Assembly (NCBI GenBank): GCA_040757555.1 | Contig: JBFLWN010000001.1 | Coordinates: 119,128-170,774 of the forward strand | DNA length: 51,647 nt | From: Patescibacteria group bacterium | GTDB lineage: Bacteria; Patescibacteriota; Minisyncoccia; UBA6257; GWB1-50-10 | Direction of reading: 5' to 3' | Part shown: one piece after another, positions 1 to 51,647 of the stretch | How the letters are laid out: each line of letters begins with the position of its first letter | How positions within the stretch are numbered: the first letter of the stretch is position 1 | Position numbers and translations under genes: made by a program | The notes under the pieces: model-generated | The model's database searches: none | Seen by the model: only the letters and a program-made list of their open reading frames with translations | What the model was told of the DNA's origin: nothing

Positions 1-1423
1 GACGCGTTTGTGCTTCAAGTGCGGGAATACTTCCAAAAATAATAAATGTGAATGGCATTAAAAACCACTGTGCAAGATAGAGAAGTTTTTGATATTTCCA
101 ATTCTTGGTCTCTTTAGGAGGTAAAAATACCACACTCAAGAGCGCTGAAGTGATGATTCCGACCGATGCAAGATTAATGAGCCATCCGGTGATTCGTGGA
201 AGATTATATGAATACAGTGTGCGCTGAAAAATATCTCCCCCGATGATATTCGGAAGCCACCCAAAAAGAAAAATAATAAACGAGCTTGTAGACCAGGAAA
301 AAAATCCATCAAAAATTTGAAGTGTCCAGAAACGCTTCACTTTCTTCGGGATATCCTTTCGTCTCCAAAATTCCCCCATCACATACGGAAAGTTTTCAAC
401 CCCCCATGCCCATCTCCGCTGTTGTTTATAAAGATTTTTTAATGCCTCAAAAAAGTTATTTCCTGATACGGAATCCATGTAAATCGGGTAAAGTAAGGGA
501 ACCACGTGCCAATTTCCCTTATGGTGAAGCATACACTGGAAAAATATTCTTGAATCTTCGGACACCACATCCAAGTGCCAATATCCAATTTCCACAAGTG
601 CCTTGAAGGGCATACTATGCGAAGAAAAAGTGACGAGTTGTTCAGGACGGCTTTGTTGCATGAGTTGCCAAAACGTCGAACTGAATCCAATAAGGCGCGC
701 AAATGGGGACACCGAATAAAAATTATTCGTGTAAAGGGGAATGGGTTGAAAACTCGAATGATGCGGATCTTTTGCGCTTAAAAAACTATGGGAAAGAATC
801 GAGAAATACTCGTTTCCGGGACGCGTATCGATATCAAACACGGAAACAATAATATCTTCATAGGGAATCCCACGCGCATCGATTATTTTTTCTTTTACTA
901 ATTTTGCCGCCCATGTTTCGTTTGATCCTTTTCCTGGAATTTCATTCGGAAGATCCGCAGGGTGTGTGGTAACCAAAAATGCGCCAAATGTGTCTTTAAA
1001 TTTTTCTTCCGCTTTCTTCGCTACAAGCACCCCCTCTTCTCCCGCACGCGCTTCGGTTGCAAGCACAATGAGAAATCTATCTTTCGGATAATTTGATTTT
1101 TCAATATCAAAAAGGCTCCGTTCCACCACTTCATATGGTTCCTTATATACGGGGAGGATAATGAGATGCCATAATTTTTCCCAATCCCCCTTTTTCTCTT
1201 TTTCAAGACGTGCCAACCAATTTTCCTTCATGTTTTTTTTCATGAGAGAAAATGAAACACGAAGATGGAAAAACAAATATAGTGTCTTTAAAAACCAATA
1301 GAGGTCGTAAATCACGATAAAAAAGACCACCACTACGGGAAGTTGCCAAGAAAACAAAATAAGCACAATGAGTGCGGTCCATGCAAGTGCCCCAGGCAAG
1401 ATTTCAAAAAATCGTTGGTGCAT
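1..1423 (-). CDS. Glycosyltransferase family 2 membrane protein (CPR type), truncated by the left window edge
   Basis: Not in the ORF track because no stop falls in the window. Translated by hand from ATG at 1423: MHQRFFEILPGALAWTAL...WEKLWHLIILPVYKEPYEVV...PGKGSNETWAAK...GSIPALEAQTR. The 5' and 3' ends are in the same frame; TM segments are followed by a GT-A-like domain. Confidence 0.8.
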   Translation of the reverse strand, partial: MHQRFFEILPGALAWTALIVLILFSWQLPVVVVFFIVIYDLYWFLKTLYLFFHLRVSFSLMKKNMKENWLARLEKEKKGDWEKLWHLIILPVYKEPYEVVERSLFDIEKSNYPKDRFLIVLATEARAGEEGVLVAKKAEEKFKDTFGAFLVTTHPADLPNEIPGKGSNETWAAKLVKEKIIDARGIPYEDIIVSVFDIDTRPGNEYFSILSHSFLSAKDPHHSSFQPIPLYTNNFYSVSPFARLIGFSSTFWQLMQQSRPEQLVTFSSHSMPFKALVEIGYWHLDVVSEDSRIFFQCMLHHKGNWHVVPLLYPIYMDSVSGNNFFEALKNLYKQQRRWAWGVENFPYVMGEFWRRKDIPKKVKRFWTLQIFDGFFSWSTSSFIIFLFGWLPNIIGGDIFQRTLYSYNLPRITGWLINLASVGIITSALLSVVFLPPKETKNWKYQKLLYLAQWFLMPFTFIIFGSIPALEAQTR

Positions 1424-1455
1424 ATACGAACTCCACTATACTGGTGAAGTGTTAT

Positions 1456-1857
1456 TTAGTAAAGAAAAAGCCCAAATAACTGATCGAGCGCAAATCTCCC
1501 CCCTCCTACGGTCATAAGCACAAGTGATGAAACAAGAATAAGAAGATCAAACTCAAAACTCGAAAAGTTCTTCAATTTCTTTACTTTCACAATAATAACG
1601 ATAAATTCGAGAACAAAGAGAAATGCGACAATTTGCGTAAGAAATCCAAAAATGAGAAGAATTCCTCCAATAAACTCGATAATACCCACAAGAAGCGCCC
1701 AAAGAATCCCTGGTTTAAATCCCATTCCGACAAAACTATCTATGGTTGCTTTTAGGTTTTTTAGTTTTGGAAACCCGTGATAAATGAAAATAATGCCCAA
1801 TACAACACGAAGAAGAAATAATGCCCAATCGCTGAATACAAATAGTGGTTGAATCAT
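1456..1857 (-). CDS. DoxX family membrane protein
   Basis: LLRVVLGIIFIYHGFPKL, EFIGGILLIFG and GGGRFALD motifs; four TM helices. Confidence 0.85.
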   Translation of the reverse strand: MIQPLFVFSDWALFLLRVVLGIIFIYHGFPKLKNLKATIDSFVGMGFKPGILWALLVGIIEFIGGILLIFGFLTQIVAFLFVLEFIVIIVKVKKLKNFSSFEFDLLILVSSLVLMTVGGGRFALDQLFGLFLY

Positions 1858-1911
1858 AAATTAATAGTAAGTATTTAGTATGTTGACCTTTATACAGATA
1901 TAAGTATAGCA

Positions 1912-1938
1912 AAAATCCGGATTAATATTCCGGATTTT
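1912..1938. terminator. Intrinsic terminator-like hairpin
   Basis: AAAATCCGGA-N7-TCCGGATTTT just past the stop of 1949..2182. Confidence 0.7.
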
Positions 1939-1948
1939 GTTTTAAATA

Positions 1949-2182
1949 TCAACTTGGTTCGAGGTGAACAAAAAGTCCCATTTCCCCAAGCTTTATATTC
2001 CTCACCATGATTTGTCCTTGATTTGAACCCTTTGTCTCCACAACAACGAGTGTTACTACATTTTTAGTAGAATCAAAGGTTACACCAAGAACCTTTCCAA
2101 ATATTTTTCTTGAATCATCTTTGCATTTTATTTCAACTATTTTTGAAACAAATCCAGAGAAATCTACAAATATCTCCTTCAT
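1949..2182 (-). CDS. Small hypothetical protein, possible Sm-like/SH3-like beta barrel
   Basis: 77 aa; AAGGAG SD upstream; beta-strand pattern FVSKIVEIKCKDDSRKIFGKVLGV. The fold is inference only. Confidence 0.6.
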   Translation of the reverse strand: MKEIFVDFSGFVSKIVEIKCKDDSRKIFGKVLGVTFDSTKNVVTLVVVETKGSNQGQIMVRNIKLGEMGLFVHLEPS

Positions 2183-2200
2183 TACAATACTCCTTGTTTG

Positions 2201-2521
2201 TTAGAAAATAGTTATCCAATCAAAATTCCTCAAGTCTCCGTAGGAAACCGTGAAGTCTTTGTTTTTAAAACTCACTTCCTTTATTTCTTTTTTCTTTTTC
2301 ACCCCTTCTTTTCCATCCCTCAAAGAAAAAGTGAATAGAAGTTTACCGAAAAATATACTCGATTTTTTTGGATTTTTAGTAACAACAATCTTTTTTACCT
2401 TTCCCGAAATTTTATAATCCTTCTTTTCAAATGAAACTGTTTCTCCTATAAACTTTTCAAGACTCTCTTCTGCGACTGCAAGCGCATTAAAAACCCTTTG
2501 GGGAGACATTGTTCGAGACAT
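2201..2521 (-). CDS. Small basic hypothetical protein
   Basis: 106 aa; GAGGTG SD 4 nt before the ATG; TTGACA-N17-TAAAAA upstream (2584-2556). Confidence 0.6.
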   Translation of the reverse strand: MSRTMSPQRVFNALAVAEESLEKFIGETVSFEKKDYKISGKVKKIVVTKNPKKSSIFFGKLLFTFSLRDGKEGVKKKKEIKEVSFKNKDFTVSYGDLRNFDWITIF

Positions 2522-2634
2522 TATTCACCTCTTCTGTTTTTGATTTACTGCATTCTTTTTACAAGAACCCATGTTGTTTGTCAAAATTTCTCTATATACT
2601 TGATACTTCATACCAAATACCTAATACTTTTTCT

Positions 2635-3690
2635 ATGAAGATTCTCGCTATAGAAACATCGTGTGACGATACTGCAATTGCACTTATAGAGGCGTCCGGC
2701 ACAACGTCCGCACCAAAATTCAAAGTTCTGAAAAGTATCATATCATCGCAAATTGAAGTGCATCGCCCGTGGGGCGGTGTGGTTCCTAACCTCGCAAAAC
2801 GAGAGCACATCAAAAATCTTCCAAAGATTTTTGATAAGTTAAAAATTAAAGGTGAAAAATTAAAAATTGATGCAATCTGTGTCACTGTGGGGCCCGGACT
2901 TGAACCAGCACTTTGGGCGGGAATCACTTTTGCAGAAGAAATATATAAAAAACTGAAAACTGAAAATAAAAAAATGAAGCTTATTGGGATAAATCACCTC
3001 GAGGGACACCTCTACAGTTTTTTGCTTTCGCAAAAAACCAAAACATCAATTTCCAATTCTCAATTTTCAAATAAAACTAAAAATAATTTCCCTGCAATTG
3101 CGCTTATTGTAAGTGGTGGACACACCATTCTTCTTCATATGCAGTCACCAATAAAATGGAAAAAACTTGGGGAGACAAAAGATGATGCGGTGGGAGAATC
3201 GTTTGATAAAGTGGCAAAAATGCTTGGATTTCCTTACCCTGGCGGACCCGAAATACAACGCCTTGCGGAAAAAGGGAATGTAAACGCCATACGATTCCCC
3301 CGTCCAATGATCGGCTCAAAAGATTATAACTTCAGTTATTCGGGGCTTAAAACTTCAGTACTGTATTATCTTCGTGATAATGCAAAAACAAAAAAAGAAG
3401 ATGTGGCTGCAAGTTTTCAAGAAGCGGCACTCGATGTACTCATAAAAAAAACCGAGCGGGCAGCACGTGAATATGGAGTAAAATCAATTTTTCTTTCCGG
3501 TGGTGTTGCGGCAAATAAGGAGCTTCGAAAAAAATTAACAGTGTTAAGTTCAAAATTAAAAATTAATTTTATTGCTCCTCCAATGGACTTCAACACTGAC
3601 AATGCGGTGATGATTGCCGTTGCGGGATATATGAGTATGCTCCGCAAAAAGAACAAAAAACTTATTGCGAACGGAAACATGGGGATATAA
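2635..3690 (+). CDS. tsaD: tRNA t6A37 threonylcarbamoyltransferase TsaD
   Basis: MKILAIETSCDDT start (moved from 2509 in the track); GPGL, NHLEGH, VSGGHT, DDAVGESFDKVA, GGVAAN and TDNAVMIA motifs. Confidence 0.97.
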   Translation: MKILAIETSCDDTAIALIEASGTTSAPKFKVLKSIISSQIEVHRPWGGVVPNLAKREHIKNLPKIFDKLKIKGEKLKIDAICVTVGPGLEPALWAGITFAEEIYKKLKTENKKMKLIGINHLEGHLYSFLLSQKTKTSISNSQFSNKTKNNFPAIALIVSGGHTILLHMQSPIKWKKLGETKDDAVGESFDKVAKMLGFPYPGGPEIQRLAEKGNVNAIRFPRPMIGSKDYNFSYSGLKTSVLYYLRDNAKTKKEDVAASFQEAALDVLIKKTERAAREYGVKSIFLSGGVAANKELRKKLTVLSSKLKINFIAPPMDFNTDNAVMIAVAGYMSMLRKKNKKLIANGNMGI

Positions 3691-3723
3691 CATCAAAATG
3701 CCGTTCGACCTTGTTGTGTTATA
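3686..3723 (-). repeat. 38-bp dyad site, copy 1 (reverse orientation); overlaps the tsaD stop codon
   Basis: Minus strand reads TATAACAC-AACAAGG-TCG-AA-CGG-CATTTTG-ATGTTATA. Confidence 0.85.
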
Positions 3724-3728
3724 AAAGT

Positions 3729-3757
3729 AAAATTCTCCGCGTTCGACGGAGAATTTT
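3729..3757. terminator. Bidirectional terminator-like hairpin
   Basis: AAAATTCTCCG-N7-CGGAGAATTTT between the convergent tsaD and 3760..4014. Confidence 0.75.
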
Positions 3758-3759
3758 TT

Positions 3760-4014
3760 TTAGCCAAAAAATAAATATGCATACCACCCTGCCACGACAA
3801 CCGCAATAACAATTGTTCCGAAACTTATTCCTATCCACACCTCACCCCTCTTTTGATCTTTATATTCTCCCGTGAGAACGTAAAGATTATAAAAGAAACC
3901 AAGACAAAGTATCGAGGCGGCAAAAATAGTAAGCATCGGAAAATTAACAATGTTCGCAGCAATAAAAAGTGCGCCATAAAAGAAAAAGGCGAGTAAAAAA
4001 CCGAAAAGTTTCAT
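3760..4014 (-). CDS. Small hypothetical membrane protein (3 TM)
   Basis: Start moved to ATG 4014 (MKLFGFLL), which follows AGGAGG; hydrophobic throughout. Confidence 0.65.
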   Translation of the reverse strand: MKLFGFLLAFFFYGALFIAANIVNFPMLTIFAASILCLGFFYNLYVLTGEYKDQKRGEVWIGISFGTIVIAVVVAGWYAYLFFG

Positions 4015-4133
4015 AAAACCTCCTATAACGATAATGTAAATAATCCTATATTCAGAAAAGCACCAAAGAGAGGGGCGGTCAATATCACAAAAACCCTTCA
4101 TTTTTTCTATACAATAGGGCTATAATAATACAC

Positions 4134-6266
4134 ATGGAACTTATTACTGGGGCATACGAACCGAAGGAAACTGAATCTAAAATATACGAACAGTGGGAAC
4201 AATCCGGGTATTTTAATCCGGACAATCTTTCTGTGGAGAAAGACGCAAAAAATTATATTGTTTACATGCCACTCCCCAACGTAACGGGAACACTCCATAT
4301 GGGGCATGCACTGAATAACACTATTCAGGATATCGTTATTCGCTATCATCGAATGAATGGATATAGAACACTCTGGCTTCCCGGCACCGATCACGCGGGT
4401 ATCGCGACACAATATGTGGTCGAAAAAGAGTTGAAGAAAAAAGGAATAAGCCGTTTTGAACTTGGACGCGAAAAATTTATCGAAAAAGTATGGGAATGGA
4501 AAAACCAGTATGGGAACACCATTATTAGCCAATTAAAAAAACTCGGGGTTTCGTGTGATTGGTCTCGCATTCGATTCACTATGGATGAAGCATATGCAAA
4601 AGATATTCAAAATGCGTTTGTGCATTATCACGAAAAAGGGTTTCTCTATCGTGGAAAACGCGTGGTAAACTGGTGCCCACGATGTGGCACAAGTCTCTCT
4701 GAACTTGAGCTTGAATATAAAGATGAAAAATCAAAACTCTGGTACATAAAATATCCCCTCACGGACAAAACGGGATATGTGGTTGTCGCTACCACGCGAC
4801 CGGAAACAATGTTGGGTGATACTGCGGTTGCGGTAAATCCAAAAGATGAACGATATAAAAACTTAGTTGGAAAAACACTTCTTCTTCCGATTATGCATCG
4901 CGAAATCCCCATTATTACCGACGATGCGATTGATATGGAATTTGGTACGGGAGCAGTAAAAGTCACCCCCGCACACGATATGGTTGATTTTGAAATAGGG
5001 GAACGACACACACTTGAAGTAATACAAGTGATTGATGAACGCGGGAAAATGAATGAAAGCGCGGGAATATATAACGGGATGAAAGCGGAAGAGGCGCGGG
5101 GAAAAATTATTGAAAAATTAAAAGAAGAGGGACTTCTCGAAAAAGAGGAGGAGTATGATCATCGTGTGGCAATTTGTTATCGGTGTGGGCACGTAATTGA
5201 ACCAATCCCCTCACTTCAATGGTTTTTAAAAATGAATGATCTCGCAAAAAATGCACTCGACGCCGTCAAATCAGGAAAAGTAAAAATTATTCCTAATAAC
5301 TTCGAAAAGAAATATTTCGATTGGCTCGAAAATATTCGCGATTGGACAATTTCGCGTCAGATTTGGTGGGGGCACCGTCTGCCGGTTTGGTTTTGTACAA
5401 ATCAACAAACCACAGAAAATTATATTGTTTCAATCGAAAAACCAGACACGTGTCCGTTTTGTAAAAACTGTGATATGGAACAAGCCCCCGATGTGTTGGA
5501 TACGTGGTTTTCTTCGGCGCTCTGGCCATTTGCGGGGCTTTCCGAATCAGATCTCAAAAACTATTATCCGGGAACAACACTTATCACCGCGCGGGATATT
5601 TTGAATCTCTGGGTAGCACGCATGATTTATTCGGGAATAGAATTTAAAAAAGAACTTCCGTTCATGAATGTATTCATCAATGGCACCATACTCACCAAAG
5701 ATGGAAAGCGCATGTCAAAAAGTTTGGGTACCGGCATCGATCCATTAAAATATATTGACCAATATGGAGCGGATGCCACGCGGTTTGGAATTATGTGGCA
5801 AGCAAACGGACAAGATATTCGGTGGGACGAAACCGCAATTACCGCAGGAAAAAAATTCGCAAATAAATTGTGGAATGCATCGAGGTTTGTATTGCAACAA
5901 ACTGAACACTTAAAACAAAAACCCGGAGATATCACCCCCATTACGGAAGCGGATAAAAAAATTCTCGGGGCACTTGGAGAAATAAAGAAAAGCGTAAAGA
6001 AAGATATCGAAGAATTTGAATTTTCAAAACCACTTCACAATGCATATGATTTCTTTTGGCATGAATTTTGTGATGTATACCTCGAAACATCAAAAGAACA
6101 GATAAAAGACGAAAAACTATCCGAAAACACAAAAACGATACTTCTTCACGTCCTCCTCTCGTCGCTTAAAATATTTCACCCATTTATCCCGTTTGTGACA
6201 GAAGAAATCTATTCCTATATTCCACTTGAAAATAAAAAGAAATATCTCATGATTGAAGAGTGGTAA
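4134..6266 (+). CDS. valS: Valine--tRNA ligase (short form without the C-terminal coiled coil)
   Basis: PNVTGTLHMGHA (HIGH), GTDHAGIATQ, ATTRPET, ISRQIWWGH and RMSKS; 710 aa. Confidence 0.97.
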   Translation: MELITGAYEPKETESKIYEQWEQSGYFNPDNLSVEKDAKNYIVYMPLPNVTGTLHMGHALNNTIQDIVIRYHRMNGYRTLWLPGTDHAGIATQYVVEKELKKKGISRFELGREKFIEKVWEWKNQYGNTIISQLKKLGVSCDWSRIRFTMDEAYAKDIQNAFVHYHEKGFLYRGKRVVNWCPRCGTSLSELELEYKDEKSKLWYIKYPLTDKTGYVVVATTRPETMLGDTAVAVNPKDERYKNLVGKTLLLPIMHREIPIITDDAIDMEFGTGAVKVTPAHDMVDFEIGERHTLEVIQVIDERGKMNESAGIYNGMKAEEARGKIIEKLKEEGLLEKEEEYDHRVAICYRCGHVIEPIPSLQWFLKMNDLAKNALDAVKSGKVKIIPNNFEKKYFDWLENIRDWTISRQIWWGHRLPVWFCTNQQTTENYIVSIEKPDTCPFCKNCDMEQAPDVLDTWFSSALWPFAGLSESDLKNYYPGTTLITARDILNLWVARMIYSGIEFKKELPFMNVFINGTILTKDGKRMSKSLGTGIDPLKYIDQYGADATRFGIMWQANGQDIRWDETAITAGKKFANKLWNASRFVLQQTEHLKQKPGDITPITEADKKILGALGEIKKSVKKDIEEFEFSKPLHNAYDFFWHEFCDVYLETSKEQIKDEKLSENTKTILLHVLLSSLKIFHPFIPFVTEEIYSYIPLENKKKYLMIEEW

Positions 6267-6273
6267 TGCCTTT

Positions 6274-6993
6274 ATGCTTTTTTTAACCCTCATTCTTACC
6301 CTCCTCTGTGCATGCATCCCGAGCATTGTGTGGCTTCTCTTTTTCTTGCGTGAAGATGCGCGTCCAGAGCCCAAACGACTCATCCTTTATACATTTGGGG
6401 CGGGGGCGTTTGTAAGTCTTTTTGTACTCGTTGTCCAATATATATTTCAACAATCGGTGATTGAACTCGGGGGAAGTATTATTGTTCTCATCATGGGATT
6501 GGCACTTGTGGAAGAACTATTTAAATTTATCGCGGCATATTGGGCAATAGACAAAGATAAAGCCTTTAATGAACCGGTTGATGCTATGATTTACATGATT
6601 GTTGCCGCACTCGGATTTGCAACAGTAGAAAATTTATTTGTGCTCGGTAATTCATTCAGTGTTATTAATCTTGCGTCGTTTTCGGTCGTCACCACCACAC
6701 TCCTTCTCAGATTCATCGGTGCTACACTCCTCCACAGTATTTCGTCTGCGCTTGTTGGGTTTTATTGGGCAAAAGGAAAACTACTGCAAAAAAAGAAAAA
6801 ATTCATTTTTATTGGTATTCTCTTTGCGACACTTATTCACGGAACATTTAATTATCTCATTGAATATTTTCAGGACAGAAATCTCCTTGTGTATCCGAGT
6901 ATATTCCTTCTTATCACTCTGTTTTTTATCTTTATCGACTTCGAAAAATTGAAGGAAATTTGGAAAAACAAATATCCTCGAGAAACAATATAG
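6274..6993 (+). CDS. PrsW-family intramembrane metalloprotease
   Basis: EELFKF, GFATVEN, LLHS and HGTFN motifs; multi-pass membrane protein. Likely start is MLFLTL at 6274. Confidence 0.85.
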   Translation: MLFLTLILTLLCACIPSIVWLLFFLREDARPEPKRLILYTFGAGAFVSLFVLVVQYIFQQSVIELGGSIIVLIMGLALVEELFKFIAAYWAIDKDKAFNEPVDAMIYMIVAALGFATVENLFVLGNSFSVINLASFSVVTTTLLLRFIGATLLHSISSALVGFYWAKGKLLQKKKKFIFIGILFATLIHGTFNYLIEYFQDRNLLVYPSIFLLITLFFIFIDFEKLKEIWKNKYPRETI

Positions 6994-7012
6994 TCTGTGT
7001 TATACTGGGGGT

Positions 7013-7462
7013 ATGGAAGAAATAAATAAAGATAATATTTTTGTTGAACTTGCAAAAGTGCGAAGCCAACCCGCACCAATTGCAATAGATACTGAAGATG
7101 ATTTTTCAAATGACATTTCCGATGAGGAAGTGGAGGGACAACTTACTGTTGATGTGTATCAGGATAAAGACAATGTGGTAGTGCAATCGACTGTCGCGGG
7201 GGTGAATCCGGATGAATTGGAAGTGAATATCACCAACGAATCAATCACTATCCGCGGAAAAAGGGAAAGAACCGAAAAAATTGAAGAAAAAAATTATTTC
7301 TATCAGGAATGTTTTTGGGGAAAATTTTCCCGCTCAATTATACTTCCCGTTGAAGTAGATCCGGAAAGCTCTGTGGCAACATTAAAAAATGGGGTATTGA
7401 TGGTGGTTATGCCAAAATCAACAAAGAGGAAGGCAAAAAAACTGAAAGTAAAACTTGATTAA
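7013..7462 (+). CDS. Hsp20/alpha-crystallin small heat-shock protein
   Basis: LTVDVYQ, ITIRGKRE, ECFWGKFSRSIILP and ATLKNGVL. Confidence 0.92.
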   Translation: MEEINKDNIFVELAKVRSQPAPIAIDTEDDFSNDISDEEVEGQLTVDVYQDKDNVVVQSTVAGVNPDELEVNITNESITIRGKRERTEKIEEKNYFYQECFWGKFSRSIILPVEVDPESSVATLKNGVLMVVMPKSTKRKAKKLKVKLD

Positions 7463-7489
7463 AAAAACTCCCCATGATGGGGAGTTTTT
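7463..7489. terminator. Bidirectional terminator-like hairpin
   Basis: AAAAACTCCCC-ATGAT-GGGGAGTTTTT between convergent genes. Confidence 0.8.
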
Positions 7490-7493
7490 ATAA

Positions 7494-7856
7494 TTATCCT
7501 ACTGTTATACCAAAAAAATCATTAAATTTCATTCCCGATTTGAAATACTTCCGCTCAAGGTATTCCACCTCATCCATGTGATATTCGTGATCCGGATCAG
7601 TACCCAAAATCTCGGGTAATAGATTTTCCGCCCGCAAAACCACACTTCTTCCAAATTCACGTTTATTCTCAGGAAATTGTACCCTAAGAATAACTTCACA
7701 ACATATAAGAAATGACTGTTCCTCTCCAAATGCGGGCACATTAAGATGCCTCATCACCATATCGGCTTTTTTATAATCCGGAATAGGATGAAGCGGATAA
7801 TTTGGAAATAAGATGTGAAAAGCCTCACTGATGGGGCACACCCTTTTCTTCGGCAT
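7494..7856 (-). CDS. Hypothetical protein
   Basis: 120 aa with a TAAGGAG SD; directly downstream of murD; no recognised motif. Confidence 0.6.
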   Translation of the reverse strand: MPKKRVCPISEAFHILFPNYPLHPIPDYKKADMVMRHLNVPAFGEEQSFLICCEVILRVQFPENKREFGRSVVLRAENLLPEILGTDPDHEYHMDEVEYLERKYFKSGMKFNDFFGITVG

Positions 7857-7873
7857 TTTTCTCTCCTTAGTGG

Positions 7874-9319
7874 TTATTTAAATATCTGTTTGGAGTATAA
7901 ACTGAACTTCTCTCCCCGGTCAAACTCATTCGCAAATTTTTCAAAACTCGCGGCACCGGGAGAAAAAAGGACAATGACACTCGACATAGCTATCGCCCTC
8001 TTATGTGCGTGTACCAATAAATCCTTCAAATCCTCAAATGTGTTTTTCTTTTTATTTCTGAAATAGTGGCGCGTCTCAAGTTCCCGAACTATTTTTCGGG
8101 TCGCACTTCCATTTAACAAAAAGAGATTTTCTGGTTCAATGGTATTTTTTATTTCATCCGCAAGTTTCTTAAATTCAAGCTGCTTGTCAGTTCCCCCGGT
8201 AATATAAAGAATTTTCCCCTCGCGTGAGAAACGTTTGAGCGCTGCAATGGCCGCATCCGGTGAAGTTCCTGCCGAATCGTTCACCACAATAAAATTCTTC
8301 TTTTTTATGATGATCTCTTGGCGAAGAAAAATATCGGGAAGTGTGCTAATTCTTTTTTCGATTTCTTTCCAGGAAATTCCACTCAGAAAACTTGCAAGTG
8401 CGGCGGCAAGAAAATTATACAAATTATGCTCCCCTCGCGCCCACAATAATTTCAGTGTTTGTTCACCATATATTACTACTTCTTTTTTCTTGTCTCGAAA
8501 CACAATGGTATTTCCATGCACATACAACCCATATTTGTTTTTGGGTAATATGTGAAGAGAAAAATAATATATTTCGCTTTTTGATTTTTGATTCACAAAA
8601 AATTGCGTCCACTCATTGTCAAAATTTAAAACAAGACTTTGTCCCTCTTTCTGATTCTTAAATATATTCGCTTTCGCAAGCACATAATTTTTTATCGTAT
8701 CATGACGATTCATGTGGTCCTGATAAATATTCGTAATCACCGCAATATCTGGGGCGGTGCTCGCGTGATCCGCAATTTCAAGTTGAAACGAGGATAGTTC
8801 AAGCACTGCGGGAGTTTTTGCGTCCTTCAAAAAACGTTCAGAGAGGGCGAGAAGCGCCTCGTTTGATGAGTTTCCACTTGCACATGCTTTCGGAAACTTT
8901 GATTTCAAAAAATGAGCAATCCAATTTGTCGTGGTTGTTTTTCCCCGTGTCCCCGTCACTGCGATAACTGGATTTTTTACATCTTCAAGAAAGAGTGTGA
9001 GATCATTCACAATCGGTTTTTTTAGTTTTATCGCAATCTCCAAAAACTTATTCCCAAGAATTCTTACTGCTGGATTTACCACAATAAGATCGGTGTTTCT
9101 AAAATCCTCTTCATTGTGCCTTTTAAGAACAAATTTTACCTTTTTTGAATCATTCCCAAGCATTGCGATGGATTTTCTCAATTCCTCTCTCGATCGCAGA
9201 TCAGTGACCGTAACTTCCGCACCACGTTTTAAAAACCATTTTGTAGTGGCAATTCCTCCCCCTAGTATTCCAAGTCCCACAATCAATATTTTTTTGTTTT
9301 GAAATTGTTTTTTTACCAT
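7874..9319 (-). CDS. murD: UDP-N-acetylmuramoyl-L-alanine--D-glutamate ligase
   Basis: GLGILGGG, VTGTRGKTTT, LELSSFQL, NDSAGT and FSPGAASFEKFANEFDRGEKF. Confidence 0.93.
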   Translation of the reverse strand: MVKKQFQNKKILIVGLGILGGGIATTKWFLKRGAEVTVTDLRSREELRKSIAMLGNDSKKVKFVLKRHNEEDFRNTDLIVVNPAVRILGNKFLEIAIKLKKPIVNDLTLFLEDVKNPVIAVTGTRGKTTTTNWIAHFLKSKFPKACASGNSSNEALLALSERFLKDAKTPAVLELSSFQLEIADHASTAPDIAVITNIYQDHMNRHDTIKNYVLAKANIFKNQKEGQSLVLNFDNEWTQFFVNQKSKSEIYYFSLHILPKNKYGLYVHGNTIVFRDKKKEVVIYGEQTLKLLWARGEHNLYNFLAAALASFLSGISWKEIEKRISTLPDIFLRQEIIIKKKNFIVVNDSAGTSPDAAIAALKRFSREGKILYITGGTDKQLEFKKLADEIKNTIEPENLFLLNGSATRKIVRELETRHYFRNKKKNTFEDLKDLLVHAHKRAIAMSSVIVLFSPGAASFEKFANEFDRGEKFSLYSKQIFK

Positions 9320-9795
9320 ACCTCAATAATATGTAGTATTCGTTCTTTTGATCCAAACCGAGTAATAATTTCATCTCCTGCTTTTTTTCCAAAAAGGATT
9401 TTCCCCATAGGAGAATTTTCTCCAACTACTATAAATATATTCCCCGACTCGTCTTCAACCTGTATTCCCGATCCCCCCTCAAGAAAGAAATAATTTATTT
9501 CTTTTTCTCCATCCCGAATTTTTATACCACTTCCACTTTTGATCTCTTGTGATGATGACATTGGCATAATTTCAAACTTCTCCAATATTTCAAGCTCCCT
9601 ATTTTTTGTAGAAAACTGCTTTTCAACATCATCTTTTAGCGCGTTCATTTGAAACTTCGTGGTATCGCTATGCGACTGCATGGCACCGGGTGCCTCAATG
9701 GCCGCTTGTTTCATCGACATCATGCTTTCTTCAAGCTCGGTCACTTCTTTTTGAAGTTTTTCTACTACTTTCTCCACAAGGGCCTTTTTGTCCAT
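9313..9795 (-). CDS. GreA/GreB-like protein with a non-canonical coiled-coil tip
   Basis: Start moved to MDKKAL (9795); N-terminal helical hairpin; C-terminal NSPMGKILFGKKAGD matches the Gre C-domain. Confidence 0.65.
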   Translation of the reverse strand: MDKKALVEKVVEKLQKEVTELEESMMSMKQAAIEAPGAMQSHSDTTKFQMNALKDDVEKQFSTKNRELEILEKFEIMPMSSSQEIKSGSGIKIRDGEKEINYFFLEGGSGIQVEDESGNIFIVVGENSPMGKILFGKKAGDEIITRFGSKERILHIIEVW

Positions 9796-9834
9796 ATATA
9801 CAAAATACCAGAAAACCGGGTTATTCGATATAAG

Positions 9835-9864
9835 TTGACAAATATACAATATATGTGCTATAAT
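9835..9864 (+). promoter_or_regulatory. Consensus sigma70 promoter
   Basis: TTGACA-N18-TATAAT with an extended -10 TG, upstream of 9915. Confidence 0.8.
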
Positions 9865-9914
9865 TTAAGAAGCATAATTGAAATTTCAAATAACTAATGT
9901 AATCGGAGTCAGAA

Positions 9915-10268
9915 ATGAAAAATGCGTTTTTATTTATTTTTATCTCAGTAATTCTTTTTTCAGTTTCCGGATGTTTCAAAAAAGTCCCGGAAAAGGAGTT
10001 AAACAGAAATGCGGTAAGTGCAATGGAAAAGACACTTTCCATCGACAGCGCACAGTACAAAGGACGTTCATTTACTGTTGTCCTGAAGGAGAAAGCATCT
10101 CCTATAGCAAAATCCTTTCTTCTGAAAGACTCGGATAAAAATTTTATCATTCGTATTTTTACCGAAAAGGATATCGCTGAAGGAGATAAAATAAGTGGCA
10201 ATTCTTTGCAAGTGTTAAAATACCAAATGTCGAATACTTCGACAACGAGTTATTTTGTTTTTTATTAA
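9915..10268 (+). CDS. Hypothetical lipoprotein
   Basis: MK, hydrophobic stretch and VSGC lipobox; GGAG SD. Confidence 0.65.
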   Translation: MKNAFLFIFISVILFSVSGCFKKVPEKELNRNAVSAMEKTLSIDSAQYKGRSFTVVLKEKASPIAKSFLLKDSDKNFIIRIFTEKDIAEGDKISGNSLQVLKYQMSNTSTTSYFVFY

Positions 10269-10299
10269 AAATTAATAATAACCAAAACGGGAGTACATT

Positions 10300-10692
10300 A
10301 TGAAACGCTTTTCTTTATTATTTGTCTTAGTTGTTGCACTAATTTCTTTTTCCACCTCCACTGCTCAAACCCACTCAAAATTCATACAGAAATGTATCGA
10401 AAAGCACGCTGGGTTTTCCTGGGGTGTCGGCCTTGATAAAGAAATGAAAGAGTTTGAATGGTTCGCGTTTTACAACAGTGATGGTTACTATCAAATGGAA
10501 TTATCACGAAAACTAAAACCAACCGAAGTTGAAGAAATCTCGGAATGTGTCATTGAATATAGTGGCTCTTGGATTGGAATCGGCGGATTCGACGACTGGA
10601 GTAAAAAAGGAATTATAAAAACTGCAAAAAAATATAACAAACTACTCTCGGACAAGGTATTTAAAAAACTGAGAGTGGTAGAATATTTCTAG
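10300..10692 (+). CDS. Hypothetical secreted protein
   Basis: Signal-peptide-like N-terminus (MKRFSLLFVLVVALISFSTSTA); GGGAG SD. Confidence 0.65.
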   Translation: MKRFSLLFVLVVALISFSTSTAQTHSKFIQKCIEKHAGFSWGVGLDKEMKEFEWFAFYNSDGYYQMELSRKLKPTEVEEISECVIEYSGSWIGIGGFDDWSKKGIIKTAKKYNKLLSDKVFKKLRVVEYF

Positions 10693-10704
10693 TCTTCCAT
10701 AGTT

Positions 10705-10734
10705 AAAAGTGGCACCAATAAGTGTGCCACTTTT
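10705..10734. terminator. Terminator-like hairpin
   Basis: AAAAGTGGCAC-N8-GTGCCACTTTT after 10692. Confidence 0.75.
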
Positions 10735-10746
10735 TCACATCTTAGA

Positions 10747-10784
10747 TATAACATAATATTATCGAACGATATTTTTGTGTTATA
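10747..10784 (+). repeat. 38-bp dyad site, copy 2
   Basis: TATAACAT-AATATTA-TCG-AA-CGA-TATTTTT-GTGTTATA, lying between two terminator hairpins. Confidence 0.85.
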
Positions 10785-10797
10785 TCCCATAACAAAA

Positions 10798-10819
10798 ACC
10801 CCTCCGGAAAAGGAGGGGT
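10798..10819 (-). terminator. Terminator-like hairpin of hppA
   Basis: ACCCCTCC-N6-GGAGGGGT with a T-tract on the minus strand. Confidence 0.7.
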
Positions 10820-10843
10820 AAAATGTTTATTTCGAAACATTTA

Positions 10844-12880
10844 TTACATAAACAGTGTTGCAAGTGCGAGAGTGAGTGTGCTCAAGAGTTTAATAAGCAC
10901 GTGGAGTGATGGGCCCGCAGTATCCTTAAATGGATCACCGACGGTGTCCCCCGTCACTGCCGCTTTATGCGCATCGGATCCCTTTCCACCGAGATTCCCC
11001 TCTTCAATCCATTTCTTTGCGTTATCCCACGCGCCTCCCGCGTTATTCATAAATGTTGCGAGAAGAATTCCTGCGATAGTTCCCACCATCAAAAGTCCTG
11101 CAGCTGCTTCAGCTTTAAAAATAACCCCCACCGCTACCGGAAGTACAATCGCAAGAAGTCCAGGGAGCACCATTTCTTTCAATGCACTCTTTGTCGTGAT
11201 ATCGATCGCTTTCGAATAATCGGGTTTTTCTGTTCCTGCCATAATTCCCGGATGTTCTTTAAATTGTCTGCGCACTTCATTAATGATCGAATACGCTGCC
11301 CGCCCTACCGCACGAATTGCCAAACTCGAAAAAAGAAACACAAGCATCGCTCCCAACATCGCACCGATAAATACCGGCACTTTTGCAAGGTCGACAACGG
11401 TAATTTTTGCTTCTTCAAGATAGGCTGAGAACAACAAAAATGCCGCGAGCGCTGCTGATCCAATTGCATATCCTTTCGTAAGTGCTTTTGTGGTGTTTCC
11501 CGCTGAATCAAGTCTGTCGGTATTTTTTCTTATTGATTCCGGTGCGCCCGACATCTCAACAATTCCTCCTGCATTATCGACAATCGGACCAAACGTATCC
11601 ATTGCGAGAATATATGCCGCACTCGCAAGCATTCCCATGGTTGCGATTGCAGTTCCGTACAATCCCCCTCCTGGAATTCCCGAAAGCTCCCCAAATTTAT
11701 ATGAAGTGAAAAGTGCTACCACAATCGATATGACGGTAACCCCCACCGATTCAAGTCCAACGGCAAATCCCTGAATAATATTTGTTGCGTGTCCTGTTTT
11801 TGATGCTTCCGCAACTTCTCTCACTGGGCGATATTTCGATTCCGTATAATATTGAGTGAAATATACAAACGCAATCGACATCACAATACCAACGAGTCCC
11901 GATGCAAAGAACCACATATTTCCGAGAAGATATTTTGTCGCAAAATAAAATGCAATTGCCGAAAGAATACTCGCCACCCAATATCCTCGATCTAATGATT
12001 TCATTGGATCCTCATCTTCTTTTGGATTCACCACAAAAATACCAACAATTGATGCAATTAATCCTAATGCACGGACCACAAGGGGAAAAAGAATTCCATT
12101 TAATCCAAATACCGGATAAAGCGCAACCCCCAGAATCATTGCTCCAATATTTTCTGCTGCGGTTGATTCAAAAAGATCAGCTCCTCGTCCCGCACAATCT
12201 CCCACATTGTCTCCCACAAGGTCTGCAATAACCGCTGGATTTCGAGGATCATCTTCGGGAATACCCGCTTCAATTTTTCCCACAAGATCAGCTCCCACGT
12301 CGGCTGCTTTGGTGTAAATTCCCCCACCAAGTTGAGCAAATAATGCTACCAAACTCGCGCCGAATCCATATCCAACAATAAGATGTGGAATTTTGACCAC
12401 TTCATATCCAAGAAGTGTATAAATTTCGAATAATCCCGAGATGCCCAAAAGCGAAAGTGACACAATAGTAATTCCGGAGACCGCTCCTCCACGAAGGGCA
12501 ATAAGCAATGCTCCTCGAATTCCATTTTGTGCTTCTGCTGCTGAACGAATGTTTGTACGAACACTCATCCACATTCCCACAATTCCTGCTATTGCCGAAG
12601 AGACCGCCCCAATCACAAACGCGATTGCGGTTTTTGTTCCCATTCCAAGATCCCCCGAGGCACTATATGCCGCGACGAGCCCAATAGCCGATAGGGCAAT
12701 AATAATACCAATCGTCATGTACTGACGTTTTAAAAATGCATTTGCACCAACGCGAATCGCATCAGCCACCGCTTTCATTTTTTCGGTTCCCGTTTGTTTT
12801 TTTAACACTGCGAGAGCCATGTATGCCGCTACACCAAGCGAAAAAATAGCGACAACAATCGATAGAATGTTGTAGTTCAT
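10844..12880 (-). CDS. hppA: Membrane-bound proton-translocating pyrophosphatase, K+-independent signature
   Basis: GGGIYTKAADVGADLVGKIE, DNVGD, GNTTKA and GDTVGDPFKDTAGP; about 15 TM. Confidence 0.95.
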   Translation of the reverse strand: MNYNILSIVVAIFSLGVAAYMALAVLKKQTGTEKMKAVADAIRVGANAFLKRQYMTIGIIIALSAIGLVAAYSASGDLGMGTKTAIAFVIGAVSSAIAGIVGMWMSVRTNIRSAAEAQNGIRGALLIALRGGAVSGITIVSLSLLGISGLFEIYTLLGYEVVKIPHLIVGYGFGASLVALFAQLGGGIYTKAADVGADLVGKIEAGIPEDDPRNPAVIADLVGDNVGDCAGRGADLFESTAAENIGAMILGVALYPVFGLNGILFPLVVRALGLIASIVGIFVVNPKEDEDPMKSLDRGYWVASILSAIAFYFATKYLLGNMWFFASGLVGIVMSIAFVYFTQYYTESKYRPVREVAEASKTGHATNIIQGFAVGLESVGVTVISIVVALFTSYKFGELSGIPGGGLYGTAIATMGMLASAAYILAMDTFGPIVDNAGGIVEMSGAPESIRKNTDRLDSAGNTTKALTKGYAIGSAALAAFLLFSAYLEEAKITVVDLAKVPVFIGAMLGAMLVFLFSSLAIRAVGRAAYSIINEVRRQFKEHPGIMAGTEKPDYSKAIDITTKSALKEMVLPGLLAIVLPVAVGVIFKAEAAAGLLMVGTIAGILLATFMNNAGGAWDNAKKWIEEGNLGGKGSDAHKAAVTGDTVGDPFKDTAGPSLHVLIKLLSTLTLALATLFM

Positions 12881-12895
12881 AATGTGTTTATTTTT

Positions 12896-14140
12896 TTACT
12901 CTTCCTTTTTTTCTTCTGAAGACGAAGCGTCTTCGGTCGCACCTACCGGTGCATCTGCAATTCCTCCCTCCTGCACTTCATCGGGACGCGATTGAGATCG
13001 TACATCAATTTTCCATCCCGTGAGTTTTGCGGCGAGACGAACATTCTGCCCACCTTTTCCGATTGCAAGACTCAATTGATCCTCCGCAACAAGTACTCGG
13101 GCTTCTCGTTTTGGTAATGCTTCAACAAGTTTTACCTTCGCTGGAGAAAGTGAGTTCGCAATAAACTTTTCTGGATCCTCAGACCACTCAATAATATCAA
13201 TCTTCTCATTTCCTAATTCATTGGTTACCGCCATCACCCGCATTCCACGCTGACCCACCGCCGAACCAACCGGATCCACCCCCTCTTGATTTGATGCCAC
13301 TGCAATTTTTGCCCTACTCCCCGCTTCTCGTGCAATCTTTTTTATTGCGACAATATTATCAGCCATCTCCGGAATTTCCAACTCAAAAAGTTTTAACACA
13401 AAATTCGGATGCGCTCGAGAAAGCACAATTCCCGGCCTTCGTGGATCATCTTGTACCGCAAGCACATAAAATTTCATGCGCTGACCGATACGATAATGTT
13501 CTCCTGGAATATTTTCGTTGTAGAACATAATTCCAACGGCACGCCCAAGATCAACATATACGTTTCCGCGATCGAATCGCTGAACAATTCCGCTCACAAT
13601 TTCACCCTCTTTTCCCGCAAATTCCTGCTGAATAGAACTTCGTTCTGCTTCGCGAATACTCTGCAGAATAACTTGTTTTGCGGTCTGTGCCGCAATCCTT
13701 CCGAAATCTGCATGTGTTTCGAGTGGAAATATCATATCTTCACCCAATTGAATTTTTGGATTTATTGCACGCGCTTCCTCAAGAAAAATGTGTCGATCCG
13801 GATTATACCGCGGAAGCACCGTCTCATCTTCTTCCTCTTTTTCTATCTCTCTTCGTGTATCTTTTTTATCTTTCTCTCTTTCATTCTCTTTCTCGTCTTC
13901 TTCCTCCTCCACCACAATTCTTACTTCACTCGGATCAACCACTGTTTTCACCTGCCAAAAACGTATATCACCTTTTTTTACATCGAACTTCGCGTGAATC
14001 ACTTCAGATCGTTTCCGATATTCTTTTTTATATGCGGCCGCGATTGCAGATTCGACTGCCTCTAACACGCGATCTGCAGGAATTCCTTTTTCTCCTGCAA
14101 TTTGATCGATTGCTGTTGCAAGTGTTTTTATATCCATCAT
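12896..14140 (-). CDS. nusA: Transcription termination/antitermination factor NusA
   Basis: FGRIAAQTAKQVI, S1 and KH domains, LSLAIGKGGQNVRLAAKLTGWKID; start moved to 14140 (or 14137). Confidence 0.96.
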   Translation of the reverse strand: MMDIKTLATAIDQIAGEKGIPADRVLEAVESAIAAAYKKEYRKRSEVIHAKFDVKKGDIRFWQVKTVVDPSEVRIVVEEEEDEKENEREKDKKDTRREIEKEEEDETVLPRYNPDRHIFLEEARAINPKIQLGEDMIFPLETHADFGRIAAQTAKQVILQSIREAERSSIQQEFAGKEGEIVSGIVQRFDRGNVYVDLGRAVGIMFYNENIPGEHYRIGQRMKFYVLAVQDDPRRPGIVLSRAHPNFVLKLFELEIPEMADNIVAIKKIAREAGSRAKIAVASNQEGVDPVGSAVGQRGMRVMAVTNELGNEKIDIIEWSEDPEKFIANSLSPAKVKLVEALPKREARVLVAEDQLSLAIGKGGQNVRLAAKLTGWKIDVRSQSRPDEVQEGGIADAPVGATEDASSSEEKKEE

Positions 14141-14238
14141 ATATTTATTTTTTTCTGACCTTTCTAATAAATCACCGCTCGAAAGAGCGGTCAATCACTT
14201 CAAGTACAAGCGTACCATATTCGACAAAAAAATCAATA

Positions 14239-14613
14239 CTAAATATTTTCATAGTGGTGGACAATAAAATCATTTCCTACCCTTACGAGCGCCACCACAT
14301 CAAGTCGGAACCCGTTTTTATCATCCCACAAATCTTTGTGAGAATTTGCATATGAAAGCGCCATCTTTTTGAATTTCGAAACCTTTGATCCCGTCATTTG
14401 ATCTTCGGGTTGCACCCCTCCGGGAAAATATCCCTTCATTGTTTTTACTTCAACGAACACGAGTGTTCCATTGATATCCCGCGCAATAATATCCAACTCC
14501 CCAAATTTTTCACTCACATTTCTCGAAAGAATTTTCCAATACTTTTTCCTCAGATACGCGCACGCAAAATTTTCTCCTTCGTCGCCAAGACTTCTTTTGT
14601 CCGTCTTCGCCAT
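14239..14613 (-). CDS. yraN: YraN family (UPF0102) PD-(D/E)xK nuclease
   Basis: GDEGE, GELDII, LVFVEVKT and FRLDVV. Confidence 0.9.
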   Translation of the reverse strand: MAKTDKRSLGDEGENFACAYLRKKYWKILSRNVSEKFGELDIIARDINGTLVFVEVKTMKGYFPGGVQPEDQMTGSKVSKFKKMALSYANSHKDLWDDKNGFRLDVVALVRVGNDFIVHHYENI

Positions 14614-14646
14614 ATATTTATTATAAACCCATAAAATATGGGATGA

Positions 14647-14675
14647 TTGACAGTATAATAAATATGTATTAGAGT
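14647..14675 (+). promoter_or_regulatory. Putative sigma70 promoter
   Basis: TTGACA-N17-TAGAGT upstream of 14710. Confidence 0.55.
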
Positions 14676-14709
14676 ATGAACAGAAAATTTAAAATCAACG
14701 GAGAGTTAA

Positions 14710-14958
14710 ATGAATGTAATGCTTGATAAGCCAACTCCACTACATCTTTCCCGTATCGATTATCCGAAAAAAGAACATCCGGAAATATCTGGATGTTGTA
14801 ATCAGCCCACATTCACAACAATTGAGTCGATCTTTTTGATTGATAAGGACGGGGTAGTGAGAAGATTAGAAAACAAAAGAAAAGCTCTTATTTGCACAAA
14901 ATGCGGAAAAAAATTTCCCGTATATGCGCTCAAAAGAAAAATAGCGACGGAGGGATAG
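14710..14958 (+). CDS. Small hypothetical protein with a probable zinc ribbon
   Basis: GCC...CTKC cysteine pairs; GGAG SD. Confidence 0.6.
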   Translation: MNVMLDKPTPLHLSRIDYPKKEHPEISGCCNQPTFTTIESIFLIDKDGVVRRLENKRKALICTKCGKKFPVYALKRKIATEG

Positions 14959-15267
14959 GTGGAGAATATTTTTTTGATATATTTAATATCCCTTATGCTT
15001 ATCTTCTTTTCCGCACAGGAGAAAAAATGGAAGATAAAAAAGACAATATTTTTCAGCTTATTATTTTCTATTTCTGTAGGGCTTTTGTTTTACAAATTCA
15101 TCGGCGATAAGTATTTCATCCCAATTTTTTTCTCACTGTCTGCCGGATCTTGTGTTTTTGGATATTTCCTCAGACCTATTGGGAAGTTCTTTGTGAAGGG
15201 TATGGAGGTTTCTCATAAAACCGCAGACGGCTCGGATGAAGAAGGGGACAGAGATTATCGGTGGTAG
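14959..15267 (+). CDS. Small hypothetical membrane protein
   Basis: GTG start immediately after the previous stop, GGAGG SD, three TM segments and an acidic tail. Confidence 0.55.
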   Translation: MENIFLIYLISLMLIFFSAQEKKWKIKKTIFFSLLFSISVGLLFYKFIGDKYFIPIFFSLSAGSCVFGYFLRPIGKFFVKGMEVSHKTADGSDEEGDRDYRW

Positions 15268-15416
15268 AAATGTTTAGCGCTAAACATTTTTGTATTAAGA
15301 AATACAAAAACGTAGGTTTCATCGCATTATCGGGTTATTAGGAAAATGTTTAGCGCTAAACATTTTCTTAGATTAAAAACCGAAAGTGTAGGTTTTATCG
15401 CACTATCAGCTTCTTA
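15265..15416. repeat. Two-unit tandem repeat (period 76 bp) with a perfect palindrome
   Basis: AAATGTTTAGCGCTAAACATTT at 15268-15289 and 15344-15365; second block GTAGGTTTYATCGCAYTATC at 15312-15331 and 15388-15407. Confidence 0.9.
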
Positions 15417-15437
15417 AAAAAGGAAGCTGATTTTTTT
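15405..15437 (+). terminator. Intrinsic terminator
   Basis: ATCAGCTTC-N9-GAAGCTGAT followed by a T-run. Confidence 0.7.
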
Positions 15438-15483
15438 GATTTAACAGGTTTATCAGTTTTTTCGGTATTATAAAAAAATCCCC

Positions 15484-15834
15484 TTACTTTGGGGACTTTT
15501 TAAAAACTATAGGAAATTTACGCGTTCTCTGTAGAAATCTAAAGAGAAAAAATAAGTAAAGATGGAGGACTGCCATAAATCCATTAAACCATATGCAATC
15601 GCCGGAAAGCATTGGGCCATTATTTATTGATCCAAGTCGTGTGTGTATTGCCGCACAAAAAGATATCATAAAATGGTAACCGAATGGATATAAAAACAGA
15701 TTTAAATTTACTTTTTTAAAAGTTAAAAGAGACATAACCACAAGCCAAAAAAGTAAAACAAATAGGGAAATAATAAGCCACTCAAGATGATGTTGGGACC
15801 TGAAAAGAATTCCAAAAAATTCTATTTTCTGCAT
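15484..15834 (-). CDS. Hypothetical membrane protein
   Basis: 116 aa, three TM segments, GGAG SD, with its own promoter and terminator hairpin. Confidence 0.6.
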   Translation of the reverse strand: MQKIEFFGILFRSQHHLEWLIISLFVLLFWLVVMSLLTFKKVNLNLFLYPFGYHFMISFCAAIHTRLGSINNGPMLSGDCIWFNGFMAVLHLYLFFLFRFLQRTRKFPIVFKKSPK

Positions 15835-15875
15835 TCCATCTCCAATATTAAAAATGTTAATTAGTTACTAAAAAC

Positions 15876-15905
15876 AAAATACCACCAAATGGTGGTATGT
15901 GTCAA
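15876..15905 (-). promoter_or_regulatory. sigma70 promoter overlapped by a palindrome
   Basis: TTGACA-N18-TATTTT; ATACCACC-N4-GGTGGTAT at 15879-15898. Confidence 0.6.
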
Positions 15906-15925
15906 TCTAGTGATAAAAATTCAGC

Positions 15926-16606
15926 CTAGCGAAATATTTCCAATTTCATCCCATTTTTTCCCAACACAAGAAACGAAGAAGGGGAGTCGGTCCACGATCC
16001 GATATTGATATATCGAACACCTTTCACCATTTTATCCATATATTGATGAGTGTGTCCGCAAATAATCACCTGTGCTTTTCTATTCACTGCATGCTTCACC
16101 GCACCTTTTATGACACGGGGAGAAAGACGCAACCAAAATTTATACTGCTTTTTCATAAACCTGCTTGTGCGTCTTTTTCCTCGATCCATTTTTTGTAACA
16201 TACGATACGACGCATTCATTGTCACGCTCATAATTTTGTTTTTTATAAGAAACCTGTCATATTGGTGACCGTGTATTACCACGCATTTTTTTCCGTCAAA
16301 CATAAATTGAAGCTCGCGACATATTTTTATCCCGATCATCTGAAAAAAACTTTTTGCGAATCCATCATGATTTCCCTGAATCCAGATTACCTCCACATTT
16401 TTGTTCATGAGTGTCTGGAGAAGCGAGAGAAAATCCCAGTCGTCTTTTTTAAGACGTTTCGGATTTTCACTATCAAATATATCACCATCCAAAATGAGTC
16501 GCTTCAATGGAACGATTTTTAAAATCTTCATAAATTCCTTTACCCGTGAAATCTCGGAACCAATATGTATATCAGAAACGATAATAGTATCAATGTTTTT
16601 TTCCAT
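15926..16606 (-). CDS. Calcineurin-like metallophosphoesterase (LpxH/YbbF-like)
   Basis: SDIHIG, GDIFD, GNHD, HGHQYD, CGHTH and NIGSW. Confidence 0.88.
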   Translation of the reverse strand: MEKNIDTIIVSDIHIGSEISRVKEFMKILKIVPLKRLILDGDIFDSENPKRLKKDDWDFLSLLQTLMNKNVEVIWIQGNHDGFAKSFFQMIGIKICRELQFMFDGKKCVVIHGHQYDRFLIKNKIMSVTMNASYRMLQKMDRGKRRTSRFMKKQYKFWLRLSPRVIKGAVKHAVNRKAQVIICGHTHQYMDKMVKGVRYINIGSWTDSPSSFLVLGKNGMKLEIFR

Positions 16607-16656
16607 ATAATGTGGCGTGCATATAATCCATATGCACTGAAATGTATTTTTTCTTC

Positions 16657-17427
16657 CTAAGAAAGAAGTGATTGTATTACTTTTTTTGTCTCTTTTGGAG
16701 AGTTTACTTTTATATATTCTACACCGGTCTTCACTACCGGATAATCGTTCCCACCAGGAATAATCATATCACCAACAAATAGTATATCTTTTGTTTTTAC
16801 ATTGAAATACTTCTTCACTTTTTTTAGCCCATATGCCTTATCAATTCCTTCGCGAATTATATCAATGGAGGTAAGACCCGCAACCTTTGCATCAAATCCC
16901 GGCAACTTCCTTTCAAGAATATTTTTTATTTTTCCGCGCATATCGTGTTTTTTATTCCACTCGTTTTTTTCCGAAAGAGGGGCTTTTTGACCAAGTGCCG
17001 AAAATACCACCTCCGTTCCACGATATTCTATTATTTTTCCATGGCGATGTTGTGGACTCTTAAATCCAACTCGCTTCAAAACGGCGTAAAATTGTTTCAA
17101 AATTTCCGCCTCTTCTTTTTTTGATATACGAAGATTATACAATCTCACCCACCTGCTGTTTTTATAGACATAAAACATTGCGGCGTTCGTGGGAAGAAGA
17201 ACAAGATTTTTTAATACCGATGAAGTTTTTGAAAGTTTTGAAACAATCTGTTTTTTGAATAATGTATATTTTTCTCCACTCACTAAAACAACCTTTTTAT
17301 TCACCAATAATGCGGAAAGTAGTTTCGCCATCTCTTTATCAATCGGCATTTTACTCTTCGCAATGGTGCCATCAATATCAAAAATTATTATCTTTTTTCT
17401 CTTCAATAATCCTTTGGGGGTTTTCAT
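16657..17427 (-). CDS. HAD-IIB hydrolase resembling eukaryote-type phosphomannomutase
   Basis: FDIDGT, IEYRG...SALG, AGLTSIDI, DKAYG and GDMIIPGGNDY; start moved to MKTPK (17427), 7 nt after TATAAT. Confidence 0.82.
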   Translation of the reverse strand: MKTPKGLLKRKKIIIFDIDGTIAKSKMPIDKEMAKLLSALLVNKKVVLVSGEKYTLFKKQIVSKLSKTSSVLKNLVLLPTNAAMFYVYKNSRWVRLYNLRISKKEEAEILKQFYAVLKRVGFKSPQHRHGKIIEYRGTEVVFSALGQKAPLSEKNEWNKKHDMRGKIKNILERKLPGFDAKVAGLTSIDIIREGIDKAYGLKKVKKYFNVKTKDILFVGDMIIPGGNDYPVVKTGVEYIKVNSPKETKKVIQSLLS

Positions 17428-17478
17428 ACTATTCATTATAATTGAATAATTATTTAATTTAAGTTTAAATGAGTATAT

Positions 17479-19578
17479 ATGCCTAAAAAGAGAAAAAGGA
17501 AATCTTTGGCGAATGACGGAAAAAAAACTTTGGAAAAAGAGAAAGGGGGGAAACAATCTCAATACCCACTTCATCCGGAAATAAAAAAAAGCGTGTGGAT
17601 GGTCAGCTTCTTGGCGCTTGCGGTGATATCGCTTCTCGCGGGACTTGGTCAGGCAGGACCATGGGGAGAAGGAATTTATAACGGCCTCAAAACACTATTT
17701 GGATGGGGATACTTTTTTCTTCCTTTTTTATTCTTTGTACTCGCATTTTCCTTCATTTCGGAAGAACGGAAACAAATGCTTGGATTTCGTCTTATTAGTG
17801 GATTCTTTTTTATTGGTGCCGGGCTTGGATTTATCGATATTATCGCTCCAGAAAGCGGGGGACTCTTAGGAAACTTTGTTGGGTCGCTCAAACACCCCTT
17901 CGGTACCATCGCGGCACTCGTCATCACATTTACCATTCTTGTCATCTCTTTCCTTGTTACTATTAACAAACCAATTTCCTTCTTAAGGAAAAAATATGGA
18001 GATGAAAATGAAGAAGATGAAGAAGTAATTGTGCCCCCAAAAATGAGCGAGGTGCAAAACATACCACCACCTCCACAGGAAGAAAAACCAAAGAAAAAGG
18101 AAGAAATGGAGATAAGGGAAGCCGAATATCTGGAAAGCGGGAAAAAAATGAGCGATAAAATGAAACCAATACATAATTATGTGGCGCCTCCTCTTTCTCT
18201 CCTCTCCTCAACCATTGAAAAACCGACAATTGGGGACCTCCGTGCAAACGCGAATATCATAAAAAGAACACTTGAAAGTTTTGGAATCTCTGTAGAAATG
18301 GGAGAAATAAATGTGGGGCCAACCGTGACGAGATATACCCTAAAACCAGCTGAGGGGATGCGTCTCTCCCGAATTACTGCACTAAATCAGGATCTTGCGC
18401 TTGCGCTTGCAGCTCATCCCATTCGTATCGAAGCTCCAATTCCGGGAAAATCTCTTGCCGGAATCGAAGTCCCAAATAAATCCGCGGCAATTGTGCGCCT
18501 TGGAAGTATTCTCCTCTATCCCGATTTTCAAAAAGCCGATCCACTCACCTTTGCTCTTGGACGCGACGTAAGTGGTGAACCGATTTTCCAGGATATTGGG
18601 AAAATGCCCCACCTTTTGGTTGCAGGTGCGACAGGAAGCGGAAAATCTATCACTATCCATGATATTCTCATTTCTCTTCTCTTTAAAAATTCTCCTGATA
18701 TGTTGCGGATGATTATGATCGACCCGAAACGCGTAGAGCTCTCTATTTATGGTGGTATTCCCCATCTCCTTGCCCCCGTCATTACCGAAAATAAAAAAGC
18801 TATGGGAGCGCTTCGATGGGCAATACAAGAAATGGATCGACGATATCAACTCCTTCTCGAGTGTGGGGCGCGCGATCTAAAGAGTTATCAAAAACAAAAA
18901 AATGACCTTCCTTATATTGTTATCGTGATCGACGAATTGGCTGATCTTATGACTTCATATGGAAGAGAGGTGGAGGGCTCCATTATACGTCTCGCACAAA
19001 TGGCGCGTGCAACAGGCATTCATCTTATTGTCTCTACCCAACGCCCATCAGTGGAAATCATCACTGGTCTCATTAAAGCAAACATTACGACGAGAATTGC
19101 ACTCCAGGTAGCAAGTCAAATTGACTCCCGCACCATTCTCGATACCTCCGGTGCGGAAAAACTTCTTGGACACGGTGACTTATTGTTCTCATCGGCAGAA
19201 CTTTCAAAACCAAAACGCGTACAAGGTGCCTTTATTACTGAAGAAGAAATAAAAAGTGTGGTTAGTTTTATAAAGAAAAACAACAAAGGATTCGACGAAG
19301 AACAAATAAACGTGGAAAAATTGGGAGCTGAACCGGGAGAACAAAACGGAAGTAATGGAGAAATTAATTTTGATGATTATGAAGCCGCTGGAGATGATGA
19401 TCAATTATATGAGGATGCGGTTGAAATAGTCCGCTCGGCGAAAAAAGCATCCGCATCGCTCCTCCAAAGACGACTGAAAGTCGGATATGCTCGTGCCGCA
19501 CGTCTCATTGATATGATGGAAGAACGGGGAGTGGTTGGTCCTGGAGAAGGAGCAAAACCGCGGGACGTATTTCTTTAG
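17479..19578 (+). CDS. ftsK: DNA translocase FtsK
   Basis: N-terminal TM domain, GATGSGKS Walker A, IDELAD, ATGIHL and a C-terminal gamma domain (SLLQRRLKVGYARAARLID). Confidence 0.96.
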   Translation: MPKKRKRKSLANDGKKTLEKEKGGKQSQYPLHPEIKKSVWMVSFLALAVISLLAGLGQAGPWGEGIYNGLKTLFGWGYFFLPFLFFVLAFSFISEERKQMLGFRLISGFFFIGAGLGFIDIIAPESGGLLGNFVGSLKHPFGTIAALVITFTILVISFLVTINKPISFLRKKYGDENEEDEEVIVPPKMSEVQNIPPPPQEEKPKKKEEMEIREAEYLESGKKMSDKMKPIHNYVAPPLSLLSSTIEKPTIGDLRANANIIKRTLESFGISVEMGEINVGPTVTRYTLKPAEGMRLSRITALNQDLALALAAHPIRIEAPIPGKSLAGIEVPNKSAAIVRLGSILLYPDFQKADPLTFALGRDVSGEPIFQDIGKMPHLLVAGATGSGKSITIHDILISLLFKNSPDMLRMIMIDPKRVELSIYGGIPHLLAPVITENKKAMGALRWAIQEMDRRYQLLLECGARDLKSYQKQKNDLPYIVIVIDELADLMTSYGREVEGSIIRLAQMARATGIHLIVSTQRPSVEIITGLIKANITTRIALQVASQIDSRTILDTSGAEKLLGHGDLLFSSAELSKPKRVQGAFITEEEIKSVVSFIKKNNKGFDEEQINVEKLGAEPGEQNGSNGEINFDDYEAAGDDDQLYEDAVEIVRSAKKASASLLQRRLKVGYARAARLIDMMEERGVVGPGEGAKPRDVFL

Positions 19579-19635
19579 ACAAAACAATTGAATGGCTCGG
19601 AAAAATGTGTAATAGTAAACGTGTTAAGAAATACC

Positions 19636-20349
19636 ATGGAATCTGAAGAGAAAAACTTTTCCGAACTTATCGCAAATGCAATGAGGGTGAAGGGATTCAC
19701 TGTAGAAAAACTCGCACAAATAACGGGGATTTCCGATCGTTTTATAAAATATATTGTTGAAGGAGACTTAAAAAAACTTCCTTCTTCACCATACGTTCAT
19801 GGATATATATTGACGATTGCGAGTGCACTAGGTTTGGAGGGAGAGGAATTATGGGAAGAATATTTTCAAAAAAATCAGAATATAAGACGCGCGAGTCAAG
19901 CTGATGAACTTCCGGGAAATCGGTTTAAAACAAAACCAATAAACAAAAATATTATTATTGGAAGCATAATTTTGATTATTATTGCTGTTTTTGTATTTTG
20001 GCGCATTCAATCGCATGTGGGCGAACCATCACTTTCTCTCTCTGATTTTAAAGATGAGATGATTGTCGAACAAGAAACGTTTGACCTCAAGGGAAAAATT
20101 GATCCACGCGATCAACTCACCCTCAATGAGGAAATCCTCTATCCGGACATCGATGGAAATTTCCAAAAAACACTTTCACTTGAGCCGGGATTCAACACGC
20201 TTAACTTTAAAGTAAAGAAATTTTTGGGAGATGAGTATATAATTAAAAAACAAATATTTCTAAAAGTCGCAACAAGCAGTGAGGAAAAAACAGATAAAAA
20301 AACTCCTGCTTCTCAATTAGAAACCACAACTACAGAAAATGGCATTTAA
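19636..20349 (+). CDS. RodZ-like XRE HTH membrane protein
   Basis: HTH (LAQITGIS...PYVHGY), one TM and a C-terminal Ig-like segment; located between ftsK and recA. Confidence 0.75.
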
Positions 20350-21373
20350 TAAAAAAGTAAAAGAGGTAAAAGATAGCGGAAAAAGAGATGATTTGAACTC
20401 ACTTATGGAGTCGCTTCAAAGTCGTTTTGGCGAGGGGTCAATTATGACTCTCGGATCACAACTTCACACAAAGGTAGAAACGGTTCCGTCGGGATCGTTC
20501 TCACTTGATATCGCGCTTGGCGGAGGGATCCCAAAAGGAAGAATTATTGAGATATACGGACCGGAAAGTTCGGGAAAAACAACACTCGCACTTCATACAG
20601 TTGCTGAGGTTCAAAAAAGAGGGGGAAAAGCAGCATTTATTGATGCAGAACATGCACTTGATCCCGAATACGCAGCAAAAATAGGAGTAAAAGTAAAAGA
20701 TTTGATTATTTCACAACCCGATAATGGTGAAGAAGCTTTGAATATTCTTGAAAGTATTGTGAGATCGGGGATCATCAGCATTGTCGTTGTCGATTCGGTC
20801 GCTGCACTTACCCCACGCGCAGAAATAGAAGGAGAAATGGGCGCATCACACATCGGATTGCAAGCGCGATTACTTTCGCAAGCGCTTCGTAAGCTTACCG
20901 CAATCGCCGCAAAGACGGGAACAATTATTATTTTCATCAACCAACTTCGAATGAAAATCGGAATTATGTTTGGGAATCCAGAAACAACTCCCGGAGGCAT
21001 GGCACTAAAATTTTATTCATCGGTTCGCATCGACGTACGAAGAATTGCACAAATAAAAAAAGGTGATGAGGTAACCGGCAACAGAACGAAGGCAAAAGTA
21101 GTAAAAAATAAAGTTGCACCGCCATTTCGTATCGCTGAGTTTGATATTATGTATGGCGAGGGTATTTCGTATGAAGCTGATGTATTGAATACCGCAACAA
21201 AATATGAGGTGGTGAAGAAATCTGGTGCGAGTTACAGTTTCGGAGATGAAAAACTTGGTGTTGGATTCGATAATGTACGCGAAAAATTAAAAACCGACAA
21301 AAAAACACTAGAAGCAATAAAGAAAAAGACAAAAGAAACCTCGGAAGAAAAAGGAATTGTCTCCGAGGAATAG
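20339..21373 (+). CDS. recA: Recombinase RecA
   Basis: [34 protein letters not shown] and KNKVAPPF. Confidence 0.99.
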
Positions 21374-21374
21374 G

Positions 21375-21405
21375 AAAATCCCTCCGTTTTAAACGGAGGG
21401 ATTTT
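21375..21405. terminator. Terminator after recA
   Basis: AAAATCCCTCCGTTT/AAACGGAGGGATTTT inverted repeat. Confidence 0.8.
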
Positions 21406-21528
21406 TATCCCACACATAAATATTTATACGTGGGACTCGTTATTTGTACCCATAAACCAACTGTGGATAAGCCAGGGAAAAGCCAAATAACCTATATAGA
21501 GAAACAAAAATATACTAGATTTTTTCTA

Positions 21529-22323
21529 CTATTTTTCGACTAACAAGAAGAAATTTTCGAGAAGTTTTACCACAAGTATTGGGCCAGTGCCGCCGGGCGT
21601 CGGGGTAAAATCGACGTTTGATTCATTGGGATTAAAATCACCACAAATTTTTCCATCTTTCATTCCATATCCGAAATCAATCACCAAAACTTTTTCTTTT
21701 AACATCATTTTTGAAATAAGATGTGGTTGGCCAGTGCCAAGTATCACTATATCGGCATTTTTAAGGAGTGAATAATCACTTCCTTTGTCCAAAAGATATA
21801 AATCTGAGACCTTTCCCTTGAGCCACGTTGCAATTGGTTTTCCGACAAGGGCTCCAAGCCCTACCACAGCAACTTTTTTTTCGTTCAAATTAATATTTTG
21901 ATTTTTTAATATTTCTTCAACCACACCAACTGCGGGGGGTGATATAAAATTTCTTTCTGCATAAAACGCGCCAAGAGCACGCTCACCCAACACATCAACA
22001 TCTTTTTCTCTTGGAATTACATTCATCACATATTGTGCATTGATGTGTGCAGGAAGAGGAAGTTGCACAATTACTCCGCCACATGTTTTGTGATTTGCAA
22101 TTTTCAAAATTTCTTTCCGCAATTTATCTTGCGTGATCTGTTCTTCAAATTTAAATACTCTGAAATCAATATCAAGTGAACGGGCAATTTTTTCTTTCTG
22201 TTTTAAAAAACTTACCGATGCGGGATTTTCTCCCACTAAAAACGCTGCAAAAAACTTTTTTGTTTTCTTATCCTTTAATCTATTTAAGATCTCCTCAGCA
22301 ATTTTCTTCCCATCAATAATCAT
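21529..22323 (-). CDS. folD: Bifunctional methylene-THF dehydrogenase/cyclohydrolase
   Basis: MIIDGKKIA, VQLPLP, KDVD, VIDFG and TPTPGGTGP; start overlaps the glyA stop. Confidence 0.92.
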   Translation of the reverse strand: MIIDGKKIAEEILNRLKDKKTKKFFAAFLVGENPASVSFLKQKEKIARSLDIDFRVFKFEEQITQDKLRKEILKIANHKTCGGVIVQLPLPAHINAQYVMNVIPREKDVDVLGERALGAFYAERNFISPPAVGVVEEILKNQNINLNEKKVAVVGLGALVGKPIATWLKGKVSDLYLLDKGSDYSLLKNADIVILGTGQPHLISKMMLKEKVLVIDFGYGMKDGKICGDFNPNESNVDFTPTPGGTGPILVVKLLENFFLLVEK

Positions 22324-23540
22324 TTGGTTCTAAATTGTTTGCAAAGTTTTTTTACTTCTCCACGAATTATCGACTCAGATTGTTTTTTCAATAGTGTGTA
22401 GGAAATTAAACGCGCAATCATCCTCATTTCTCTTTCTTTCATTCCGCGAGTGGTAAGTGCTGGAGTTCCGAGACGAATTCCTGATGGGTTGGTGGGTTTT
22501 TGTGTATCGTAAGGAATTGTGTTTTTATTCACAATAATTCCGACACCTTCCAACAAATCACTTGCCTTGCCTCCACTCATTCCTTTTTCCATTATATCAA
22601 CCAAAAATAGGTGTGAATCGGTGCCACCAGCAATAATTCTCCATCCAAGTTTTTTAAGTTCTTCCGCAAGTGCCCTCGCATTTTTCACTACTTGTTTTGA
22701 ATATGCTTTAAATTGATTTGTGTCGGCCTCGCGTAATGCAATTCCGATTGCCGCAATTGTATTCATATGTGGTCCACCCTGGAGTCCCGGAAAAACAATT
22801 TTGTTAATTTGTGAAGAAAACTCTTTTTTCGAAAAAATAAGTGCTGCTCGCGGACCGCGAAGTGTTTTGTGTGTGGTGGTGGTTACGACATCGGCATATT
22901 TGAACGGGGATGGATATGCGCCCCCCGCAACAAGTCCTGCAAAATGCGACATATCCACCATAAATATCGCCCCCACTGTATCTGCAATGTTCCTCATTTT
23001 TTTGAAATCAATAATTCTCGCATACGCACTTCCCCCCGCGATAATAAGTGCCGGTTTTTCTTTTTTCGCAATTTTCAAAACTTCATCATAATTTATCTTC
23101 TCGGTTTTTTTATCCACTCCGTAGGGAACTTGCTTCCATAGCTTTCCCGTCACACTTGCACGATATCCGTGGGTGAGATGACCACCCATATCGAGTGCCA
23201 TTGCCATAATTTTTGAACCAACGGGAATGAGTGCGTGATACACCGCAATATTTGCGGGGGATCCGGAATATGGTTGCACATTCACATCCCACGTCTTTGA
23301 AGAAATTTTAAATAGTTTTAATGCACGCGATTGTACCAACTCTTCAAGTTCGTCCACGTGCTTATTACCTGCATAATAACGCGCTCGCGGATATCCCTCA
23401 GCGTATTTATTGGTAAATACACTTGCCAGGGCCTCGCGCACACTTAGCGAAACATAATTTTCTGAAGCGATAAGATTCAACGTCTCATTTTCGCAGGTCT
23501 CTTCATTTTTAATAAGTTTTTGTATTTGTTTATCTTTCAT
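22320..23540 (-). CDS. glyA: Serine hydroxymethyltransferase
   Basis: LIASEN, NKYAEGYP, GGHLTHG, TTTTHKTLRGPR, QGGP and SGIRLGT. Confidence 0.98.
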   Translation of the reverse strand: MKDKQIQKLIKNEETCENETLNLIASENYVSLSVREALASVFTNKYAEGYPRARYYAGNKHVDELEELVQSRALKLFKISSKTWDVNVQPYSGSPANIAVYHALIPVGSKIMAMALDMGGHLTHGYRASVTGKLWKQVPYGVDKKTEKINYDEVLKIAKKEKPALIIAGGSAYARIIDFKKMRNIADTVGAIFMVDMSHFAGLVAGGAYPSPFKYADVVTTTTHKTLRGPRAALIFSKKEFSSQINKIVFPGLQGGPHMNTIAAIGIALREADTNQFKAYSKQVVKNARALAEELKKLGWRIIAGGTDSHLFLVDIMEKGMSGGKASDLLEGVGIIVNKNTIPYDTQKPTNPSGIRLGTPALTTRGMKEREMRMIARLISYTLLKKQSESIIRGEVKKLCKQFRTK

Positions 23541-23656
23541 CCCGTTAGAGGTAGATCGCGATCAGCGCACGACCCACTTTTTAAAAATTCGACTATCGTA
23601 TGTTATAAAAACATCACTAACAAACCCTTATCCCGCGATCGCGACCTCTAACGGGA
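23540..23656. mobile_element. MITE-like element A (117 bp) with 13-bp terminal inverted repeats
   Basis: TCCCGTTAGAGGT (23540-23552) / ACCTCTAACGGGA (23644-23656); non-coding interior. Mobility is inferred. Confidence 0.55.
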
Positions 23657-23694
23657 CAAGTACGTTTTTAATTTACTCCAAAATAAAACAGAAA

Positions 23695-23716
23695 GCCACC
23701 GCAATTTCGCGGTGGC
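23695..23716 (-). terminator. Terminator-like hairpin
   Basis: GCCACCGC-N6-GCGGTGGC after 23724..24347. Confidence 0.65.
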
Positions 23717-23723
23717 GCTGTAA

Positions 23724-24347
23724 TTAAAACGGATATGATTTTTTTAACGCGAGGTATATTTTATAACTTCTATTACCCCACGTTTCAAAACCAAGAGATT
23801 TTAAGGTATCGTGTAGCGTCCAAAAATTCCTTTCTGCTACTTCCTCTTTCCTTTCTATCTCTGTAAGTTCCTTCAGTAGTTCGCTGATTTCTTCGCGCGT
23901 GAAAATATTTCTTTTATCCTCTTTTTCTTTGTTTTCTTTTCTAAATTCCTTCTCTAATTCATATGTGCGATCAAGCTCCTCGGCTCGTTTTTTTAAAACC
24001 TGATCAAAAAGTTTTTGATAGTGTTTTACAAAACCATCTTGTCCAAGTTCTTTTTGTTTTTCTTCGAGACAAAGAAAAATCTGAAACGCACCATCAGAAA
24101 TATTCGGAATTTCTTTATGGAGATTTCTTGCTTCATCTCCATCACATATAAACTTGGAAAAATAGTAAGACTCAATCTCTTTTGCAAAAAGATCAAGTGG
24201 GTTTTTATCAACCCTATCTTCTTTTTTTGTATTTTCATCCTTTTTTGTTTTCCTTTTGAGGGGATGAAAATATGTAAAAATTGAAAAAGTAATTTGTAGC
24301 AGAACAAGAAAAATAAAAGCGTAAGAAACTAATTGATTCTGAAACAT
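23724..24347 (-). CDS. Hypothetical membrane-anchored coiled-coil protein
   Basis: N-terminal TM, Glu/Lys-rich helices and an AAGGAGG SD. Confidence 0.7.
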   Translation of the reverse strand: MFQNQLVSYAFIFLVLLQITFSIFTYFHPLKRKTKKDENTKKEDRVDKNPLDLFAKEIESYYFSKFICDGDEARNLHKEIPNISDGAFQIFLCLEEKQKELGQDGFVKHYQKLFDQVLKKRAEELDRTYELEKEFRKENKEKEDKRNIFTREEISELLKELTEIERKEEVAERNFWTLHDTLKSLGFETWGNRSYKIYLALKKSYPF

Positions 24348-24435
24348 TTTCTAATCCTCCTTTCCTTGCCCTTTCCGTCGGGCGCGGAGATTAGTTAATA
24401 AATTATTAATTTGCGCTCCAATATGGAGTGTAATG

Positions 24436-24464
24436 ATTATACCACCTTATCTACCAAGTGTCAA
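24436..24464 (-). promoter_or_regulatory. Consensus sigma70 promoter
   Basis: TTGACA-N17-TATAAT with GGTGG immediately before the -10. Confidence 0.8.
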
Positions 24465-24508
24465 ATTCAACATGTAGATTCGTTTTTGTTATCGTGATTG
24501 TGCCTGTG

Positions 24509-24546
24509 CATAACACAATACCGCCGAACGGCGATATTGTGTTATA
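24509..24546 (+). repeat. 38-bp dyad site, copy 3
   Basis: CATAACAC-AATACCG-CCG-AA-CGG-CGATATT-GTGTTATA; this copy can also fold as a near-perfect hairpin. Confidence 0.85.
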
Positions 24547-24677
24547 TATAAACCTATTTTTAATTTTAATAAAACAAAAGCGGGACGTAGGCCATAATAA
24601 GACCTAAAACAAGAATTCCCACTACAATACTCACCAATACTCTATGTTTTTTTCCCATATATAGATATTATACCAAG

Positions 24678-25253
24678 TTAAAACAAACTTTCTTGAGGCG
24701 CCTCATGATCCTCTTCTCTAAAGGTTATTTCCGCCTTTCCCATCTGCGGAACGTTTCGCTGGGGGATCCAGAGATATCCCTGTTTTTTGATTAAATCAAA
24801 AATCTCTTTTGTGAGGCGCACATCCTGGGTGCAATAATCTTTCAACTTTTGTATTTCACCATTTCGATACCAATCAATCGCATCAAGTCCATGTCCGGTT
24901 TTTTTCATTCCCAAATTTGCTTCACCCAATAAGTCCAAACTAATGCGTCGTCCCCAACTGTTTTCAATCTGTTCCAAAATATCATAATGGGGCACCGCTT
25001 CAAGATTATATTTAAAATATTTATTTAAAACCGGCACATCAAAACGTTTACTCGCAAATCCGATGATAAGACCCGCGTTTTGCATCATATCCGCAAGCGC
25101 CTCAAATTCATGCTCCTCGAAACAAATATATTCATCTTTCAGATATGAATATGCGCATACCACCGATACTTCCAGCTTATCGATGTTTTGGTCTCCTCCC
25201 ACATCCGCAAATGTGTTCTTTGTTTCAATATCAAAAACAATTTTATCTTTCAT
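24678..25253 (-). CDS. RNase H-like DEDD exonuclease-family protein (YprB/RNase_H_2-like)
   Basis: VFDIETK, FDVPVL and YCTQDV acidic motifs. Confidence 0.82.
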   Translation of the reverse strand: MKDKIVFDIETKNTFADVGGDQNIDKLEVSVVCAYSYLKDEYICFEEHEFEALADMMQNAGLIIGFASKRFDVPVLNKYFKYNLEAVPHYDILEQIENSWGRRISLDLLGEANLGMKKTGHGLDAIDWYRNGEIQKLKDYCTQDVRLTKEIFDLIKKQGYLWIPQRNVPQMGKAEITFREEDHEAPQESLF

Positions 25254-25321
25254 TGCTCAATTAATTTATCGTTCTATTCTTGCAAGAATTCGTGATTAAG
25301 TCAAAAATATCTCACTCTATT

Positions 25322-25675
25322 TTATTTTTTAAAAATTGATTTGGTATTTGAATAAGCGATTTTTATTCCAACACCGAGAAAAATCAAACCAAGGAAAAAT
25401 GGGGGAATGGCGGAGATACTAGTTATATTAAAATTTAGGAATGAAACATTAAAGACAAAAAATACCAGAAAACCACCAATTACTATAAGAATAAGTGAAA
25501 AACATATGATCACTATTTTCATCAACAACGATCGGGATGAGGGAACGTCTCCCATGTTTTGATACATTCGTCTTGTCATTTCATTCACCCACATTGGACC
25601 ACCTATATTTGGTGGCACACCTATTCTTTCTGAGTTGATTTGATTTAACTTTTTATTCTCTCCTTTTTGATTCAT
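25322..25675 (-). CDS. Hypothetical membrane protein (2 TM)
   Basis: 117 aa; soluble N-terminus followed by two hydrophobic helices. Confidence 0.6.
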   Translation of the reverse strand: MNQKGENKKLNQINSERIGVPPNIGGPMWVNEMTRRMYQNMGDVPSSRSLLMKIVIICFSLILIVIGGFLVFFVFNVSFLNFNITSISAIPPFFLGLIFLGVGIKIAYSNTKSIFKK

Positions 25676-25721
25676 ATATCGTTATTTTTTACTCAAAAAT
25701 GGAAACAAAAAAAACAAACAA

Positions 25722-26207
25722 CTACCGCACGTGACGGTCAGCAACTTTCGAGGCAGCATAGCTATGGGGTTTTGTTTTCACTTCAAAGTTATTTGCGCGA
25801 ATCATTCCTACCACTTCCTGAATCAATGCTTTCGTGGGACCTACCTCGCCGATATCCGCATGTATTTCAAAATCCCAATGAGGGAGATCCGAATTCTTTT
25901 TTAATTCTTCCAACACTTCCTTTGCGGTGTCGATTGAGAATAGTACTTCCTGAATAATCCTATCCCGCAATGTATAAAATTTTCCTTTTTCAAACCCCCT
26001 CCAAAAATATCGCCCGCCATTTCCCACGCGATATACTACTACCACGGTTACAAAATCCGCGTTTTTGCTCGGGAGGTACAGCGAGTCGGTGCCGATGATG
26101 ATTTTATACGTGCTATTCACATCATTCTTCAAATATTGAACAACGTCTTTTACCACTTCTTCGAGTGGTATTTGCACGCCGAATGAATTTTTGAATAACA
26201 CCTGCAT
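25722..26207 (-). CDS. RNase H-like YkuK (DUF458) family protein
   Basis: IIGTDS, GNGGRYF, EVLFS, EIHADIG and KPHSYAASKVADRH. Confidence 0.85.
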   Translation of the reverse strand: MQVLFKNSFGVQIPLEEVVKDVVQYLKNDVNSTYKIIIGTDSLYLPSKNADFVTVVVVYRVGNGGRYFWRGFEKGKFYTLRDRIIQEVLFSIDTAKEVLEELKKNSDLPHWDFEIHADIGEVGPTKALIQEVVGMIRANNFEVKTKPHSYAASKVADRHVR

Positions 26208-26251
26208 TCTTCCACCTTATGCCGAAGCCACCCCCTCGTCAATATTTAGAA

Positions 26252-26275
26252 AAAACCCAACGTCAGTTGGGTTTT
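26252..26275 (-). terminator. Terminator-like hairpin
   Basis: AAAACCCAAC-GTCA-GTTGGGTTTT after the radical SAM gene. Confidence 0.7.
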
Positions 26276-26281
26276 ATAAAT

Positions 26282-27226
26282 TTATACACTAAATACTTCA
26301 CGAGCAATTTTTCTTACCGCTCTTCTTGCTCTTATTTTCTGTCCTTCGGTTTTGATATTCGGTTTTGCATATTTTCCATGAAAAAAATGAATTCGTGGGG
26401 AATAGAGACTTACCACTCGTTCGGGATATTTTTTTCTTGTGGTTCTCAAAATTTCCGAACACTCGGTTGGTGAAACCGGGTTCCATATTCCCTTAAGCCA
26501 CAAATTATGACTCTTTGCGCCAAGACGGGGAATACACGCACAGAACGCAACCTCATACACCTCGAGGGTGTCGAGCGCAAATTGTGCCGTTTCAAGGGCC
26601 TTCCGCACCGGATCTTCCACAAGTGGGGGACCAATTAATACGTTTGCGCCAACTCTTGCGCCATGCGAGCGAACAAACTTTGAAAAACGAATAAAATCAT
26701 TCAATGTGCATTCTTTGTGTATGATCTTCAAGTCATCATTATTCGCAACCTCGAGGCCGGTAAACATCACTATATACGGTTTGAATTCGGTATCCATGGC
26801 AAAAAATATTTCTTCCGCCCTCATTTTTGCCAATTCTTTGTAATCACTTTTATGTTGCGCGCGAAACATTATTTCCAACGCTTTCTGTGTTTTTGTTTTG
26901 TTCATAAGTGTCGCGCGACACTGTGTGTGTAATTCGAGATTGTGTAGCTCAACAAAACGATAAATGTGATCCCGCACCTCTTTTGGTACTTCAACAAACC
27001 AACTTCCATTTGTTTCAACCAAAATTTTCTTTTTTTTGAATATATCCTCTCGGTTTTCTTTTTTATTCACAAATTCATCAAAGTGACTAATTTGTTCAGA
27101 AATGGAAACCGGAATAGGCGACACACAATTCTTCATTGTATGAAATGCACAAAACGTACATCCACCCTTGTTATACACGTGGTGGCAAATGTGTTCAGAA
27201 TACGGATAATATTTGAAACTCATCAC
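26282..27226 (-). CDS. Radical SAM protein, RaSEA/TIGR01210-like
   Basis: CX8CX2C motif (CHHVYNKGGCTFC), TNGSW, TGLEVAN, IHKEC, VLIGPP and LWLKGIWNP recall the archaeal TIGR01210 pattern; AAGGAG SD. Confidence 0.72.
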   Translation of the reverse strand: MMSFKYYPYSEHICHHVYNKGGCTFCAFHTMKNCVSPIPVSISEQISHFDEFVNKKENREDIFKKKKILVETNGSWFVEVPKEVRDHIYRFVELHNLELHTQCRATLMNKTKTQKALEIMFRAQHKSDYKELAKMRAEEIFFAMDTEFKPYIVMFTGLEVANNDDLKIIHKECTLNDFIRFSKFVRSHGARVGANVLIGPPLVEDPVRKALETAQFALDTLEVYEVAFCACIPRLGAKSHNLWLKGIWNPVSPTECSEILRTTRKKYPERVVSLYSPRIHFFHGKYAKPNIKTEGQKIRARRAVRKIAREVFSV

Positions 27227-27273
27227 TTATCTCCTTGTATAAAATTATTAATTTAGATTCATTTACTACCCAC

Positions 27274-27303
27274 AAAATACCACCTATAAGTTGGCGGTGT
27301 CAA
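27274..27303 (-). promoter_or_regulatory. sigma70 promoter of the radical SAM gene
   Basis: TTGACA-N18-TATTTT with GGTGG before the -10. Confidence 0.65.
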
Positions 27304-27370
27304 TTTTTATATAAGAGACTTGTAAATTAGGATGTTTGAATGATATGCTAGGAAAAGCAGATATGGTGAT

Positions 27371-27445
27371 GCGCGCGTAGCTCAATGGTAGAGCAATCGT
27401 CTTATACACGATCGGTTCCAGGTTCGAATCCTGGCGCGCGCACCA
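27371..27445 (+). tRNA. tRNA-Ile (anticodon UAU), CCA encoded
   Basis: Full cloverleaf: GCGCGCG/CGCGCGC, GCTC/GAGC, ATCGT-CTTATAC-ACGAT, CCAGG-TTCGAAT-CCTGG, A73 and CCA. Identity is taken from the anticodon only. Confidence 0.85.
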
Positions 27446-27458
27446 ACAGAATTTGCAC

Positions 27459-27530
27459 GCGCGCTTAGCTCAGTGGTAGAGCGACTCGTTTACACCGAGT
27501 AGGCCGGGGGTTCAATCCCCTCAGCGCGCA
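27459..27530 (+). tRNA. tRNA-Val (UAC), CCA not encoded
   Basis: Cloverleaf with ACTCG-TTTACAC-CGAGT anticodon arm and GGGGG-TTCAATC-CCCTC T arm. Confidence 0.93.
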
Positions 27531-27533
27531 CAT

Positions 27534-27565
27534 AAAAATCCCCCACTTTTTAGTGGGGGATTTTT
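27534..27565. terminator. Bidirectional terminator (tRNAs / ftsH)
   Basis: AAAAATCCCCCACT-N4-AGTGGGGGATTTTT. Confidence 0.8.
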
Positions 27566-29407
27566 TTATTTCATTACCATCTGTTTTATTCCCGATGCTT
27601 TGATGATTTCGTTAAATTCTTCCTGTTCAATCGTTTCGTTTTCCATGAGTTTTCTTGCGATAATATCAAGCGTGTCTTTATTTGTAGTGATAATTTTCTT
27701 TGCCGTCTCAAGTGATTTTTTCATAATCACATTCATTTCGGAATCAATCATCTCTCCCGTTTTTTCCGAATAATCTTTTTCCGAAGAAATCTCACGTCCC
27801 AAAAACATAAGTTCATGATTTTTTCCGAGTGTTCGCGGACCAATCACGTCGCTCATTCCATATCGTGTAATTGCTTTATGTGCAAGATCGGTTGCATATT
27901 GAATATCACTCGATGACCCAGTGCTTACATCTTTAAATATAATTGACTCTGCGGCATATCCACCGAATGATACCGCGAGATCAGCAAGAAATTGCGCCTT
28001 TGTTTTCAATCGTCGTTCTTCAATAGGAAGTTTTAATGTATATCCTCCCGCCATTCCACGACTGATAATAGTCACCTTGTGTACCGGATCGCTATCTTTC
28101 AGTGTTGCCGCAACAAGTGCGTGTCCCGCTTCATGATATGCAGTGATTTCTCTTTCTTTCTGGATCGTCACGCGCGAACGTCGTGCGGGACCAAGTAATA
28201 CTTTTTCAATTGAATTCAATATATCGTCCTGTGTCACCTTCTTTCTTCCTGCGCGCGCAGTTACAATTGCCGCTTCGTTCAAAAGGTTCGCGAGATCCGC
28301 GCCGGCAAACCCCGGCGTACGCGTTGCCACCACTTTCAAATTCACCGATTCATCAAGTGGTTTTCCTTTTGTGTGAATTTTCAATATATCTTCTCGATCA
28401 TGAAGATCCGGCATATCAAGGAGCACGCGTCGGTCGAAACGTCCCGGACGGAGTAGCGCTTGATCCAAAATATCGGGACGATTGGTTGCTGCCATCACAA
28501 TTACATTGGTATCTCGTTCAAATCCATCCATTTCCACAAGAATCTGGTTTAATGTTTGTTCGCGCTCATCGTGTCCGCCTCCAAGTCCCGCTCCGCGTTC
28601 ACGTCCCACCGCGTCTATTTCATCAATAAAAATGATTGAGGGAGCTGCTTTCTTCGCGGTTTGGAACAAATCACGAACACGCGATGCGCCAACCCCTACA
28701 AACATTTCAACAAACTCTGATGCCGAAAGGTGAAAAAAAGGAACATTACTTTCTCCCGCAACTGCACGAGCAAGCAGTGTCTTTCCGGTTCCCGGAGGAC
28801 CCATAAGCAATACTCCGCGAGGAATCTTTGCACCAATATCCAAAAATTTTTTCGGATTTTTCAAAAAATCCACCACCTCCTCCAACTCTTCTTTTGATTC
28901 TTTCAAACCCGCGACATCTTTAAATGTAATTTTGTCTTTATCTTGAGAAAAAAGACGAATATTTATTTTTCCAAATGACATTACTTGATTTGCTCCGCCC
29001 TTCGCTTGTCTAAAAATAAACCAGAAGAAAAAGACCATAAGGAATATTGGAAGTAGTGTAGGAATCAAAATACTCATCCAATATTTAAATCCACTTGGAT
29101 CTTCGATGGTAATACTCACTTTTCTTAATTTTTCCTTATCAACTCCATAATTTGAAAGTGTTTCCACAATTCCGCTCTCACTTTCTTTTTTCGAAATAGC
29201 GGCCGAATCATCGGAAAGTGTAATTTTTAAATCATTCCCACTAATCAAAATGTTTTTTACTCCGTCGGTATTCACCTTATCCGCAAGTTCACTCATGTTT
29301 ATTGTTTTCGGTGGCGTTCCTTCCATCTCAAAAATAAATGAGAAAATCACCGTAACAAATAACAAAAGGGTAATTGCAAAAATCAAATTCTTACTTAAAT
29401 TTTTCAT
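27566..29407 (-). CDS. ftsH: ATP-dependent zinc metalloprotease FtsH
   Basis: Two TM segments, [21 protein letters not shown] and HEAGH. Confidence 0.98.
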
Positions 29408-29456
29408 ATGTTTCCACTATCATAACGCATCGGCCTTTTTCTGTAAAATGAAAATA

Positions 29457-29482
29457 AAAAAGCCGTTATTATACGGCTTTTT
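29457..29482 (-). terminator. Terminator-like hairpin
   Basis: AAAAAGCCGT-N6-ACGGCTTTTT. Confidence 0.65.
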
Positions 29483-29488
29483 ATTAAA

Positions 29489-29758
29489 TTATTTTCCTGT
29501 GTCTATTATATTATTTAAACGTTTTACAATTGCTTTAAAATCAAAATTATCTTCGAGAAGAAAATCGACTGAGATTTCCTTTGTAGTTGGAAGTGTTATT
29601 GCGGCACTTACAGCCTTTGAGGTGTTTTTACGCACTTGCACAATCTTAATCTTGAATCCTTTAATTCTCCCACGTTTTTCAAGTTTCTGAAGCGCGTTTT
29701 CTACGCTTCCACGAAGAGAATTCATTTTGTCCTGAAAATTTCTAGGAAACATTACCAA
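29489..29758 (-). CDS. Small basic hypothetical protein
   Basis: 89 aa (start 29758 TTG or 29752 ATG); AAGGAG SD; TTGCAA-N17-TATTAT upstream. Confidence 0.6.
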   Translation of the reverse strand: MVMFPRNFQDKMNSLRGSVENALQKLEKRGRIKGFKIKIVQVRKNTSKAVSAAITLPTTKEISVDFLLEDNFDFKAIVKRLNNIIDTGK

Positions 29759-29840
29759 GGTATTTCTCCTTTTATTACGTTAATAAATCAGTTAAACAAC
29801 TGGTACTATAATAAAACAAAATAAGAAATATTGCAAGACC

Positions 29841-29874
29841 TATTAAAAACCCCCGTCGACGGGGGTTTTTAATA
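29841..29874. terminator. Perfect 34-bp palindrome, probably the rpsA terminator
   Basis: TATTAAAAACCCCCGTC|GACGGGGGTTTTTAATA. Confidence 0.7.
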
Positions 29875-29883
29875 ATGCTTTTT

Positions 29884-30966
29884 CTATTTTAATTTCAAAA
29901 GTATCTTTCTTTCTGCTGGAACCAGACTTTCAACAGTAAATGAATATTCTTTTCCAATTCCAAGTTGTTTTTTCATCTCTTCTACACTTCCAAATGAGGC
30001 AACATGCACCTGACCTTGTATTTCTCCATCGAGATTTACAATAGCACCAAATGGGTGAAAGCTGTGGACTATCCCAGAAAGCTCTTGTCCTTCTTTATAT
30101 TTTTCTCCCACGTTCGTCCACGGATCGCTGCGAAGCGCTCGAAGTGACAGTGAAATTTTTCCGTCTCTGATGTCGGTAATTTTTGCTTTTACCGCGTCAT
30201 CAATTTTTACAATTTCCTTTGGATTCTCAACAATGCGATATCCGAGTTCTGATATATGGATTAATCCCTCAAGTGCTGGGTTGTCGGTAAATCGAATGAA
30301 TACTCCAAAGTCGGCAACACCGGAAACCACTCCATCAATGATTTGTCCCACCTGATAATTCTGTACCAATTCTTTTGTACTTACTTCGGTCGCTGCTTTT
30401 TCGGAAACAATAAGTTTATTCGTGCGAGAATTCACATCAATGATGCGCACATCAACTTCTTTCCCGACAAGTTCTTGAAGCACTTTTCCTATTTCCTCTT
30501 TATTATTTATTGTTCTTCCCTCAAGACCATTTCCTAATTGCGAGACGGGTAAAAATGCGGGAAGTCCACGAAGTTCACCGAGCAATCCTCCTTTATTAAA
30601 AGTGGTAAGTTTTACTTTTACTATTTCTTCCTGATCTCTCAAGTCTTGCACCTCTTCCCATGCTTTTTGTTTGTCTGCTTGAGTAAGTGAAAGTTCGATA
30701 TATCCATCTTCATTATCGATCTGCACTACTTTTGCGCCAATCACATCTCCCGGTTTCAAATTTTTTATTACATCGCGGGCATTTTGAAGTTCTCCGCGGT
30801 AGACCGCTCCTACACCATTTGCACCCAAATCAATGGTCATCATACGGACTCCCTTTTCAATAATAGTGCCTTGTACCAAGTCTCCAATGTGAAGTAAATT
30901 TAACGCCCCAAGTTCGGTTTTCACAAAATCGTTTGGTGTGTGGTCTTCTTGTTTTATTACATTCAT
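29884..30966 (-). CDS. rpsA: Short (four-domain) ribosomal protein S1
   Basis: Repeated S1 motifs (FLPVSQL, FGVFI...GLIHISEL, FGAIV); TTGACA-N17-TATCTT promoter upstream. Confidence 0.88.
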   Translation of the reverse strand: MNVIKQEDHTPNDFVKTELGALNLLHIGDLVQGTIIEKGVRMMTIDLGANGVGAVYRGELQNARDVIKNLKPGDVIGAKVVQIDNEDGYIELSLTQADKQKAWEEVQDLRDQEEIVKVKLTTFNKGGLLGELRGLPAFLPVSQLGNGLEGRTINNKEEIGKVLQELVGKEVDVRIIDVNSRTNKLIVSEKAATEVSTKELVQNYQVGQIIDGVVSGVADFGVFIRFTDNPALEGLIHISELGYRIVENPKEIVKIDDAVKAKITDIRDGKISLSLRALRSDPWTNVGEKYKEGQELSGIVHSFHPFGAIVNLDGEIQGQVHVASFGSVEEMKKQLGIGKEYSFTVESLVPAERKILLKLK

Positions 30967-31093
30967 AAACAAATTACGTACTTACTAAGATATGAGAAAA
31001 GTGTTCATGTGTCAACCCAATAAAATTACACAATTGAAAATATTGTATCTTTGGCGTAAACTAAAGCAGTAACAGTGGATCTGCTTATTTTTT

Positions 31094-31669
31094 ATGATTA
31101 TTACATACCAGGGAGACAATTATTTCAAAATTCAGTCGGGAGATTTAGTGGTATTGATTGATCCAACAAACGGTCGATCATTTCGGGGTGCAACCGCCGT
31201 GGTAAACACCACACTTCCTCCTTCAACTGAGGCGCCAAAAGAAAATGAGTGTTTCTGGATTGAACACCAAGGAGAATACGAAGTACAAGGAATCCGCATC
31301 GACGGGTGGAGCGCGGGTAATGAAGACGAAACCGAAAAGACAATTTACCGAATCCTTTTTGAAGATATTTCAATTGTAGTATTAGGACACCTTTCCAAAG
31401 AGCCGGCACAAAATATTTGGGAACATATTGAACACCCCGACGTACTCATTGTTCCTGCGGGAGGAAAACCGTGGATCTCACAGGCAGCAGCGGCAAAATT
31501 TGTACGCCAAGCCGAACCAAGTGTTATCATTCCATCACTTACCTCAGATCCAAAATTGTTTTTTAAAGAATTAAATAAACCAGCCCCCCAAAAGGAAGAA
31601 AAATTTGTATTTAAGAAAAAAGATCTTATTCCAAGCGCCATGACCATTAAATATCTTGAATCAAAATAA
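31094..31669 (+). CDS. Metallo-beta-lactamase-fold protein, metal motif degenerate
   Basis: MIITYQG, QGEYEVQGI, VLGHL, DVLIVPAGG and PSVIIP; no HxHxDH. Confidence 0.7.
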   Translation: MIITYQGDNYFKIQSGDLVVLIDPTNGRSFRGATAVVNTTLPPSTEAPKENECFWIEHQGEYEVQGIRIDGWSAGNEDETEKTIYRILFEDISIVVLGHLSKEPAQNIWEHIEHPDVLIVPAGGKPWISQAAAAKFVRQAEPSVIIPSLTSDPKLFFKELNKPAPQKEEKFVFKKKDLIPSAMTIKYLESK

Positions 31670-31678
31670 ACACACTCC

Positions 31679-32107
31679 ATGTCGGCCTCTTTTTACCACA
31701 ATATAAAAAAATTTATACGAGATATTCAACGATCGGACGAGGCACGGAGAAAAAAATGGTTTATCGGGGGGTCTGTGGTATCCGTATTTTTTGTTCTTTT
31801 GTTGTGGGGAGTATATGTCAGTATTGATTTTCCAAAAATAGAACCCCCGATATCGGAAGTACAGAAAAATGCACAAATTGAGGAGAAAAAAACAAATGAA
31901 TCGATATTTGATGTCTTCGGGAGGGGAATTAAAAACATTTCGAATGATTTCAAAAAACAGTACAATACGTTTAGGATGTATGTAGAAAAAAGTTTCGGTT
32001 CACTCAAAGGAGGTGTTCAGGAAAAAAATATAATGTATATTCAAGGAGCACGAATTAATTTTGTTTTTGATAACCTTGATCCAATTCCTCCAACTCATCT
32101 TCCATAA
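31679..32107 (+). CDS. Hypothetical single-TM protein
   Basis: One TM after a basic N-terminus; in an apparent operon with gyrA. Confidence 0.65.
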   Translation: MSASFYHNIKKFIRDIQRSDEARRKKWFIGGSVVSVFFVLLLWGVYVSIDFPKIEPPISEVQKNAQIEEKKTNESIFDVFGRGIKNISNDFKKQYNTFRMYVEKSFGSLKGGVQEKNIMYIQGARINFVFDNLDPIPPTHLP

Positions 32108-32110
32108 TTT

Positions 32111-34579
32111 ATGAAAAAAGAAACAGAAGAAAAACCAAAACCAATTGGCCGCGTAGAAGATAGGGAAATCACCGACGAATTAAAAGAATCATATCTTGAT
32201 TATGCAATGTCAGTCATTGTCTCGCGCGCACTCCCCGATATTCGCGATGGATTGAAACCGGTGCAACGAAGAATTTTATGGTCTATGTGGGAATCGGGGC
32301 TTACCGCCTCGGCAAAATTCAGAAAATCAGCAAATGTGGTGGGAGGAGTAATGGCACATTATCACCCCCATGGCGATGCATCCATTTATGACGCGCTTGC
32401 CCGCATGGCACAAGATTTTTCACTTCGTTACCCACTTATCAATGGACAGGGAAACTGGGGATCTGTCGATGGAGATTCGCCGGCAGCAATGCGTTATACC
32501 GAAGCAAAACTATCAAAGATTTCTGAAGAACTTCTGAATGATATTGAAAAAGAAACTGTTGATTGGCAGGGAAATTATGATAATACAAAAAACGAACCAA
32601 AATACCTTCCCGCAAAACTTCCACATCTCCTATTGAATGGAACAATGGGTATTGCGGTAGGTATGGCAACAAGCATCCCTCCTCACAACCTTGGAGAACT
32701 TGCCGATGGAATTATGCATCTCGCTGAAAATCCGGATACCGATGTAAAAGAACTTATGAAATTCATCCCCGGACCCGATTTTCCGACGGGAGGAATTATT
32801 TATGATCGCAAGGCAATTGAGGAGGCATACGCCACAGGAAAAGGTGCAGTCACCATACGTGGGGTTGCGCAAGTTGAAGAACGAAAAGGAGGGAGTTTTC
32901 AAATTATTATCACCGAGATCCCATACCAAACCAACAAAGCGACATTGGTCACAAAAATTGCCGAACTTGTCCAGGAAAAACGTATCGAAGGCATCCGTGA
33001 TCTCCGAGATGAATCCGACAGAGACGGCCTCCGTGTTGCGATTGATCTTAAACAAGACAGCTCACCACAAAAGATATTAAACCAACTTTATCAATACACG
33101 GAACTTCAAAAGAATTTCTATTTTAATGTACTTGCGCTCACCGACGGGCTCCGTCCCGAAATTCTTTCATTGAAAGATATTCTCTCTGCATATCTTGATC
33201 ATCGAAAAATTGTGATTCGACGAAGAACCGAGTTTGATTTGAAAAAAGCGGAAGAACGCGCACACATTCTCGAGGGATTGGTGAAAGCACTTGATGTGAT
33301 CGACAAAATTATCGCAACAATTAAAAAATCAAAAGATAAGGAAGATGCGGCGATAAATTTAGTAAAGAATTTTAAACTTACCCCCATACAAGCGCAAGCA
33401 ATTCTTGAAATGAAATTACAGACCCTTGCAGCGCTTGAGCGACACAAACTTGAAGCAGAACTTGCTGAAAAGAAAAAACTTATCGCGGAATTGCAGGCAA
33501 TTTTAAAAAGCCAAAAAAAGATTATTGATATTATCCATAAAGAGCTCGAAGAAATAAAGAAAAGTTTTTCCGATGATCGAAGGACAAAAATTGTGGCATC
33601 GAGCCTAAAGGAATTCAGAGAAGAAGATCTCATTCCAAACGAGGATGCGATCATTACTCTCAGCCGAGATGGATATATCAAACGCATGCCTCCGACGAAT
33701 TTTAAATCACAAAAACGTGGAGGAAAGGGACTTATTGGGTTTGAATTGAAGGAAGAAGATCTTATCGAAACATTTATCTCTACAAACACACACGACAATA
33801 TCCTTTTCTTCACAAACCGCGGGAAAATGTTTCAAACAAAAGTATATGAAATTCCCGTCGCACAGCGCACTGGAAAGGGAAAATCAATTTATAATTACCT
33901 CGAAATTCCCGCAACCGAAAAAGTAAGTGCGATTGTTTCTTACCCCGATTCGGACACACAAGATAAAGACAAGTGTCTTGTCATGATCACAAAAGAAGGA
34001 AACATAAAAAAGACCCACTTGAAAGAATTCGAAAATGTACGAAGAAGCGGAATTATCGCAATTAAACTCAACGAAGGAGATGATTTGAAATGGGTGAACG
34101 TTTCTTCCGGAAATGATGAAATTATTCTTTCGACGGCACTCGGTCAGGCAATACATTTTAAGGAAAAAGACGTGCGACAAATGGGAAGAACCGCTGCTGG
34201 GGTGCGTGCAATTCATCTCAAGAAAGGAGATGAAATTGCGGGACTTGATATAATAAAAGGAGGAAAGGATGCAAAAAACCTTAAATTACTCTCGGTGTTG
34301 GGTAATGGATACGCAAAACAAACAGTAATCAAAGAATATAAATTACAGAAGCGGGGGGGATCAGGAATAAAAACAGCAAAAGTTACCGAAAAAACAGGAA
34401 AGGTAATCGCAACACACATCATTAATGATGACATTGAAGAGGTTATTGCATTTTCAAAAAAAGGACAGGCACTTCGAACAAAATTAAAAGACATCCGTAT
34501 CGCAAGTAGAGCAACACAGGGGGTGCGTATTATGGATTTAGAGAAAGGAGATGAACTTATTGGGGTAGTGTGTTTATAA
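32111..34579 (+). CDS. gyrA: DNA gyrase subunit A
   Basis: [14 protein letters not shown], catalytic AAMRYTE, GyrA box QKRGGKG and C-terminal pinwheel repeats. Confidence 0.97.
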
Positions 34580-34594
34580 CCTAGAAATATATTT

Positions 34595-34732
34595 ATCCCG
34601 TTAGAAATCCCCGCCAAAAACAAATAAGCCTGACCAGAAAAAATTTACTTAACTTAATATATGAATACTAGTCGAACAATAATTATTAATTATAGACCAC
34701 ACTATCTATTCGTGGTTTATTTCTAACGGGAT
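34595..34732. mobile_element. MITE-like element B (138 bp) with 14-bp terminal inverted repeats
   Basis: ATCCCGTTAGAAAT (34595-34608) / ATTTCTAACGGGAT (34719-34732); same core as element A. Confidence 0.55.
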
Positions 34733-36044
34733 GAATATTTCAAAACCAAAATTCATTATCTTCGCAATTGTTGCCATAGTTATTTTTATTATCGTACTTA
34801 TGACAACGTGCGTCATTCCAGGAATGCAACGATGTAATACTCCCGGACTTCAACTTGAAGGTGCACTTACTTTTTGGGGAATAGGAGATAACCAAAACGC
34901 ATATGAATCAACTATTATTAACTTCAAAAAATTCTATCCAAAAGTAGAAATAACATATCGAGGGTTTGATACACAAGAAGAATATAACCGAGCTCTTCTT
35001 GAATCTATGGCACAAGGAAAGGGACCTGATGTATTTATGGTGTTAAATAGTGCGGTTCCAAATAACACTGGAAAAATTTTCCCAATGCCAGAAACCATCG
35101 TTCCATTTACCCAGCTACGATCCCTTTTCCCCAAAATAGTGGAGCAGGATTTTTTCCCACAAAAAACAATATACGGACTTCCACTTTCCATTGATACACT
35201 TGCGCTTATTTATAATAGAAACTTTATTGATCAGGCTGCCATACAAGTTCCGAAAACATGGGAAGATTTTCAAAAAGCGGTGAAAAAACTTACTGTTATT
35301 GATCCATCAAAAAAAATAATTCGTGCAGGAGCCGCGATCGGAGGATCTCAAAAAAATATTTCTACCGCTCCAGATATTTTAAGTCTCCTTATGCTTCAAA
35401 CAGGAACAAAAATGATTTCAGATGATTTTAAGTCAGCAACATTTGCATCTCCCGAGGGAAAAGACGCACTCAGATTCTATACACAATTTTCAAATGGAAC
35501 ACACGAGACCTACACATGGAACGAAACAATGCCAAACGATCTTGATTTATTCGGACAGGAAGGTGTTGCTATGATTTTCAACTATGCAAGTGCGCTTCCT
35601 GAAATACAAAAACGAAATGCTTTTATTGAGTACAAAATTGCTCCTATCCCACAACCCGCATCAGCGGAAAATCGTTCAATTGCATATCCAAAATATTGGG
35701 GATATACCGTATCACGACAAAGTATAATTCCTGATGTCGCGTGGCAATTTGTTCTTTTTATGACTACCGACGAAGCTTCGGTGAGATCATATCTCACAAA
35801 AACAAAAAAGTCCCCCGCTCTGGATAATCTCATCCGAAGCGAATACATCAACGATCCCGACCTTGGGGTATTTGCCCGACAAGCACTTGTTGCGCGTTCG
35901 TGGCCACAGATAAATAATCTCGCGATCGGAAATATTTTTTCAGACATGATAGAACTTGTTACCACAAACCAAAACAGCATTGAATCTGCAATCGGAAAAG
36001 CACAAGAAGAGGTTTCGCGTCTCATGAGTCAACGAGCATTCTAA
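34731..36044 (+). CDS. Extracellular solute-binding protein (sugar-binding family 1-like), membrane anchored
   Basis: N-terminal TM, LTFWG, GKGPDVFM, YGLPLSIDTLALIYN, PKTWEDF and AWQFVLF. Confidence 0.85.
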   Translation: MNISKPKFIIFAIVAIVIFIIVLMTTCVIPGMQRCNTPGLQLEGALTFWGIGDNQNAYESTIINFKKFYPKVEITYRGFDTQEEYNRALLESMAQGKGPDVFMVLNSAVPNNTGKIFPMPETIVPFTQLRSLFPKIVEQDFFPQKTIYGLPLSIDTLALIYNRNFIDQAAIQVPKTWEDFQKAVKKLTVIDPSKKIIRAGAAIGGSQKNISTAPDILSLLMLQTGTKMISDDFKSATFASPEGKDALRFYTQFSNGTHETYTWNETMPNDLDLFGQEGVAMIFNYASALPEIQKRNAFIEYKIAPIPQPASAENRSIAYPKYWGYTVSRQSIIPDVAWQFVLFMTTDEASVRSYLTKTKKSPALDNLIRSEYINDPDLGVFARQALVARSWPQINNLAIGNIFSDMIELVTTNQNSIESAIGKAQEEVSRLMSQRAF

Positions 36045-36083
36045 ATGGGGGAAGATAAATAAAAAGTAGTATATAATAAAAAA

Positions 36084-36503
36084 ATGAAAACGATAGCTTC
36101 TATAGGTATTTTGGTGATTATACTCATAAGTATCTCTCTTCCCTTTGTCGCTTCCGCAAGAACATTGTTCTATATATGGGAGGGCACTACGTGTACACCG
36201 GCGGGTGGAGGGGGGCCAACAAATCCATGTGGATTTTGTGATGCTCTTGTTGTGGGACGAAATATTATTGAGGACATGTTTAAAGTTGCATTTATCCTCG
36301 CAACTGTTTTTATCGCGTATGGTGGATTTACCCTCATGATCGCGGGAGGAAATGAAAAAAACGTGAGTTCGGCAAAGGAAATAATAAAAAGTGCCGTTAT
36401 CGGACTTCTTATTGCGCTCACCGCGTGGATTGTTATCAATACAATTTTAGGAACACTCATTAGTGGAAGTGTAAGTGCTCCTTGGAACGAACTTTCGTGT
36501 TAG
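36084..36503 (+). CDS. VirB2/TrbC-like pilin 1 (Cys-containing)
   Basis: Signal peptide, C...CGFCD, FIAYGGFTLMIAGGN, AVIGLLIAL and WNELSC. Confidence 0.8.
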   Translation: MKTIASIGILVIILISISLPFVASARTLFYIWEGTTCTPAGGGGPTNPCGFCDALVVGRNIIEDMFKVAFILATVFIAYGGFTLMIAGGNEKNVSSAKEIIKSAVIGLLIALTAWIVINTILGTLISGSVSAPWNELSC

Positions 36504-36512
36504 AATAAGAAT

Positions 36513-36857
36513 ATGATTAAAAAAATTAAAAATAGCTCAATGTTCTTTTTTTCTGCACTCTTTCTTCTGTGCGCCGAAGTATCTCATGCGGCGGCAACAA
36601 TTGGGCTTCAAAATCCACTAAAAGTTGGATCAATTCCCGATCTTATCTATGTGGTCATTGATTGGTTTGTTATTGCGGTTGGTCCTGCAATCGCGGTTAT
36701 TATCATCATCTATGGTGGATTTCAAATACTCACCGCAGGGGGAGACCCAAAAAAATTTGAAACAGGAAAACAGGCGATTCTTTATGCGGTGGTTGGGTAT
36801 GGTATAATTCTTCTTGCAGAAGGAGTGGTGTTGATTATACAAAAACTCCTTCAGTAA
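36513..36857 (+). CDS. VirB2/TrbC-like pilin 2
   Basis: LQNPL, IIYGGFQILTAGGDPKK and YAVVG. Confidence 0.82.
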   Translation: MIKKIKNSSMFFFSALFLLCAEVSHAAATIGLQNPLKVGSIPDLIYVVIDWFVIAVGPAIAVIIIIYGGFQILTAGGDPKKFETGKQAILYAVVGYGIILLAEGVVLIIQKLLQ

Positions 36858-36926
36858 AAGGATAAGAAAGGTCGATTTTTTATCTATTTTTATCGTTAAA
36901 CAGTCGTAAAAAATTATTTATTTATT

Positions 36927-37283
36927 ATGAAATCATTCTTAAAAAAGTGGGGATTAGTTTCAGTTCTTTCATTGGTTATTTTAGCTCCTGTAGTTGTTTC
37001 GGCTCAATTTGATGTCCCTGGTGAGAAATTGCCAGCTCCTAAATTCCAGACGTATGGAGGAGCAATTTCGTTAGTAGAGAAGGCATCAAACTGGCTTCTT
37101 TATGTCATTATTGCGCTTGCGGTTGTCTTTATTATATATGCAGGATTCTTGTATCTCACCTCGGGAGGAGACGAAGATAAAACAAAAGCAGCAAAGAATT
37201 ACATTGTGTATGCAGTCATCGGTATCGCCATTGCGCTTCTCGCACGTGGTATCGTGCTTCTCGCGAAAAACTTTATTGGCTAA
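36927..37283 (+). CDS. VirB2/TrbC-like pilin 3
   Basis: IIYAGFLYLTSGGDEDK and YAVIG. Confidence 0.82.
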   Translation: MKSFLKKWGLVSVLSLVILAPVVVSAQFDVPGEKLPAPKFQTYGGAISLVEKASNWLLYVIIALAVVFIIYAGFLYLTSGGDEDKTKAAKNYIVYAVIGIAIALLARGIVLLAKNFIG

Positions 37284-37301
37284 TAGGGTTATACCTACAT
37301 C

Positions 37302-37658
37302 ATGAAAAAAACTATTTGGACAATTTTTTCTTCTTTTACTGCTCTATTACCAACCCTTGTATATGGAGCAACTCCATCATTACTTGATGCACCTCCCGGA
37401 TCTATAGTAACAAACAGTGGTGCAGAAGGTGTTATGGCACTCATGAGAAAAACCGGGGGATGGTTATATAGTGCCGTCCTTGCAATATCAGTTATTCTTA
37501 TGATCTACGGAGGATTTCTTTATGTCACCTCGGGAGGAGACGAAGATAAAGTGAAAGATGGAAAAAATTACATCATTTACGGAGTTGTTGGTATTGCGGT
37601 AGCGACACTTGCAACAGGAATAGTGATGGTTGTTGGAAAATTTTTGGGATCAAAATAA
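37302..37658 (+). CDS. VirB2/TrbC-like pilin 4
   Basis: MIYGGFLYVTSGGDEDK and YGVVG. Confidence 0.82.
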   Translation: MKKTIWTIFSSFTALLPTLVYGATPSLLDAPPGSIVTNSGAEGVMALMRKTGGWLYSAVLAISVILMIYGGFLYVTSGGDEDKVKDGKNYIIYGVVGIAVATLATGIVMVVGKFLGSK

Positions 37659-37667
37659 GAAATTCTT

Positions 37668-37997
37668 ATGAAAAGATATCTTTATACCCTCATTGCTTTT
37701 TTTCTTCCCTTGTTGGCACTAGCACAAGAAAGACAACCAAAAACGAGCATCACTACCCCAGAAAAAGTAATTGCACTTATTGACAAAGCAGGAGGGTGGT
37801 TCTATAGCGCTCTTATTGGAATTGCAGTGATTTATATTATCTATGCTGGCTTCAAATTTTTAACCGCTGGTGGAGATGAAAAAAAAATAGAAGAAGCGAG
37901 ACAACAGTTAATCTATGCAATTATTGCCGTTGCGGTTGCGATGCTTGCAACAGGAATAGTGAAAGTGATGAAACAATTCCTTGGAGTAACAAATTAA
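37668..37997 (+). CDS. VirB2/TrbC-like pilin 5
   Basis: IIYAGFKFLTAGGDEKK and YAIIA. Confidence 0.82.
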   Translation: MKRYLYTLIAFFLPLLALAQERQPKTSITTPEKVIALIDKAGGWFYSALIGIAVIYIIYAGFKFLTAGGDEKKIEEARQQLIYAIIAVAVAMLATGIVKVMKQFLGVTN

Positions 37998-38010
37998 AAC
38001 ATCTCAATGT

Positions 38011-38049
38011 AAAAACAAAAATCTCCTTTCATTGGAGATTTTTGTTTTT
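38011..38049 (+). terminator. Terminator after the pilin array
   Basis: 16-bp arms AAAAACAAAAATCTCC / GGAGATTTTTGTTTTT. Confidence 0.8.
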
Positions 38050-38084
38050 ATAAGACGCCCATGATATCATCACAAAATAAGATT

Positions 38085-38166
38085 GCCGAGGTGGCGAAAT
38101 TGGCAGACGCACTAGCTTTAGGAGCTAGCACCGCAAGGTATGTGGGTTCAAGTCCCACCCTCGGCA
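38085..38166 (+). tRNA. tRNA-Leu (UAG), class II, CCA not encoded
   Basis: GCCGAGG acceptor, CTAGC-TTTAGGA-GCTAG anticodon arm, long variable arm and GTGGG-TTCAAGT-CCCAC. Confidence 0.93.
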
Positions 38167-38169
38167 CAA

Positions 38170-38197
38170 AAAATCTCCATTTTTAAATGGGGATTTT
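38170..38197. terminator. Bidirectional terminator (tRNA-Leu / recombinase)
   Basis: AAAATCTCCATTT / AAATGGGGATTTT. Confidence 0.7.
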
Positions 38198-38235
38198 GTT
38201 ATTTTCTAATCCCTAGCCCCTAATTATCTAACTAT

Positions 38236-39126
38236 CTATCTCTTTTTCCTTCGTGTTCCATGAAATGCCTCATGTATTTCGCGAAGTTCTTTGTTGGTAA
38301 GGTGGGTATAAATTTGAGTCGTTGAAACATTCGCGTGGCCCAAAAGCGATTGTACCGAGCGAAGATCGGCACCATTAATTAAAAGGTCTGTGGCAAACGA
38401 ATGGCGTAATTGATGGGGGTGTACTTTTTTAGGAATCCCTGCGGCGCGGGCATAACGATCAATAAGACGTTCCACGGAGCGAGGAGTAATCTTTCCAAGT
38501 GCTTTTCCGGACTTACTCAAACTCACAAACAAAAACTCCTCCGGGTCGGTTCTTTTTTTTATATATTCTTTGATTGATTTTTTCGCCCCATCGGAAAGAA
38601 ACACAATGCGTAACTTATCTCCTTTTCCGCGCACCGAAATCTCTCCTCGTTCGAGATCAATATACCGTGGAAGGTTACATAATTCCGAAAGACGAAGTCC
38701 TGTGGAAAAAAACGTTTCAAGTATCGCGCGGTCACGAATCGAACGAATGTCGTCTCCCTGCGGAGACTTCAATAATCGTTCAAGTTCTCCATAATCAAGC
38801 ACCTCAATGTCGCGTCGTGAAACTTTTGGAAGTTCAATTGCGTCCGGAGACAACACATTGTGTCCGTGTTTTATTAAATACTTTAAAAAATTCCGAATTG
38901 CAATTACATAATAACTCTGTGTATTCTTTTTTATATTTTTACGCGCAAGAAATACACGGAACGACCGTACGCGCTCTTCGGTAATCTCCTTTACCGATGT
39001 AATGTGGGCCTCTTCAAAAAATAATTTGAGATATCGCTCATAATTCTCCCTTGTTTTTGTTGAGCGATTTTTTTCTATCTCCAAATAATCTAAATATTCA
39101 CGAAAATGGCGTTCTCTATCACTCAT
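38236..39126 (-). CDS. XerC/XerD-type tyrosine recombinase
   Basis: TGLRLSEL, GKGDK, HQLRHSFAT and LLGH...TTQIY (intact R-K-H-R-H-Y); 296 aa. Confidence 0.92.
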   Translation of the reverse strand: MSDRERHFREYLDYLEIEKNRSTKTRENYERYLKLFFEEAHITSVKEITEERVRSFRVFLARKNIKKNTQSYYVIAIRNFLKYLIKHGHNVLSPDAIELPKVSRRDIEVLDYGELERLLKSPQGDDIRSIRDRAILETFFSTGLRLSELCNLPRYIDLERGEISVRGKGDKLRIVFLSDGAKKSIKEYIKKRTDPEEFLFVSLSKSGKALGKITPRSVERLIDRYARAAGIPKKVHPHQLRHSFATDLLINGADLRSVQSLLGHANVSTTQIYTHLTNKELREIHEAFHGTRRKKR

Positions 39127-39189
39127 ATTGTGGTCCTTTTCTCTATTCTATCACTCCTGTCGCAAAATATCTCCCTTTTTACTTAAGTT

Positions 39190-39218
39190 TTGACACCGTC
39201 TAAATTCTGAGGTATGAT
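39190..39218 (+). promoter_or_regulatory. rpsO promoter (near-leaderless)
   Basis: TTGACA-N17-TATGAT ending 8 nt before the ATG at 39227. Confidence 0.75.
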
Positions 39219-39226
39219 GGGCGTGT

Positions 39227-39493
39227 ATGCTTTCGAAACAGAAAAAACAAGCAGCGACACGCGATTATAAGCGCCACGACTCTGATACGGGATCTGCAGA
39301 ATACCAGATTGCCCTTTTAACACGTCAGATAAAGGCACTTACTGATCATTTAAAGAAGCATTCGAAAGATCACCACTCACGAAGAGGACTTTTGATGATG
39401 GTGGGAAAGCGAAGGAGATTTCTCCAGTTTCTTCAGAAAAGTGACGAAAAAAAATACAATAGCCTTGTAAAGAAATTAAAACTTGAGGCTTAG
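39227..39493 (+). CDS. rpsO: 30S ribosomal protein S15
   Basis: DTGSAEYQIALLT and KDHHSRRGLLMMVGKRRRFL. Confidence 0.98.
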   Translation: MLSKQKKQAATRDYKRHDSDTGSAEYQIALLTRQIKALTDHLKKHSKDHHSRRGLLMMVGKRRRFLQFLQKSDEKKYNSLVKKLKLEA

Positions 39494-39559
39494 TTTTTTT
39501 CGCGGGTGTTCTTCTGCACTTTATGAAAGTGTACTTCCACAAAGTGCAATATACGTGAT

Positions 39560-40105
39560 ATGCATCAAAATCAAAGAATAGGAATTTTTGTTGATGTACA
39601 GAACATCTACCACTCGGCGAAAAATCTTTATCACGCTCGAGTAAACTTCGAGCAGCTTATAAAAACTTTGACCGATGGTCGTACGATCATTCGGTCGGTT
39701 GCGTATGTAGTAAAAAGTGATGGGGTACAAGGATATGAAGGAGAGTCTCGTGAAGAGCCATTTTTTGAGGCGTTAAAAAAATCAGGTCTTGAACTTCGCA
39801 TGAAAGACCTACAAATCTTCCACGGAGGAGCAAAAAAAGCTGATTGGGATGTTGGAATGGCGGTTGATGCAATACGCATGGCAAGCTCACTGGACGTGGT
39901 AATATTAGTGACTGGTGACGGTGATTTTATTCCTCTTGTTGAATATCTAAAATGGGGGACAGGAAAACAAGTTGAGGTCGCAGCGTTTTCACGAACCACA
40001 TCAGGAAAACTAAAAGAGGCCGCCGACCGTTTTATTGAACTCGAATCAATCCCTAAAATACTTCTAAAAATACGAAAGTCGCAAACAAAAAAATACAATA
40101 AATAA
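39560..40105 (+). CDS. NYN-domain (LabA/DUF88, PIN-like) ribonuclease
   Basis: IFVDVQN, KKADWDVGMAVD and VTGDGDFIPL. Confidence 0.9.
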   Translation: MHQNQRIGIFVDVQNIYHSAKNLYHARVNFEQLIKTLTDGRTIIRSVAYVVKSDGVQGYEGESREEPFFEALKKSGLELRMKDLQIFHGGAKKADWDVGMAVDAIRMASSLDVVILVTGDGDFIPLVEYLKWGTGKQVEVAAFSRTTSGKLKEAADRFIELESIPKILLKIRKSQTKKYNK

Positions 40106-40108
40106 CAT

Positions 40109-42166
40109 ATGGAATTACATAGAAAAAAATTTACCACCGAGCTAGACAACGAACAAATAACCATTGAGGTGTCCGATCTTGCCGGACAGGCAAATGCGGC
40201 AGTCATCGGAAAACATGGAAATACCGTGGTGCTCGCGACGGTTGTCATGAGTAAAGAAGACCGAATGGGAGATTTCTTCCCACTTACTGTTGATTACGAA
40301 GAACGTTTTTATGCTGCGGGAAAAATTATGGGAAGTAGATTTACCCGAAGAGAAGGGAAGGCATCTGATGAAGCAATTCTTTCGGGACGCCTTATTGATC
40401 GAACGGTTCGTCCACTTTTTGATGCGCGCCTAAGGCGAGATGTACAAATCGTAGTGACGGTGCTTTCGTGTGACGAAAAAAATGATCCTGATGTAATTGG
40501 GCTTCTTTCGGCATCTACCGCGCTTTCAATTTCTGATATCCCATGGGGCGGGCCCATTGCTGGAATTCAGGTGATAAAAAAGAACGAAAAAGGAGAAGAA
40601 GAATATCGATCTTTTTTTGCTGGACCAGAGGCATACGTTAATATGATTGAATTTGAAGGAAAGGAAATACAAGAAGGTGCCGCTATTGAAGCGTTTACTG
40701 TTGCACACAAACAAATAAAAGAACTTATTGCGTTTCAGAAAAAGATAGTGAGTGAAATTGGAAAACAAAAACTAGACGTCATGCTCAAACAACCAAATGA
40801 AGAAATTGAGCAGTTGGTAAAAAGTTTTATTGAAGGAAAAATTGGTCCCGCGCTTCGTGATAAAACATTCAGTGATCTTAAAAATGATTTGTTTCAACAC
40901 CTTATTTCGATTGGAAAAACTAGCGATGAATTAAAAGACGTCGAACAAATACTCGAAACAGAAACCGATAAATTCGTACACGAAGAAATATTAAAACACG
41001 ATCGTCGAGTTGACGGAAGAAAATTAAATGAGATCCGCCCCTTATATGGGGAAGTGGGCCTCTTGGAACTTACTCATGGGTCAGGACTTTTTGTCCGTGG
41101 ACAAACACAAGTGCTCGCAATTACTACGCTCGCATCTTCGTCTGCTGAACAGTTGGTTGAAACAATAGAATCGACCACGAAAAAGAGTTTTATGCTCCAT
41201 TATAACTTTCCTAGTTTTTCAACAGGAGAGGTTGGACGATCGTCGCGAGGACCGGGACGACGAGAAATTGGACACGGGGCACTTGCCGCAAAAGCACTTC
41301 GTGCGCTCATTCCCACAAAGGAAGAGTTTCCCTACACCATCCGTATTGTCGCGGAAACACTTTCATCAAACGGGTCATCATCAATGGCGTCAACGTGCGC
41401 AGGATGTCTCTCTATGATGGATGCCGGAGTGCCGATAAAAAAACACATCGGGGGCGTAGCAATGGGACTTATGACAAGCCCAGATGGAAAAGAATATAAA
41501 ATTCTTACCGATATTCAGGGACCAGAAGATCATTATGGAGATATGGATTTTAAAGTTGCGGGAACAAAAGATGGGGTCACCGCAATTCAAATGGACGTAA
41601 AAATCAATGGTATTACCGCCGAAATATTTGAGCGTGCTCTTGCACAGGCAAAAGAAGGACGGTTTACAATCATTAAAGAAATGGAACGGGCGCTTCCTGC
41701 ACCGCGCGCAACTGTTTCAAAATATGCGCCAAAAATTATGTCACTCATGATTCCGCAAGATCGTATTGGCGAACTTATTGGACCAGGAGGAAAAAACATA
41801 AACGGGATTGTTGCCGACAGTGATAATAAAATCACTATTGATATTGAGGAAACGGGGAAGGTATATGTTGCGGGGGTGGATATAAAACTTGTCGAACGAG
41901 CATATAACACGATTAAGGCTTCAATGAGAGAGTTCTCGGTGGGGGAAATTATTAGTGGTCCTATTGTGCGAATACTCGAATTTGGAGCAATTGTTGATCT
42001 TGGAGGTGGACAAGACGGCATGATACACGTCTCTGAATTAAAAGATGGTTTTGTAAAAAAAGTAGAAGATGTGGTTCATTTGGGAGATGTGGTAAAAGCA
42101 AAAATTATAAAAGTAAGTGAAGGAAAAATAGGACTTTCATTAAAAGGCTTGGGAGAAAATAAATAA
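40109..42166 (+). CDS. pnp: Polyribonucleotide nucleotidyltransferase
   Basis: FFPLTVDYEE, RREIGHG, SNGSSSMAS, GDMDFKVAG, KH and S1 domains. Confidence 0.97.
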   Translation: MELHRKKFTTELDNEQITIEVSDLAGQANAAVIGKHGNTVVLATVVMSKEDRMGDFFPLTVDYEERFYAAGKIMGSRFTRREGKASDEAILSGRLIDRTVRPLFDARLRRDVQIVVTVLSCDEKNDPDVIGLLSASTALSISDIPWGGPIAGIQVIKKNEKGEEEYRSFFAGPEAYVNMIEFEGKEIQEGAAIEAFTVAHKQIKELIAFQKKIVSEIGKQKLDVMLKQPNEEIEQLVKSFIEGKIGPALRDKTFSDLKNDLFQHLISIGKTSDELKDVEQILETETDKFVHEEILKHDRRVDGRKLNEIRPLYGEVGLLELTHGSGLFVRGQTQVLAITTLASSSAEQLVETIESTTKKSFMLHYNFPSFSTGEVGRSSRGPGRREIGHGALAAKALRALIPTKEEFPYTIRIVAETLSSNGSSSMASTCAGCLSMMDAGVPIKKHIGGVAMGLMTSPDGKEYKILTDIQGPEDHYGDMDFKVAGTKDGVTAIQMDVKINGITAEIFERALAQAKEGRFTIIKEMERALPAPRATVSKYAPKIMSLMIPQDRIGELIGPGGKNINGIVADSDNKITIDIEETGKVYVAGVDIKLVERAYNTIKASMREFSVGEIISGPIVRILEFGAIVDLGGGQDGMIHVSELKDGFVKKVEDVVHLGDVVKAKIIKVSEGKIGLSLKGLGENK

Positions 42167-42199
42167 GGTCTTTGGATTGGTGGTGGAAACACAAAAAAG

Positions 42200-42233
42200 A
42201 AAAAACTATTCACTTTTTGGTGAGTAGTTTTTT
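42200..42233 (+). terminator. Terminator-like hairpin after pnp
   Basis: AAAAAACTATTCAC-N6-GTGAGTAGTTTTTT with one G-U pair. Confidence 0.65.
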
Positions 42234-42282
42234 TACCACAGACCAATCCCCATACCGCGCGCTCTGTGATATAATAGATGCA

Positions 42283-43443
42283 ATGGACGAAAAAAATAAT
42301 TTTGGCCAACAACAATGGCCCACCCCGCAAAATCAAAATGCGGATACCGCGAGGTCGCAGTTTTTGGGAACAGGAGAGGGAGAAGTTCCTCTTGCAAAAA
42401 TGCCATCCGACAAAATTGATGTTCGGACAATGGCTTCTGACGCGATGTCGATGCAAGAAACAGGAGGAGGAATGCCAAGGCCCTACACCCCACAAGCCCA
42501 AACTACCGCGCCAAAGGAAACCCCAGCACCTTCAAAACCAACACCACCATCACAATCCCCGGTTAATTTTGCCGATCAAATGATGGGAGGAATAACACAA
42601 ATTAACCAACAAGCACCAAAAACAGCACCACAACCCGCAAAAAAGAGTGGTGGTCGCGGCCTTTTTTGGACCCTACTTATTGTTATTGTTGTACTTGGAC
42701 TTATCGCTGTCGGATACTTTTTTGTATATCCACAATTATTCACAAAAGGTGATGTGGAAAAAACCACAGAGGTTATCAATCCACCAACAACTCCACCCGA
42801 AGAAGTGGTAAATATCCCTCCTACCCCTCCGGTTGAAACCCCCACAACAACACCTCCCGTCGTTGTTCCTCCGTCGGTCTCAACTGTCGATGTACATGCA
42901 TCATTCTTTAAAACAAAAGCAGATCTTGTGTTTGATGCAAAGCTTTCGGCTTTCACATTAGATGACTTGAAGAAACCAATCGCATTTGAGACAACGTCGG
43001 TTCCTCTTTTTAAAGAGGTGGTGTGGAAAACACAAGAAAATAAACCACTTTCATTTTCTCAGATTGCCTCCCTTATATTCCCGAATTTTTTTACCACCGA
43101 AAAAGTTTCGAATTTTCAGGATGATTTCACATTATTCTCATATTCAAACACAAAGGGGACGTGGCTTGGATTTATTACGAAGTTAAAAGATGGAGTTGAT
43201 GTGGGAGTGATACAAAACAGTATGAATGTACTTCAACAAGACACGGGTCTTAAAAATATCTTTATTTCCGATCCGGGAACAATGAGTCCGTGGAAAGACG
43301 GAAAAGTAAGAAATAAACCAACATCACTTGCTCCATTTTCATTACCGGGCGCAACAATTAGTTACACATGGTTTGATCGATATCTTTTGGTAAGTTCAAA
43401 CCTTGAAGCAGCGGAAGAGGCAGCAAAAAGACTCGGATATTAA
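42283..43443 (+). CDS. Hypothetical single-TM protein with Pro/Thr-rich disordered regions
   Basis: Start moved to MDEKNN (7 nt after TGnTATAAT); one TM and a PPTTPP-rich linker. Confidence 0.75.
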   Translation: MDEKNNFGQQQWPTPQNQNADTARSQFLGTGEGEVPLAKMPSDKIDVRTMASDAMSMQETGGGMPRPYTPQAQTTAPKETPAPSKPTPPSQSPVNFADQMMGGITQINQQAPKTAPQPAKKSGGRGLFWTLLIVIVVLGLIAVGYFFVYPQLFTKGDVEKTTEVINPPTTPPEEVVNIPPTPPVETPTTTPPVVVPPSVSTVDVHASFFKTKADLVFDAKLSAFTLDDLKKPIAFETTSVPLFKEVVWKTQENKPLSFSQIASLIFPNFFTTEKVSNFQDDFTLFSYSNTKGTWLGFITKLKDGVDVGVIQNSMNVLQQDTGLKNIFISDPGTMSPWKDGKVRNKPTSLAPFSLPGATISYTWFDRYLLVSSNLEAAEEAAKRLGY

Positions 43444-43454
43444 TAAAAAATTAT

Positions 43455-43802
43455 ATGAACTTTTCTGAAACACAACTAGAACACTTTGCTAGTATTCTTC
43501 ACGAAGAAGAAGAAAAAATAAACGAAGAATTATCGCGGATAAAAGGCGCCTCATCTGATTTTGGAAATGATGTTGATGGATTCGAAGAAGAAGCCGATGA
43601 GTTTGAAGAAGCAGGAAGTACACTTTCAATCAAAGAAGCACTTGGGGAACGAAAAAAAAGAATAGAAAAAGCACTTAAAAAAATAGATGAAAAAAAATAT
43701 GGAGCATGTGAGTCGTGTGGAAAACAAATAGAAGAAAAACTACTTCTTATTGATCCAGAATCCGAACTTTGTAAAGAGTGCAAAATAGAACAAAAAATGT
43801 AA
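43455..43802 (+). CDS. DksA/TraR-family C4 zinc-finger protein
   Basis: Coiled coil with acidic tip EEADE; YGACESC...ELCKEC. Confidence 0.88.
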   Translation: MNFSETQLEHFASILHEEEEKINEELSRIKGASSDFGNDVDGFEEEADEFEEAGSTLSIKEALGERKKRIEKALKKIDEKKYGACESCGKQIEEKLLLIDPESELCKECKIEQKM

Positions 43803-43810
43803 ACCGTAGT

Positions 43811-45346
43811 ATGCGTGCAGTTCCTAAAATTCTCTCTGCGGAACTCGATGGAATTACTGCCGAATGCATTCAAGTGGAGGCCGATATTAACGTCGGCCTC
43901 CACTCTTTTTCAATTGTCGGACTTGCTGATAAGGCGGTGAGTGAAGCAAAAGAAAGAGTAAACTCGGCATTAAAAAATTCCGGCATACGTCCCCCAACAA
44001 AAGAAAATAGAAGAATCACCATTAATCTTGCTCCAGCAGACATAAAAAAAGCAGGGTCACGATTTGATCTTCCTATCGCACTTGCATATCTTCTCGCAAG
44101 TGAACAAGTAAAAGTTTTTGAAACAAGAGATAAAATATTTGTTGGAGAACTTTCTCTTGATGGATCTCTTCGTCCAATTAGTGGTGGGTTGAATATCGCA
44201 AAACTCGCAAAAAAAATGGGAGTACAATATCTTTTTGTCCCATATGAAAATAGGAATGAAGCGGCAATGCTCGGTGGGGTTACTGTATTCGGAGTAAAAA
44301 ACTTGAATGAACTTATTCATCATCTTGAGGGTACCCACCCACTTAATTCTGAGGAAAAAAAGAGCGTTATTCCAATGCGCCCCCCGACATCTGTTTCTCT
44401 CTCAGAAGTGAAAGGACAGGAATCGGCAAAGCGTGCGCTCACTATCGCGGCAGCAGGAGGGCATAACATTCTTATGTCGGGACCACCCGGCACGGGAAAG
44501 ACCATGCTCGCTCAGGCACTTGCATCAATACTTCCATATCCCTCACATGATGAAATGATTGAGATCACTGAAATTTATAGCGCGGCGGGACTTACCACCC
44601 ACGATCAAATCATTCAATGGAGACCATTCCGTTCGCCACACCATACCGCGTCACTCATTTCAATAATCGGCGGGGGAACAATTCCGAAACCCGGAGAAAT
44701 CAGTCTTGCCCACCGAGGGGTTTTATTCCTGGATGAAATGCCAGAATTCCATAAAGATACACTCGAGGGACTCCGACAACCACTTGAAAATGGACACGTG
44801 CATATTGCACGTGCAAAAAAAGCATTGATATTTCCGGCGAGATTTATGCTCGTTGCCGCAATGAACCCATGTCCGTGCGGATATTTTGGAGATACCGTGA
44901 AAGAGTGCAAGTGTACGGCACACGAAATATTGCGATATCAAAGAAAAATATCGGGGCCACTTCTCGATCGAATAGATTTACAACTCGAGGTTCCGAGAAT
45001 ACCAATCGAAGAGTTGAGAAAAAAGAGTGGGAATATTGAAGAAGAAGAACAAATAAGAAAAAAAATTCTCGATGCACGGAAAATTCAGAATGAACGCGCA
45101 ACCAATGCCCATGTTTCTGCCCACACAAATTCAGAATTTTCGTCAAAACAAGTTGATGAATTTTTCTCTCTTGATCCGCTAGCAGAAACTTTCTTAAAAA
45201 ACATTCTTGAACGATCATTCATCTCTCCGCGCGGATATTATCGTATTTTAAAGGTTGCGCGCACCATCGCCGATATTGAGACCTATCCGGTAATAAAAAA
45301 AGAACACCTTGCTGAGGCGTTCCAATATAGGGTGAAAGAGGGGTGA
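43811..45346 (+). CDS. comM: ComM/YifB Mg-chelatase-like AAA+ ATPase
   Basis: [46 protein letters not shown] and DRID. Confidence 0.93.
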   Translation: MRAVPKILSAELDGITAECIQVEADINVGLHSFSIVGLADKAVSEAKERVNSALKNSGIRPPTKENRRITINLAPADIKKAGSRFDLPIALAYLLASEQVKVFETRDKIFVGELSLDGSLRPISGGLNIAKLAKKMGVQYLFVPYENRNEAAMLGGVTVFGVKNLNELIHHLEGTHPLNSEEKKSVIPMRPPTSVSLSEVKGQESAKRALTIAAAGGHNILMSGPPGTGKTMLAQALASILPYPSHDEMIEITEIYSAAGLTTHDQIIQWRPFRSPHHTASLISIIGGGTIPKPGEISLAHRGVLFLDEMPEFHKDTLEGLRQPLENGHVHIARAKKALIFPARFMLVAAMNPCPCGYFGDTVKECKCTAHEILRYQRKISGPLLDRIDLQLEVPRIPIEELRKKSGNIEEEEQIRKKILDARKIQNERATNAHVSAHTNSEFSSKQVDEFFSLDPLAETFLKNILERSFISPRGYYRILKVARTIADIETYPVIKKEHLAEAFQYRVKEG

Positions 45347-45348
45347 GA

Positions 45349-46470
45349 TTATTTTAAGGCAAAAGGATTTTTTGCTCCCAAGACTTCAAAATGGAGATGA
45401 CACCCAGTGGTTCCTTGTGTGTTTCCCGAGCTCCCTATAAACGCAATGTTCTTTCCCTGAGAAACAACATCTCCTACTTTTACAATATTTTTTAGTGTGT
45501 GCGCATAACGCGTATGTGTTTTGTTTGGATGTTCTATGAGAACATAATTTCCGTATCCTCCATTCCATGACCCATCGGAAGATTCTTCTATCACTACTCC
45601 ATCTGCTGCTGCATAAATACTACTTCCGCACGTATTCGCTATATCAACTGCATTATATTCGTGTAATTTCCCCCAATTCCACCCCTTCGCAGGAAGTATA
45701 AAATAACCGGTAAGTGTGGCAAGATTTTCCTTTTCTGTTTCTTTTTGTGTAGCGAGCCAGGACCCTTCTTTTGTGTATGGAAGAACTAATTTTGCTCCGG
45801 GCGCTTCAAGAAGTTTTGTATATTCTGGGTTATACTTTTTTATAATTTCCTGACTTGCCCCAAGGCGATCTGAAATTTGTTGTAGTGTATCTCCTTTTTG
45901 TATGACATATAACGACCCGGATGTTGGAAGAATTAATAATTCTTGCCCTGTTTTTATTTTTTTTATATGTGCGTTTGAGGCTTGGAGTGTTTCAAGTGTG
46001 ATTCCAAACTGAGCAGCAACACTCGAGAGGGTGTCTCCTTTTTTCATTTTATATTTTCTAATTCCCTCTCTTGCAGAAACGTCACCAATAAGTGCGGGGG
46101 GTACCCCAAAAAAAGAGCTCTCGTCTTTGGAAAGAAAAAGCCCATTGTCACCTTGTTCGTCTTCATAATATGACGCCTGTGCAGTTGAAATAGTACCCAA
46201 TTCACTACCAAGTGATCCGGCGGGCCCTCCAATTCCCCACATATCATATTTTTTGTATGCCGAAAACCATGATCCATCTCCCAAAAAAAGGGTTGTGGAA
46301 CACCCTACGGCAACAAGAAAAAACAACGACCAGAGAGTAGCCGTATTTGAAAAACCCCTTAAAAAAGGCTTTATATGTGAAATAAACGTACTTATAAGGC
46401 CATTATAGCAAAAAACCATAAAAAGGGAACTAAAAAGAAAAAATATACTTATCAACAGAAAATATAACAT
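45349..46470 (-). CDS. LysM + M23 family peptidase (start uncertain)
   Basis: Two LysM repeats (KKGDTLSSVA, QKGDTLQQIS), HEYNAVD, GYGNYV, YAH and GCHLHFEV. Confidence 0.85.
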   Translation of the reverse strand: MLYFLLISIFFLFSSLFMVFCYNGLISTFISHIKPFLRGFSNTATLWSLFFLVAVGCSTTLFLGDGSWFSAYKKYDMWGIGGPAGSLGSELGTISTAQASYYEDEQGDNGLFLSKDESSFFGVPPALIGDVSAREGIRKYKMKKGDTLSSVAAQFGITLETLQASNAHIKKIKTGQELLILPTSGSLYVIQKGDTLQQISDRLGASQEIIKKYNPEYTKLLEAPGAKLVLPYTKEGSWLATQKETEKENLATLTGYFILPAKGWNWGKLHEYNAVDIANTCGSSIYAAADGVVIEESSDGSWNGGYGNYVLIEHPNKTHTRYAHTLKNIVKVGDVVSQGKNIAFIGSSGNTQGTTGCHLHFEVLGAKNPFALK

Positions 46471-46500
46471 ATAACTATCGACCGACTTATAAATGTTATA
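46463..46500 (+). repeat. 38-bp dyad site, copy 4; contains the PaaX-like start codon
   Basis: TATAACAT-ATAACTA-TCG-AC-CGA-CTTATAA-ATGTTATA. Confidence 0.85.
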
Positions 46501-46990
46501 TACTAAACACATCGTGGAACGAATCCAAAATAATTCTCTTTCTACAACCATTCTGAATACCATCTCAAAGACAACGGGAGGGATTTTGTTTTCCGATGTG
46601 TGTAGAGAACACAACGTACAAGAAGAAAACATTCGCGTCACACTCTGGAGACTTGAAAAGCGTGGAATGATAGAAAAAAGGGAAAATAAATATGTTTTAT
46701 CTTCTCTCGGAAAAGATTTTTTTGAAAAAAGAAAACAGCCGAAAAAGTGGGATGGAAAATGGAGAATGATTATATTCGATATCCCCGAATCGGAGCGCAC
46801 AAATCGCATTTGGCTTCGCACACAACTTCTTCGAGCGGAATATCAATCGCTACAACGAAGCATCTACCTCGGAAAAAACCCTCTTCCGGAATTTCTTTTT
46901 GATGAGATAAAAAATCGGAAAATGCTTTCATACATACGAATAATTGTGGCCCAAAACATAATAAAAAATTCGCTTCTCTCTGAGAAATAA
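46493..46990 (+). CDS. PaaX-like protein (winged HTH + Cas2/VapD-like ferredoxin domain)
   Basis: IRVTLWRLEKRGMIE (wHTH), WDGKWRMIIFDIPE and LQRSIYL. Confidence 0.78.
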   Translation: MLYTKHIVERIQNNSLSTTILNTISKTTGGILFSDVCREHNVQEENIRVTLWRLEKRGMIEKRENKYVLSSLGKDFFEKRKQPKKWDGKWRMIIFDIPESERTNRIWLRTQLLRAEYQSLQRSIYLGKNPLPEFLFDEIKNRKMLSYIRIIVAQNIIKNSLLSEK

Positions 46991-46997
46991 TAACTAT

Positions 46998-47807
46998 ATG
47001 GGACAAAAACTAGGACAACATTTTTTAAAAAACAAAAAAATACTCCACACAATAGCAGGGATAGTTGAATCGCGTGCGGACGAAACCCTGATTGAGGTGG
47101 GCCCGGGACACGGAGAATTAACCGAAAAACTCAAGACACAAAACGCAAAATGCAAAATTATTGCAATAGAAAAGGACAAAATACTTGCCGAACAATTGGA
47201 GAAAAAATTTGAAAAAGATAAAAATATAAAAATTATGTGCGGTGATGCGCTTTTACTACTTCCTGAAATTGTTAAAAAAATTCGTGGAAATTATATCGTT
47301 GTTGGAAACATTCCTTACTACATCACTGGATATTTATTTCGAACAATCCAAGAATTAAAAAAAAGACCAACTCGTACAGTGGTGATGATACAAAAAGAAG
47401 TTGCAGAACGCATTGTGAAAAAATCGCCCCAGATGAATTTACTCGCGGCAAGTGTTCAATATTGGGCTGATCCAAAAATTATAATGAACGTATCAAAAAA
47501 AGAATTTTCCCCACAACCAAAAATCGATTCCGCGGTGATTGAACTTTATACAAAAAAAACACACCTGAAAAACAATGGGGGAGTAGAAAAAAAATATTAC
47601 AATACACTCAATATATTATTCAAACAACCGAGAAAAACAATTAAAAATAATATAACACTATCATACCGAACGGCTAGAGGGTGTAATACCCAAGAAAAGG
47701 TGGTGTTAAAACAAATAGAAGAAATTAGTGTTCATGCCGAGGGAAGACCACAAGATTTGAGAATTGAGGAAATAAAAAAAATCGCACAAATTATACACCC
47801 CAAATAA
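46998..47807 (+). CDS. rsmA: 16S rRNA dimethyltransferase RsmA/KsgA
   Basis: LGQHFL, EVGPGHG, GNIPYYIT, QKEVAER and PQPKIDSAV. Confidence 0.95.
   Translation: MGQKLGQHFLKNKKILHTIAGIVESRADETLIEVGPGHGELTEKLKTQNAKCKIIAIEKDKILAEQLEKKFEKDKNIKIMCGDALLLLPEIVKKIRGNYIVVGNIPYYITGYLFRTIQELKKRPTRTVVMIQKEVAERIVKKSPQMNLLAASVQYWADPKIIMNVSKKEFSPQPKIDSAVIELYTKKTHLKNNGGVEKKYYNTLNILFKQPRKTIKNNITLSYRTARGCNTQEKVVLKQIEEISVHAEGRPQDLRIEEIKKIAQIIHPK
47651..47688 (+). repeat. 38-bp dyad site, copy 5; in frame inside rsmA
   Basis: TATAACAC-TATCATA-CCG-AA-CGG-CTAGAGG-GTGTAATA. Confidence 0.8.
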
Positions 47808-47810
47808 CAT

Positions 47811-48323
47811 ATGAAAAAAAATATTTATATTTCTATATCCACACTTCTCATTGTTGTGTCCCTGTTTTTTCCAGTGAAAGATGTACGCGCAGAAGTTTCT
47901 ATAATAAAACCATTTGGAGGAAAGGTGATCACATGGCTTCCTTCAGCTCCCGGATGCATAGCATTTACTACCGCCGTCTCTCTTGCGACGTTTGGCACAA
48001 TAAATCCGACCGTCGAGGAACTGGTTGTTGCCCCACCAAACGGAGGAACGTTTGGTATTCTTCGAGTAAATCTCCTTCCGGTACCCCCAACAAAAATTTA
48101 TTCATACAATCAATATCAACTTCCTGGAACAAATGTACTTGGTTCTTCGATTAACGTCTGTGATGCGTGTGAGGCTCTCGATAAACTTCCGTTTCTCAAA
48201 GATATATGTAAAACGGGAGTTTTAAAAAGCATTATTGGAACAATTTGTGATTTTGTTGGGGGAGCATGTCCGGTAACAAATTTAATTTATAAAATGGGAA
48301 CCGCAATAAAACCATCGTTATAA
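47811..48323 (+). CDS. Hypothetical secreted Cys-rich protein
   Basis: Signal peptide (VRA|E), PFGGKV and six Cys. Confidence 0.7.
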   Translation: MKKNIYISISTLLIVVSLFFPVKDVRAEVSIIKPFGGKVITWLPSAPGCIAFTTAVSLATFGTINPTVEELVVAPPNGGTFGILRVNLLPVPPTKIYSYNQYQLPGTNVLGSSINVCDACEALDKLPFLKDICKTGVLKSIIGTICDFVGGACPVTNLIYKMGTAIKPSL

Positions 48324-48332
48324 TTTTATATC

Positions 48333-49079
48333 ATGTCTTTTCTTAAAAAATATAAAAAAACGTTTTCTCTTCTTATTATTATTGGAGCGCTAGTGATATC
48401 GTTTTTTATCGTACGCGAAGAAAAAAAACCAGACTATCTTTTTCAGGTTGTAGAAAATGGACAACTAGGAACCTCAACGCTTAAAAACTTAAACACATTC
48501 AACCTTCCTAACCTCACCAACGAACTCACTAACCAATCAATCCAAAAACTTATTGAAGAAAATGAAAAAAGAGGAACAAAAACAATCGAAACAGCAAAAA
48601 CAATTCCAAACAAAGAAGAAACCCAAAAAATTATTGATGAAATAATTGACAACGAATTAAAATCGGAATTTGTTGATCCACAGACAATTCAGACGTTAAA
48701 AGATGATTCAAAAGAAACCCAGGAAGTATATCTCCTTGTTATTAACAACATAATAAATGGGGTCTCAATAAACACCACACAAGAAACAACAAAAAGCACA
48801 CAAATTTCTGAATATTTTTCTAAAACCGCATCGGCGTTTGCGAGCGCGGAAGAGGTATTGAGAGTAATGAATGTTCCGCGATCGTGGGTTGATATCCACG
48901 CGAAACTTATCGGATTTTTTGCTGCTCAAAAAAACATCTATTCTTCTTTGGCATTAGCAAGCCAAGACCCCCTTCGATTTATGATTGCAATCCAGAGAAT
49001 CGGTAATGAAAGCGAGGGTCGTTTTGAAGCAATTAAGACGGATATAAAGGAGCGAATAAAGAGCGAGGGGTTACTGTAG
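48333..49079 (+). CDS. Hypothetical membrane-anchored helical protein
   Basis: N-terminal TM; VPRSWVDIH segment. Confidence 0.7.
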   Translation: MSFLKKYKKTFSLLIIIGALVISFFIVREEKKPDYLFQVVENGQLGTSTLKNLNTFNLPNLTNELTNQSIQKLIEENEKRGTKTIETAKTIPNKEETQKIIDEIIDNELKSEFVDPQTIQTLKDDSKETQEVYLLVINNIINGVSINTTQETTKSTQISEYFSKTASAFASAEEVLRVMNVPRSWVDIHAKLIGFFAAQKNIYSSLALASQDPLRFMIAIQRIGNESEGRFEAIKTDIKERIKSEGLL

Positions 49080-49109
49080 GGAATTAGTAAATACGATATA
49101 ATAAAAGAA

Positions 49110-50546
49110 ATGGAATTCCTTAAAAAAATATTTGTAATCGGACTTATCGGGACTTTTACTTTTTCTCCTGTGTTTTTTGCACACGCCCAAAGCACATCAA
49201 CCCCGCCTTCGGTATTTGATGGAAAGGGAGATAAAGCCGAAGACCAAGGATTCGAACTTTGTGATAAGGCAGCGAGACTTTCGGTAAGACTTGGAGCAAT
49301 GACCGCGCTGGATCATGTACAAACAGACATATTAAATGGCGGACTTTCTTTTGTGTCTGAACAATTTTCGGGAACAGTGGGAATAAACATAGATTTTGTG
49401 AATTTAAAACAACAGGGTATGCAATATGCATATAATTTTATTTCAAACACACTAAATGATATTTTTGGAAATAAATTAAAAGATGAGGTAAATAAAAAAA
49501 TAGACGACATAAAAGACTCACTTATTGGGAAGGCGACGGGGGCGGTTGAGGATGCTATTTCTCTTGGAGTAAGTCCGATTCCGGTTGCGGAAAAAGGAGA
49601 TCTTTTGGGCCAAACAAAACAACTTGTTGCGGAACAAAAACGACAAGAAGTAATCGCGCAAACACGAAGTAAGTGTGCGGAGCTTTTGAAAAATACCAAC
49701 GAACAAATAAAACGCGCTTTGTTGTATCAGTTTTCTTCGCAGATTACTGATTGGATTACAAGTGGTGAGGCGCCACAATTTGTGAAAGACCCAACCCAGT
49801 TTATAAAAGATACCGCACAACTTGCAGTTGACCGAACAATTTCAAGAATTGCACCACGTCTTTGTACTCCATTTCAACTCTCTATTGTTGCTGAAATTCC
49901 AACAACAAATCGGCAAGCAAATCCATTTTACGAAGAGCTTACTTGTACACTTGATCAAGTAACAGAAAATGTCGAAGCATTTTATAACGATTTCAGAAGT
50001 GGGGGATGGATTTCATATCAAGAAATGTGGAAACCACAAAATAATTATTATGGGGCTTCCATGTTGGTAAACCAAAAAATCCAGGAACAACAAGCAACCG
50101 CAATACAACTCACACAAGAAGATTTACAAAGAGGAAGTGGTTTTCCAAGCCAAACACAATGTACTGAATGGCGACTCTATGTGCCCGCCGATTGCAAATT
50201 AAATTCCCTCCAACACACGTACCAGGATATTCTCCAGGTTCAGGGAAAATGCTTCGCCTCGACAGAAGAAATTCGTGGACCAACCGACGATGGAAAAGCA
50301 CCATCAATACAAGCAGGGGCTCCAGAAGGATCAAAGTGGCAATGTCAAAAAACCGAAATTACAAACCCAGGTACAGTCACCGCTGGTTTGAGTCAAAAAG
50401 CACAACAAGTAGAACTTGATCAGCTTGCTGCCGCAAACGATATAGAGAATTTCTTGGACAACATTACCGACGCCATCGTAAACAAACTCGTAAAATCGGG
50501 TGTGGGTGGACTACAAAAAATATTGAAGGGATTGCCTGGTTTATAA
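49110..50546 (+). CDS. Hypothetical secreted protein (CPR envelope cluster)
   Basis: Signal peptide (AHA|Q), Cys pairs, GGWISY and NNYYG; directly upstream of the VirB6-like gene. Confidence 0.72.
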   Translation: MEFLKKIFVIGLIGTFTFSPVFFAHAQSTSTPPSVFDGKGDKAEDQGFELCDKAARLSVRLGAMTALDHVQTDILNGGLSFVSEQFSGTVGINIDFVNLKQQGMQYAYNFISNTLNDIFGNKLKDEVNKKIDDIKDSLIGKATGAVEDAISLGVSPIPVAEKGDLLGQTKQLVAEQKRQEVIAQTRSKCAELLKNTNEQIKRALLYQFSSQITDWITSGEAPQFVKDPTQFIKDTAQLAVDRTISRIAPRLCTPFQLSIVAEIPTTNRQANPFYEELTCTLDQVTENVEAFYNDFRSGGWISYQEMWKPQNNYYGASMLVNQKIQEQQATAIQLTQEDLQRGSGFPSQTQCTEWRLYVPADCKLNSLQHTYQDILQVQGKCFASTEEIRGPTDDGKAPSIQAGAPEGSKWQCQKTEITNPGTVTAGLSQKAQQVELDQLAAANDIENFLDNITDAIVNKLVKSGVGGLQKILKGLPGL

Positions 50547-50550
50547 AAAA

Positions 50551-51647
50551 ATGAAAAAGAAAACACTATTATCATTCTTGTTTCTTATCATCGCTTTTTC
50601 TGGCGTATTTATGGTTGCAAAAAATGTATCTGCTATTGAACTTGGGCCGTTTATGATACCAAACCTTATTGAGGATATAACAGGATTTAATCCATCAAAA
50701 TTTCTTGGAAACGTTGCAACGGATTGGGTTATTGTTCCTGCGGTTAAGGCATTACTATATGTAGTTGGTGCAATCGCTGCATTCTTGTTTTGGATAGGAG
50801 CACAACTTATTGCGTTTTTCATGTCACTTAATATGGCAATTTTCGAAATGCCACTTGTCGATCTCGGGTGGAGAATTGTTCGTGATATCGCAAACCTTGG
50901 ATTTGTGCTTGCAATTATTATTATCGCAATCGCAATAATTGTGCGATACGAGGAATATGGAACAAAAAAACTACTCCCAAAACTTATTGCCGCTGCAATT
51001 TTGGTAAATTTCAGTTTAACCATTGGAGCGGTTTTTATTGATTTTTCGCACACCCTCACCAATTTCTTTATCTCAAAATCTTCTAGCGGGGGGGATGCAT
51101 TTGGTTTGGTAACAAACCTGGCAAATGGTTTTAATGTACAAAAACTTCTTCAACAAAAAATTGAAGATGGAGGAAGTGATCCAAACCTCATGAATAGTTA
51201 TGAGGGAACCATCACAAAGGGAATAGCTGCGATTATTAGTTTGTTTGCCGCTGCATTATTTACATTTATCTCCGCTCTGACTTTATTGGGAATTGCAATT
51301 ATGCTTCTGGTGCGTTTCATTTATCTTTCCGTGCTTCTTCTTGTTTCTCCTATTATTTATCTCTTTTGGGTTATTCCTGACACACAATCGGTGTGGAAAA
51401 GTTGGTGGAATAGTTTTTTAAAGTGGGTGTTTAACGCTCCCATTCTTACTTCATTTCTCTACCTCACGGTAATATCAACAAAAGCCCTGGGAGATTGGGG
51501 AAAGGGATTCGCCGGTGCGGCCGGATCAAAGATTTACGACAGCGCATCGCTCACTCCAGAAATTCTCATTATTGTCGGAAATGCACTTGTAATGACTGGA
51601 CTTCTTATTGGATCGCTTATGATAGCAAACAGCCTTGGTATCGCGGG
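50551..51647 (+). CDS. VirB6/TrbL-like multi-pass membrane protein, truncated by the right window edge
   Basis: Not in the track because no stop falls in the window. Translated by hand: MKKKTLLSFL...GWRIVRDIANLGF...LLPKLIAAAILVNFS...LLVRFIYL...WKSWWNSFLKWVF. Confidence 0.75.
   Translation, partial: MKKKTLLSFLFLIIAFSGVFMVAKNVSAIELGPFMIPNLIEDITGFNPSKFLGNVATDWVIVPAVKALLYVVGAIAAFLFWIGAQLIAFFMSLNMAIFEMPLVDLGWRIVRDIANLGFVLAIIIIAIAIIVRYEEYGTKKLLPKLIAAAILVNFSLTIGAVFIDFSHTLTNFFISKSSSGGDAFGLVTNLANGFNVQKLLQQKIEDGGSDPNLMNSYEGTITKGIAAIISLFAAALFTFISALTLLGIAIMLLVRFIYLSVLLLVSPIIYLFWVIPDTQSVWKSWWNSFLKWVFNAPILTSFLYLTVISTKALGDWGKGFAGAAGSKIYDSASLTPEILIIVGNALVMTGLLIGSLMIANSLGIA

Follow-up and report, generated by a model that had tools for sequence, protein, structure and literature searches.

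Five 38-bp dyads in a Patescibacteria genome as probable binding sites of a short PaaX-like protein

Five copies of a 38-bp dyad are found within one stretch of DNA from a Patescibacteria group bacterium, and the question that they raise is what reads them. The whole stretch analysed, 51,647 nucleotides in length and of Saccharibacteria-like (CPR) origin, is referred to here as the window. The best explanation, to which we give a probability of about 0.68, is that the dyads are specific double-stranded DNA sites of a short PaaX-like protein encoded at 46493-46990. A dimer of this protein would act as the ruler for each site, and the protein would repress its own gene.

The dyads and their surroundings

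A scan of the window with the pattern YATAACAY-N7-YCGAMCGR-N7-RTGTWATA returned five exact matches, each of 38 bp and laid out as 8-7-8-7-8. In 100 dinucleotide-preserving shuffles of the window, the pattern gave zero matches. The preliminary description of this DNA had reported five exact 38-bp dyads, and these are confirmed as real. A tolerance of three mismatches in the window gained merely the opposite strands of the same five dyads, and a looser scan (up to three outer-box mismatches and one in the centre) found no additional dyad, with 1.2 being expected. When ATAACA...TGTWAT pairs were scanned over gaps of 10-39, they occurred at gap 24 only, and at the five dyads only. The features concerned are as follows.

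3686-3723, pattern match on the minus strand: dyad site 1, the outer box of which overlaps tsaD and supplies its stop codon
10747-10784: dyad site 2, between an orphan pair (9915-10692) and hppA
23590-23607, minus strand: exact half-site standing alone in a strongly structured leader, ~50 bp upstream of where glyA starts
24436-24464, minus strand: promoter of orphan 23724-24347, consensus TTGACA-17-TG-n-TATAAT (12/12), downstream of site 3
24509-24546: dyad site 3, 19 bp after a conserved 30-codon ORF (24566-24658, minus strand)
46463-46500: dyad site 4, in the short divergent region between a LysM/M23 gene and the PaaX-like gene, overlapping the first ATG of the PaaX-like ORF
46493-46990, plus strand: PaaX-like gene, 165 aa, winged helix and Cas2-like domain, putative binder
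47651-47688: dyad site 5, within the ksgA/rsmA reading frame (final ~50 codons), with the next gene 122 bp further on

A terminator at 3729-3757 lies just past site 1. Site 2 is flanked by two terminators, that of the orphan pair (~10709-10735) and that of hppA (10798-10819), and is, therefore, probably untranscribed. Site 3 precedes the -35 box of the orphan promoter by 44 nt. At site 4, a promoter was searched for without a confident placement, and the start of the PaaX-like gene may be the GTG at 46514 rather than the ATG at 46493. The contexts given earlier for copies 1-4 (tsaD; the orphan pair and hppA; 44 nt from the orphan promoter; the PaaX-like gene) were correct. The half-site noted at that time is indeed an exact half-pattern, though a borderline one, as ~0.08 are expected per window. 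It may be the remnant of a site; in FK3.bin69, a complete site precedes glyA by 60 bp.

Conservation in relatives and the link with the PaaX-like gene

Outside the window, an orthologue of site 1 is present in FK3.bin69 at the tsaD stop (L009 3073-3110), and one of site 2 in WY5.bin86, 53 bp after hppA (L010 6819-6856). Site 3 has orthologues in both FK3.bin69 (L017 1858-1895) and WY5.bin86 (L008 7420-7457), the latter with a similar 12/12 promoter 56 bp away. The genomes compared have ~72-97% identity in their shared proteins, and across them, sites 1-3 stay at orthologous places while the N7 segments drift; copies of the strict pattern number 1-8 per genome. A REP-like mobile family, considered earlier, is unlikely in view of such stable positions and so few copies. 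The likeness to REP/RAYT elements lies in dispersed palindromes of ~35-38 bp, mostly intergenic or near 3' ends, with an associated gene between two copies. REP sequences, however, reach hundreds of copies against single digits here, where positions are also stable between species. The dyads do not match that type, as no HUH/Y1 transposase is seen, there is no conserved GTAG-type head, and the flanked gene is of wHTH/Cas2-like type.

A matching dyad lies directly upstream of the PaaX-like homologue in 11 other assemblies or contigs, and is kept in L001, L002/L033, L003/L006, L034, L031, L032, L038, L011 and L025. No relative examined lacks it at this gene, even where protein identity falls to ~41-46%, and the synteny is conserved. 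The intragenic equivalent of site 5 is kept in L001, L002, L003, L034, L031, L032 and L038. Among 72 non-identical metagenomic homologous loci, a 36-bp palindrome (at least 15 of 18 pairs; no more than 280 bp upstream or 160 bp after the stop) was found upstream in 25. Past the stop, the count was 34, rising to 40 with a relaxed rule; the background of such palindromes was 11 in 367 kb. In most members, the PaaX-like gene is itself followed by the downstream partner, 0-14 bp past its stop. By this comparison, sites 4 and 5 form the usual bracket of the family, here enclosing the PaaX-like gene together with ksgA.

The two copies at one locus have common boxes. Boxes (such as ATAACA, ATAGCA, ATTACA, TATACC, TACTACA and GTCCTCAA) and centres (such as CGATCG, CGGCCG, CTATAG, CATATG, CCATGG and GCGGCCGC; palindromic in most lineages) vary by lineage, and they track the recognition helix of the PaaX-like protein. 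Because of this tracking, the protein is the likely binder. It had already been put forward as a candidate, and both the flanking dyads and the co-variation of box and helix agree with that choice. At the level of sequence comparison, the PaaX-like protein and the dyads are thus shown to belong together.

The preliminary description had also suggested recombination or cassette capture by an Xer-like protein, the dyads being sites of the attC or dif kind at the edges of orphan insertions. Gene content beside sites 1-3 does vary between relatives: orphan 23724-24347, which has the isolated half-site on its other side, is absent in FK3.bin69, and WY5.bin86 has a 154-aa ORF in place of the pair 9915-10692. 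The association with insertion edges stands for copies 1-3, but it is not specific, as small variable ORFs differ at site-free boundaries too. The polarity of the half-site is wrong for a simple split of an ancestral site. The Xer-like gene is the sole tyrosine recombinase found, with no integron integrase, and is a syntenic housekeeping gene beside tRNA-Leu/rpsO in all relatives. The sites co-vary with the PaaX-like protein and not with a recombinase; they are not arranged in an array, have no integrase as a neighbour and lack the 11-6-11 layout of dif. Five full 38-bp palindromes in 51.6 kb do not fit a dif/Xer site (28 bp, 11-6-11, one per chromosome). Nor do they fit an integron attC (an imperfect palindrome with extrahelical bases, in a same-orientation array beside intI), since many of the palindromes are perfect and no array exists. 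Site-specific recombination is hence a very improbable role.

The dispersed sites have neighbours without a common theme, including clpP, rtcB, surface proteins, SET/DsbA and glyA-folD. Site 3 and several of the relatives' sites lie 1-56 bp upstream of a -35 box and not over the promoter. Many dispersed copies follow directly on an intrinsic terminator or separate convergent genes (sites 1 and 2 of the window; L010, L019, L021, L024, L029), and sites 1 and 2, at convergent gene ends or terminators, leave nothing for a classical operator to control. Such placement would suit an architectural role, in which the same protein binds but the sites serve as transcription-unit boundaries or roadblocks, or as nucleoid or centromere-like (parS-like) elements, rather than in promoter control. 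The strict-pattern sites also cluster in the window-syntenic region (three of the four in FK3.bin69 and four of the eight in WY5.bin86), an estimate biased by the derivation of the pattern from the window itself. Plasmid partition systems offer a precedent, as genes of centromere-binding proteins are flanked there by their own sites. Against this, the conserved neighbours include no ParA-like or SMC-like partner, and neither ParA nor ParB was seen in the neighbour sets of the PaaX-like homologues. Moreover, the window lacks a DnaA-box cluster or other origin signature, and within +/-4 kb, most lineages show no copies other than the two that flank the gene. The parS sites of ParB are 16-bp palindromes clustered near the origin, with a ParB-fold binder and a ParA partner; the dyads here do concentrate, in the window-syntenic region. 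An architectural role is, on balance, unlikely. With the sites read as those of the PaaX-like protein, sites 1-3 would be extra conserved sites at transcription-unit boundaries, for which regulation, roadblock or insulation are candidate effects.

The protein and known systems of its kind

The PaaX-like protein matches Pfam PaaX_M (E=1.6e-16). Its AF2 model has a wHTH and a ferredoxin-like domain, with E. coli PaaX (8a39) and Rv0674 (3kfw) as the top Foldseek matches. As in the PaaX family, the N-terminal winged helix is followed by a Cas2-like domain with WDGKW, a motif that is nearly invariant among the members. The C-terminal helical effector domain of that family is absent, and the chain of 165 aa stops after the Cas2-like domain. 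Against TIGR02277, the NCBI PaaX equivalog, the window protein scores 28.7 bits, within a range of 28-42, and the cut-off of 264.55 lies far above.

Features of the Cas2 fold are also retained. The conserved Asp at the end of beta1 of the ferredoxin fold, D96, is D in 78 of 79 members, and FDIPE, R105, R109 and Q121xS123 are nearly invariant in the same set. This FDIPE...R...R...QxS signature of Cas2 type is kept in the short PaaX-like proteins and lost in E. coli PaaX and Rv0674, which hints at more than dimerisation. Some members pass the cut-off of TIGR01573 (NCBI cas2, 24.5 bits), with scores of up to 32.5, and the window protein scores 18.8. With the Cas2 of CRISPR adaptation, there is thus a common ferredoxin-like signature (hhhFDI...R...LQxSV), and the repeats here are ~36 bp long and palindromic. 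Cas2 dimers lie along duplex DNA within a molecular ruler. The PaaX-like protein differs in that its Cas2-like domain is fused to a winged helix. In both neighbour sets, the 25 most frequent Pfam families comprise no Cas1 family, and the neighbours are housekeeping genes; no CRISPR repeat-spacer array or other cas gene was seen near the PaaX-like loci.

For E. coli PaaX, the operator is TGATTC-N27-GAATCA, and the promoter of the regulator itself is repressed (PMC9493321). The earlier statement that no motif of such an architecture had been described was roughly right, but this operator is a close analogue. It likewise consists of a pair of inverted 6-bp boxes at a distance of about three helical turns, spanning 39 bp against 36-38 bp here, and its protein, the best fold match, also combines a winged helix with a Cas2-like dimerisation domain. 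In layout, ATAACA-N24-TGTTAT with a copy at the gene start in all relatives resembles a PaaX-type operator, and the own promoter is a target of E. coli PaaX, as proposed here. An operator-like placement is also seen at L040 and L011, where a TTGACA-16/17-TAAAAT promoter stops 5-9 nt short of the upstream site. The differences are that E. coli PaaX has a C-terminal ligand (phenylacetyl-CoA) domain, that the dyads have a conserved central box, a whole-site palindrome tendency and a second, gene-bracketing site, and that no paa genes lie nearby.

Following this analogy, the PaaX-like protein would dimerise via its Cas2-like domain, as PaaX and Cas2 do, and one dimer would lie along one 38-bp dyad. 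Each winged helix would read one of the outer TATAACAY boxes, whose centres are ~31 bp from each other, and the central YCG-NN-CGR box would lie beneath the Cas2-like dimer. The dimer body would be the ruler that keeps the dyad length invariant. Site 4 would cover the promoter or start region of the PaaX-like gene, which would make the protein its own repressor. Site 5, as the other half of the bracket, may be brought together with site 4 in a loop, or may act on the downstream cluster by controlling or insulating it.

Two other regulator families invite comparison. HrcA acts at CIRCE (TTAGCACTC-N9-GAGTGCTAA). The exact place of hrcA, in front of grpE-dnaK, is taken by the PaaX-like gene in one sister clade, where its own promoter and that of grpE have a dyad each. 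At L037, L040 and L047, the downstream site is in an operator-like position, directly against the -35 box of the grpE-dnaK promoter. WY5.bin86 has a dyad upstream of clpP. HrcA, however, has an unrelated fold, and CIRCE spans 27 bp (9-N9-9) against 36-38 bp here. Fold and spacing thus do not match, only the position upstream of grpE-dnaK being common, and that in the sister clade only. In the window, no chaperone gene carries a dyad; hsp20 and ftsH are without a site. Lrp/AsnC (feast/famine) regulators, which are often autoregulated and have global roles, gave the next-best fold matches. They belong to another sequence family, and there is no indication here of octamers or ligand binding.

Pairing of the N7 arms

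In the dyads of the window, 2-6 of the 7 N7 positions pair. Over 110 related sites, picked without use of the N7 positions, 64% of these positions pair (34% with arms swapped from site to site), with 38 perfect palindromes among the 110. The preliminary description had taken the N7 segments to be mostly unpaired, and these figures contradict it. Orthologues of site 3 even show compensatory arm changes, AACATCG/CGATGTT at L017 against AACACTG/CAGTGTT at L008. Such co-variation far exceeds the need of a plain operator, and a protein that ignores N7 leaves it unexplained.

Pairing arms may suggest that the dyads work as RNA hairpins of the transcript, be it in termination, in 3' stabilisation or in a 5' leader. 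Many copies would fold very stably, the upstream copies at L011 and L040 start about at the predicted transcript start, and some copies, in FK3.bin121 and L020, have A-run/T-run flanks. The sense-strand mismatches, however, show no G.U-type bias (31 G.T, the G.U-compatible kind, against 32 A.C), in line with the earlier preference for a double-stranded DNA site. Window sites 1 and 2 have separate canonical terminators, no Rfam family was matched, and the box sequence follows the DNA-binding helix. A role in RNA is, accordingly, hardly to be expected.

A different reading takes the palindromes to be hairpins or cruciforms extruded from single-stranded or supercoiled DNA, which the wHTH-Cas2-like protein would recognise and nick or cut with its Cas2-type site. 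Palindrome, gene and palindrome would then form a repeat-associated nuclease module, like RAYT between REPs. The co-variation of the arms with its compensatory double changes, the perfect 36-bp palindromes, the bracketing of the gene by two copies, the near-invariant Cas2 residues and the members above the cas2 cut-off all speak for it. On the other hand, the sites at the gene's own promoter in the clade of the window pair at only 0-3 of the 7 N7 positions, yet they are the best conserved. The copy number is low, the orthologous positions are stable, and the gene context, conserved clade by clade, gives no sign of mobility. A palindromic centre, as most lineages have, is needless for a hairpin loop. 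Neutral homogenisation of long quasi-palindromes is also possible via template switching. A nuclease module of this kind is unlikely, and binding of the double-stranded dyads by the PaaX-like protein is preferred.

The pairing of this gene with flanking palindromes recurs across bacteria of the candidate phyla radiation, and is apparently undescribed. There is a small chance that short wHTH-Cas2 proteins, together with the 36-38-bp palindromes specific to each lineage, make up an unrecognised CPR-wide repeat-associated system, the Cas2-type site of which nicks, processes or copies extruded or single-stranded palindromes. If true, this would be a stand-alone relative of a CRISPR adaptation protein with 'repeats' of its own, and thus something beyond a transcription factor and its operators.

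Dyad sites in the window and readings other than an operator

Five 38-bp dyads lie in the window, each composed of two outer boxes (YATAACAY and RTGTWATA), N7 arms and a central YCGAMCGR box.

Site 1, 3686-3723 (minus strand): dyad overlapping the tsaD stop codon
Site 2, 10747-10784: dyad with two terminators of convergent genes either side
Site 3, 24509-24546: dyad 19 bp past a conserved 30-codon ORF, with a perfect promoter 44 nt downstream of the site
Site 4, 46463-46500: dyad overlapping the first ATG of a 165-aa ORF (46493-46990, plus strand) that carries the Pfam domain PaaX_M (Cas2-like)
Site 5, 47651-47688: dyad within the final ~50 codons of ksgA

The pattern is a real one, as the preliminary description had held: it is matched exactly five times in the window and in none of 100 dinucleotide-preserving shuffles. 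With three mismatches tolerated, the only extra matches were the opposite strands of the same five sites, and a relaxed scan of the window gave no sixth copy. ATAACA is present 19 times and TGTWAT 22 times; facing pairs of these hexamers are found with a gap of 24 bp only, and at the five dyads only. An isolated half-site at 23590-23607 is an exact match of borderline significance (~0.08 expected), and further half-sites are no more frequent in the window than in random sequence. The polarity of the half-site, which lies near glyA, does not suit an origin by simple splitting of a full site. A long inverted repeat (CCCGTTAGAGGTCGCGATCGCGGG ... GATCGCGATCTACCTCTAACGGG; 23535-23665, minus strand) ends at the glyA start codon, with a predicted fold of -49.7 kcal/mol (z = -5.1). 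It is kept in WY5.bin86 (locus L008) and absent in FK3.bin69, the MAGs of two relatives, matches no Rfam family and may serve glyA-folD as a leader or a riboswitch-like element.

The window has a G+C of 35-44% and intrinsic terminators of the canonical type. Its genes include tsaD, a class-I aminoacyl-tRNA synthetase, hppA, nusA, ftsH, rpsA, gyrA, four tandem T4SS-pilin-like paralogues (36513-37997), an Xer-like recombinase, pnp, comM, a LysM/M23 peptidase, ksgA and T4SS genes. Base composition, gene content, terminators and close relatives named Candidatus Saccharibacteria or Patescibacteria jointly indicate a Saccharibacteria-like bacterium of the candidate phyla radiation. Immediately past site 5 come unannotated genes (47811-51647) that lead in relatives to TrbL/PrgI/TraC/VirB4-like genes. 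A bAvd / 23S-rRNA-IVP family gene is found at two different places of the syntenic region in relatives (L002 8468-8830 and L003 18113-18487), and is missing from the window at the former position, between comM and the LysM/M23 gene. Over the whole window, Rfam at gathering threshold returned only tRNAs, while the hits at E<=1 around site 3 were sub-threshold noise. One tRNA, tRNA-Ile with anticodon UAU (27371-27445), adjoins tRNA-Val(UAC); the reading of AUA by a UAU tRNA is uncommon in bacteria, the majority of which use a lysidine-modified CAU tRNA.

The dyads had earlier been suggested to be recombination or cassette-capture sites. The Xer-like gene is, in all relatives, a syntenic housekeeping gene, and the layout fits neither dif nor attC, which argues against that role. 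Their proposed location at the edges of orphan insertions holds in part: small ORFs do differ beside sites 1-3, but similar differences occur at boundaries that have no site. Orphan 23724-24347 is missing in FK3.bin69, and WY5.bin86 carries another ORF in place of the pair 9915-10692. Because the dyads are low in copy number and stay at the same positions, they are unlikely to be a REP-like mobile family. A chromosome-organising (origin or parS-like) role was also tried and not adopted, as DnaA boxes do not cluster in any intergenic region of the window and the place near 31 kb where the genes change orientation adjoins rpsA and gyrA, with dnaA and dnaN absent there. It is still conceivable, since strict-pattern dyads concentrate in the region syntenic to the window (3/4 in FK3.bin69 and 4/8 in WY5.bin86, with a search pattern itself derived from the window), but no origin or ParA signal accompanies them.

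Pairing of the dyads with a PaaX-like gene

A different kind of association emerges from homologues with 96%, 75% and 46% identity to the 165-aa protein. In all three, the gene order is the same as in the window, and dyads are present directly upstream of the PaaX-like gene and in the ksgA 3' end; the 46%-identity relative has a third dyad between the two genes. The ksgA-internal dyad, though partly decayed, is present in every member of the LysM / PaaX-like / ksgA clade. Further, when 185,579 species-representative genomes were scanned with ATAACAY-N7-YCGNNCGR-N7-RTGTWAT, 27 loci were obtained, and multi-copy matches were confined to a few Patescibacteria-type MAGs. Single matches in Limosilactobacillus, Fluviicola and a gammaproteobacterial MAG appear to be due to chance. 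With an HMM of the PaaX-like protein, its gene was found beside the dyad in six more of the 27 loci (five MAGs).

A metagenome scan seeded by the protein alignment gave 80 diverse loci, in many of which two ~36-bp palindromes bracket the gene, one just upstream and the other starting 0-14 bp past the stop codon. In the 72 non-identical loci whose flanks were long enough, palindromes with at least 15 of 18 pairs were found upstream of the gene in 25 and downstream of it in 34 (40 by a relaxed rule), against a background of 11 per 367 kb in the remaining parts of these loci. The window's version of the bracket is sites 4 and 5, widened to take in ksgA. The boxes differ by lineage: the outer ones include ATAACA, ATAGCA, ATTACA, GTAACA, TATACC, TACTACA and GTCCTCAA, and among the central ones are CGATCG, CGGCCG, CTATAG, CATATG, CCATGG and GCGGCCGC. 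Within one locus, both copies carry the same boxes; among homologues, an identical recognition helix goes with identical boxes and differing helices with differing boxes. Since the boxes follow the recognition helix and are common to both copies of a locus, they point to a DNA-binding protein that evolves in step with its sites. The PaaX-like protein and the dyads probably belong together, with a confidence of about 0.8. A full-text literature search found no description of such a pairing in candidate-phyla-radiation (CPR) bacteria. No conserved partner of the gene was found: in 57-58 homologues, the neighbours on either side are mixed housekeeping genes.

The protein itself (AF2 model, mean pLDDT 80) matches the folds of E. 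coli PaaX (8a39) and Rv0674 (3kfw) best in the PDB; Lrp/AsnC regulators and Cas2 come next. The protein does not qualify as a true PaaX, since the effector domain is absent and the NCBI PaaX model gives it 28.7 bits, far under the cut-off of 264.55. The family comprises 4,983 clusters at 50% identity (E<=1e-10), with lengths of 118-239 aa among the best 150. The Cas2 signature (WDGKWR-hhh-FDIPE, R105, R109, Q121xS123) is near-invariant in 79 members, and some family members exceed the NCBI cas2 cut-off, whereas the Asp of this signature is gone from E. coli PaaX and Rv0674.

A proposed operator and its placement

E. coli PaaX represses its own promoter, and its site is TGATTC-N27-GAATCA (PMC9493321). 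The dyads resemble it in having two inverted boxes of 6 bp spaced by about three helical turns. A single dimer, joined via the Cas2-like domains, would lie along one dyad, its winged helices at the outer boxes and its core above the central box. Such an arrangement would account for the fixed 36-38 bp length across the family despite sequence change. The system would then be a PaaX-type wide-dyad operator with a minimal wHTH-Cas2 protein, a three-box full palindrome and a gene bracket. Its principal function is probably transcriptional autoregulation together with a small regulon.

The placement in several loci fits an operator. In L040 and L011, the upstream dyad begins 5-9 nt past the end of a TTGACA-16/17-TAAAAT promoter, and in L037, L040 and L047, the downstream dyad directly adjoins the -35 box of the promoter that serves the following gene (grpE, then dnaK). 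At site 4, the consensus scan placed no promoter. Left of this site by 4-6 bp (up to 9 bp in L003), a 12-mer, ACTTATCAACAG (46447-46458), which includes the one-mismatch DnaA-box-like TTATCAACA, is kept in five genomes (window, L001, L002, L003 and L032), on the LysM/M23 side of the short divergent region.

In a sister clade (L040 3708-5021, also L037, L043 and L047), the PaaX-like gene lies at the hrcA position, between cysS and grpE-dnaK, with one dyad past its own TTGACA-17-TAAAAT promoter and the other against the -35 box of the grpE promoter. Together with a dyad 71 bp upstream of clpP in WY5.bin86, this position hints at an alternative stress regulator. A dyad also lies 10 bp upstream of rtcB in FK3.bin121, another relative's MAG; the genes beside dispersed dyads in relatives are mixed, with no common regulon theme. 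In WY5.bin86 (L012 1941-3282), two dyads 1.3 kb apart, one of them the clpP dyad, enclose two small genes, the only place seen where a gene pair that is not PaaX-like is bracketed. The TGTTATA heptamers flanking hsp20 in the window (6998, 7503) are not dyads; just before hsp20, TGTTATACT (6996-7004) resembles an extended -10 element (TGnTATAAT-like). Some dyad ends could be weak outward promoters, the outer box RTGTTATA resembling such an element.

Sites 1-3 sit where classical repressors do not: past terminators, between convergent genes or some way upstream of a promoter. Their orthologous positions are kept in genomes whose shared proteins are ~72-97% identical, while the N7 segments have diverged; they are therefore under selection and not recent insertions. 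Regulation at a distance, looping, roadblock and insulation are all candidate roles. Directly upstream of site 3, the 30-codon ORF (24566-24658, minus strand; MGKKHRVLVSIVVGILVLGLIMAYVPLLFY), kept in FK3.bin69 and WY5.bin86, is probably a real small membrane protein missed by ORF lists.

Arm symmetry and the Cas2 signature

The arms were compared in 110 unique sites, selected without regard to the seven middle positions. Complementarity at these positions is 64%, versus 34% (sd 1.6%) with arms exchanged between sites; the distribution is bimodal, 38 of the 110 sites being perfect. In the site 3 orthologues, the differences are compensatory double changes. The own-promoter dyads of the window's clade are the least symmetric (0-3/7 pairs), and their right arm has a conserved CTTATAAATG, which may hold promoter or start signals. 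Sense-strand mismatches show no G.U-type bias (G.T versus A.C), on which ground an RNA hairpin reading was set aside. Since, in addition, some copies are probably untranscribed, the co-variation is read as an effect at the DNA level. Template switching can homogenise long quasi-palindromes neutrally, and the co-variation would reflect either this process or a functional hairpin/cruciform form. In the latter case, the Cas2-type active site might act on extruded or single-stranded palindromes, making a repeat-associated system rather than a transcription factor with operators. Both the arm co-variation and the conserved catalytic-type residues go beyond a simple operator model and speak for this reading, which is nevertheless improbable.

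To our knowledge, CPR/Patescibacteria have very few recognisable regulators, and their gene control is almost entirely undescribed. One large protein family (~5,000 clusters at 50% identity) is now paired with predicted DNA sites, identifiable in each lineage from its sequence. The pairing makes regulons, and a specificity code from recognition helix to box, directly testable in uncultivated organisms. A Cas2 signature kept beside ~36-bp palindromic repeats may also interest research on the origin of CRISPR adaptation.

Follow-up and report, generated by a model that had tools for sequence, protein, structure and literature searches.

The ftsH-linked tRNA pair

The DNA analysed here, which we call the window, is a stretch of 51.6 kb that by its gene content belongs to a cellular genome of the Patescibacteria (CPR) type. 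Its products include TsaD, a short ValRS, MurD, an H+-pyrophosphatase, NusA, FtsK, RecA and FolD, as well as SHMT, FtsH, an S1-domain protein, GyrA, XerC, PNPase and others, and the GTDB genomes nearest to it when FtsH is compared (85-67% identity) are MAGs with the labels Paceibacter/Paceibacterota, Jorgensenbacteria and, in one case, Saccharibacteria. Three tRNA genes are recognised in the window by ARAGORN, namely a tRNA-Leu(UAG) at 38085-38167 and an adjacent pair, tRNA-Ile(UAU) and tRNA-Val(UAC), which lies next to ftsH. The features relevant for the analysis are the following:

2509 to 3690, plus strand: tsaD, encoding the t6A37 transferase subunit (NCBIfam TIGR03723, 351 bits, cut-off 296)
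4134 to 6266, plus strand: valS, encoding ValRS of 710 aa (NCBIfam PRK05729, 988 bits)
27371 to 27445, plus strand: tRNA-Ile(UAU) (ARAGORN; Rfam RF00005, 75.8 bits, E=6.5e-15), with the anticodon loop CTTATAC, the discriminator A73 at 27442 and an encoded CCA at 27443-27445
27459 to 27530/31, plus strand: tRNA-Val(UAC) (ARAGORN; Rfam tRNA model, 71.7 bits), with the anticodon loop TTTACAC
27534 to 27565, no strand: 14-pair hairpin, A-run to one side and T-run to the other, a terminator-like site read from the sequence
27566 to 29407, minus strand: ftsH (Pfam Peptidase_M41 and AAA)
29408 to 29883, no strand: gap of about 480 nt between ftsH and the S1 gene, without tilS (gap sizes, tblastn and reading of ORFs)
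29884 to 30972, minus strand: gene of an S1-domain RNA-binding protein (Pfam S1; synteny in the relatives L201 and L251-L262)

The S1 gene is the upstream anchor of a conserved block, S1-(kinase-tilS)-ftsH, which is discussed below. No ileS was found among the scanned ORFs of the 51.6-kb window. The ValRS encoded by valS is the enzyme that would need to accept U36 for any valine charging of tRNA-Ile(UAU). The presence of tsaD indicates that the organism encodes the pathway by which A37 of ANN-reading tRNAs would be modified.

Both members of the pair form complete, mismatch-free cloverleaves under the Rfam tRNA model. The isoleucine gene is composed of GCGCGCG-TA-GCTC-AATGGTA-GAGC-A-ATCGT-CTTATAC-ACGAT-CGGTT-CCAGG-TTCGAAT-CCTGG-CGCGCGC-A-CCA, and the valine gene, which is 72 nt long and does not encode CCA, of GCGCGCT-TA-GCTC-AGTGGTA-GAGC-G-ACTCG-TTTACAC-CGAGT-AGGCC-GGGGG-TTCAATC-CCCTC-AGCGCGC-A. 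Because the hairpin separates the 3' end of the cassette on the plus strand from that of ftsH on the minus strand, it is likely to serve as a bidirectional terminator of both.

Distribution of tRNA-Ile(UAU) in Patescibacteria

One genome per GTDB species was scanned with a pattern in which the 3' half of the D-arm and the anticodon stem were fixed and positions 32, 34, 36 and 38 were left free. The scan returned 44 loci, comprising 41 tRNA-Ile(UAU) genes, two tRNAs with the anticodon CAU, both inside cyanobacterial tRNA arrays, and one with UAC, which is a Val(UAC) from a tRNA array of a Bacillota MAG (L122). The 41 species genomes with Ile(UAU) span more than 10 candidate classes, the MAG labels being Saccharibacteria, Paceibacterota, Kaiser-, Doudna-, Azam-, Kerfeld-, Jorgensen-, Ryan-, Colwell- and Veblenbacteria, and others.

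Since this first scan is biased by the tRNA pattern, a second one was made on metagenome contigs by the FtsH protein alone, and it gave 80 loci whose FtsH is 56-97% identical to that of the window. In 64 of these 80 loci a tRNA-Ile(UAU) comes directly after ftsH, in most cases with Val(UAC) or Val(GAC) next to it on the far side, and most of the remaining loci end too near ftsH to tell; the distance from the tRNA to the 3' end of ftsH is within a few hundred nucleotides in most relatives. The statement of a preliminary description of this DNA that a UAU anticodon is rare is thus right for bacteria overall and wrong within Patescibacteria, as the 41 GTDB genomes and the 64/80 loci indicate.

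The anticodon loops of the FtsH-selected genes are CTTATAA (36 genes), CTTATAC (26) and CTTATAT (2), and the anticodon stem is highly variable among them. C38, which had been regarded as Val-like, is common in this family (26 C against 36 A and 2 T), so that it is neither a hallmark of valine tRNAs nor a relic of one. Position 32 is C in all 65 aligned genes (64 from metagenomes and the one of the window), and position 4 is C in 56 of the 65. An apparent invariance of C32 together with C38 in the pattern-selected set was rejected as an artefact of the fixed anticodon stem, A38 making up 56% of the FtsH-based sample.

Taken over 106 Ile(UAU) genes, there are 44 acceptor strands and 41 anticodon-stem strands, all different, and standard pairs are nevertheless found at 742 of 742 acceptor positions and at 520 of 530 positions of the anticodon stem, with A73 in 104 of the 106 genes. 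Such a number of stem variants with the pairing kept means that the structure is under selection and that the genes are functional. The possibility that the true anticodon of the window gene is TAC and that TAT is an assembly error is excluded, because TAT is carried by 105 other Ile(UAU) tRNAs from many independent assemblies. Among the tRNA-Ile(UAU) genes of phage contigs (120 loci) none of the Patescibacterial type was found, their anticodon stems being others and position 38 being mixed.

Similarity of the isoleucine and valine tRNAs

It had been proposed from the first reading of the sequence that tRNA-Ile(UAU) was remodelled from its valine neighbour, and the counts given for this proposal are correct. 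Both tRNAs measure 72 nt to the discriminator A73, they have 22 of the first 24 and 7 of the last 8 nucleotides in common, positions 32 and 36 are the only differences between their anticodon loops, and the spacer between the encoded CCA of the isoleucine gene and the valine gene is 13 nt. The special likeness that these counts were meant to imply does not rise above the cross-genome background. When 72-nt Ile(UAU) and Val tRNAs of Patescibacteria are compared across genomes (1337 comparisons), they typically share 19 of the first 24 nucleotides, and at least 22 of 24 in 6% of the comparisons. The common 5' part of the window pair consists of a consensus D-arm and a GCGCGC stem. Outside the anticodon the two tRNAs are identical at 44 of 69 positions (about 64%), and without the acceptor stem as well at 32 of 55 (58%); their anticodon stems match at one of five positions on each strand, and differences are also seen in the variable loop and the T-arm.

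A permutation test gave the same acceptor identity for isoleucine and valine tRNAs of the same genome (0.604) as for shuffled pairs (0.604, p=0.50), and such tests found no same-genome excess in the D-arm, the anticodon stem or the T-arm. Same-genome pairs with at least 6 of 7 acceptor positions in common numbered 10 against 6.2 expected, with a p value of 0.044 that is uncorrected and includes related genomes. The acceptor stems change fast, as the number of different isoleucine strands given above illustrates, and the commonest ones in the GTDB sample are GCGCGCG for Ile and GCGCGCT for Val(UAC). In close relatives the two stems vary independently: L159 (FtsH 85%) has the isoleucine stem GCGCGCG beside the valine stem GGGCACT, L171, whose ftsH, S1 gene and gyrA are together 84% identical to those of the window in nucleotides, has CGGCTCG beside GGGCACA, and L161 has CGGTCCG beside GCGCGCT. 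Val(UAC) orthologues with the same body as that of the window occur in L144, L159, L160, L127 and L161. The identity of the window's Ile(UAU) to its own Val is 0.62, compared with a mean of 0.84 to other Ile(UAU) genes of the pattern-selected set, and its nearest neighbours in the FtsH-selected set reach 0.81-0.88. Judging by these comparisons, the likeness of the pair is that of a generic D-arm and of a G/C acceptor stem often used by both families, and does not reflect descent.

Meaning of the AUA codon

ATA is in common use, accounting for 257 of the 12,317 codons of the window (20.9 per 1000), which is 24% of the isoleucine codons. We compared the codons of the window with the aligned codons of Patescibacterial orthologues (FtsH, GyrA, the S1 protein, SHMT, RecA, FtsK and others). 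At least three orthologues could be aligned at 65 ATA positions, where their codons are on average 45% Ile, 16% Val, 18% Leu and 5% Met. The corresponding values are 55% Ile and 18% Val at ATT/ATC positions, 20% Ile and 51% Val at GTN positions, and 52% Met at ATG positions. In the fraction of valine, ATA is clearly different from GTN (p=9e-14) and not from ATT/ATC (p=0.93).

A comparison with E. coli proteins (ValRS, NusA, FtsK, SHMT, FtsH, GyrA, PNPase) gave a similar picture, with 25% I and 26% V residues at ATA columns, 40% I and 25% V at ATT/ATC columns and 19% I and 52% V at GTN columns (ATA against GTN, p=0.0016). The smaller isoleucine share of ATA relative to ATT/ATC fits the use of this codon at less conserved sites. 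On the evidence of conserved columns, AUA is isoleucine and the code is standard at this codon. The idea that the tRNA might be charged with valine and AUA reassigned is thus refuted, the tabulated ATA columns behaving as ATT/ATC and unlike GTN; that the gene is a real tRNA-Ile(UAU) reading AUA is borne out by the gene calls and by the same column statistics.

tilS and the occupant of the ftsH-adjoining slot

TilS is absent from the 51.6-kb window in a tblastn search with the TilS of the relative L201, and the gap between the S1 gene and ftsH contains only ORFs of 87 and 80 aa. A search with E. coli TilS gave no match in the Patescibacterial loci and also missed the real TilS of L201, and is therefore too insensitive. 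In L201 a tRNA with the anticodon CAU, 5 nt upstream of a Val(GAC), replaces the UAU one, and the gene directly upstream of ftsH encodes TilS, with the PP-loop domain (PF01171, E=2.6e-53) and the substrate-binding domain (PF09179). When the L201 protein was searched by tblastn against 125 Patescibacterial loci, it matched only in L201, L204 and L213, and these three are without Ile(UAU). In 52 loci with enough flank on both sides UAU is present and there is no tilS beside ftsH, and the PP-loop motif SGGxDS was not found in ORFs of the S1-ftsH gap of those UAU loci where this gap is large (L214, L181, L187, L247, L215, L208 and others).

Seven further TilS matches all have the order S1 protein, nucleotide kinase, tilS, ftsH; the S1-ftsH interval of these Moranbacteria-like relatives (1.65-1.8 kb) is occupied by the nucleotide kinase gene and tilS. 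Those TilS-bearing loci that are long enough continue with a DUF7544 protein and then with tRNA(CAU) and tRNA-Val(GAC). Counting distinct TilS-bearing loci with enough downstream sequence, the tRNA(CAU)-Val(GAC) pair is present in 7/7 and UAU in 0/7. Among the best 120 TilS relatives, every one with a taxon name is assigned to Moranbacteria or to unclassified Parcubacteria/Patescibacteria, except for one labelled Bathyarchaeia.

Over nt 5-62 the CAU tRNA of L257 shares 87-91% identity with genes annotated in E. coli as tRNA-Ile and having the CAT anticodon, one of which, GGCCCCTTAGCTCAGTGGTTAGAGCAGGCGACTCATAATCGCTTGGTC..., is the same as L257 over positions 8 to 48 apart from one base. The D-arm, the anticodon arm and the variable loop of the CAU tRNA in this slot nearly match E. 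coli tRNA-Ile2, and by this resemblance the CAU tRNA of the TilS-bearing loci is a tRNA-Ile2. The occupant of the slot is thus tRNA-Ile2(CAU) where tilS adjoins, and tRNA-Ile(UAU) where it does not. The TilS-bearing loci all belong to one clade, and consequently the contrast between TilS/CAU and UAU amounts to about one evolutionary event and not to many independent ones.

The core identity of the window's Ile(UAU) amounts to 64-71% with the Moranbacterial CAU tRNAs and to 66% with E. coli tRNA-Ile2, compared with 58% for its Val neighbour. Over the whole family the mean similarity of Ile(UAU) is 0.638 to the slot CAU tRNAs and 0.625 to Val(UAC), and neither group means nor diagnostic columns give a clear split between a CAU and a Val affinity. 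Because the family-wide sequence averages are too noisy, the orthology with tRNA-Ile2 rests mainly on the position and on the tilS pattern. A BLAST search of the window gene against all complete E. coli genomes had a tRNA-Lys as the best match (about 80% over nt 8-63), which is uninformative for the isotype, because similarity of D- and T-arms crosses isotypes. The only candidate for an anticodon shift seen in this slot is in L243, from tRNA-Ile(UAU) to Thr(UGU).

Identity elements and charging

As A37 is accompanied by an encoded TsaD and by the invariant C32, it probably carries t6A in this tRNA. C32 is a reported determinant for the eukaryotic t6A machinery.

The bacterial identity sets of tRNA-Ile and tRNA-Val are available (PMC9976931, Table 1). 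tRNA-Ile(UAU) of the window has A73 and C4-G69 of the E. coli isoleucine set (PMC9976931), as well as U12-A23 (D stem GCTC/GAGC) and C29-G41 (anticodon stem ATCGT/ACGAT), where the Val neighbour has U29-A41 and, in the anticodon, C36. A35, U36 and A37 are present, and position 38 is C, where the E. coli set has A. The D loop AATGGTA provides U16, U20 and A21, and position 34 is U, the E. coli set having G16, U20, U21 and G34 or lysidine-34 at these places; U16/A21 and C38 therefore depart from it. Of the valine set (A35 and C36 as major elements, and A73) C36 is not found, position 36 being U, and C36 is a determinant for ValRS (PMC9976931). A UAU variant is a poor substrate for the E. coli IleRS (PMC3575796), which implies that the IleRS of this lineage is adapted.

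Discussion

From the data described above we consider it quite probable that positions 27371-27445 encode a functional tRNA-Ile(UAU) which decodes AUA, is the positional counterpart of tRNA-Ile2(CAU) and makes up one half of an old cassette linked to ftsH. According to this proposal, an AUA decoder followed by a tRNA-Val would have been kept beside ftsH through a large part of Patescibacteria, and the UAU and CAU forms would be related by a C34/U34 change within the tRNA-Ile2 lineage, as in the model suggested for Mycoplasma mobile. IleRS would charge the tRNA through A35, U36, A37, A73, C4-G69, U12-A23 and C29-G41, U34 would pair with the A of AUA with no lysidine needed, and misreading of AUG might be limited by the ribosome or by the context of the loop, as experiments have demonstrated for M. 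mobile and for a B. subtilis strain with a tilS deletion.

That decoding of AUA in the window's organism is independent of TilS, as had been suggested before, is plausible, because tilS is missing both from the window and from the ftsH-adjoining position where TilS-bearing relatives keep it, the evidence covering 51.6 kb of the genome. A broader proposition is that TilS and tRNA-Ile2(CAU) have been replaced in place by Ile(UAU) across most of the sampled Patescibacteria, with a Moranbacteria-like clade keeping the tilS-ftsH-tRNA-Ile2(CAU) arrangement, and we would give it an even chance of being true. If it is true, lysidine-free decoding of AUA is the norm for a very large bacterial radiation and does not belong to "rare cases", and an adaptation of IleRS and of the ribosome to an unprotected U34 would be implied for the whole phylum.

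The mechanism as such is already known, since decoding of AUA by tRNA-Ile(UAU) in bacteria lacking tilS has been described (PMC3575796, Taniguchi et al. 2013; PMC3919564), and the gene of the window is typical for its phylum. The scale at which Patescibacteria use this tRNA may be under-described: tRNA-Ile(UAU) still figures among the rare exceptions in a 2026 preprint, and we found no paper in which Patescibacteria, CPR, Parcubacteria or Saccharibacteria are connected in this sense with TilS or lysidine, although our coverage of the literature is incomplete and this is no proof of novelty. For the window itself the outcome is mainly corrective, in that the tRNA is normal for its lineage, there was no remoulding and AUA has its standard meaning. 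In many classes of the phylum, UAU is what usually fills this conserved locus, alternating cleanly with tilS and tRNA-Ile2(CAU) in one clade. It would be logical to regard this as a natural and phylogenetically broad system for studying how IleRS recognises U34, how misreading of AUG is avoided in the absence of lysidine, and in which order the loss of tilS and the C34/U34 change took place.

Among other explanations, the one that survives best is a redundant decoding, in which tilS and tRNA-Ile2(CAU) are encoded elsewhere in the genome and the UAU tRNA is a second decoder, as in the intermediate stage of the model of Taniguchi et al. Our view is limited to 51.6 kb of the genome, both LAU and UAU decoders have been reported in some bacteria (PMC3575796), and TilS does exist inside Patescibacteria, all of which would agree with such a stage. 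We nevertheless find it unlikely, as tilS is not at its conserved position next to ftsH either in the window or in the 52 UAU loci, the TilS-bearing clade has CAU and never UAU in the slot (0/7 loci), and the named TilS relatives almost all come from the Moranbacteria or unclassified Parcubacteria/Patescibacteria mentioned above.

Much less credible is the origin of Ile(UAU) by tandem duplication of the adjacent Val(UAC) with a C36U shift, that is, by alloacceptor remoulding, to which we give a very low probability. It can draw on the adjacency of the two genes and on the shared 5' and 3' ends and nearly equal loops already mentioned, on the fact that A35 and A73 are used by both IleRS and ValRS, so that a change at position 36 could switch the identity (PMC9976931), on the Val(UAC) of the Bacillota MAG (L122), which bears the anticodon arm of a Patescibacterial Ile(UAU), and on L243, which shows that an anticodon change is possible in the slot. 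The bodies of the two tRNAs speak against it, with their dissimilar anticodon stems, variable loops and T-arms and a core identity of 58%. Across the phylum there are separate sets of conserved orthologues for Ile(UAU) and for Val(UAC), the acceptor stems of the two vary independently in close relatives, and the similarity within a genome equals the shuffled one. Ile(UAU) was not copied from its Val neighbour because the same ftsH-adjoining slot holds either Ile(UAU) or tRNA-Ile2(CAU) in relatives, with Thr(UGU) in L243 as the sole exception and with no duplicate of Val. A recent event of this kind is already contradicted by these data, and the duplication and anticodon shift put forward in the preliminary description are not supported in view of the separate orthologues, the independent stems, the lack of a same-genome excess and the Ile-type slot. 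Alloacceptor anticodon shifts have been found by synteny in eukaryotes (PMC3923123), and the model in question is of that type and was tested here with the same synteny logic; the difference from those cases is that the slot is Ile-type in relatives and that a Val-bodied UAU tRNA was not seen among them.

A reassigned or ambiguous AUA, read as Val through charging by ValRS or as Met through U34-G wobble, has next to no probability even though U34 is in principle able to read G, C38 lies outside the E. coli isoleucine set and mischarging of tRNA-Ile by ValRS occurs in some in vitro systems (PMC9976931), because the ATA columns follow ATT/ATC and not GTN or ATG, the E. coli residues at these columns agree with that, and C36, a major determinant of ValRS, is missing. 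At the level of conserved-column statistics this reading is already contradicted.

The preferred interpretation, an AUA-decoding tRNA-Ile(UAU) in the position of tRNA-Ile2, finds its closest parallel in tRNA-Ile2(UAU) of M. mobile. Bacteria without tilS that use tRNA-Ile(UAU) for AUA include M. mobile, Bifidobacterium and Neorickettsia, and in M. mobile U34 is unmodified, IleRS and the ribosome are adapted and misreading of AUG is limited (PMC3575796). In both cases a gene-encoded UAU reads AUA as isoleucine in a bacterium with a small genome, tilS is not at the expected place (judged here from the window and the ftsH locus), a tRNA-Ile(CAT) gene whose position 34 changed from C to T is the proposed source, and t6A37 is likely, TsaD being encoded in the window. 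The two differ in that M. mobile is one species and the present case extends over many classes of a phylum, that a genome free of tilS, an IleRS with Arg at the position of E. coli Trp905 and an unmodified U34 belong to M. mobile and would be predictions here, and that the loop of the window tRNA has C38.

The classical tRNA-Ile2(CAU) of the E. coli ileX type, which receives its lysidine from TilS, occupies the same genomic slot in TilS-bearing Patescibacteria and has in common with the window gene the D-arm, A26, C29-G41/G30-C40, C32, the YGGTY variable loop and A73, with the core 66% identical to the E. coli gene. It differs at position 34, which is T in the window gene, so that lysidine is neither needed nor possible, and in the acceptor stem, which in the window is GCGCGCG with G5-C68 in place of C5-G68, a pair frequent in tRNA-Ile(CAT) (PMC1635315). 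A third system is the suppressor of a tilS deletion in B. subtilis (tRNA-Ile1 G34U; PMC3919564), in which UAU likewise decodes AUA without TilS and reads AUG weakly on the ribosome; it is, however, a laboratory derivative of the major tRNA-Ile1(GAU), while the tRNA of the window is natural, old and located in the slot of tRNA-Ile2.

Gene order and neighbours of the tRNA cassette

Relative to ftsH, the tRNA cassette and the region upstream of it are inverted in the window (at 27304-27540) and in the relative L159, where cassette and ftsH converge and the Val gene is the one nearest to ftsH; in L171 (7976-8396) and in most relatives the cassette is co-directional with ftsH and it is the Ile gene that lies nearest. 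An additional reading frame is found beside the window tRNAs:

26282-27226 (-), ORF of 314 aa, immediately upstream of the tRNA genes

Its matches to radical-SAM tRNA-modification families are weak and below cut-off (RaSEA, E=2e-8; MnmL/YtqA, E=1e-6), a Pfam search gave no match, and in relatives the ORF was not found beside the tRNA.

Further along the window, tRNA-Leu(UAG) (38085-38167, +) lies 69 nt from a gene for a XerC/XerD-type tyrosine recombinase (38236-39126, -), and Moranbacteria-like loci carry a similar recombinase within a few kb of the tRNA pair. In a Moranbacteria locus (L251:19166-20578 and L252:19166-20578) a reverse transcriptase (RVT_1) adjoins a bAvd protein, and together they look like a diversity-generating retroelement; the distance to the tRNA-Ile2(CAU)/Val pair is about 5 kb.

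Variation of the tRNA bodies

About one fifth of the Ile(UAU) genes start with C1-G72 (CGG...CCG acceptor stems), a pair unusual for elongator tRNAs. The genes listed with it are the following:

Ile(UAU) genes of L125, L126, L140, L143, L158, L160, L161 and L171

A threonine anticodon was met in one locus, L243, where a 'tRNA-Thr(UGU)' (2064-2136) occupies the Ile slot downstream of ftsH, 65 nt past that gene and with Val(UAC) downstream. It possesses G1-C72 and C2-G71, and the only changes from the Ile(UAU) of locus L248 are A35G and two bases in the T-loop; it represents either a genuine shift of the anticodon from Ile to Thr or a sequencing variant.

A Bacillota MAG contig carries, within an array of six tRNAs, a Val(UAC) (L122:1361-1433) whose D-arm and anticodon arm are the same as in Patescibacterial Ile(UAU), AATCGTCTTACACACGAT, except that the loop has C36; 23 nt upstream of this Val(UAC) there is an Ile(UAU) that looks unrelated. 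A CAU tRNA is also present in each of two large cyanobacterial tRNA arrays (L131:4581-4653 and L156:3066-3138), one from Leptolyngbya, where it lies on a plasmid, and one from Lyngbya; this tRNA matches the Patescibacterial Ile(UAU) genes in the D-arm, anticodon stem, variable loop and T-stem and has an odd acceptor stem, TACATAC. In L132 and L153, from two MAGs labelled 'uncultured Gammaproteobacteria', there is an Ile(UAU)-Val(GAC)-Leu(GAG) cluster of the Patescibacteria type, and these bins are probably mislabelled or mixed.

Valyl-tRNA synthetase

The ValRS encoded in the window is short:

4134-6266 (+), ValRS of only 710 aa

Its profile match stops at position 695 of an 860-position profile, and the C-terminal part is therefore missing; the next reading frame, a PrsW-like ORF (6253-6993), overlaps the end of the ValRS gene.

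Follow-up and report, generated by a model that had tools for sequence, protein, structure and literature searches.

A minimal PaaX-like protein and its putative cognate family of 38-bp dyad sites in Patescibacteria

The repressor PaaX (PDB 8a39, 3l09) of E. coli and Pseudomonas, which responds to phenylacetyl-CoA, is a chain of about 300-316 aa in which an N-terminal winged helix precedes a dimerisation domain of Cas2-like type (PF20803) and a ligand domain (PaaX_C). It represses its own promoter, and the two halves of its operator, TGATTC-N27-GAATCA, form an inverted repeat with wide spacing, about 39 bp in length overall (PMC9493321). In the REP/RAYT system (TnpA_REP), a gene is flanked by its own palindromic repeat, copies of which are dispersed outside genes and mostly past gene ends, and different paralogues pair with different repeat families. 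Cas2 and CRISPR repeats offer a further parallel, in a ferredoxin-fold domain with an F-D-[IV]-P ... Q-x-S-V motif and in a partly palindromic cognate repeat with a length of about 38 bp. Proteins of the Lrp/AsnC (feast/famine) type, which act as global or architectural DNA binders, have a winged helix followed by a beta-alpha-beta-beta-alpha-beta oligomerisation domain. Here we describe a locus from a Patescibacteria group bacterium that shares features with all of these. Its protein has the domain order of PaaX, and its 38-bp dyad fits the geometry of the PaaX operator; it differs from PaaX in its length of only 165 aa without PaaX_C, in keeping a Cas2-type Asp and Gln that PaaX has lost, in a site with a conserved centre that is often a full palindrome, and in sites that flank the gene and are also found at 3' ends elsewhere, in genes unrelated to it. 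The arrangement of gene and sites resembles REP/RAYT, whereas the protein fold is unrelated (no HUH/Y1, IS200/IS605-like, domain was among the matches), the sites are dyads with sequence-conserved boxes instead of short GC-rich hairpins with a GTAG head, and low density and positions conserved between species take the place of high copy number and turnover.

The window, i.e., the whole stretch of DNA that was analyzed, comprises 51,647 nt (51.6 kb) of contig JBFLWN010000001.1 (GenBank assembly GCA_040757555.1). The PaaX-like gene (46493..46990, plus strand), an ORF of 165 aa assigned on the basis of Pfam, AlphaFold and Foldseek, lies between a divergent LysM + M23 peptidase gene (45349..46419, minus strand) and rsmA (46998..47807, plus strand), the downstream gene for 16S rRNA dimethyltransferase, which matches TIGR00755 with 190 bits (cut-off 171) and contains an internal site. 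The site, the ATG codons in its boxes, the neighbors and the type of protein were all found at the positions given in the original prediction. The gene order M23, PaaX-like gene, rsmA is stable in orthologous loci down to 46% protein identity. In the window and in all orthologous loci the neighboring genes are those for the M23 peptidase, RsmA and type IV secretion-like proteins; paa (phenylacetate catabolic) genes were found beside the gene in none of them, so that the neighborhood offers no link to that pathway.

The protein is composed of a winged helix (residues ~16-79) and a Cas2-like ferredoxin-fold PaaX_M domain (residues 84-155). Pfam yielded a match to PaaX_M (PF20803) over residues 84-155 with 60.6 bits against a cut-off of 24, which places the protein in the PaaX family, as well as weak matches to winged-helix and Cas2 models; no match to PaaX_C was obtained within the ORF. 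PaaX proper it is not, as the PaaX equivalog model TIGR02277 scored 28.7 bits against a cut-off of 264.55. The AlphaFold model has a pLDDT of 79.6, with residues 1-14 disordered. Its best Foldseek matches were E. coli PaaX (8a39) and Rv0674 (3kfw), which are also ranked first by profile searches, followed by Lrp/AsnC and Cas2. The likeness to Lrp/AsnC is accompanied by low TM-scores (0.25-0.29), no sequence relationship and a different site architecture. A single-sequence search with the C-terminal domain against the PDB gave chance matches only; its similarity to Cas2 is visible only with profiles and structure.

Residue D96 lies in an F-D-I-P motif at the end of the predicted strand 90-95 of the AlphaFold model, and we take it to be the equivalent of the catalytic Asp of Cas2, on the basis of a profile alignment and of Cas2 sequences. 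Among 84 short members of the family, the Cas2-type Asp is kept in 83 and the corresponding Gln (Q121) in 80, whereas both are replaced in the PaaX_C-bearing, ligand-responsive PaaX relatives. The short family is large, comprising about 5,000 clusters at 50% identity (E <= 1e-10), and its best 150 matches are all 118-239 aa long. Given the kept Asp and Gln, the Cas2-like domain of the short family may have a role beyond dimerisation. It might be an active, metal-dependent nuclease, directed by the winged helix to nick or cut at the palindrome center, perhaps in a hairpin or cruciform, and thereby maintaining, symmetrizing or copying the sites in a REP/RAYT-like or homing-like manner. We consider this unlikely. 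The two near-invariant residues and the weak Cas2 matches speak for it; the scores of the Cas2 models, however, are all below their cut-offs (TIGR01573, 18.8 against 24.5 bits; PF09827, 19.4 against 23.8 bits). Unlike Cas2 of CRISPR systems, the domain is fused to a winged helix, and a repeat search of the whole window revealed no repeat-spacer array and no Cas1 is encoded in it.

The 5' end of the PaaX-like gene is covered by a 38-bp dyad (46463..46500), TATAACATATAACTATCGACCGACTTATAAATGTTATA, which can be divided into TATAACAT-ATAACTAT-CGACCG-ACTTATAA-ATGTTATA and falls in the divergent region (22-bp core) between this gene and the M23 gene. The site is preserved in the orthologous loci L001, L002, L003, L103, L096 and L089, it accompanies orthologues down to 46% identity, and its right half (CGACTTATAAATGTTATA) is invariant across five lineages. 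The original prediction had both outer boxes supply start codons. The right box does contain ATG 46493, the first start of the ORF, and the complement of the left box a minus-strand ATG (46470) in frame with the LysM + M23 ORF, but because the two are 22 bp apart on opposite strands they are not real starts together. In an alignment of seven lineages, the in-frame GTG at 46514 falls in a column where each of them has a start codon (GTG or ATG), and in L003 and L103 the ATG of the box is not in the reading frame. Because of this conserved column, the frame shift of the box ATG and the disordered residues 1-14, a start within the dyad is true of the ORF and probably not of the gene; the true start is probably GTG 46514 (158 aa), 13 nt past the end of the site, and the start codon within the box probably an artifact of ORF calling. 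As to the M23 gene, the claimed reading frame was confirmed, whereas ATG 46419 is a likelier start than the box ATG; gene callers disagree on this start among L001, L002 and L003, and the equivalent of 46470 was chosen in L003. What is found in seven lineages is thus a widely spaced 38-bp inverted repeat, 13 nt before the probable start, which agrees with a PaaX-type operator and makes the dyad a putative operator.

The site belongs to a family with the geometry TATAACAY-N8-CGNNCG-N8-RTGTTATA and fixed spacing. Five copies, each with at most one mismatch, were found in the window (at 3686, 10747, 24509, 46463 and 47651) as compared to 0.0 in 30 dinucleotide-type shuffles of the window, and the 38-bp family that had been predicted is therefore real. 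NrdR, BirA, parS, dif and DnaA boxes were considered as identities and dropped because half-site sequence or geometry did not fit, and the LexA-like palindromes known from the literature on Bacteroidetes and Patescibacteria are unrelated (motifs GGA-N5-TCC and CTAA-N5-TTAG).

The first dispersed copy (3686..3723) overlaps the TAA stop of tsaD ahead of a hairpin resembling an intrinsic terminator, between convergent genes, and has orthologues in L019/L183, L040 and L052 (TsaD 61-82% identical). The second (10747..10784) is again situated between convergent genes, with a terminator-like hairpin on each side; the stop of a membrane pyrophosphatase gene precedes it by 60 nt, and in L183 and L021 the orthologous copies follow the pyrophosphatase stop at distances of 63 nt and 98 nt, respectively. 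Locus L184 (78% pyrophosphatase identity, different synteny) has no sites, and its genome may or may not have the gene. The third copy (24509..24546), between two co-directional genes on the minus strand, is a near-perfect palindrome (16/19 pairs), the orthologues of which in L016 and L042 are perfect palindromes differing by two double compensatory changes. The positions of these dispersed sites are kept in orthologous loci in 3/3 cases. A further copy (47651..47688), TATAACAC-TATCATAC-CGAACG-GCTAGAGG-GTGTAATA, is located inside the 3' coding part of rsmA, where it encodes NITLSYRTARGCN; it lies 661 nt downstream of the PaaX-like gene and occurs at the same place in L001, L002, L003, L103, L096 and L089, with the synonymous positions (ATA, CGA, xCG, TGT) kept.

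Regarding the loci selected by the DNA motif alone, a PaaX-like gene was found directly beside a site in 14 of the 16 loci having the gene, in most cases with the start and the stop each having a site of its own, and the PaaX-like family was the only gene family enriched beside sites (13/15 versus 100/596, p=1.2e-8). Among MAGs with at least two sites, the gene adjoins a site in 11/16. A second set was picked by protein homology alone (73 distinct genes), and a palindrome was called if at least 15/19 pairs were formed within -45 to +120 nt of the start or stop. In about half of these genes, a near-perfect palindrome of 38 bp marks one or both ends of the coding sequence (start, 34/69; stop, 39/67; both, 20/63), compared to a background of 0.035 per kb and none in shuffles. 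The 20/63 genes with palindromes at both ends, counted at this strict threshold, extend the REP/RAYT-like flanking to the family as a whole, and many further loci share it. Identity of the outer boxes amounts to 74% for the pair of copies at one gene, compared to 31% for copies from different loci, alike recognition helices pair with alike boxes, and in one MAG with two paralogues the palindromes differ. The checks suggested along with the original prediction, on the flanks of homologues and on co-variation, thus turned out in its favor: the site is present at the 5' end and usually at the 3' end as well, and the box sequence shifts with the protein lineage. The linkage of gene and site, the co-variation of site and protein lineage and the conservation of site positions are established, and the view of the PaaX-like protein as the cognate partner of the 38-bp family is strongly supported by these comparisons. 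Literature searches on PaaX with Cas2, on PaaX with Patescibacteria palindromes and on PaaX with CPR intergenic repeats turned up no account of such a system, and this pair of protein and DNA site is very probably undescribed so far.

The same data bear on the idea that the dyad is a generic bidirectional promoter or host element standing beside the gene by chance. Each box does resemble an extended -10 element (TGnTATA; TGTTATA in the right box of the 46463 site), and many sites end 5-13 nt ahead of a start codon. A scan for sigma-70 promoters and terminators around the gene, however, yielded nothing at the dyad, and sigma-70-type sites were no more common than in shuffles; with the strong and specific enrichment beside the PaaX-like family, the quite different boxes in paralogous lineages and the many sites between convergent genes or overlapping stop codons, such an element is hardly credible.

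Dispersed sites occupy orthologous positions in genomes with 61-97% identical flanking proteins. Boxes and center are conserved at these positions while interiors diverge, which we regard as suggestive of selection on the sites. They occur at a low density of about one per 10 kb, mostly outside genes and following stop codons, with many sites overlapping the stop codon (14 between convergent genes, 4 between divergent genes). In most lineages the interior is self-complementary (5.5/8 pairs), with compensatory changes between orthologous copies, which may point to a hairpin or cruciform, or else to repair by template switching. Most sites of the window's own lineage lack this symmetry, their interiors being near-random, and have kept the boxes.

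The long stems with compensatory changes, the clustering of sites right after stop codons, the excess of convergent over divergent contexts and, in two lineages, flanks of A5G/CT5, as in a bidirectional intrinsic terminator, would suit palindromes that act as RNA hairpins at transcript ends, bound or processed by the protein with its Cas2/VapD-like RNase fold, which would thereby determine the 3' ends and the stability of mRNAs and mask the start region of its own gene. We judge this to be quite improbable. Stem mismatches considered in the direction of transcription (79 of the G:T type, 65 of the A:C type) show no excess of G:U-compatible ones on the transcribed strand, the base of the stem is conserved in sequence beyond mere pairing, and interiors are near-random in the window's lineage. 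Moreover, transcription of either gene next to the 10747 site would meet a terminator-like hairpin before it reached the site, PaaX relatives, like winged helices, bind double-stranded DNA, and Rfam at gathering thresholds detected only tRNAs in the window and six loci, so that the element is not a known RNA.

For the nuclease, too, the self-complementary interior with its compensatory changes counts as support, as do the copies of its palindrome that the gene has on both sides in most lineages, the REP-like location of sites outside genes, mostly at 3' ends, and the nearly identical copies within some MAGs (e.g., JAGLUP). Opposed to it are the orthologous positions of dispersed sites between species, the stable synteny of M23, PaaX-like gene and rsmA, the low site density, and the loss of interior symmetry with retention of boxes in the window's lineage. 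In addition, viral contigs (IMG/VR) contained no PaaX-like homologue and one motif match in all. The part of the original prediction in which the protein propagates the sites, by analogy with REP/RAYT, finds no support in the orthologous positions, the density and the absence of the gene from these viral contigs.

A serine recombinase encoded elsewhere, with the 38-bp elements as its crossover sites and the PaaX-like protein as an accessory or passenger, has also to be weighed. In Cytophagales and Chloroflexota, the same 38-bp dyad with the same outer boxes is found 40-130 nt upstream of a resolvase-type recombinase of about 220 aa, the match extending to the center ACG-NN-CGT and to TATAACATTTTA, beyond what the search pattern demanded, and the two sites around the PaaX-like gene are reminiscent of an invertible or excisable cassette. 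These recombinase-linked sites are single-copy with an always asymmetric central dinucleotide (palindromic in 0/16), whereas the Patescibacteria sites are multi-copy, mostly symmetric (69/96) and linked to a different protein. A symmetric center would abolish directional recombination. A search of the window and of about 0.6 Mb of Patescibacteria loci around sites detected no such recombinase, and gene order is stable. We therefore regard crossover sites as very improbable.

A fairly probable explanation, and the one we prefer, is that a minimal PaaX-type dimer recognizes the dyad in its double-stranded form and acts as a repressor of the gene that encodes it. The ORF encodes a winged helix-turn-helix with a Cas2-like dimerisation domain but no ligand-binding C-terminal domain. 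Each winged helix of the dimer would read one outer 8-bp box, the box centers being about 30 bp apart, much as in the TGATTC-N27-GAATCA operator, and the Cas2-like dimer core would sit over the conserved CGNNCG center. Because about 13 nt separate the site from the probable start and the right box of the site resembles an extended -10 element, binding would block RNA polymerase and repress the gene; the divergent M23 gene would perhaps be repressed too. The other copies, mostly just past stop codons and one in rsmA, would be further sites of the same protein, most likely boundary, roadblock or regulatory sites for neighboring transcription units. Some observations do not fit easily with an operator: the preference of dispersed sites for gene 3' ends is unusual for operators, a dimer that reads only boxes and center leaves the self-complementary interior unaccounted for, and the short family has retained an Asp and a Gln of Cas2 type that are absent from ligand-responsive PaaX relatives. 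The TATAACAY box is common to rather unlike recognition helices, and the same motif also accompanies the unrelated serine recombinase family.

To our knowledge, the tiny genomes of the ultra-small CPR/Patescibacteria encode very few recognizable regulators, and gene control in these organisms is almost unknown. Here, the DNA partner of a protein is legible from the genome, the gene being framed by its own palindrome with lineage-specific boxes. The resulting collection of protein-site pairs can be taken directly into binding assays and studies of the specificity code, and the mapping of a first regulon or set of boundary elements in this group comes within reach. With the Cas2 signature Asp retained in the short family and lost from ligand-sensing PaaX proteins, it also becomes simple to test whether palindromic repeats other than those of CRISPR are acted on by a Cas2-like domain. 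It is doubtful whether the short family belongs to the Cas2 nucleases, with a winged helix for guidance, and both recognizes its own 38-bp palindromes and acts on them as an enzyme; if it did, repeat and Cas2-like enzyme would form a stand-alone pair, widespread among CPR bacteria, with a mechanism that parallels REP/RAYT and with possible implications for the origin of the association of Cas2 with palindromic repeats.

A scan of the window for TATAACAY-N22-RTGTTATA with at most one mismatch yielded five copies, starting at 3686, 10747, 24509, 46463 and 47651, and none in shuffled sequence; the central CGNNCG lies exactly on the dyad axis in all five. The copy at 3686-3723 overlaps the tsaD stop codon and that at 10747 lies 60 nt beyond a pyrophosphatase stop, both between convergent genes; the copy at 24509 is located between co-directional genes, that at 46463 between divergent genes and that at 47651-47688 within the rsmA coding sequence (codons ~218-231). 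The 8-nt interiors of sites in this lineage are mostly not self-complementary, which favors a protein site read in three blocks over a hairpin. Another perfect 22-bp palindrome, AAATGTTTAGCGCTAAACATTT, occurs at 15268-15289 and 15344-15365, 76 nt apart; both copies belong to an intergenic 76-nt tandem duplication and may form a paired operator of another regulator.

The intergenic dyad at 46463-46500 (TATAACAT-ATAACTAT-CGACCG-ACTTATAA-ATGTTATA) overlies the 5' end of the PaaX-like ORF (46493..46990, plus strand, 165 aa). As originally noted, the first ATG of this ORF falls in the right box, and the complement of the left box provides an ATG (46470) in frame with a long minus-strand ORF ending in LysM and M23 peptidase domains; these domains and the match of the downstream gene to rsmA (TIGR00755, 190 bits) also confirm that the gene sits between M23 and rsmA. 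The proposal that translation starts inside the dyad holds for this first ATG only: a start codon (GTG or ATG) occupies a single alignment column in 7/7 lineages compared, equivalent to GTG 46514 in the window, 13 nt beyond the end of the dyad, and in two lineages the ATG in the box is not in frame. The site therefore probably spans the core promoter and 5' end of the gene, not its start codon; its right box looks like an extended -10 element. Separated from the left edge of the dyad by 4 nt, the 12-mer ACTTATCAACAG (46447-46458; complement CTGTTGATAAGT, containing TTGATA) is identical in six of seven lineages despite diverged surrounding intergenic DNA; it may mark where the divergent M23 transcript begins, or serve in that transcript's control.

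Three independent lines of sequence comparison (orthologues, loci picked by DNA and loci picked by protein) support the PaaX-like protein as the partner of the 38-bp site, a pairing for which a literature search found no published description. The order M23, PaaX-like gene, rsmA is kept in orthologues at 96%, 75%, 58%, 52% and 46% identity, every one of which carries the dyad immediately 5' of the PaaX-like gene, with the right half invariant in five lineages. The rsmA-internal copy, encoding N-I-T-L-x-Y-R-[ST]-x-x-x-C-N in a variable RsmA linker, is also retained in orthologous loci; because peptide and synonymous bases are both kept in six lineages, this stretch is constrained as protein and as DNA site. 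A conserved cluster of type IV secretion or conjugation-like genes (including TrbL, PrgI, TraC-like and VirB4/TraG-like ATPase) follows rsmA in the window (47811-51647) and in the orthologous loci L001 (11330-20498) and L003 (11526-20570); the syntenic loci also carry, upstream, T4SS pilin-like genes and a tyrosine recombinase. Small genes of the bAvd/23S-rRNA-IVP family, a type accompanying diversity-generating retroelements, occupy differing insertion places in the otherwise syntenic orthologous loci L002 (8468-8830) and L003 (18113-18487), and are absent from the corresponding place in the window.

When the bare DNA pattern was scanned in one genome per species (GTDB), 97 stretches matched, the majority from Patescibacteria MAGs with several copies apiece. 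A PaaX-like homologue (family profile) was present in 16 of these loci, directly beside a site in 14, commonly flanked by a first site at or just 5' of the start (-24 to +52 nt) and, at the stop, by another (-4 to +71 nt). When all 611 genes predicted in these loci were clustered without bias, strong enrichment beside sites was confined to the PaaX-like family (13 of its 15 members versus 100/596 of the remaining genes; Fisher p = 1.2e-8); the families ranking next had three adjacent members each. Among MAGs with at least two sites, the gene adjoins a site in 11/16.

The same 38-bp motif (TATAACAT..ACG-NN-CGT..ATGTTATA) stands 40-130 nt upstream of a resolvase-type serine recombinase of ~220 aa in Cytophagales (Pontibacter, Hymenobacter, Spirosoma, Fibrella) and two Chloroflexota MAGs (L085:3877-3914, L046:5696-5733, L084:6746-6783, L033:6713-6750, L017:4111-4148 and others), often adjoined by a Fic gene. 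These sites are single-copy per genome and none of 16 has a symmetric central dinucleotide, whereas Patescibacteria sites mostly do (69/96) and mostly occur in several copies per MAG; no serine recombinase was seen in the Patescibacteria loci.

Protein homology alone selected 80 metagenome loci with 73 distinct PaaX-like genes. Palindromes of 38 bp with at least 15/19 pairs, within -45 to +120 nt of start or stop, were found near the start in 34/69 genes, near the stop in 39/67 and near both in 20/63, against 0.035 per kb elsewhere in these loci; shuffles gave none. Boxes differ by lineage (TGTAACAT, TATAGCAC, TATTACAC, ATACACT.., TTATACCC.., GCACTAAT..), as do centres (CGATCG, CGGCCG, CTATAG, CCATGG, CATATG), and box identity is 74% between two copies flanking one gene versus 31% between loci. 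Genes whose products have similar recognition helices also have similar boxes; in one MAG, two paralogues each adjoin their own, different palindrome. Long relatives bearing PaaX_C mostly lack such flanking palindromes.

The ORF product matches PaaX_M (Cas2-like) at 60.6 bits (cut-off 24), with weak winged-helix and Cas2 matches. Its AlphaFold model (pLDDT 79.6) comprises disordered residues 1-14, a winged helix (helices 16-79) and a beta-alpha-beta-beta-alpha-beta domain (90-153). Foldseek against the PDB ranked E. coli PaaX (8a39) and Rv0674 (3kfw) first, followed by Lrp/AsnC proteins and Cas2, and a profile search of PDB sequences agreed. The family comprises 6,865 clusters at E <= 0.001, of which 4,977 remain at E <= 1e-10, the best 150 matches all being short; no homologue was found in IMG/VR viral contigs. 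In 84 short members the Cas2-like motif F-D-I-P ... Q-x-S-V is near-constant (Asp96 in 83, Gln121 in 80), whereas the seven long PaaX-type relatives have Thr/Ser there and the Asp is missing from E. coli PaaX. This difference leaves room for a nuclease role, and there is a minority chance that the short family acts as a nuclease or enzyme-repeat system on its own palindromes.

The suggestion that the protein propagates the repeats is not supported, and mobility of the dispersed sites is rejected, since these keep orthologous positions: the tsaD-stop site recurs in three other lineages with TsaD 61-82% identical, and the pyrophosphatase and 24509 sites are each retained in two genomes. The tsaD-stop copy (3686-3723; L019:3073-3110, L040:2964-3001 and L052:749-786 in the other lineages) shows the deepest conservation among dispersed sites, with interior and centre differing among lineages. 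Dispersed sites lie in co-directional (37), convergent (14) and only four divergent contexts, and many fill the entire intergenic gap, with the upstream gene taking its TAA stop from a box; they are thus unlike typical operators. Strand-specific RNA hairpins are not favored, as G:T-type mismatches (79) show no excess over A:C-type (65) relative to transcription, and no Rfam match was found for the element. Outside the window's lineage, interiors are self-complementary (5.5/8 pairs) and orthologous copies show double compensatory changes relative to each other, suggesting either a role for a hairpin or cruciform state or the perfecting of long quasi-palindromes by template-switch repair. The palindrome is extended in some MAGs (FK3.bin121, H52-bin056; e.g., L022:3447-3484, L024:7476-7513, L025:6955-6992, L043:7550-7587) by AAAAAG to the left and CTTTTT to the right, flanks that the window's lineage lacks, and then resembles a bidirectional intrinsic terminator. 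Our best guess is that the dispersed sites function as boundaries or roadblocks or at 3' ends.

E. coli PaaX is a repressor of its own promoter that binds TGATTC(N27)GAATCA (PMC9493321); the window dyad, with two 8-bp boxes centred 30 bp apart, has the same kind of geometry. A PaaX-like dimer would bind the dyad duplex, occlude its own promoter and occupy the remaining sites. Overall, the family is probably a minimal PaaX-type DNA binder that lacks the ligand domain and has both self-flanking and dispersed cognate dyads.
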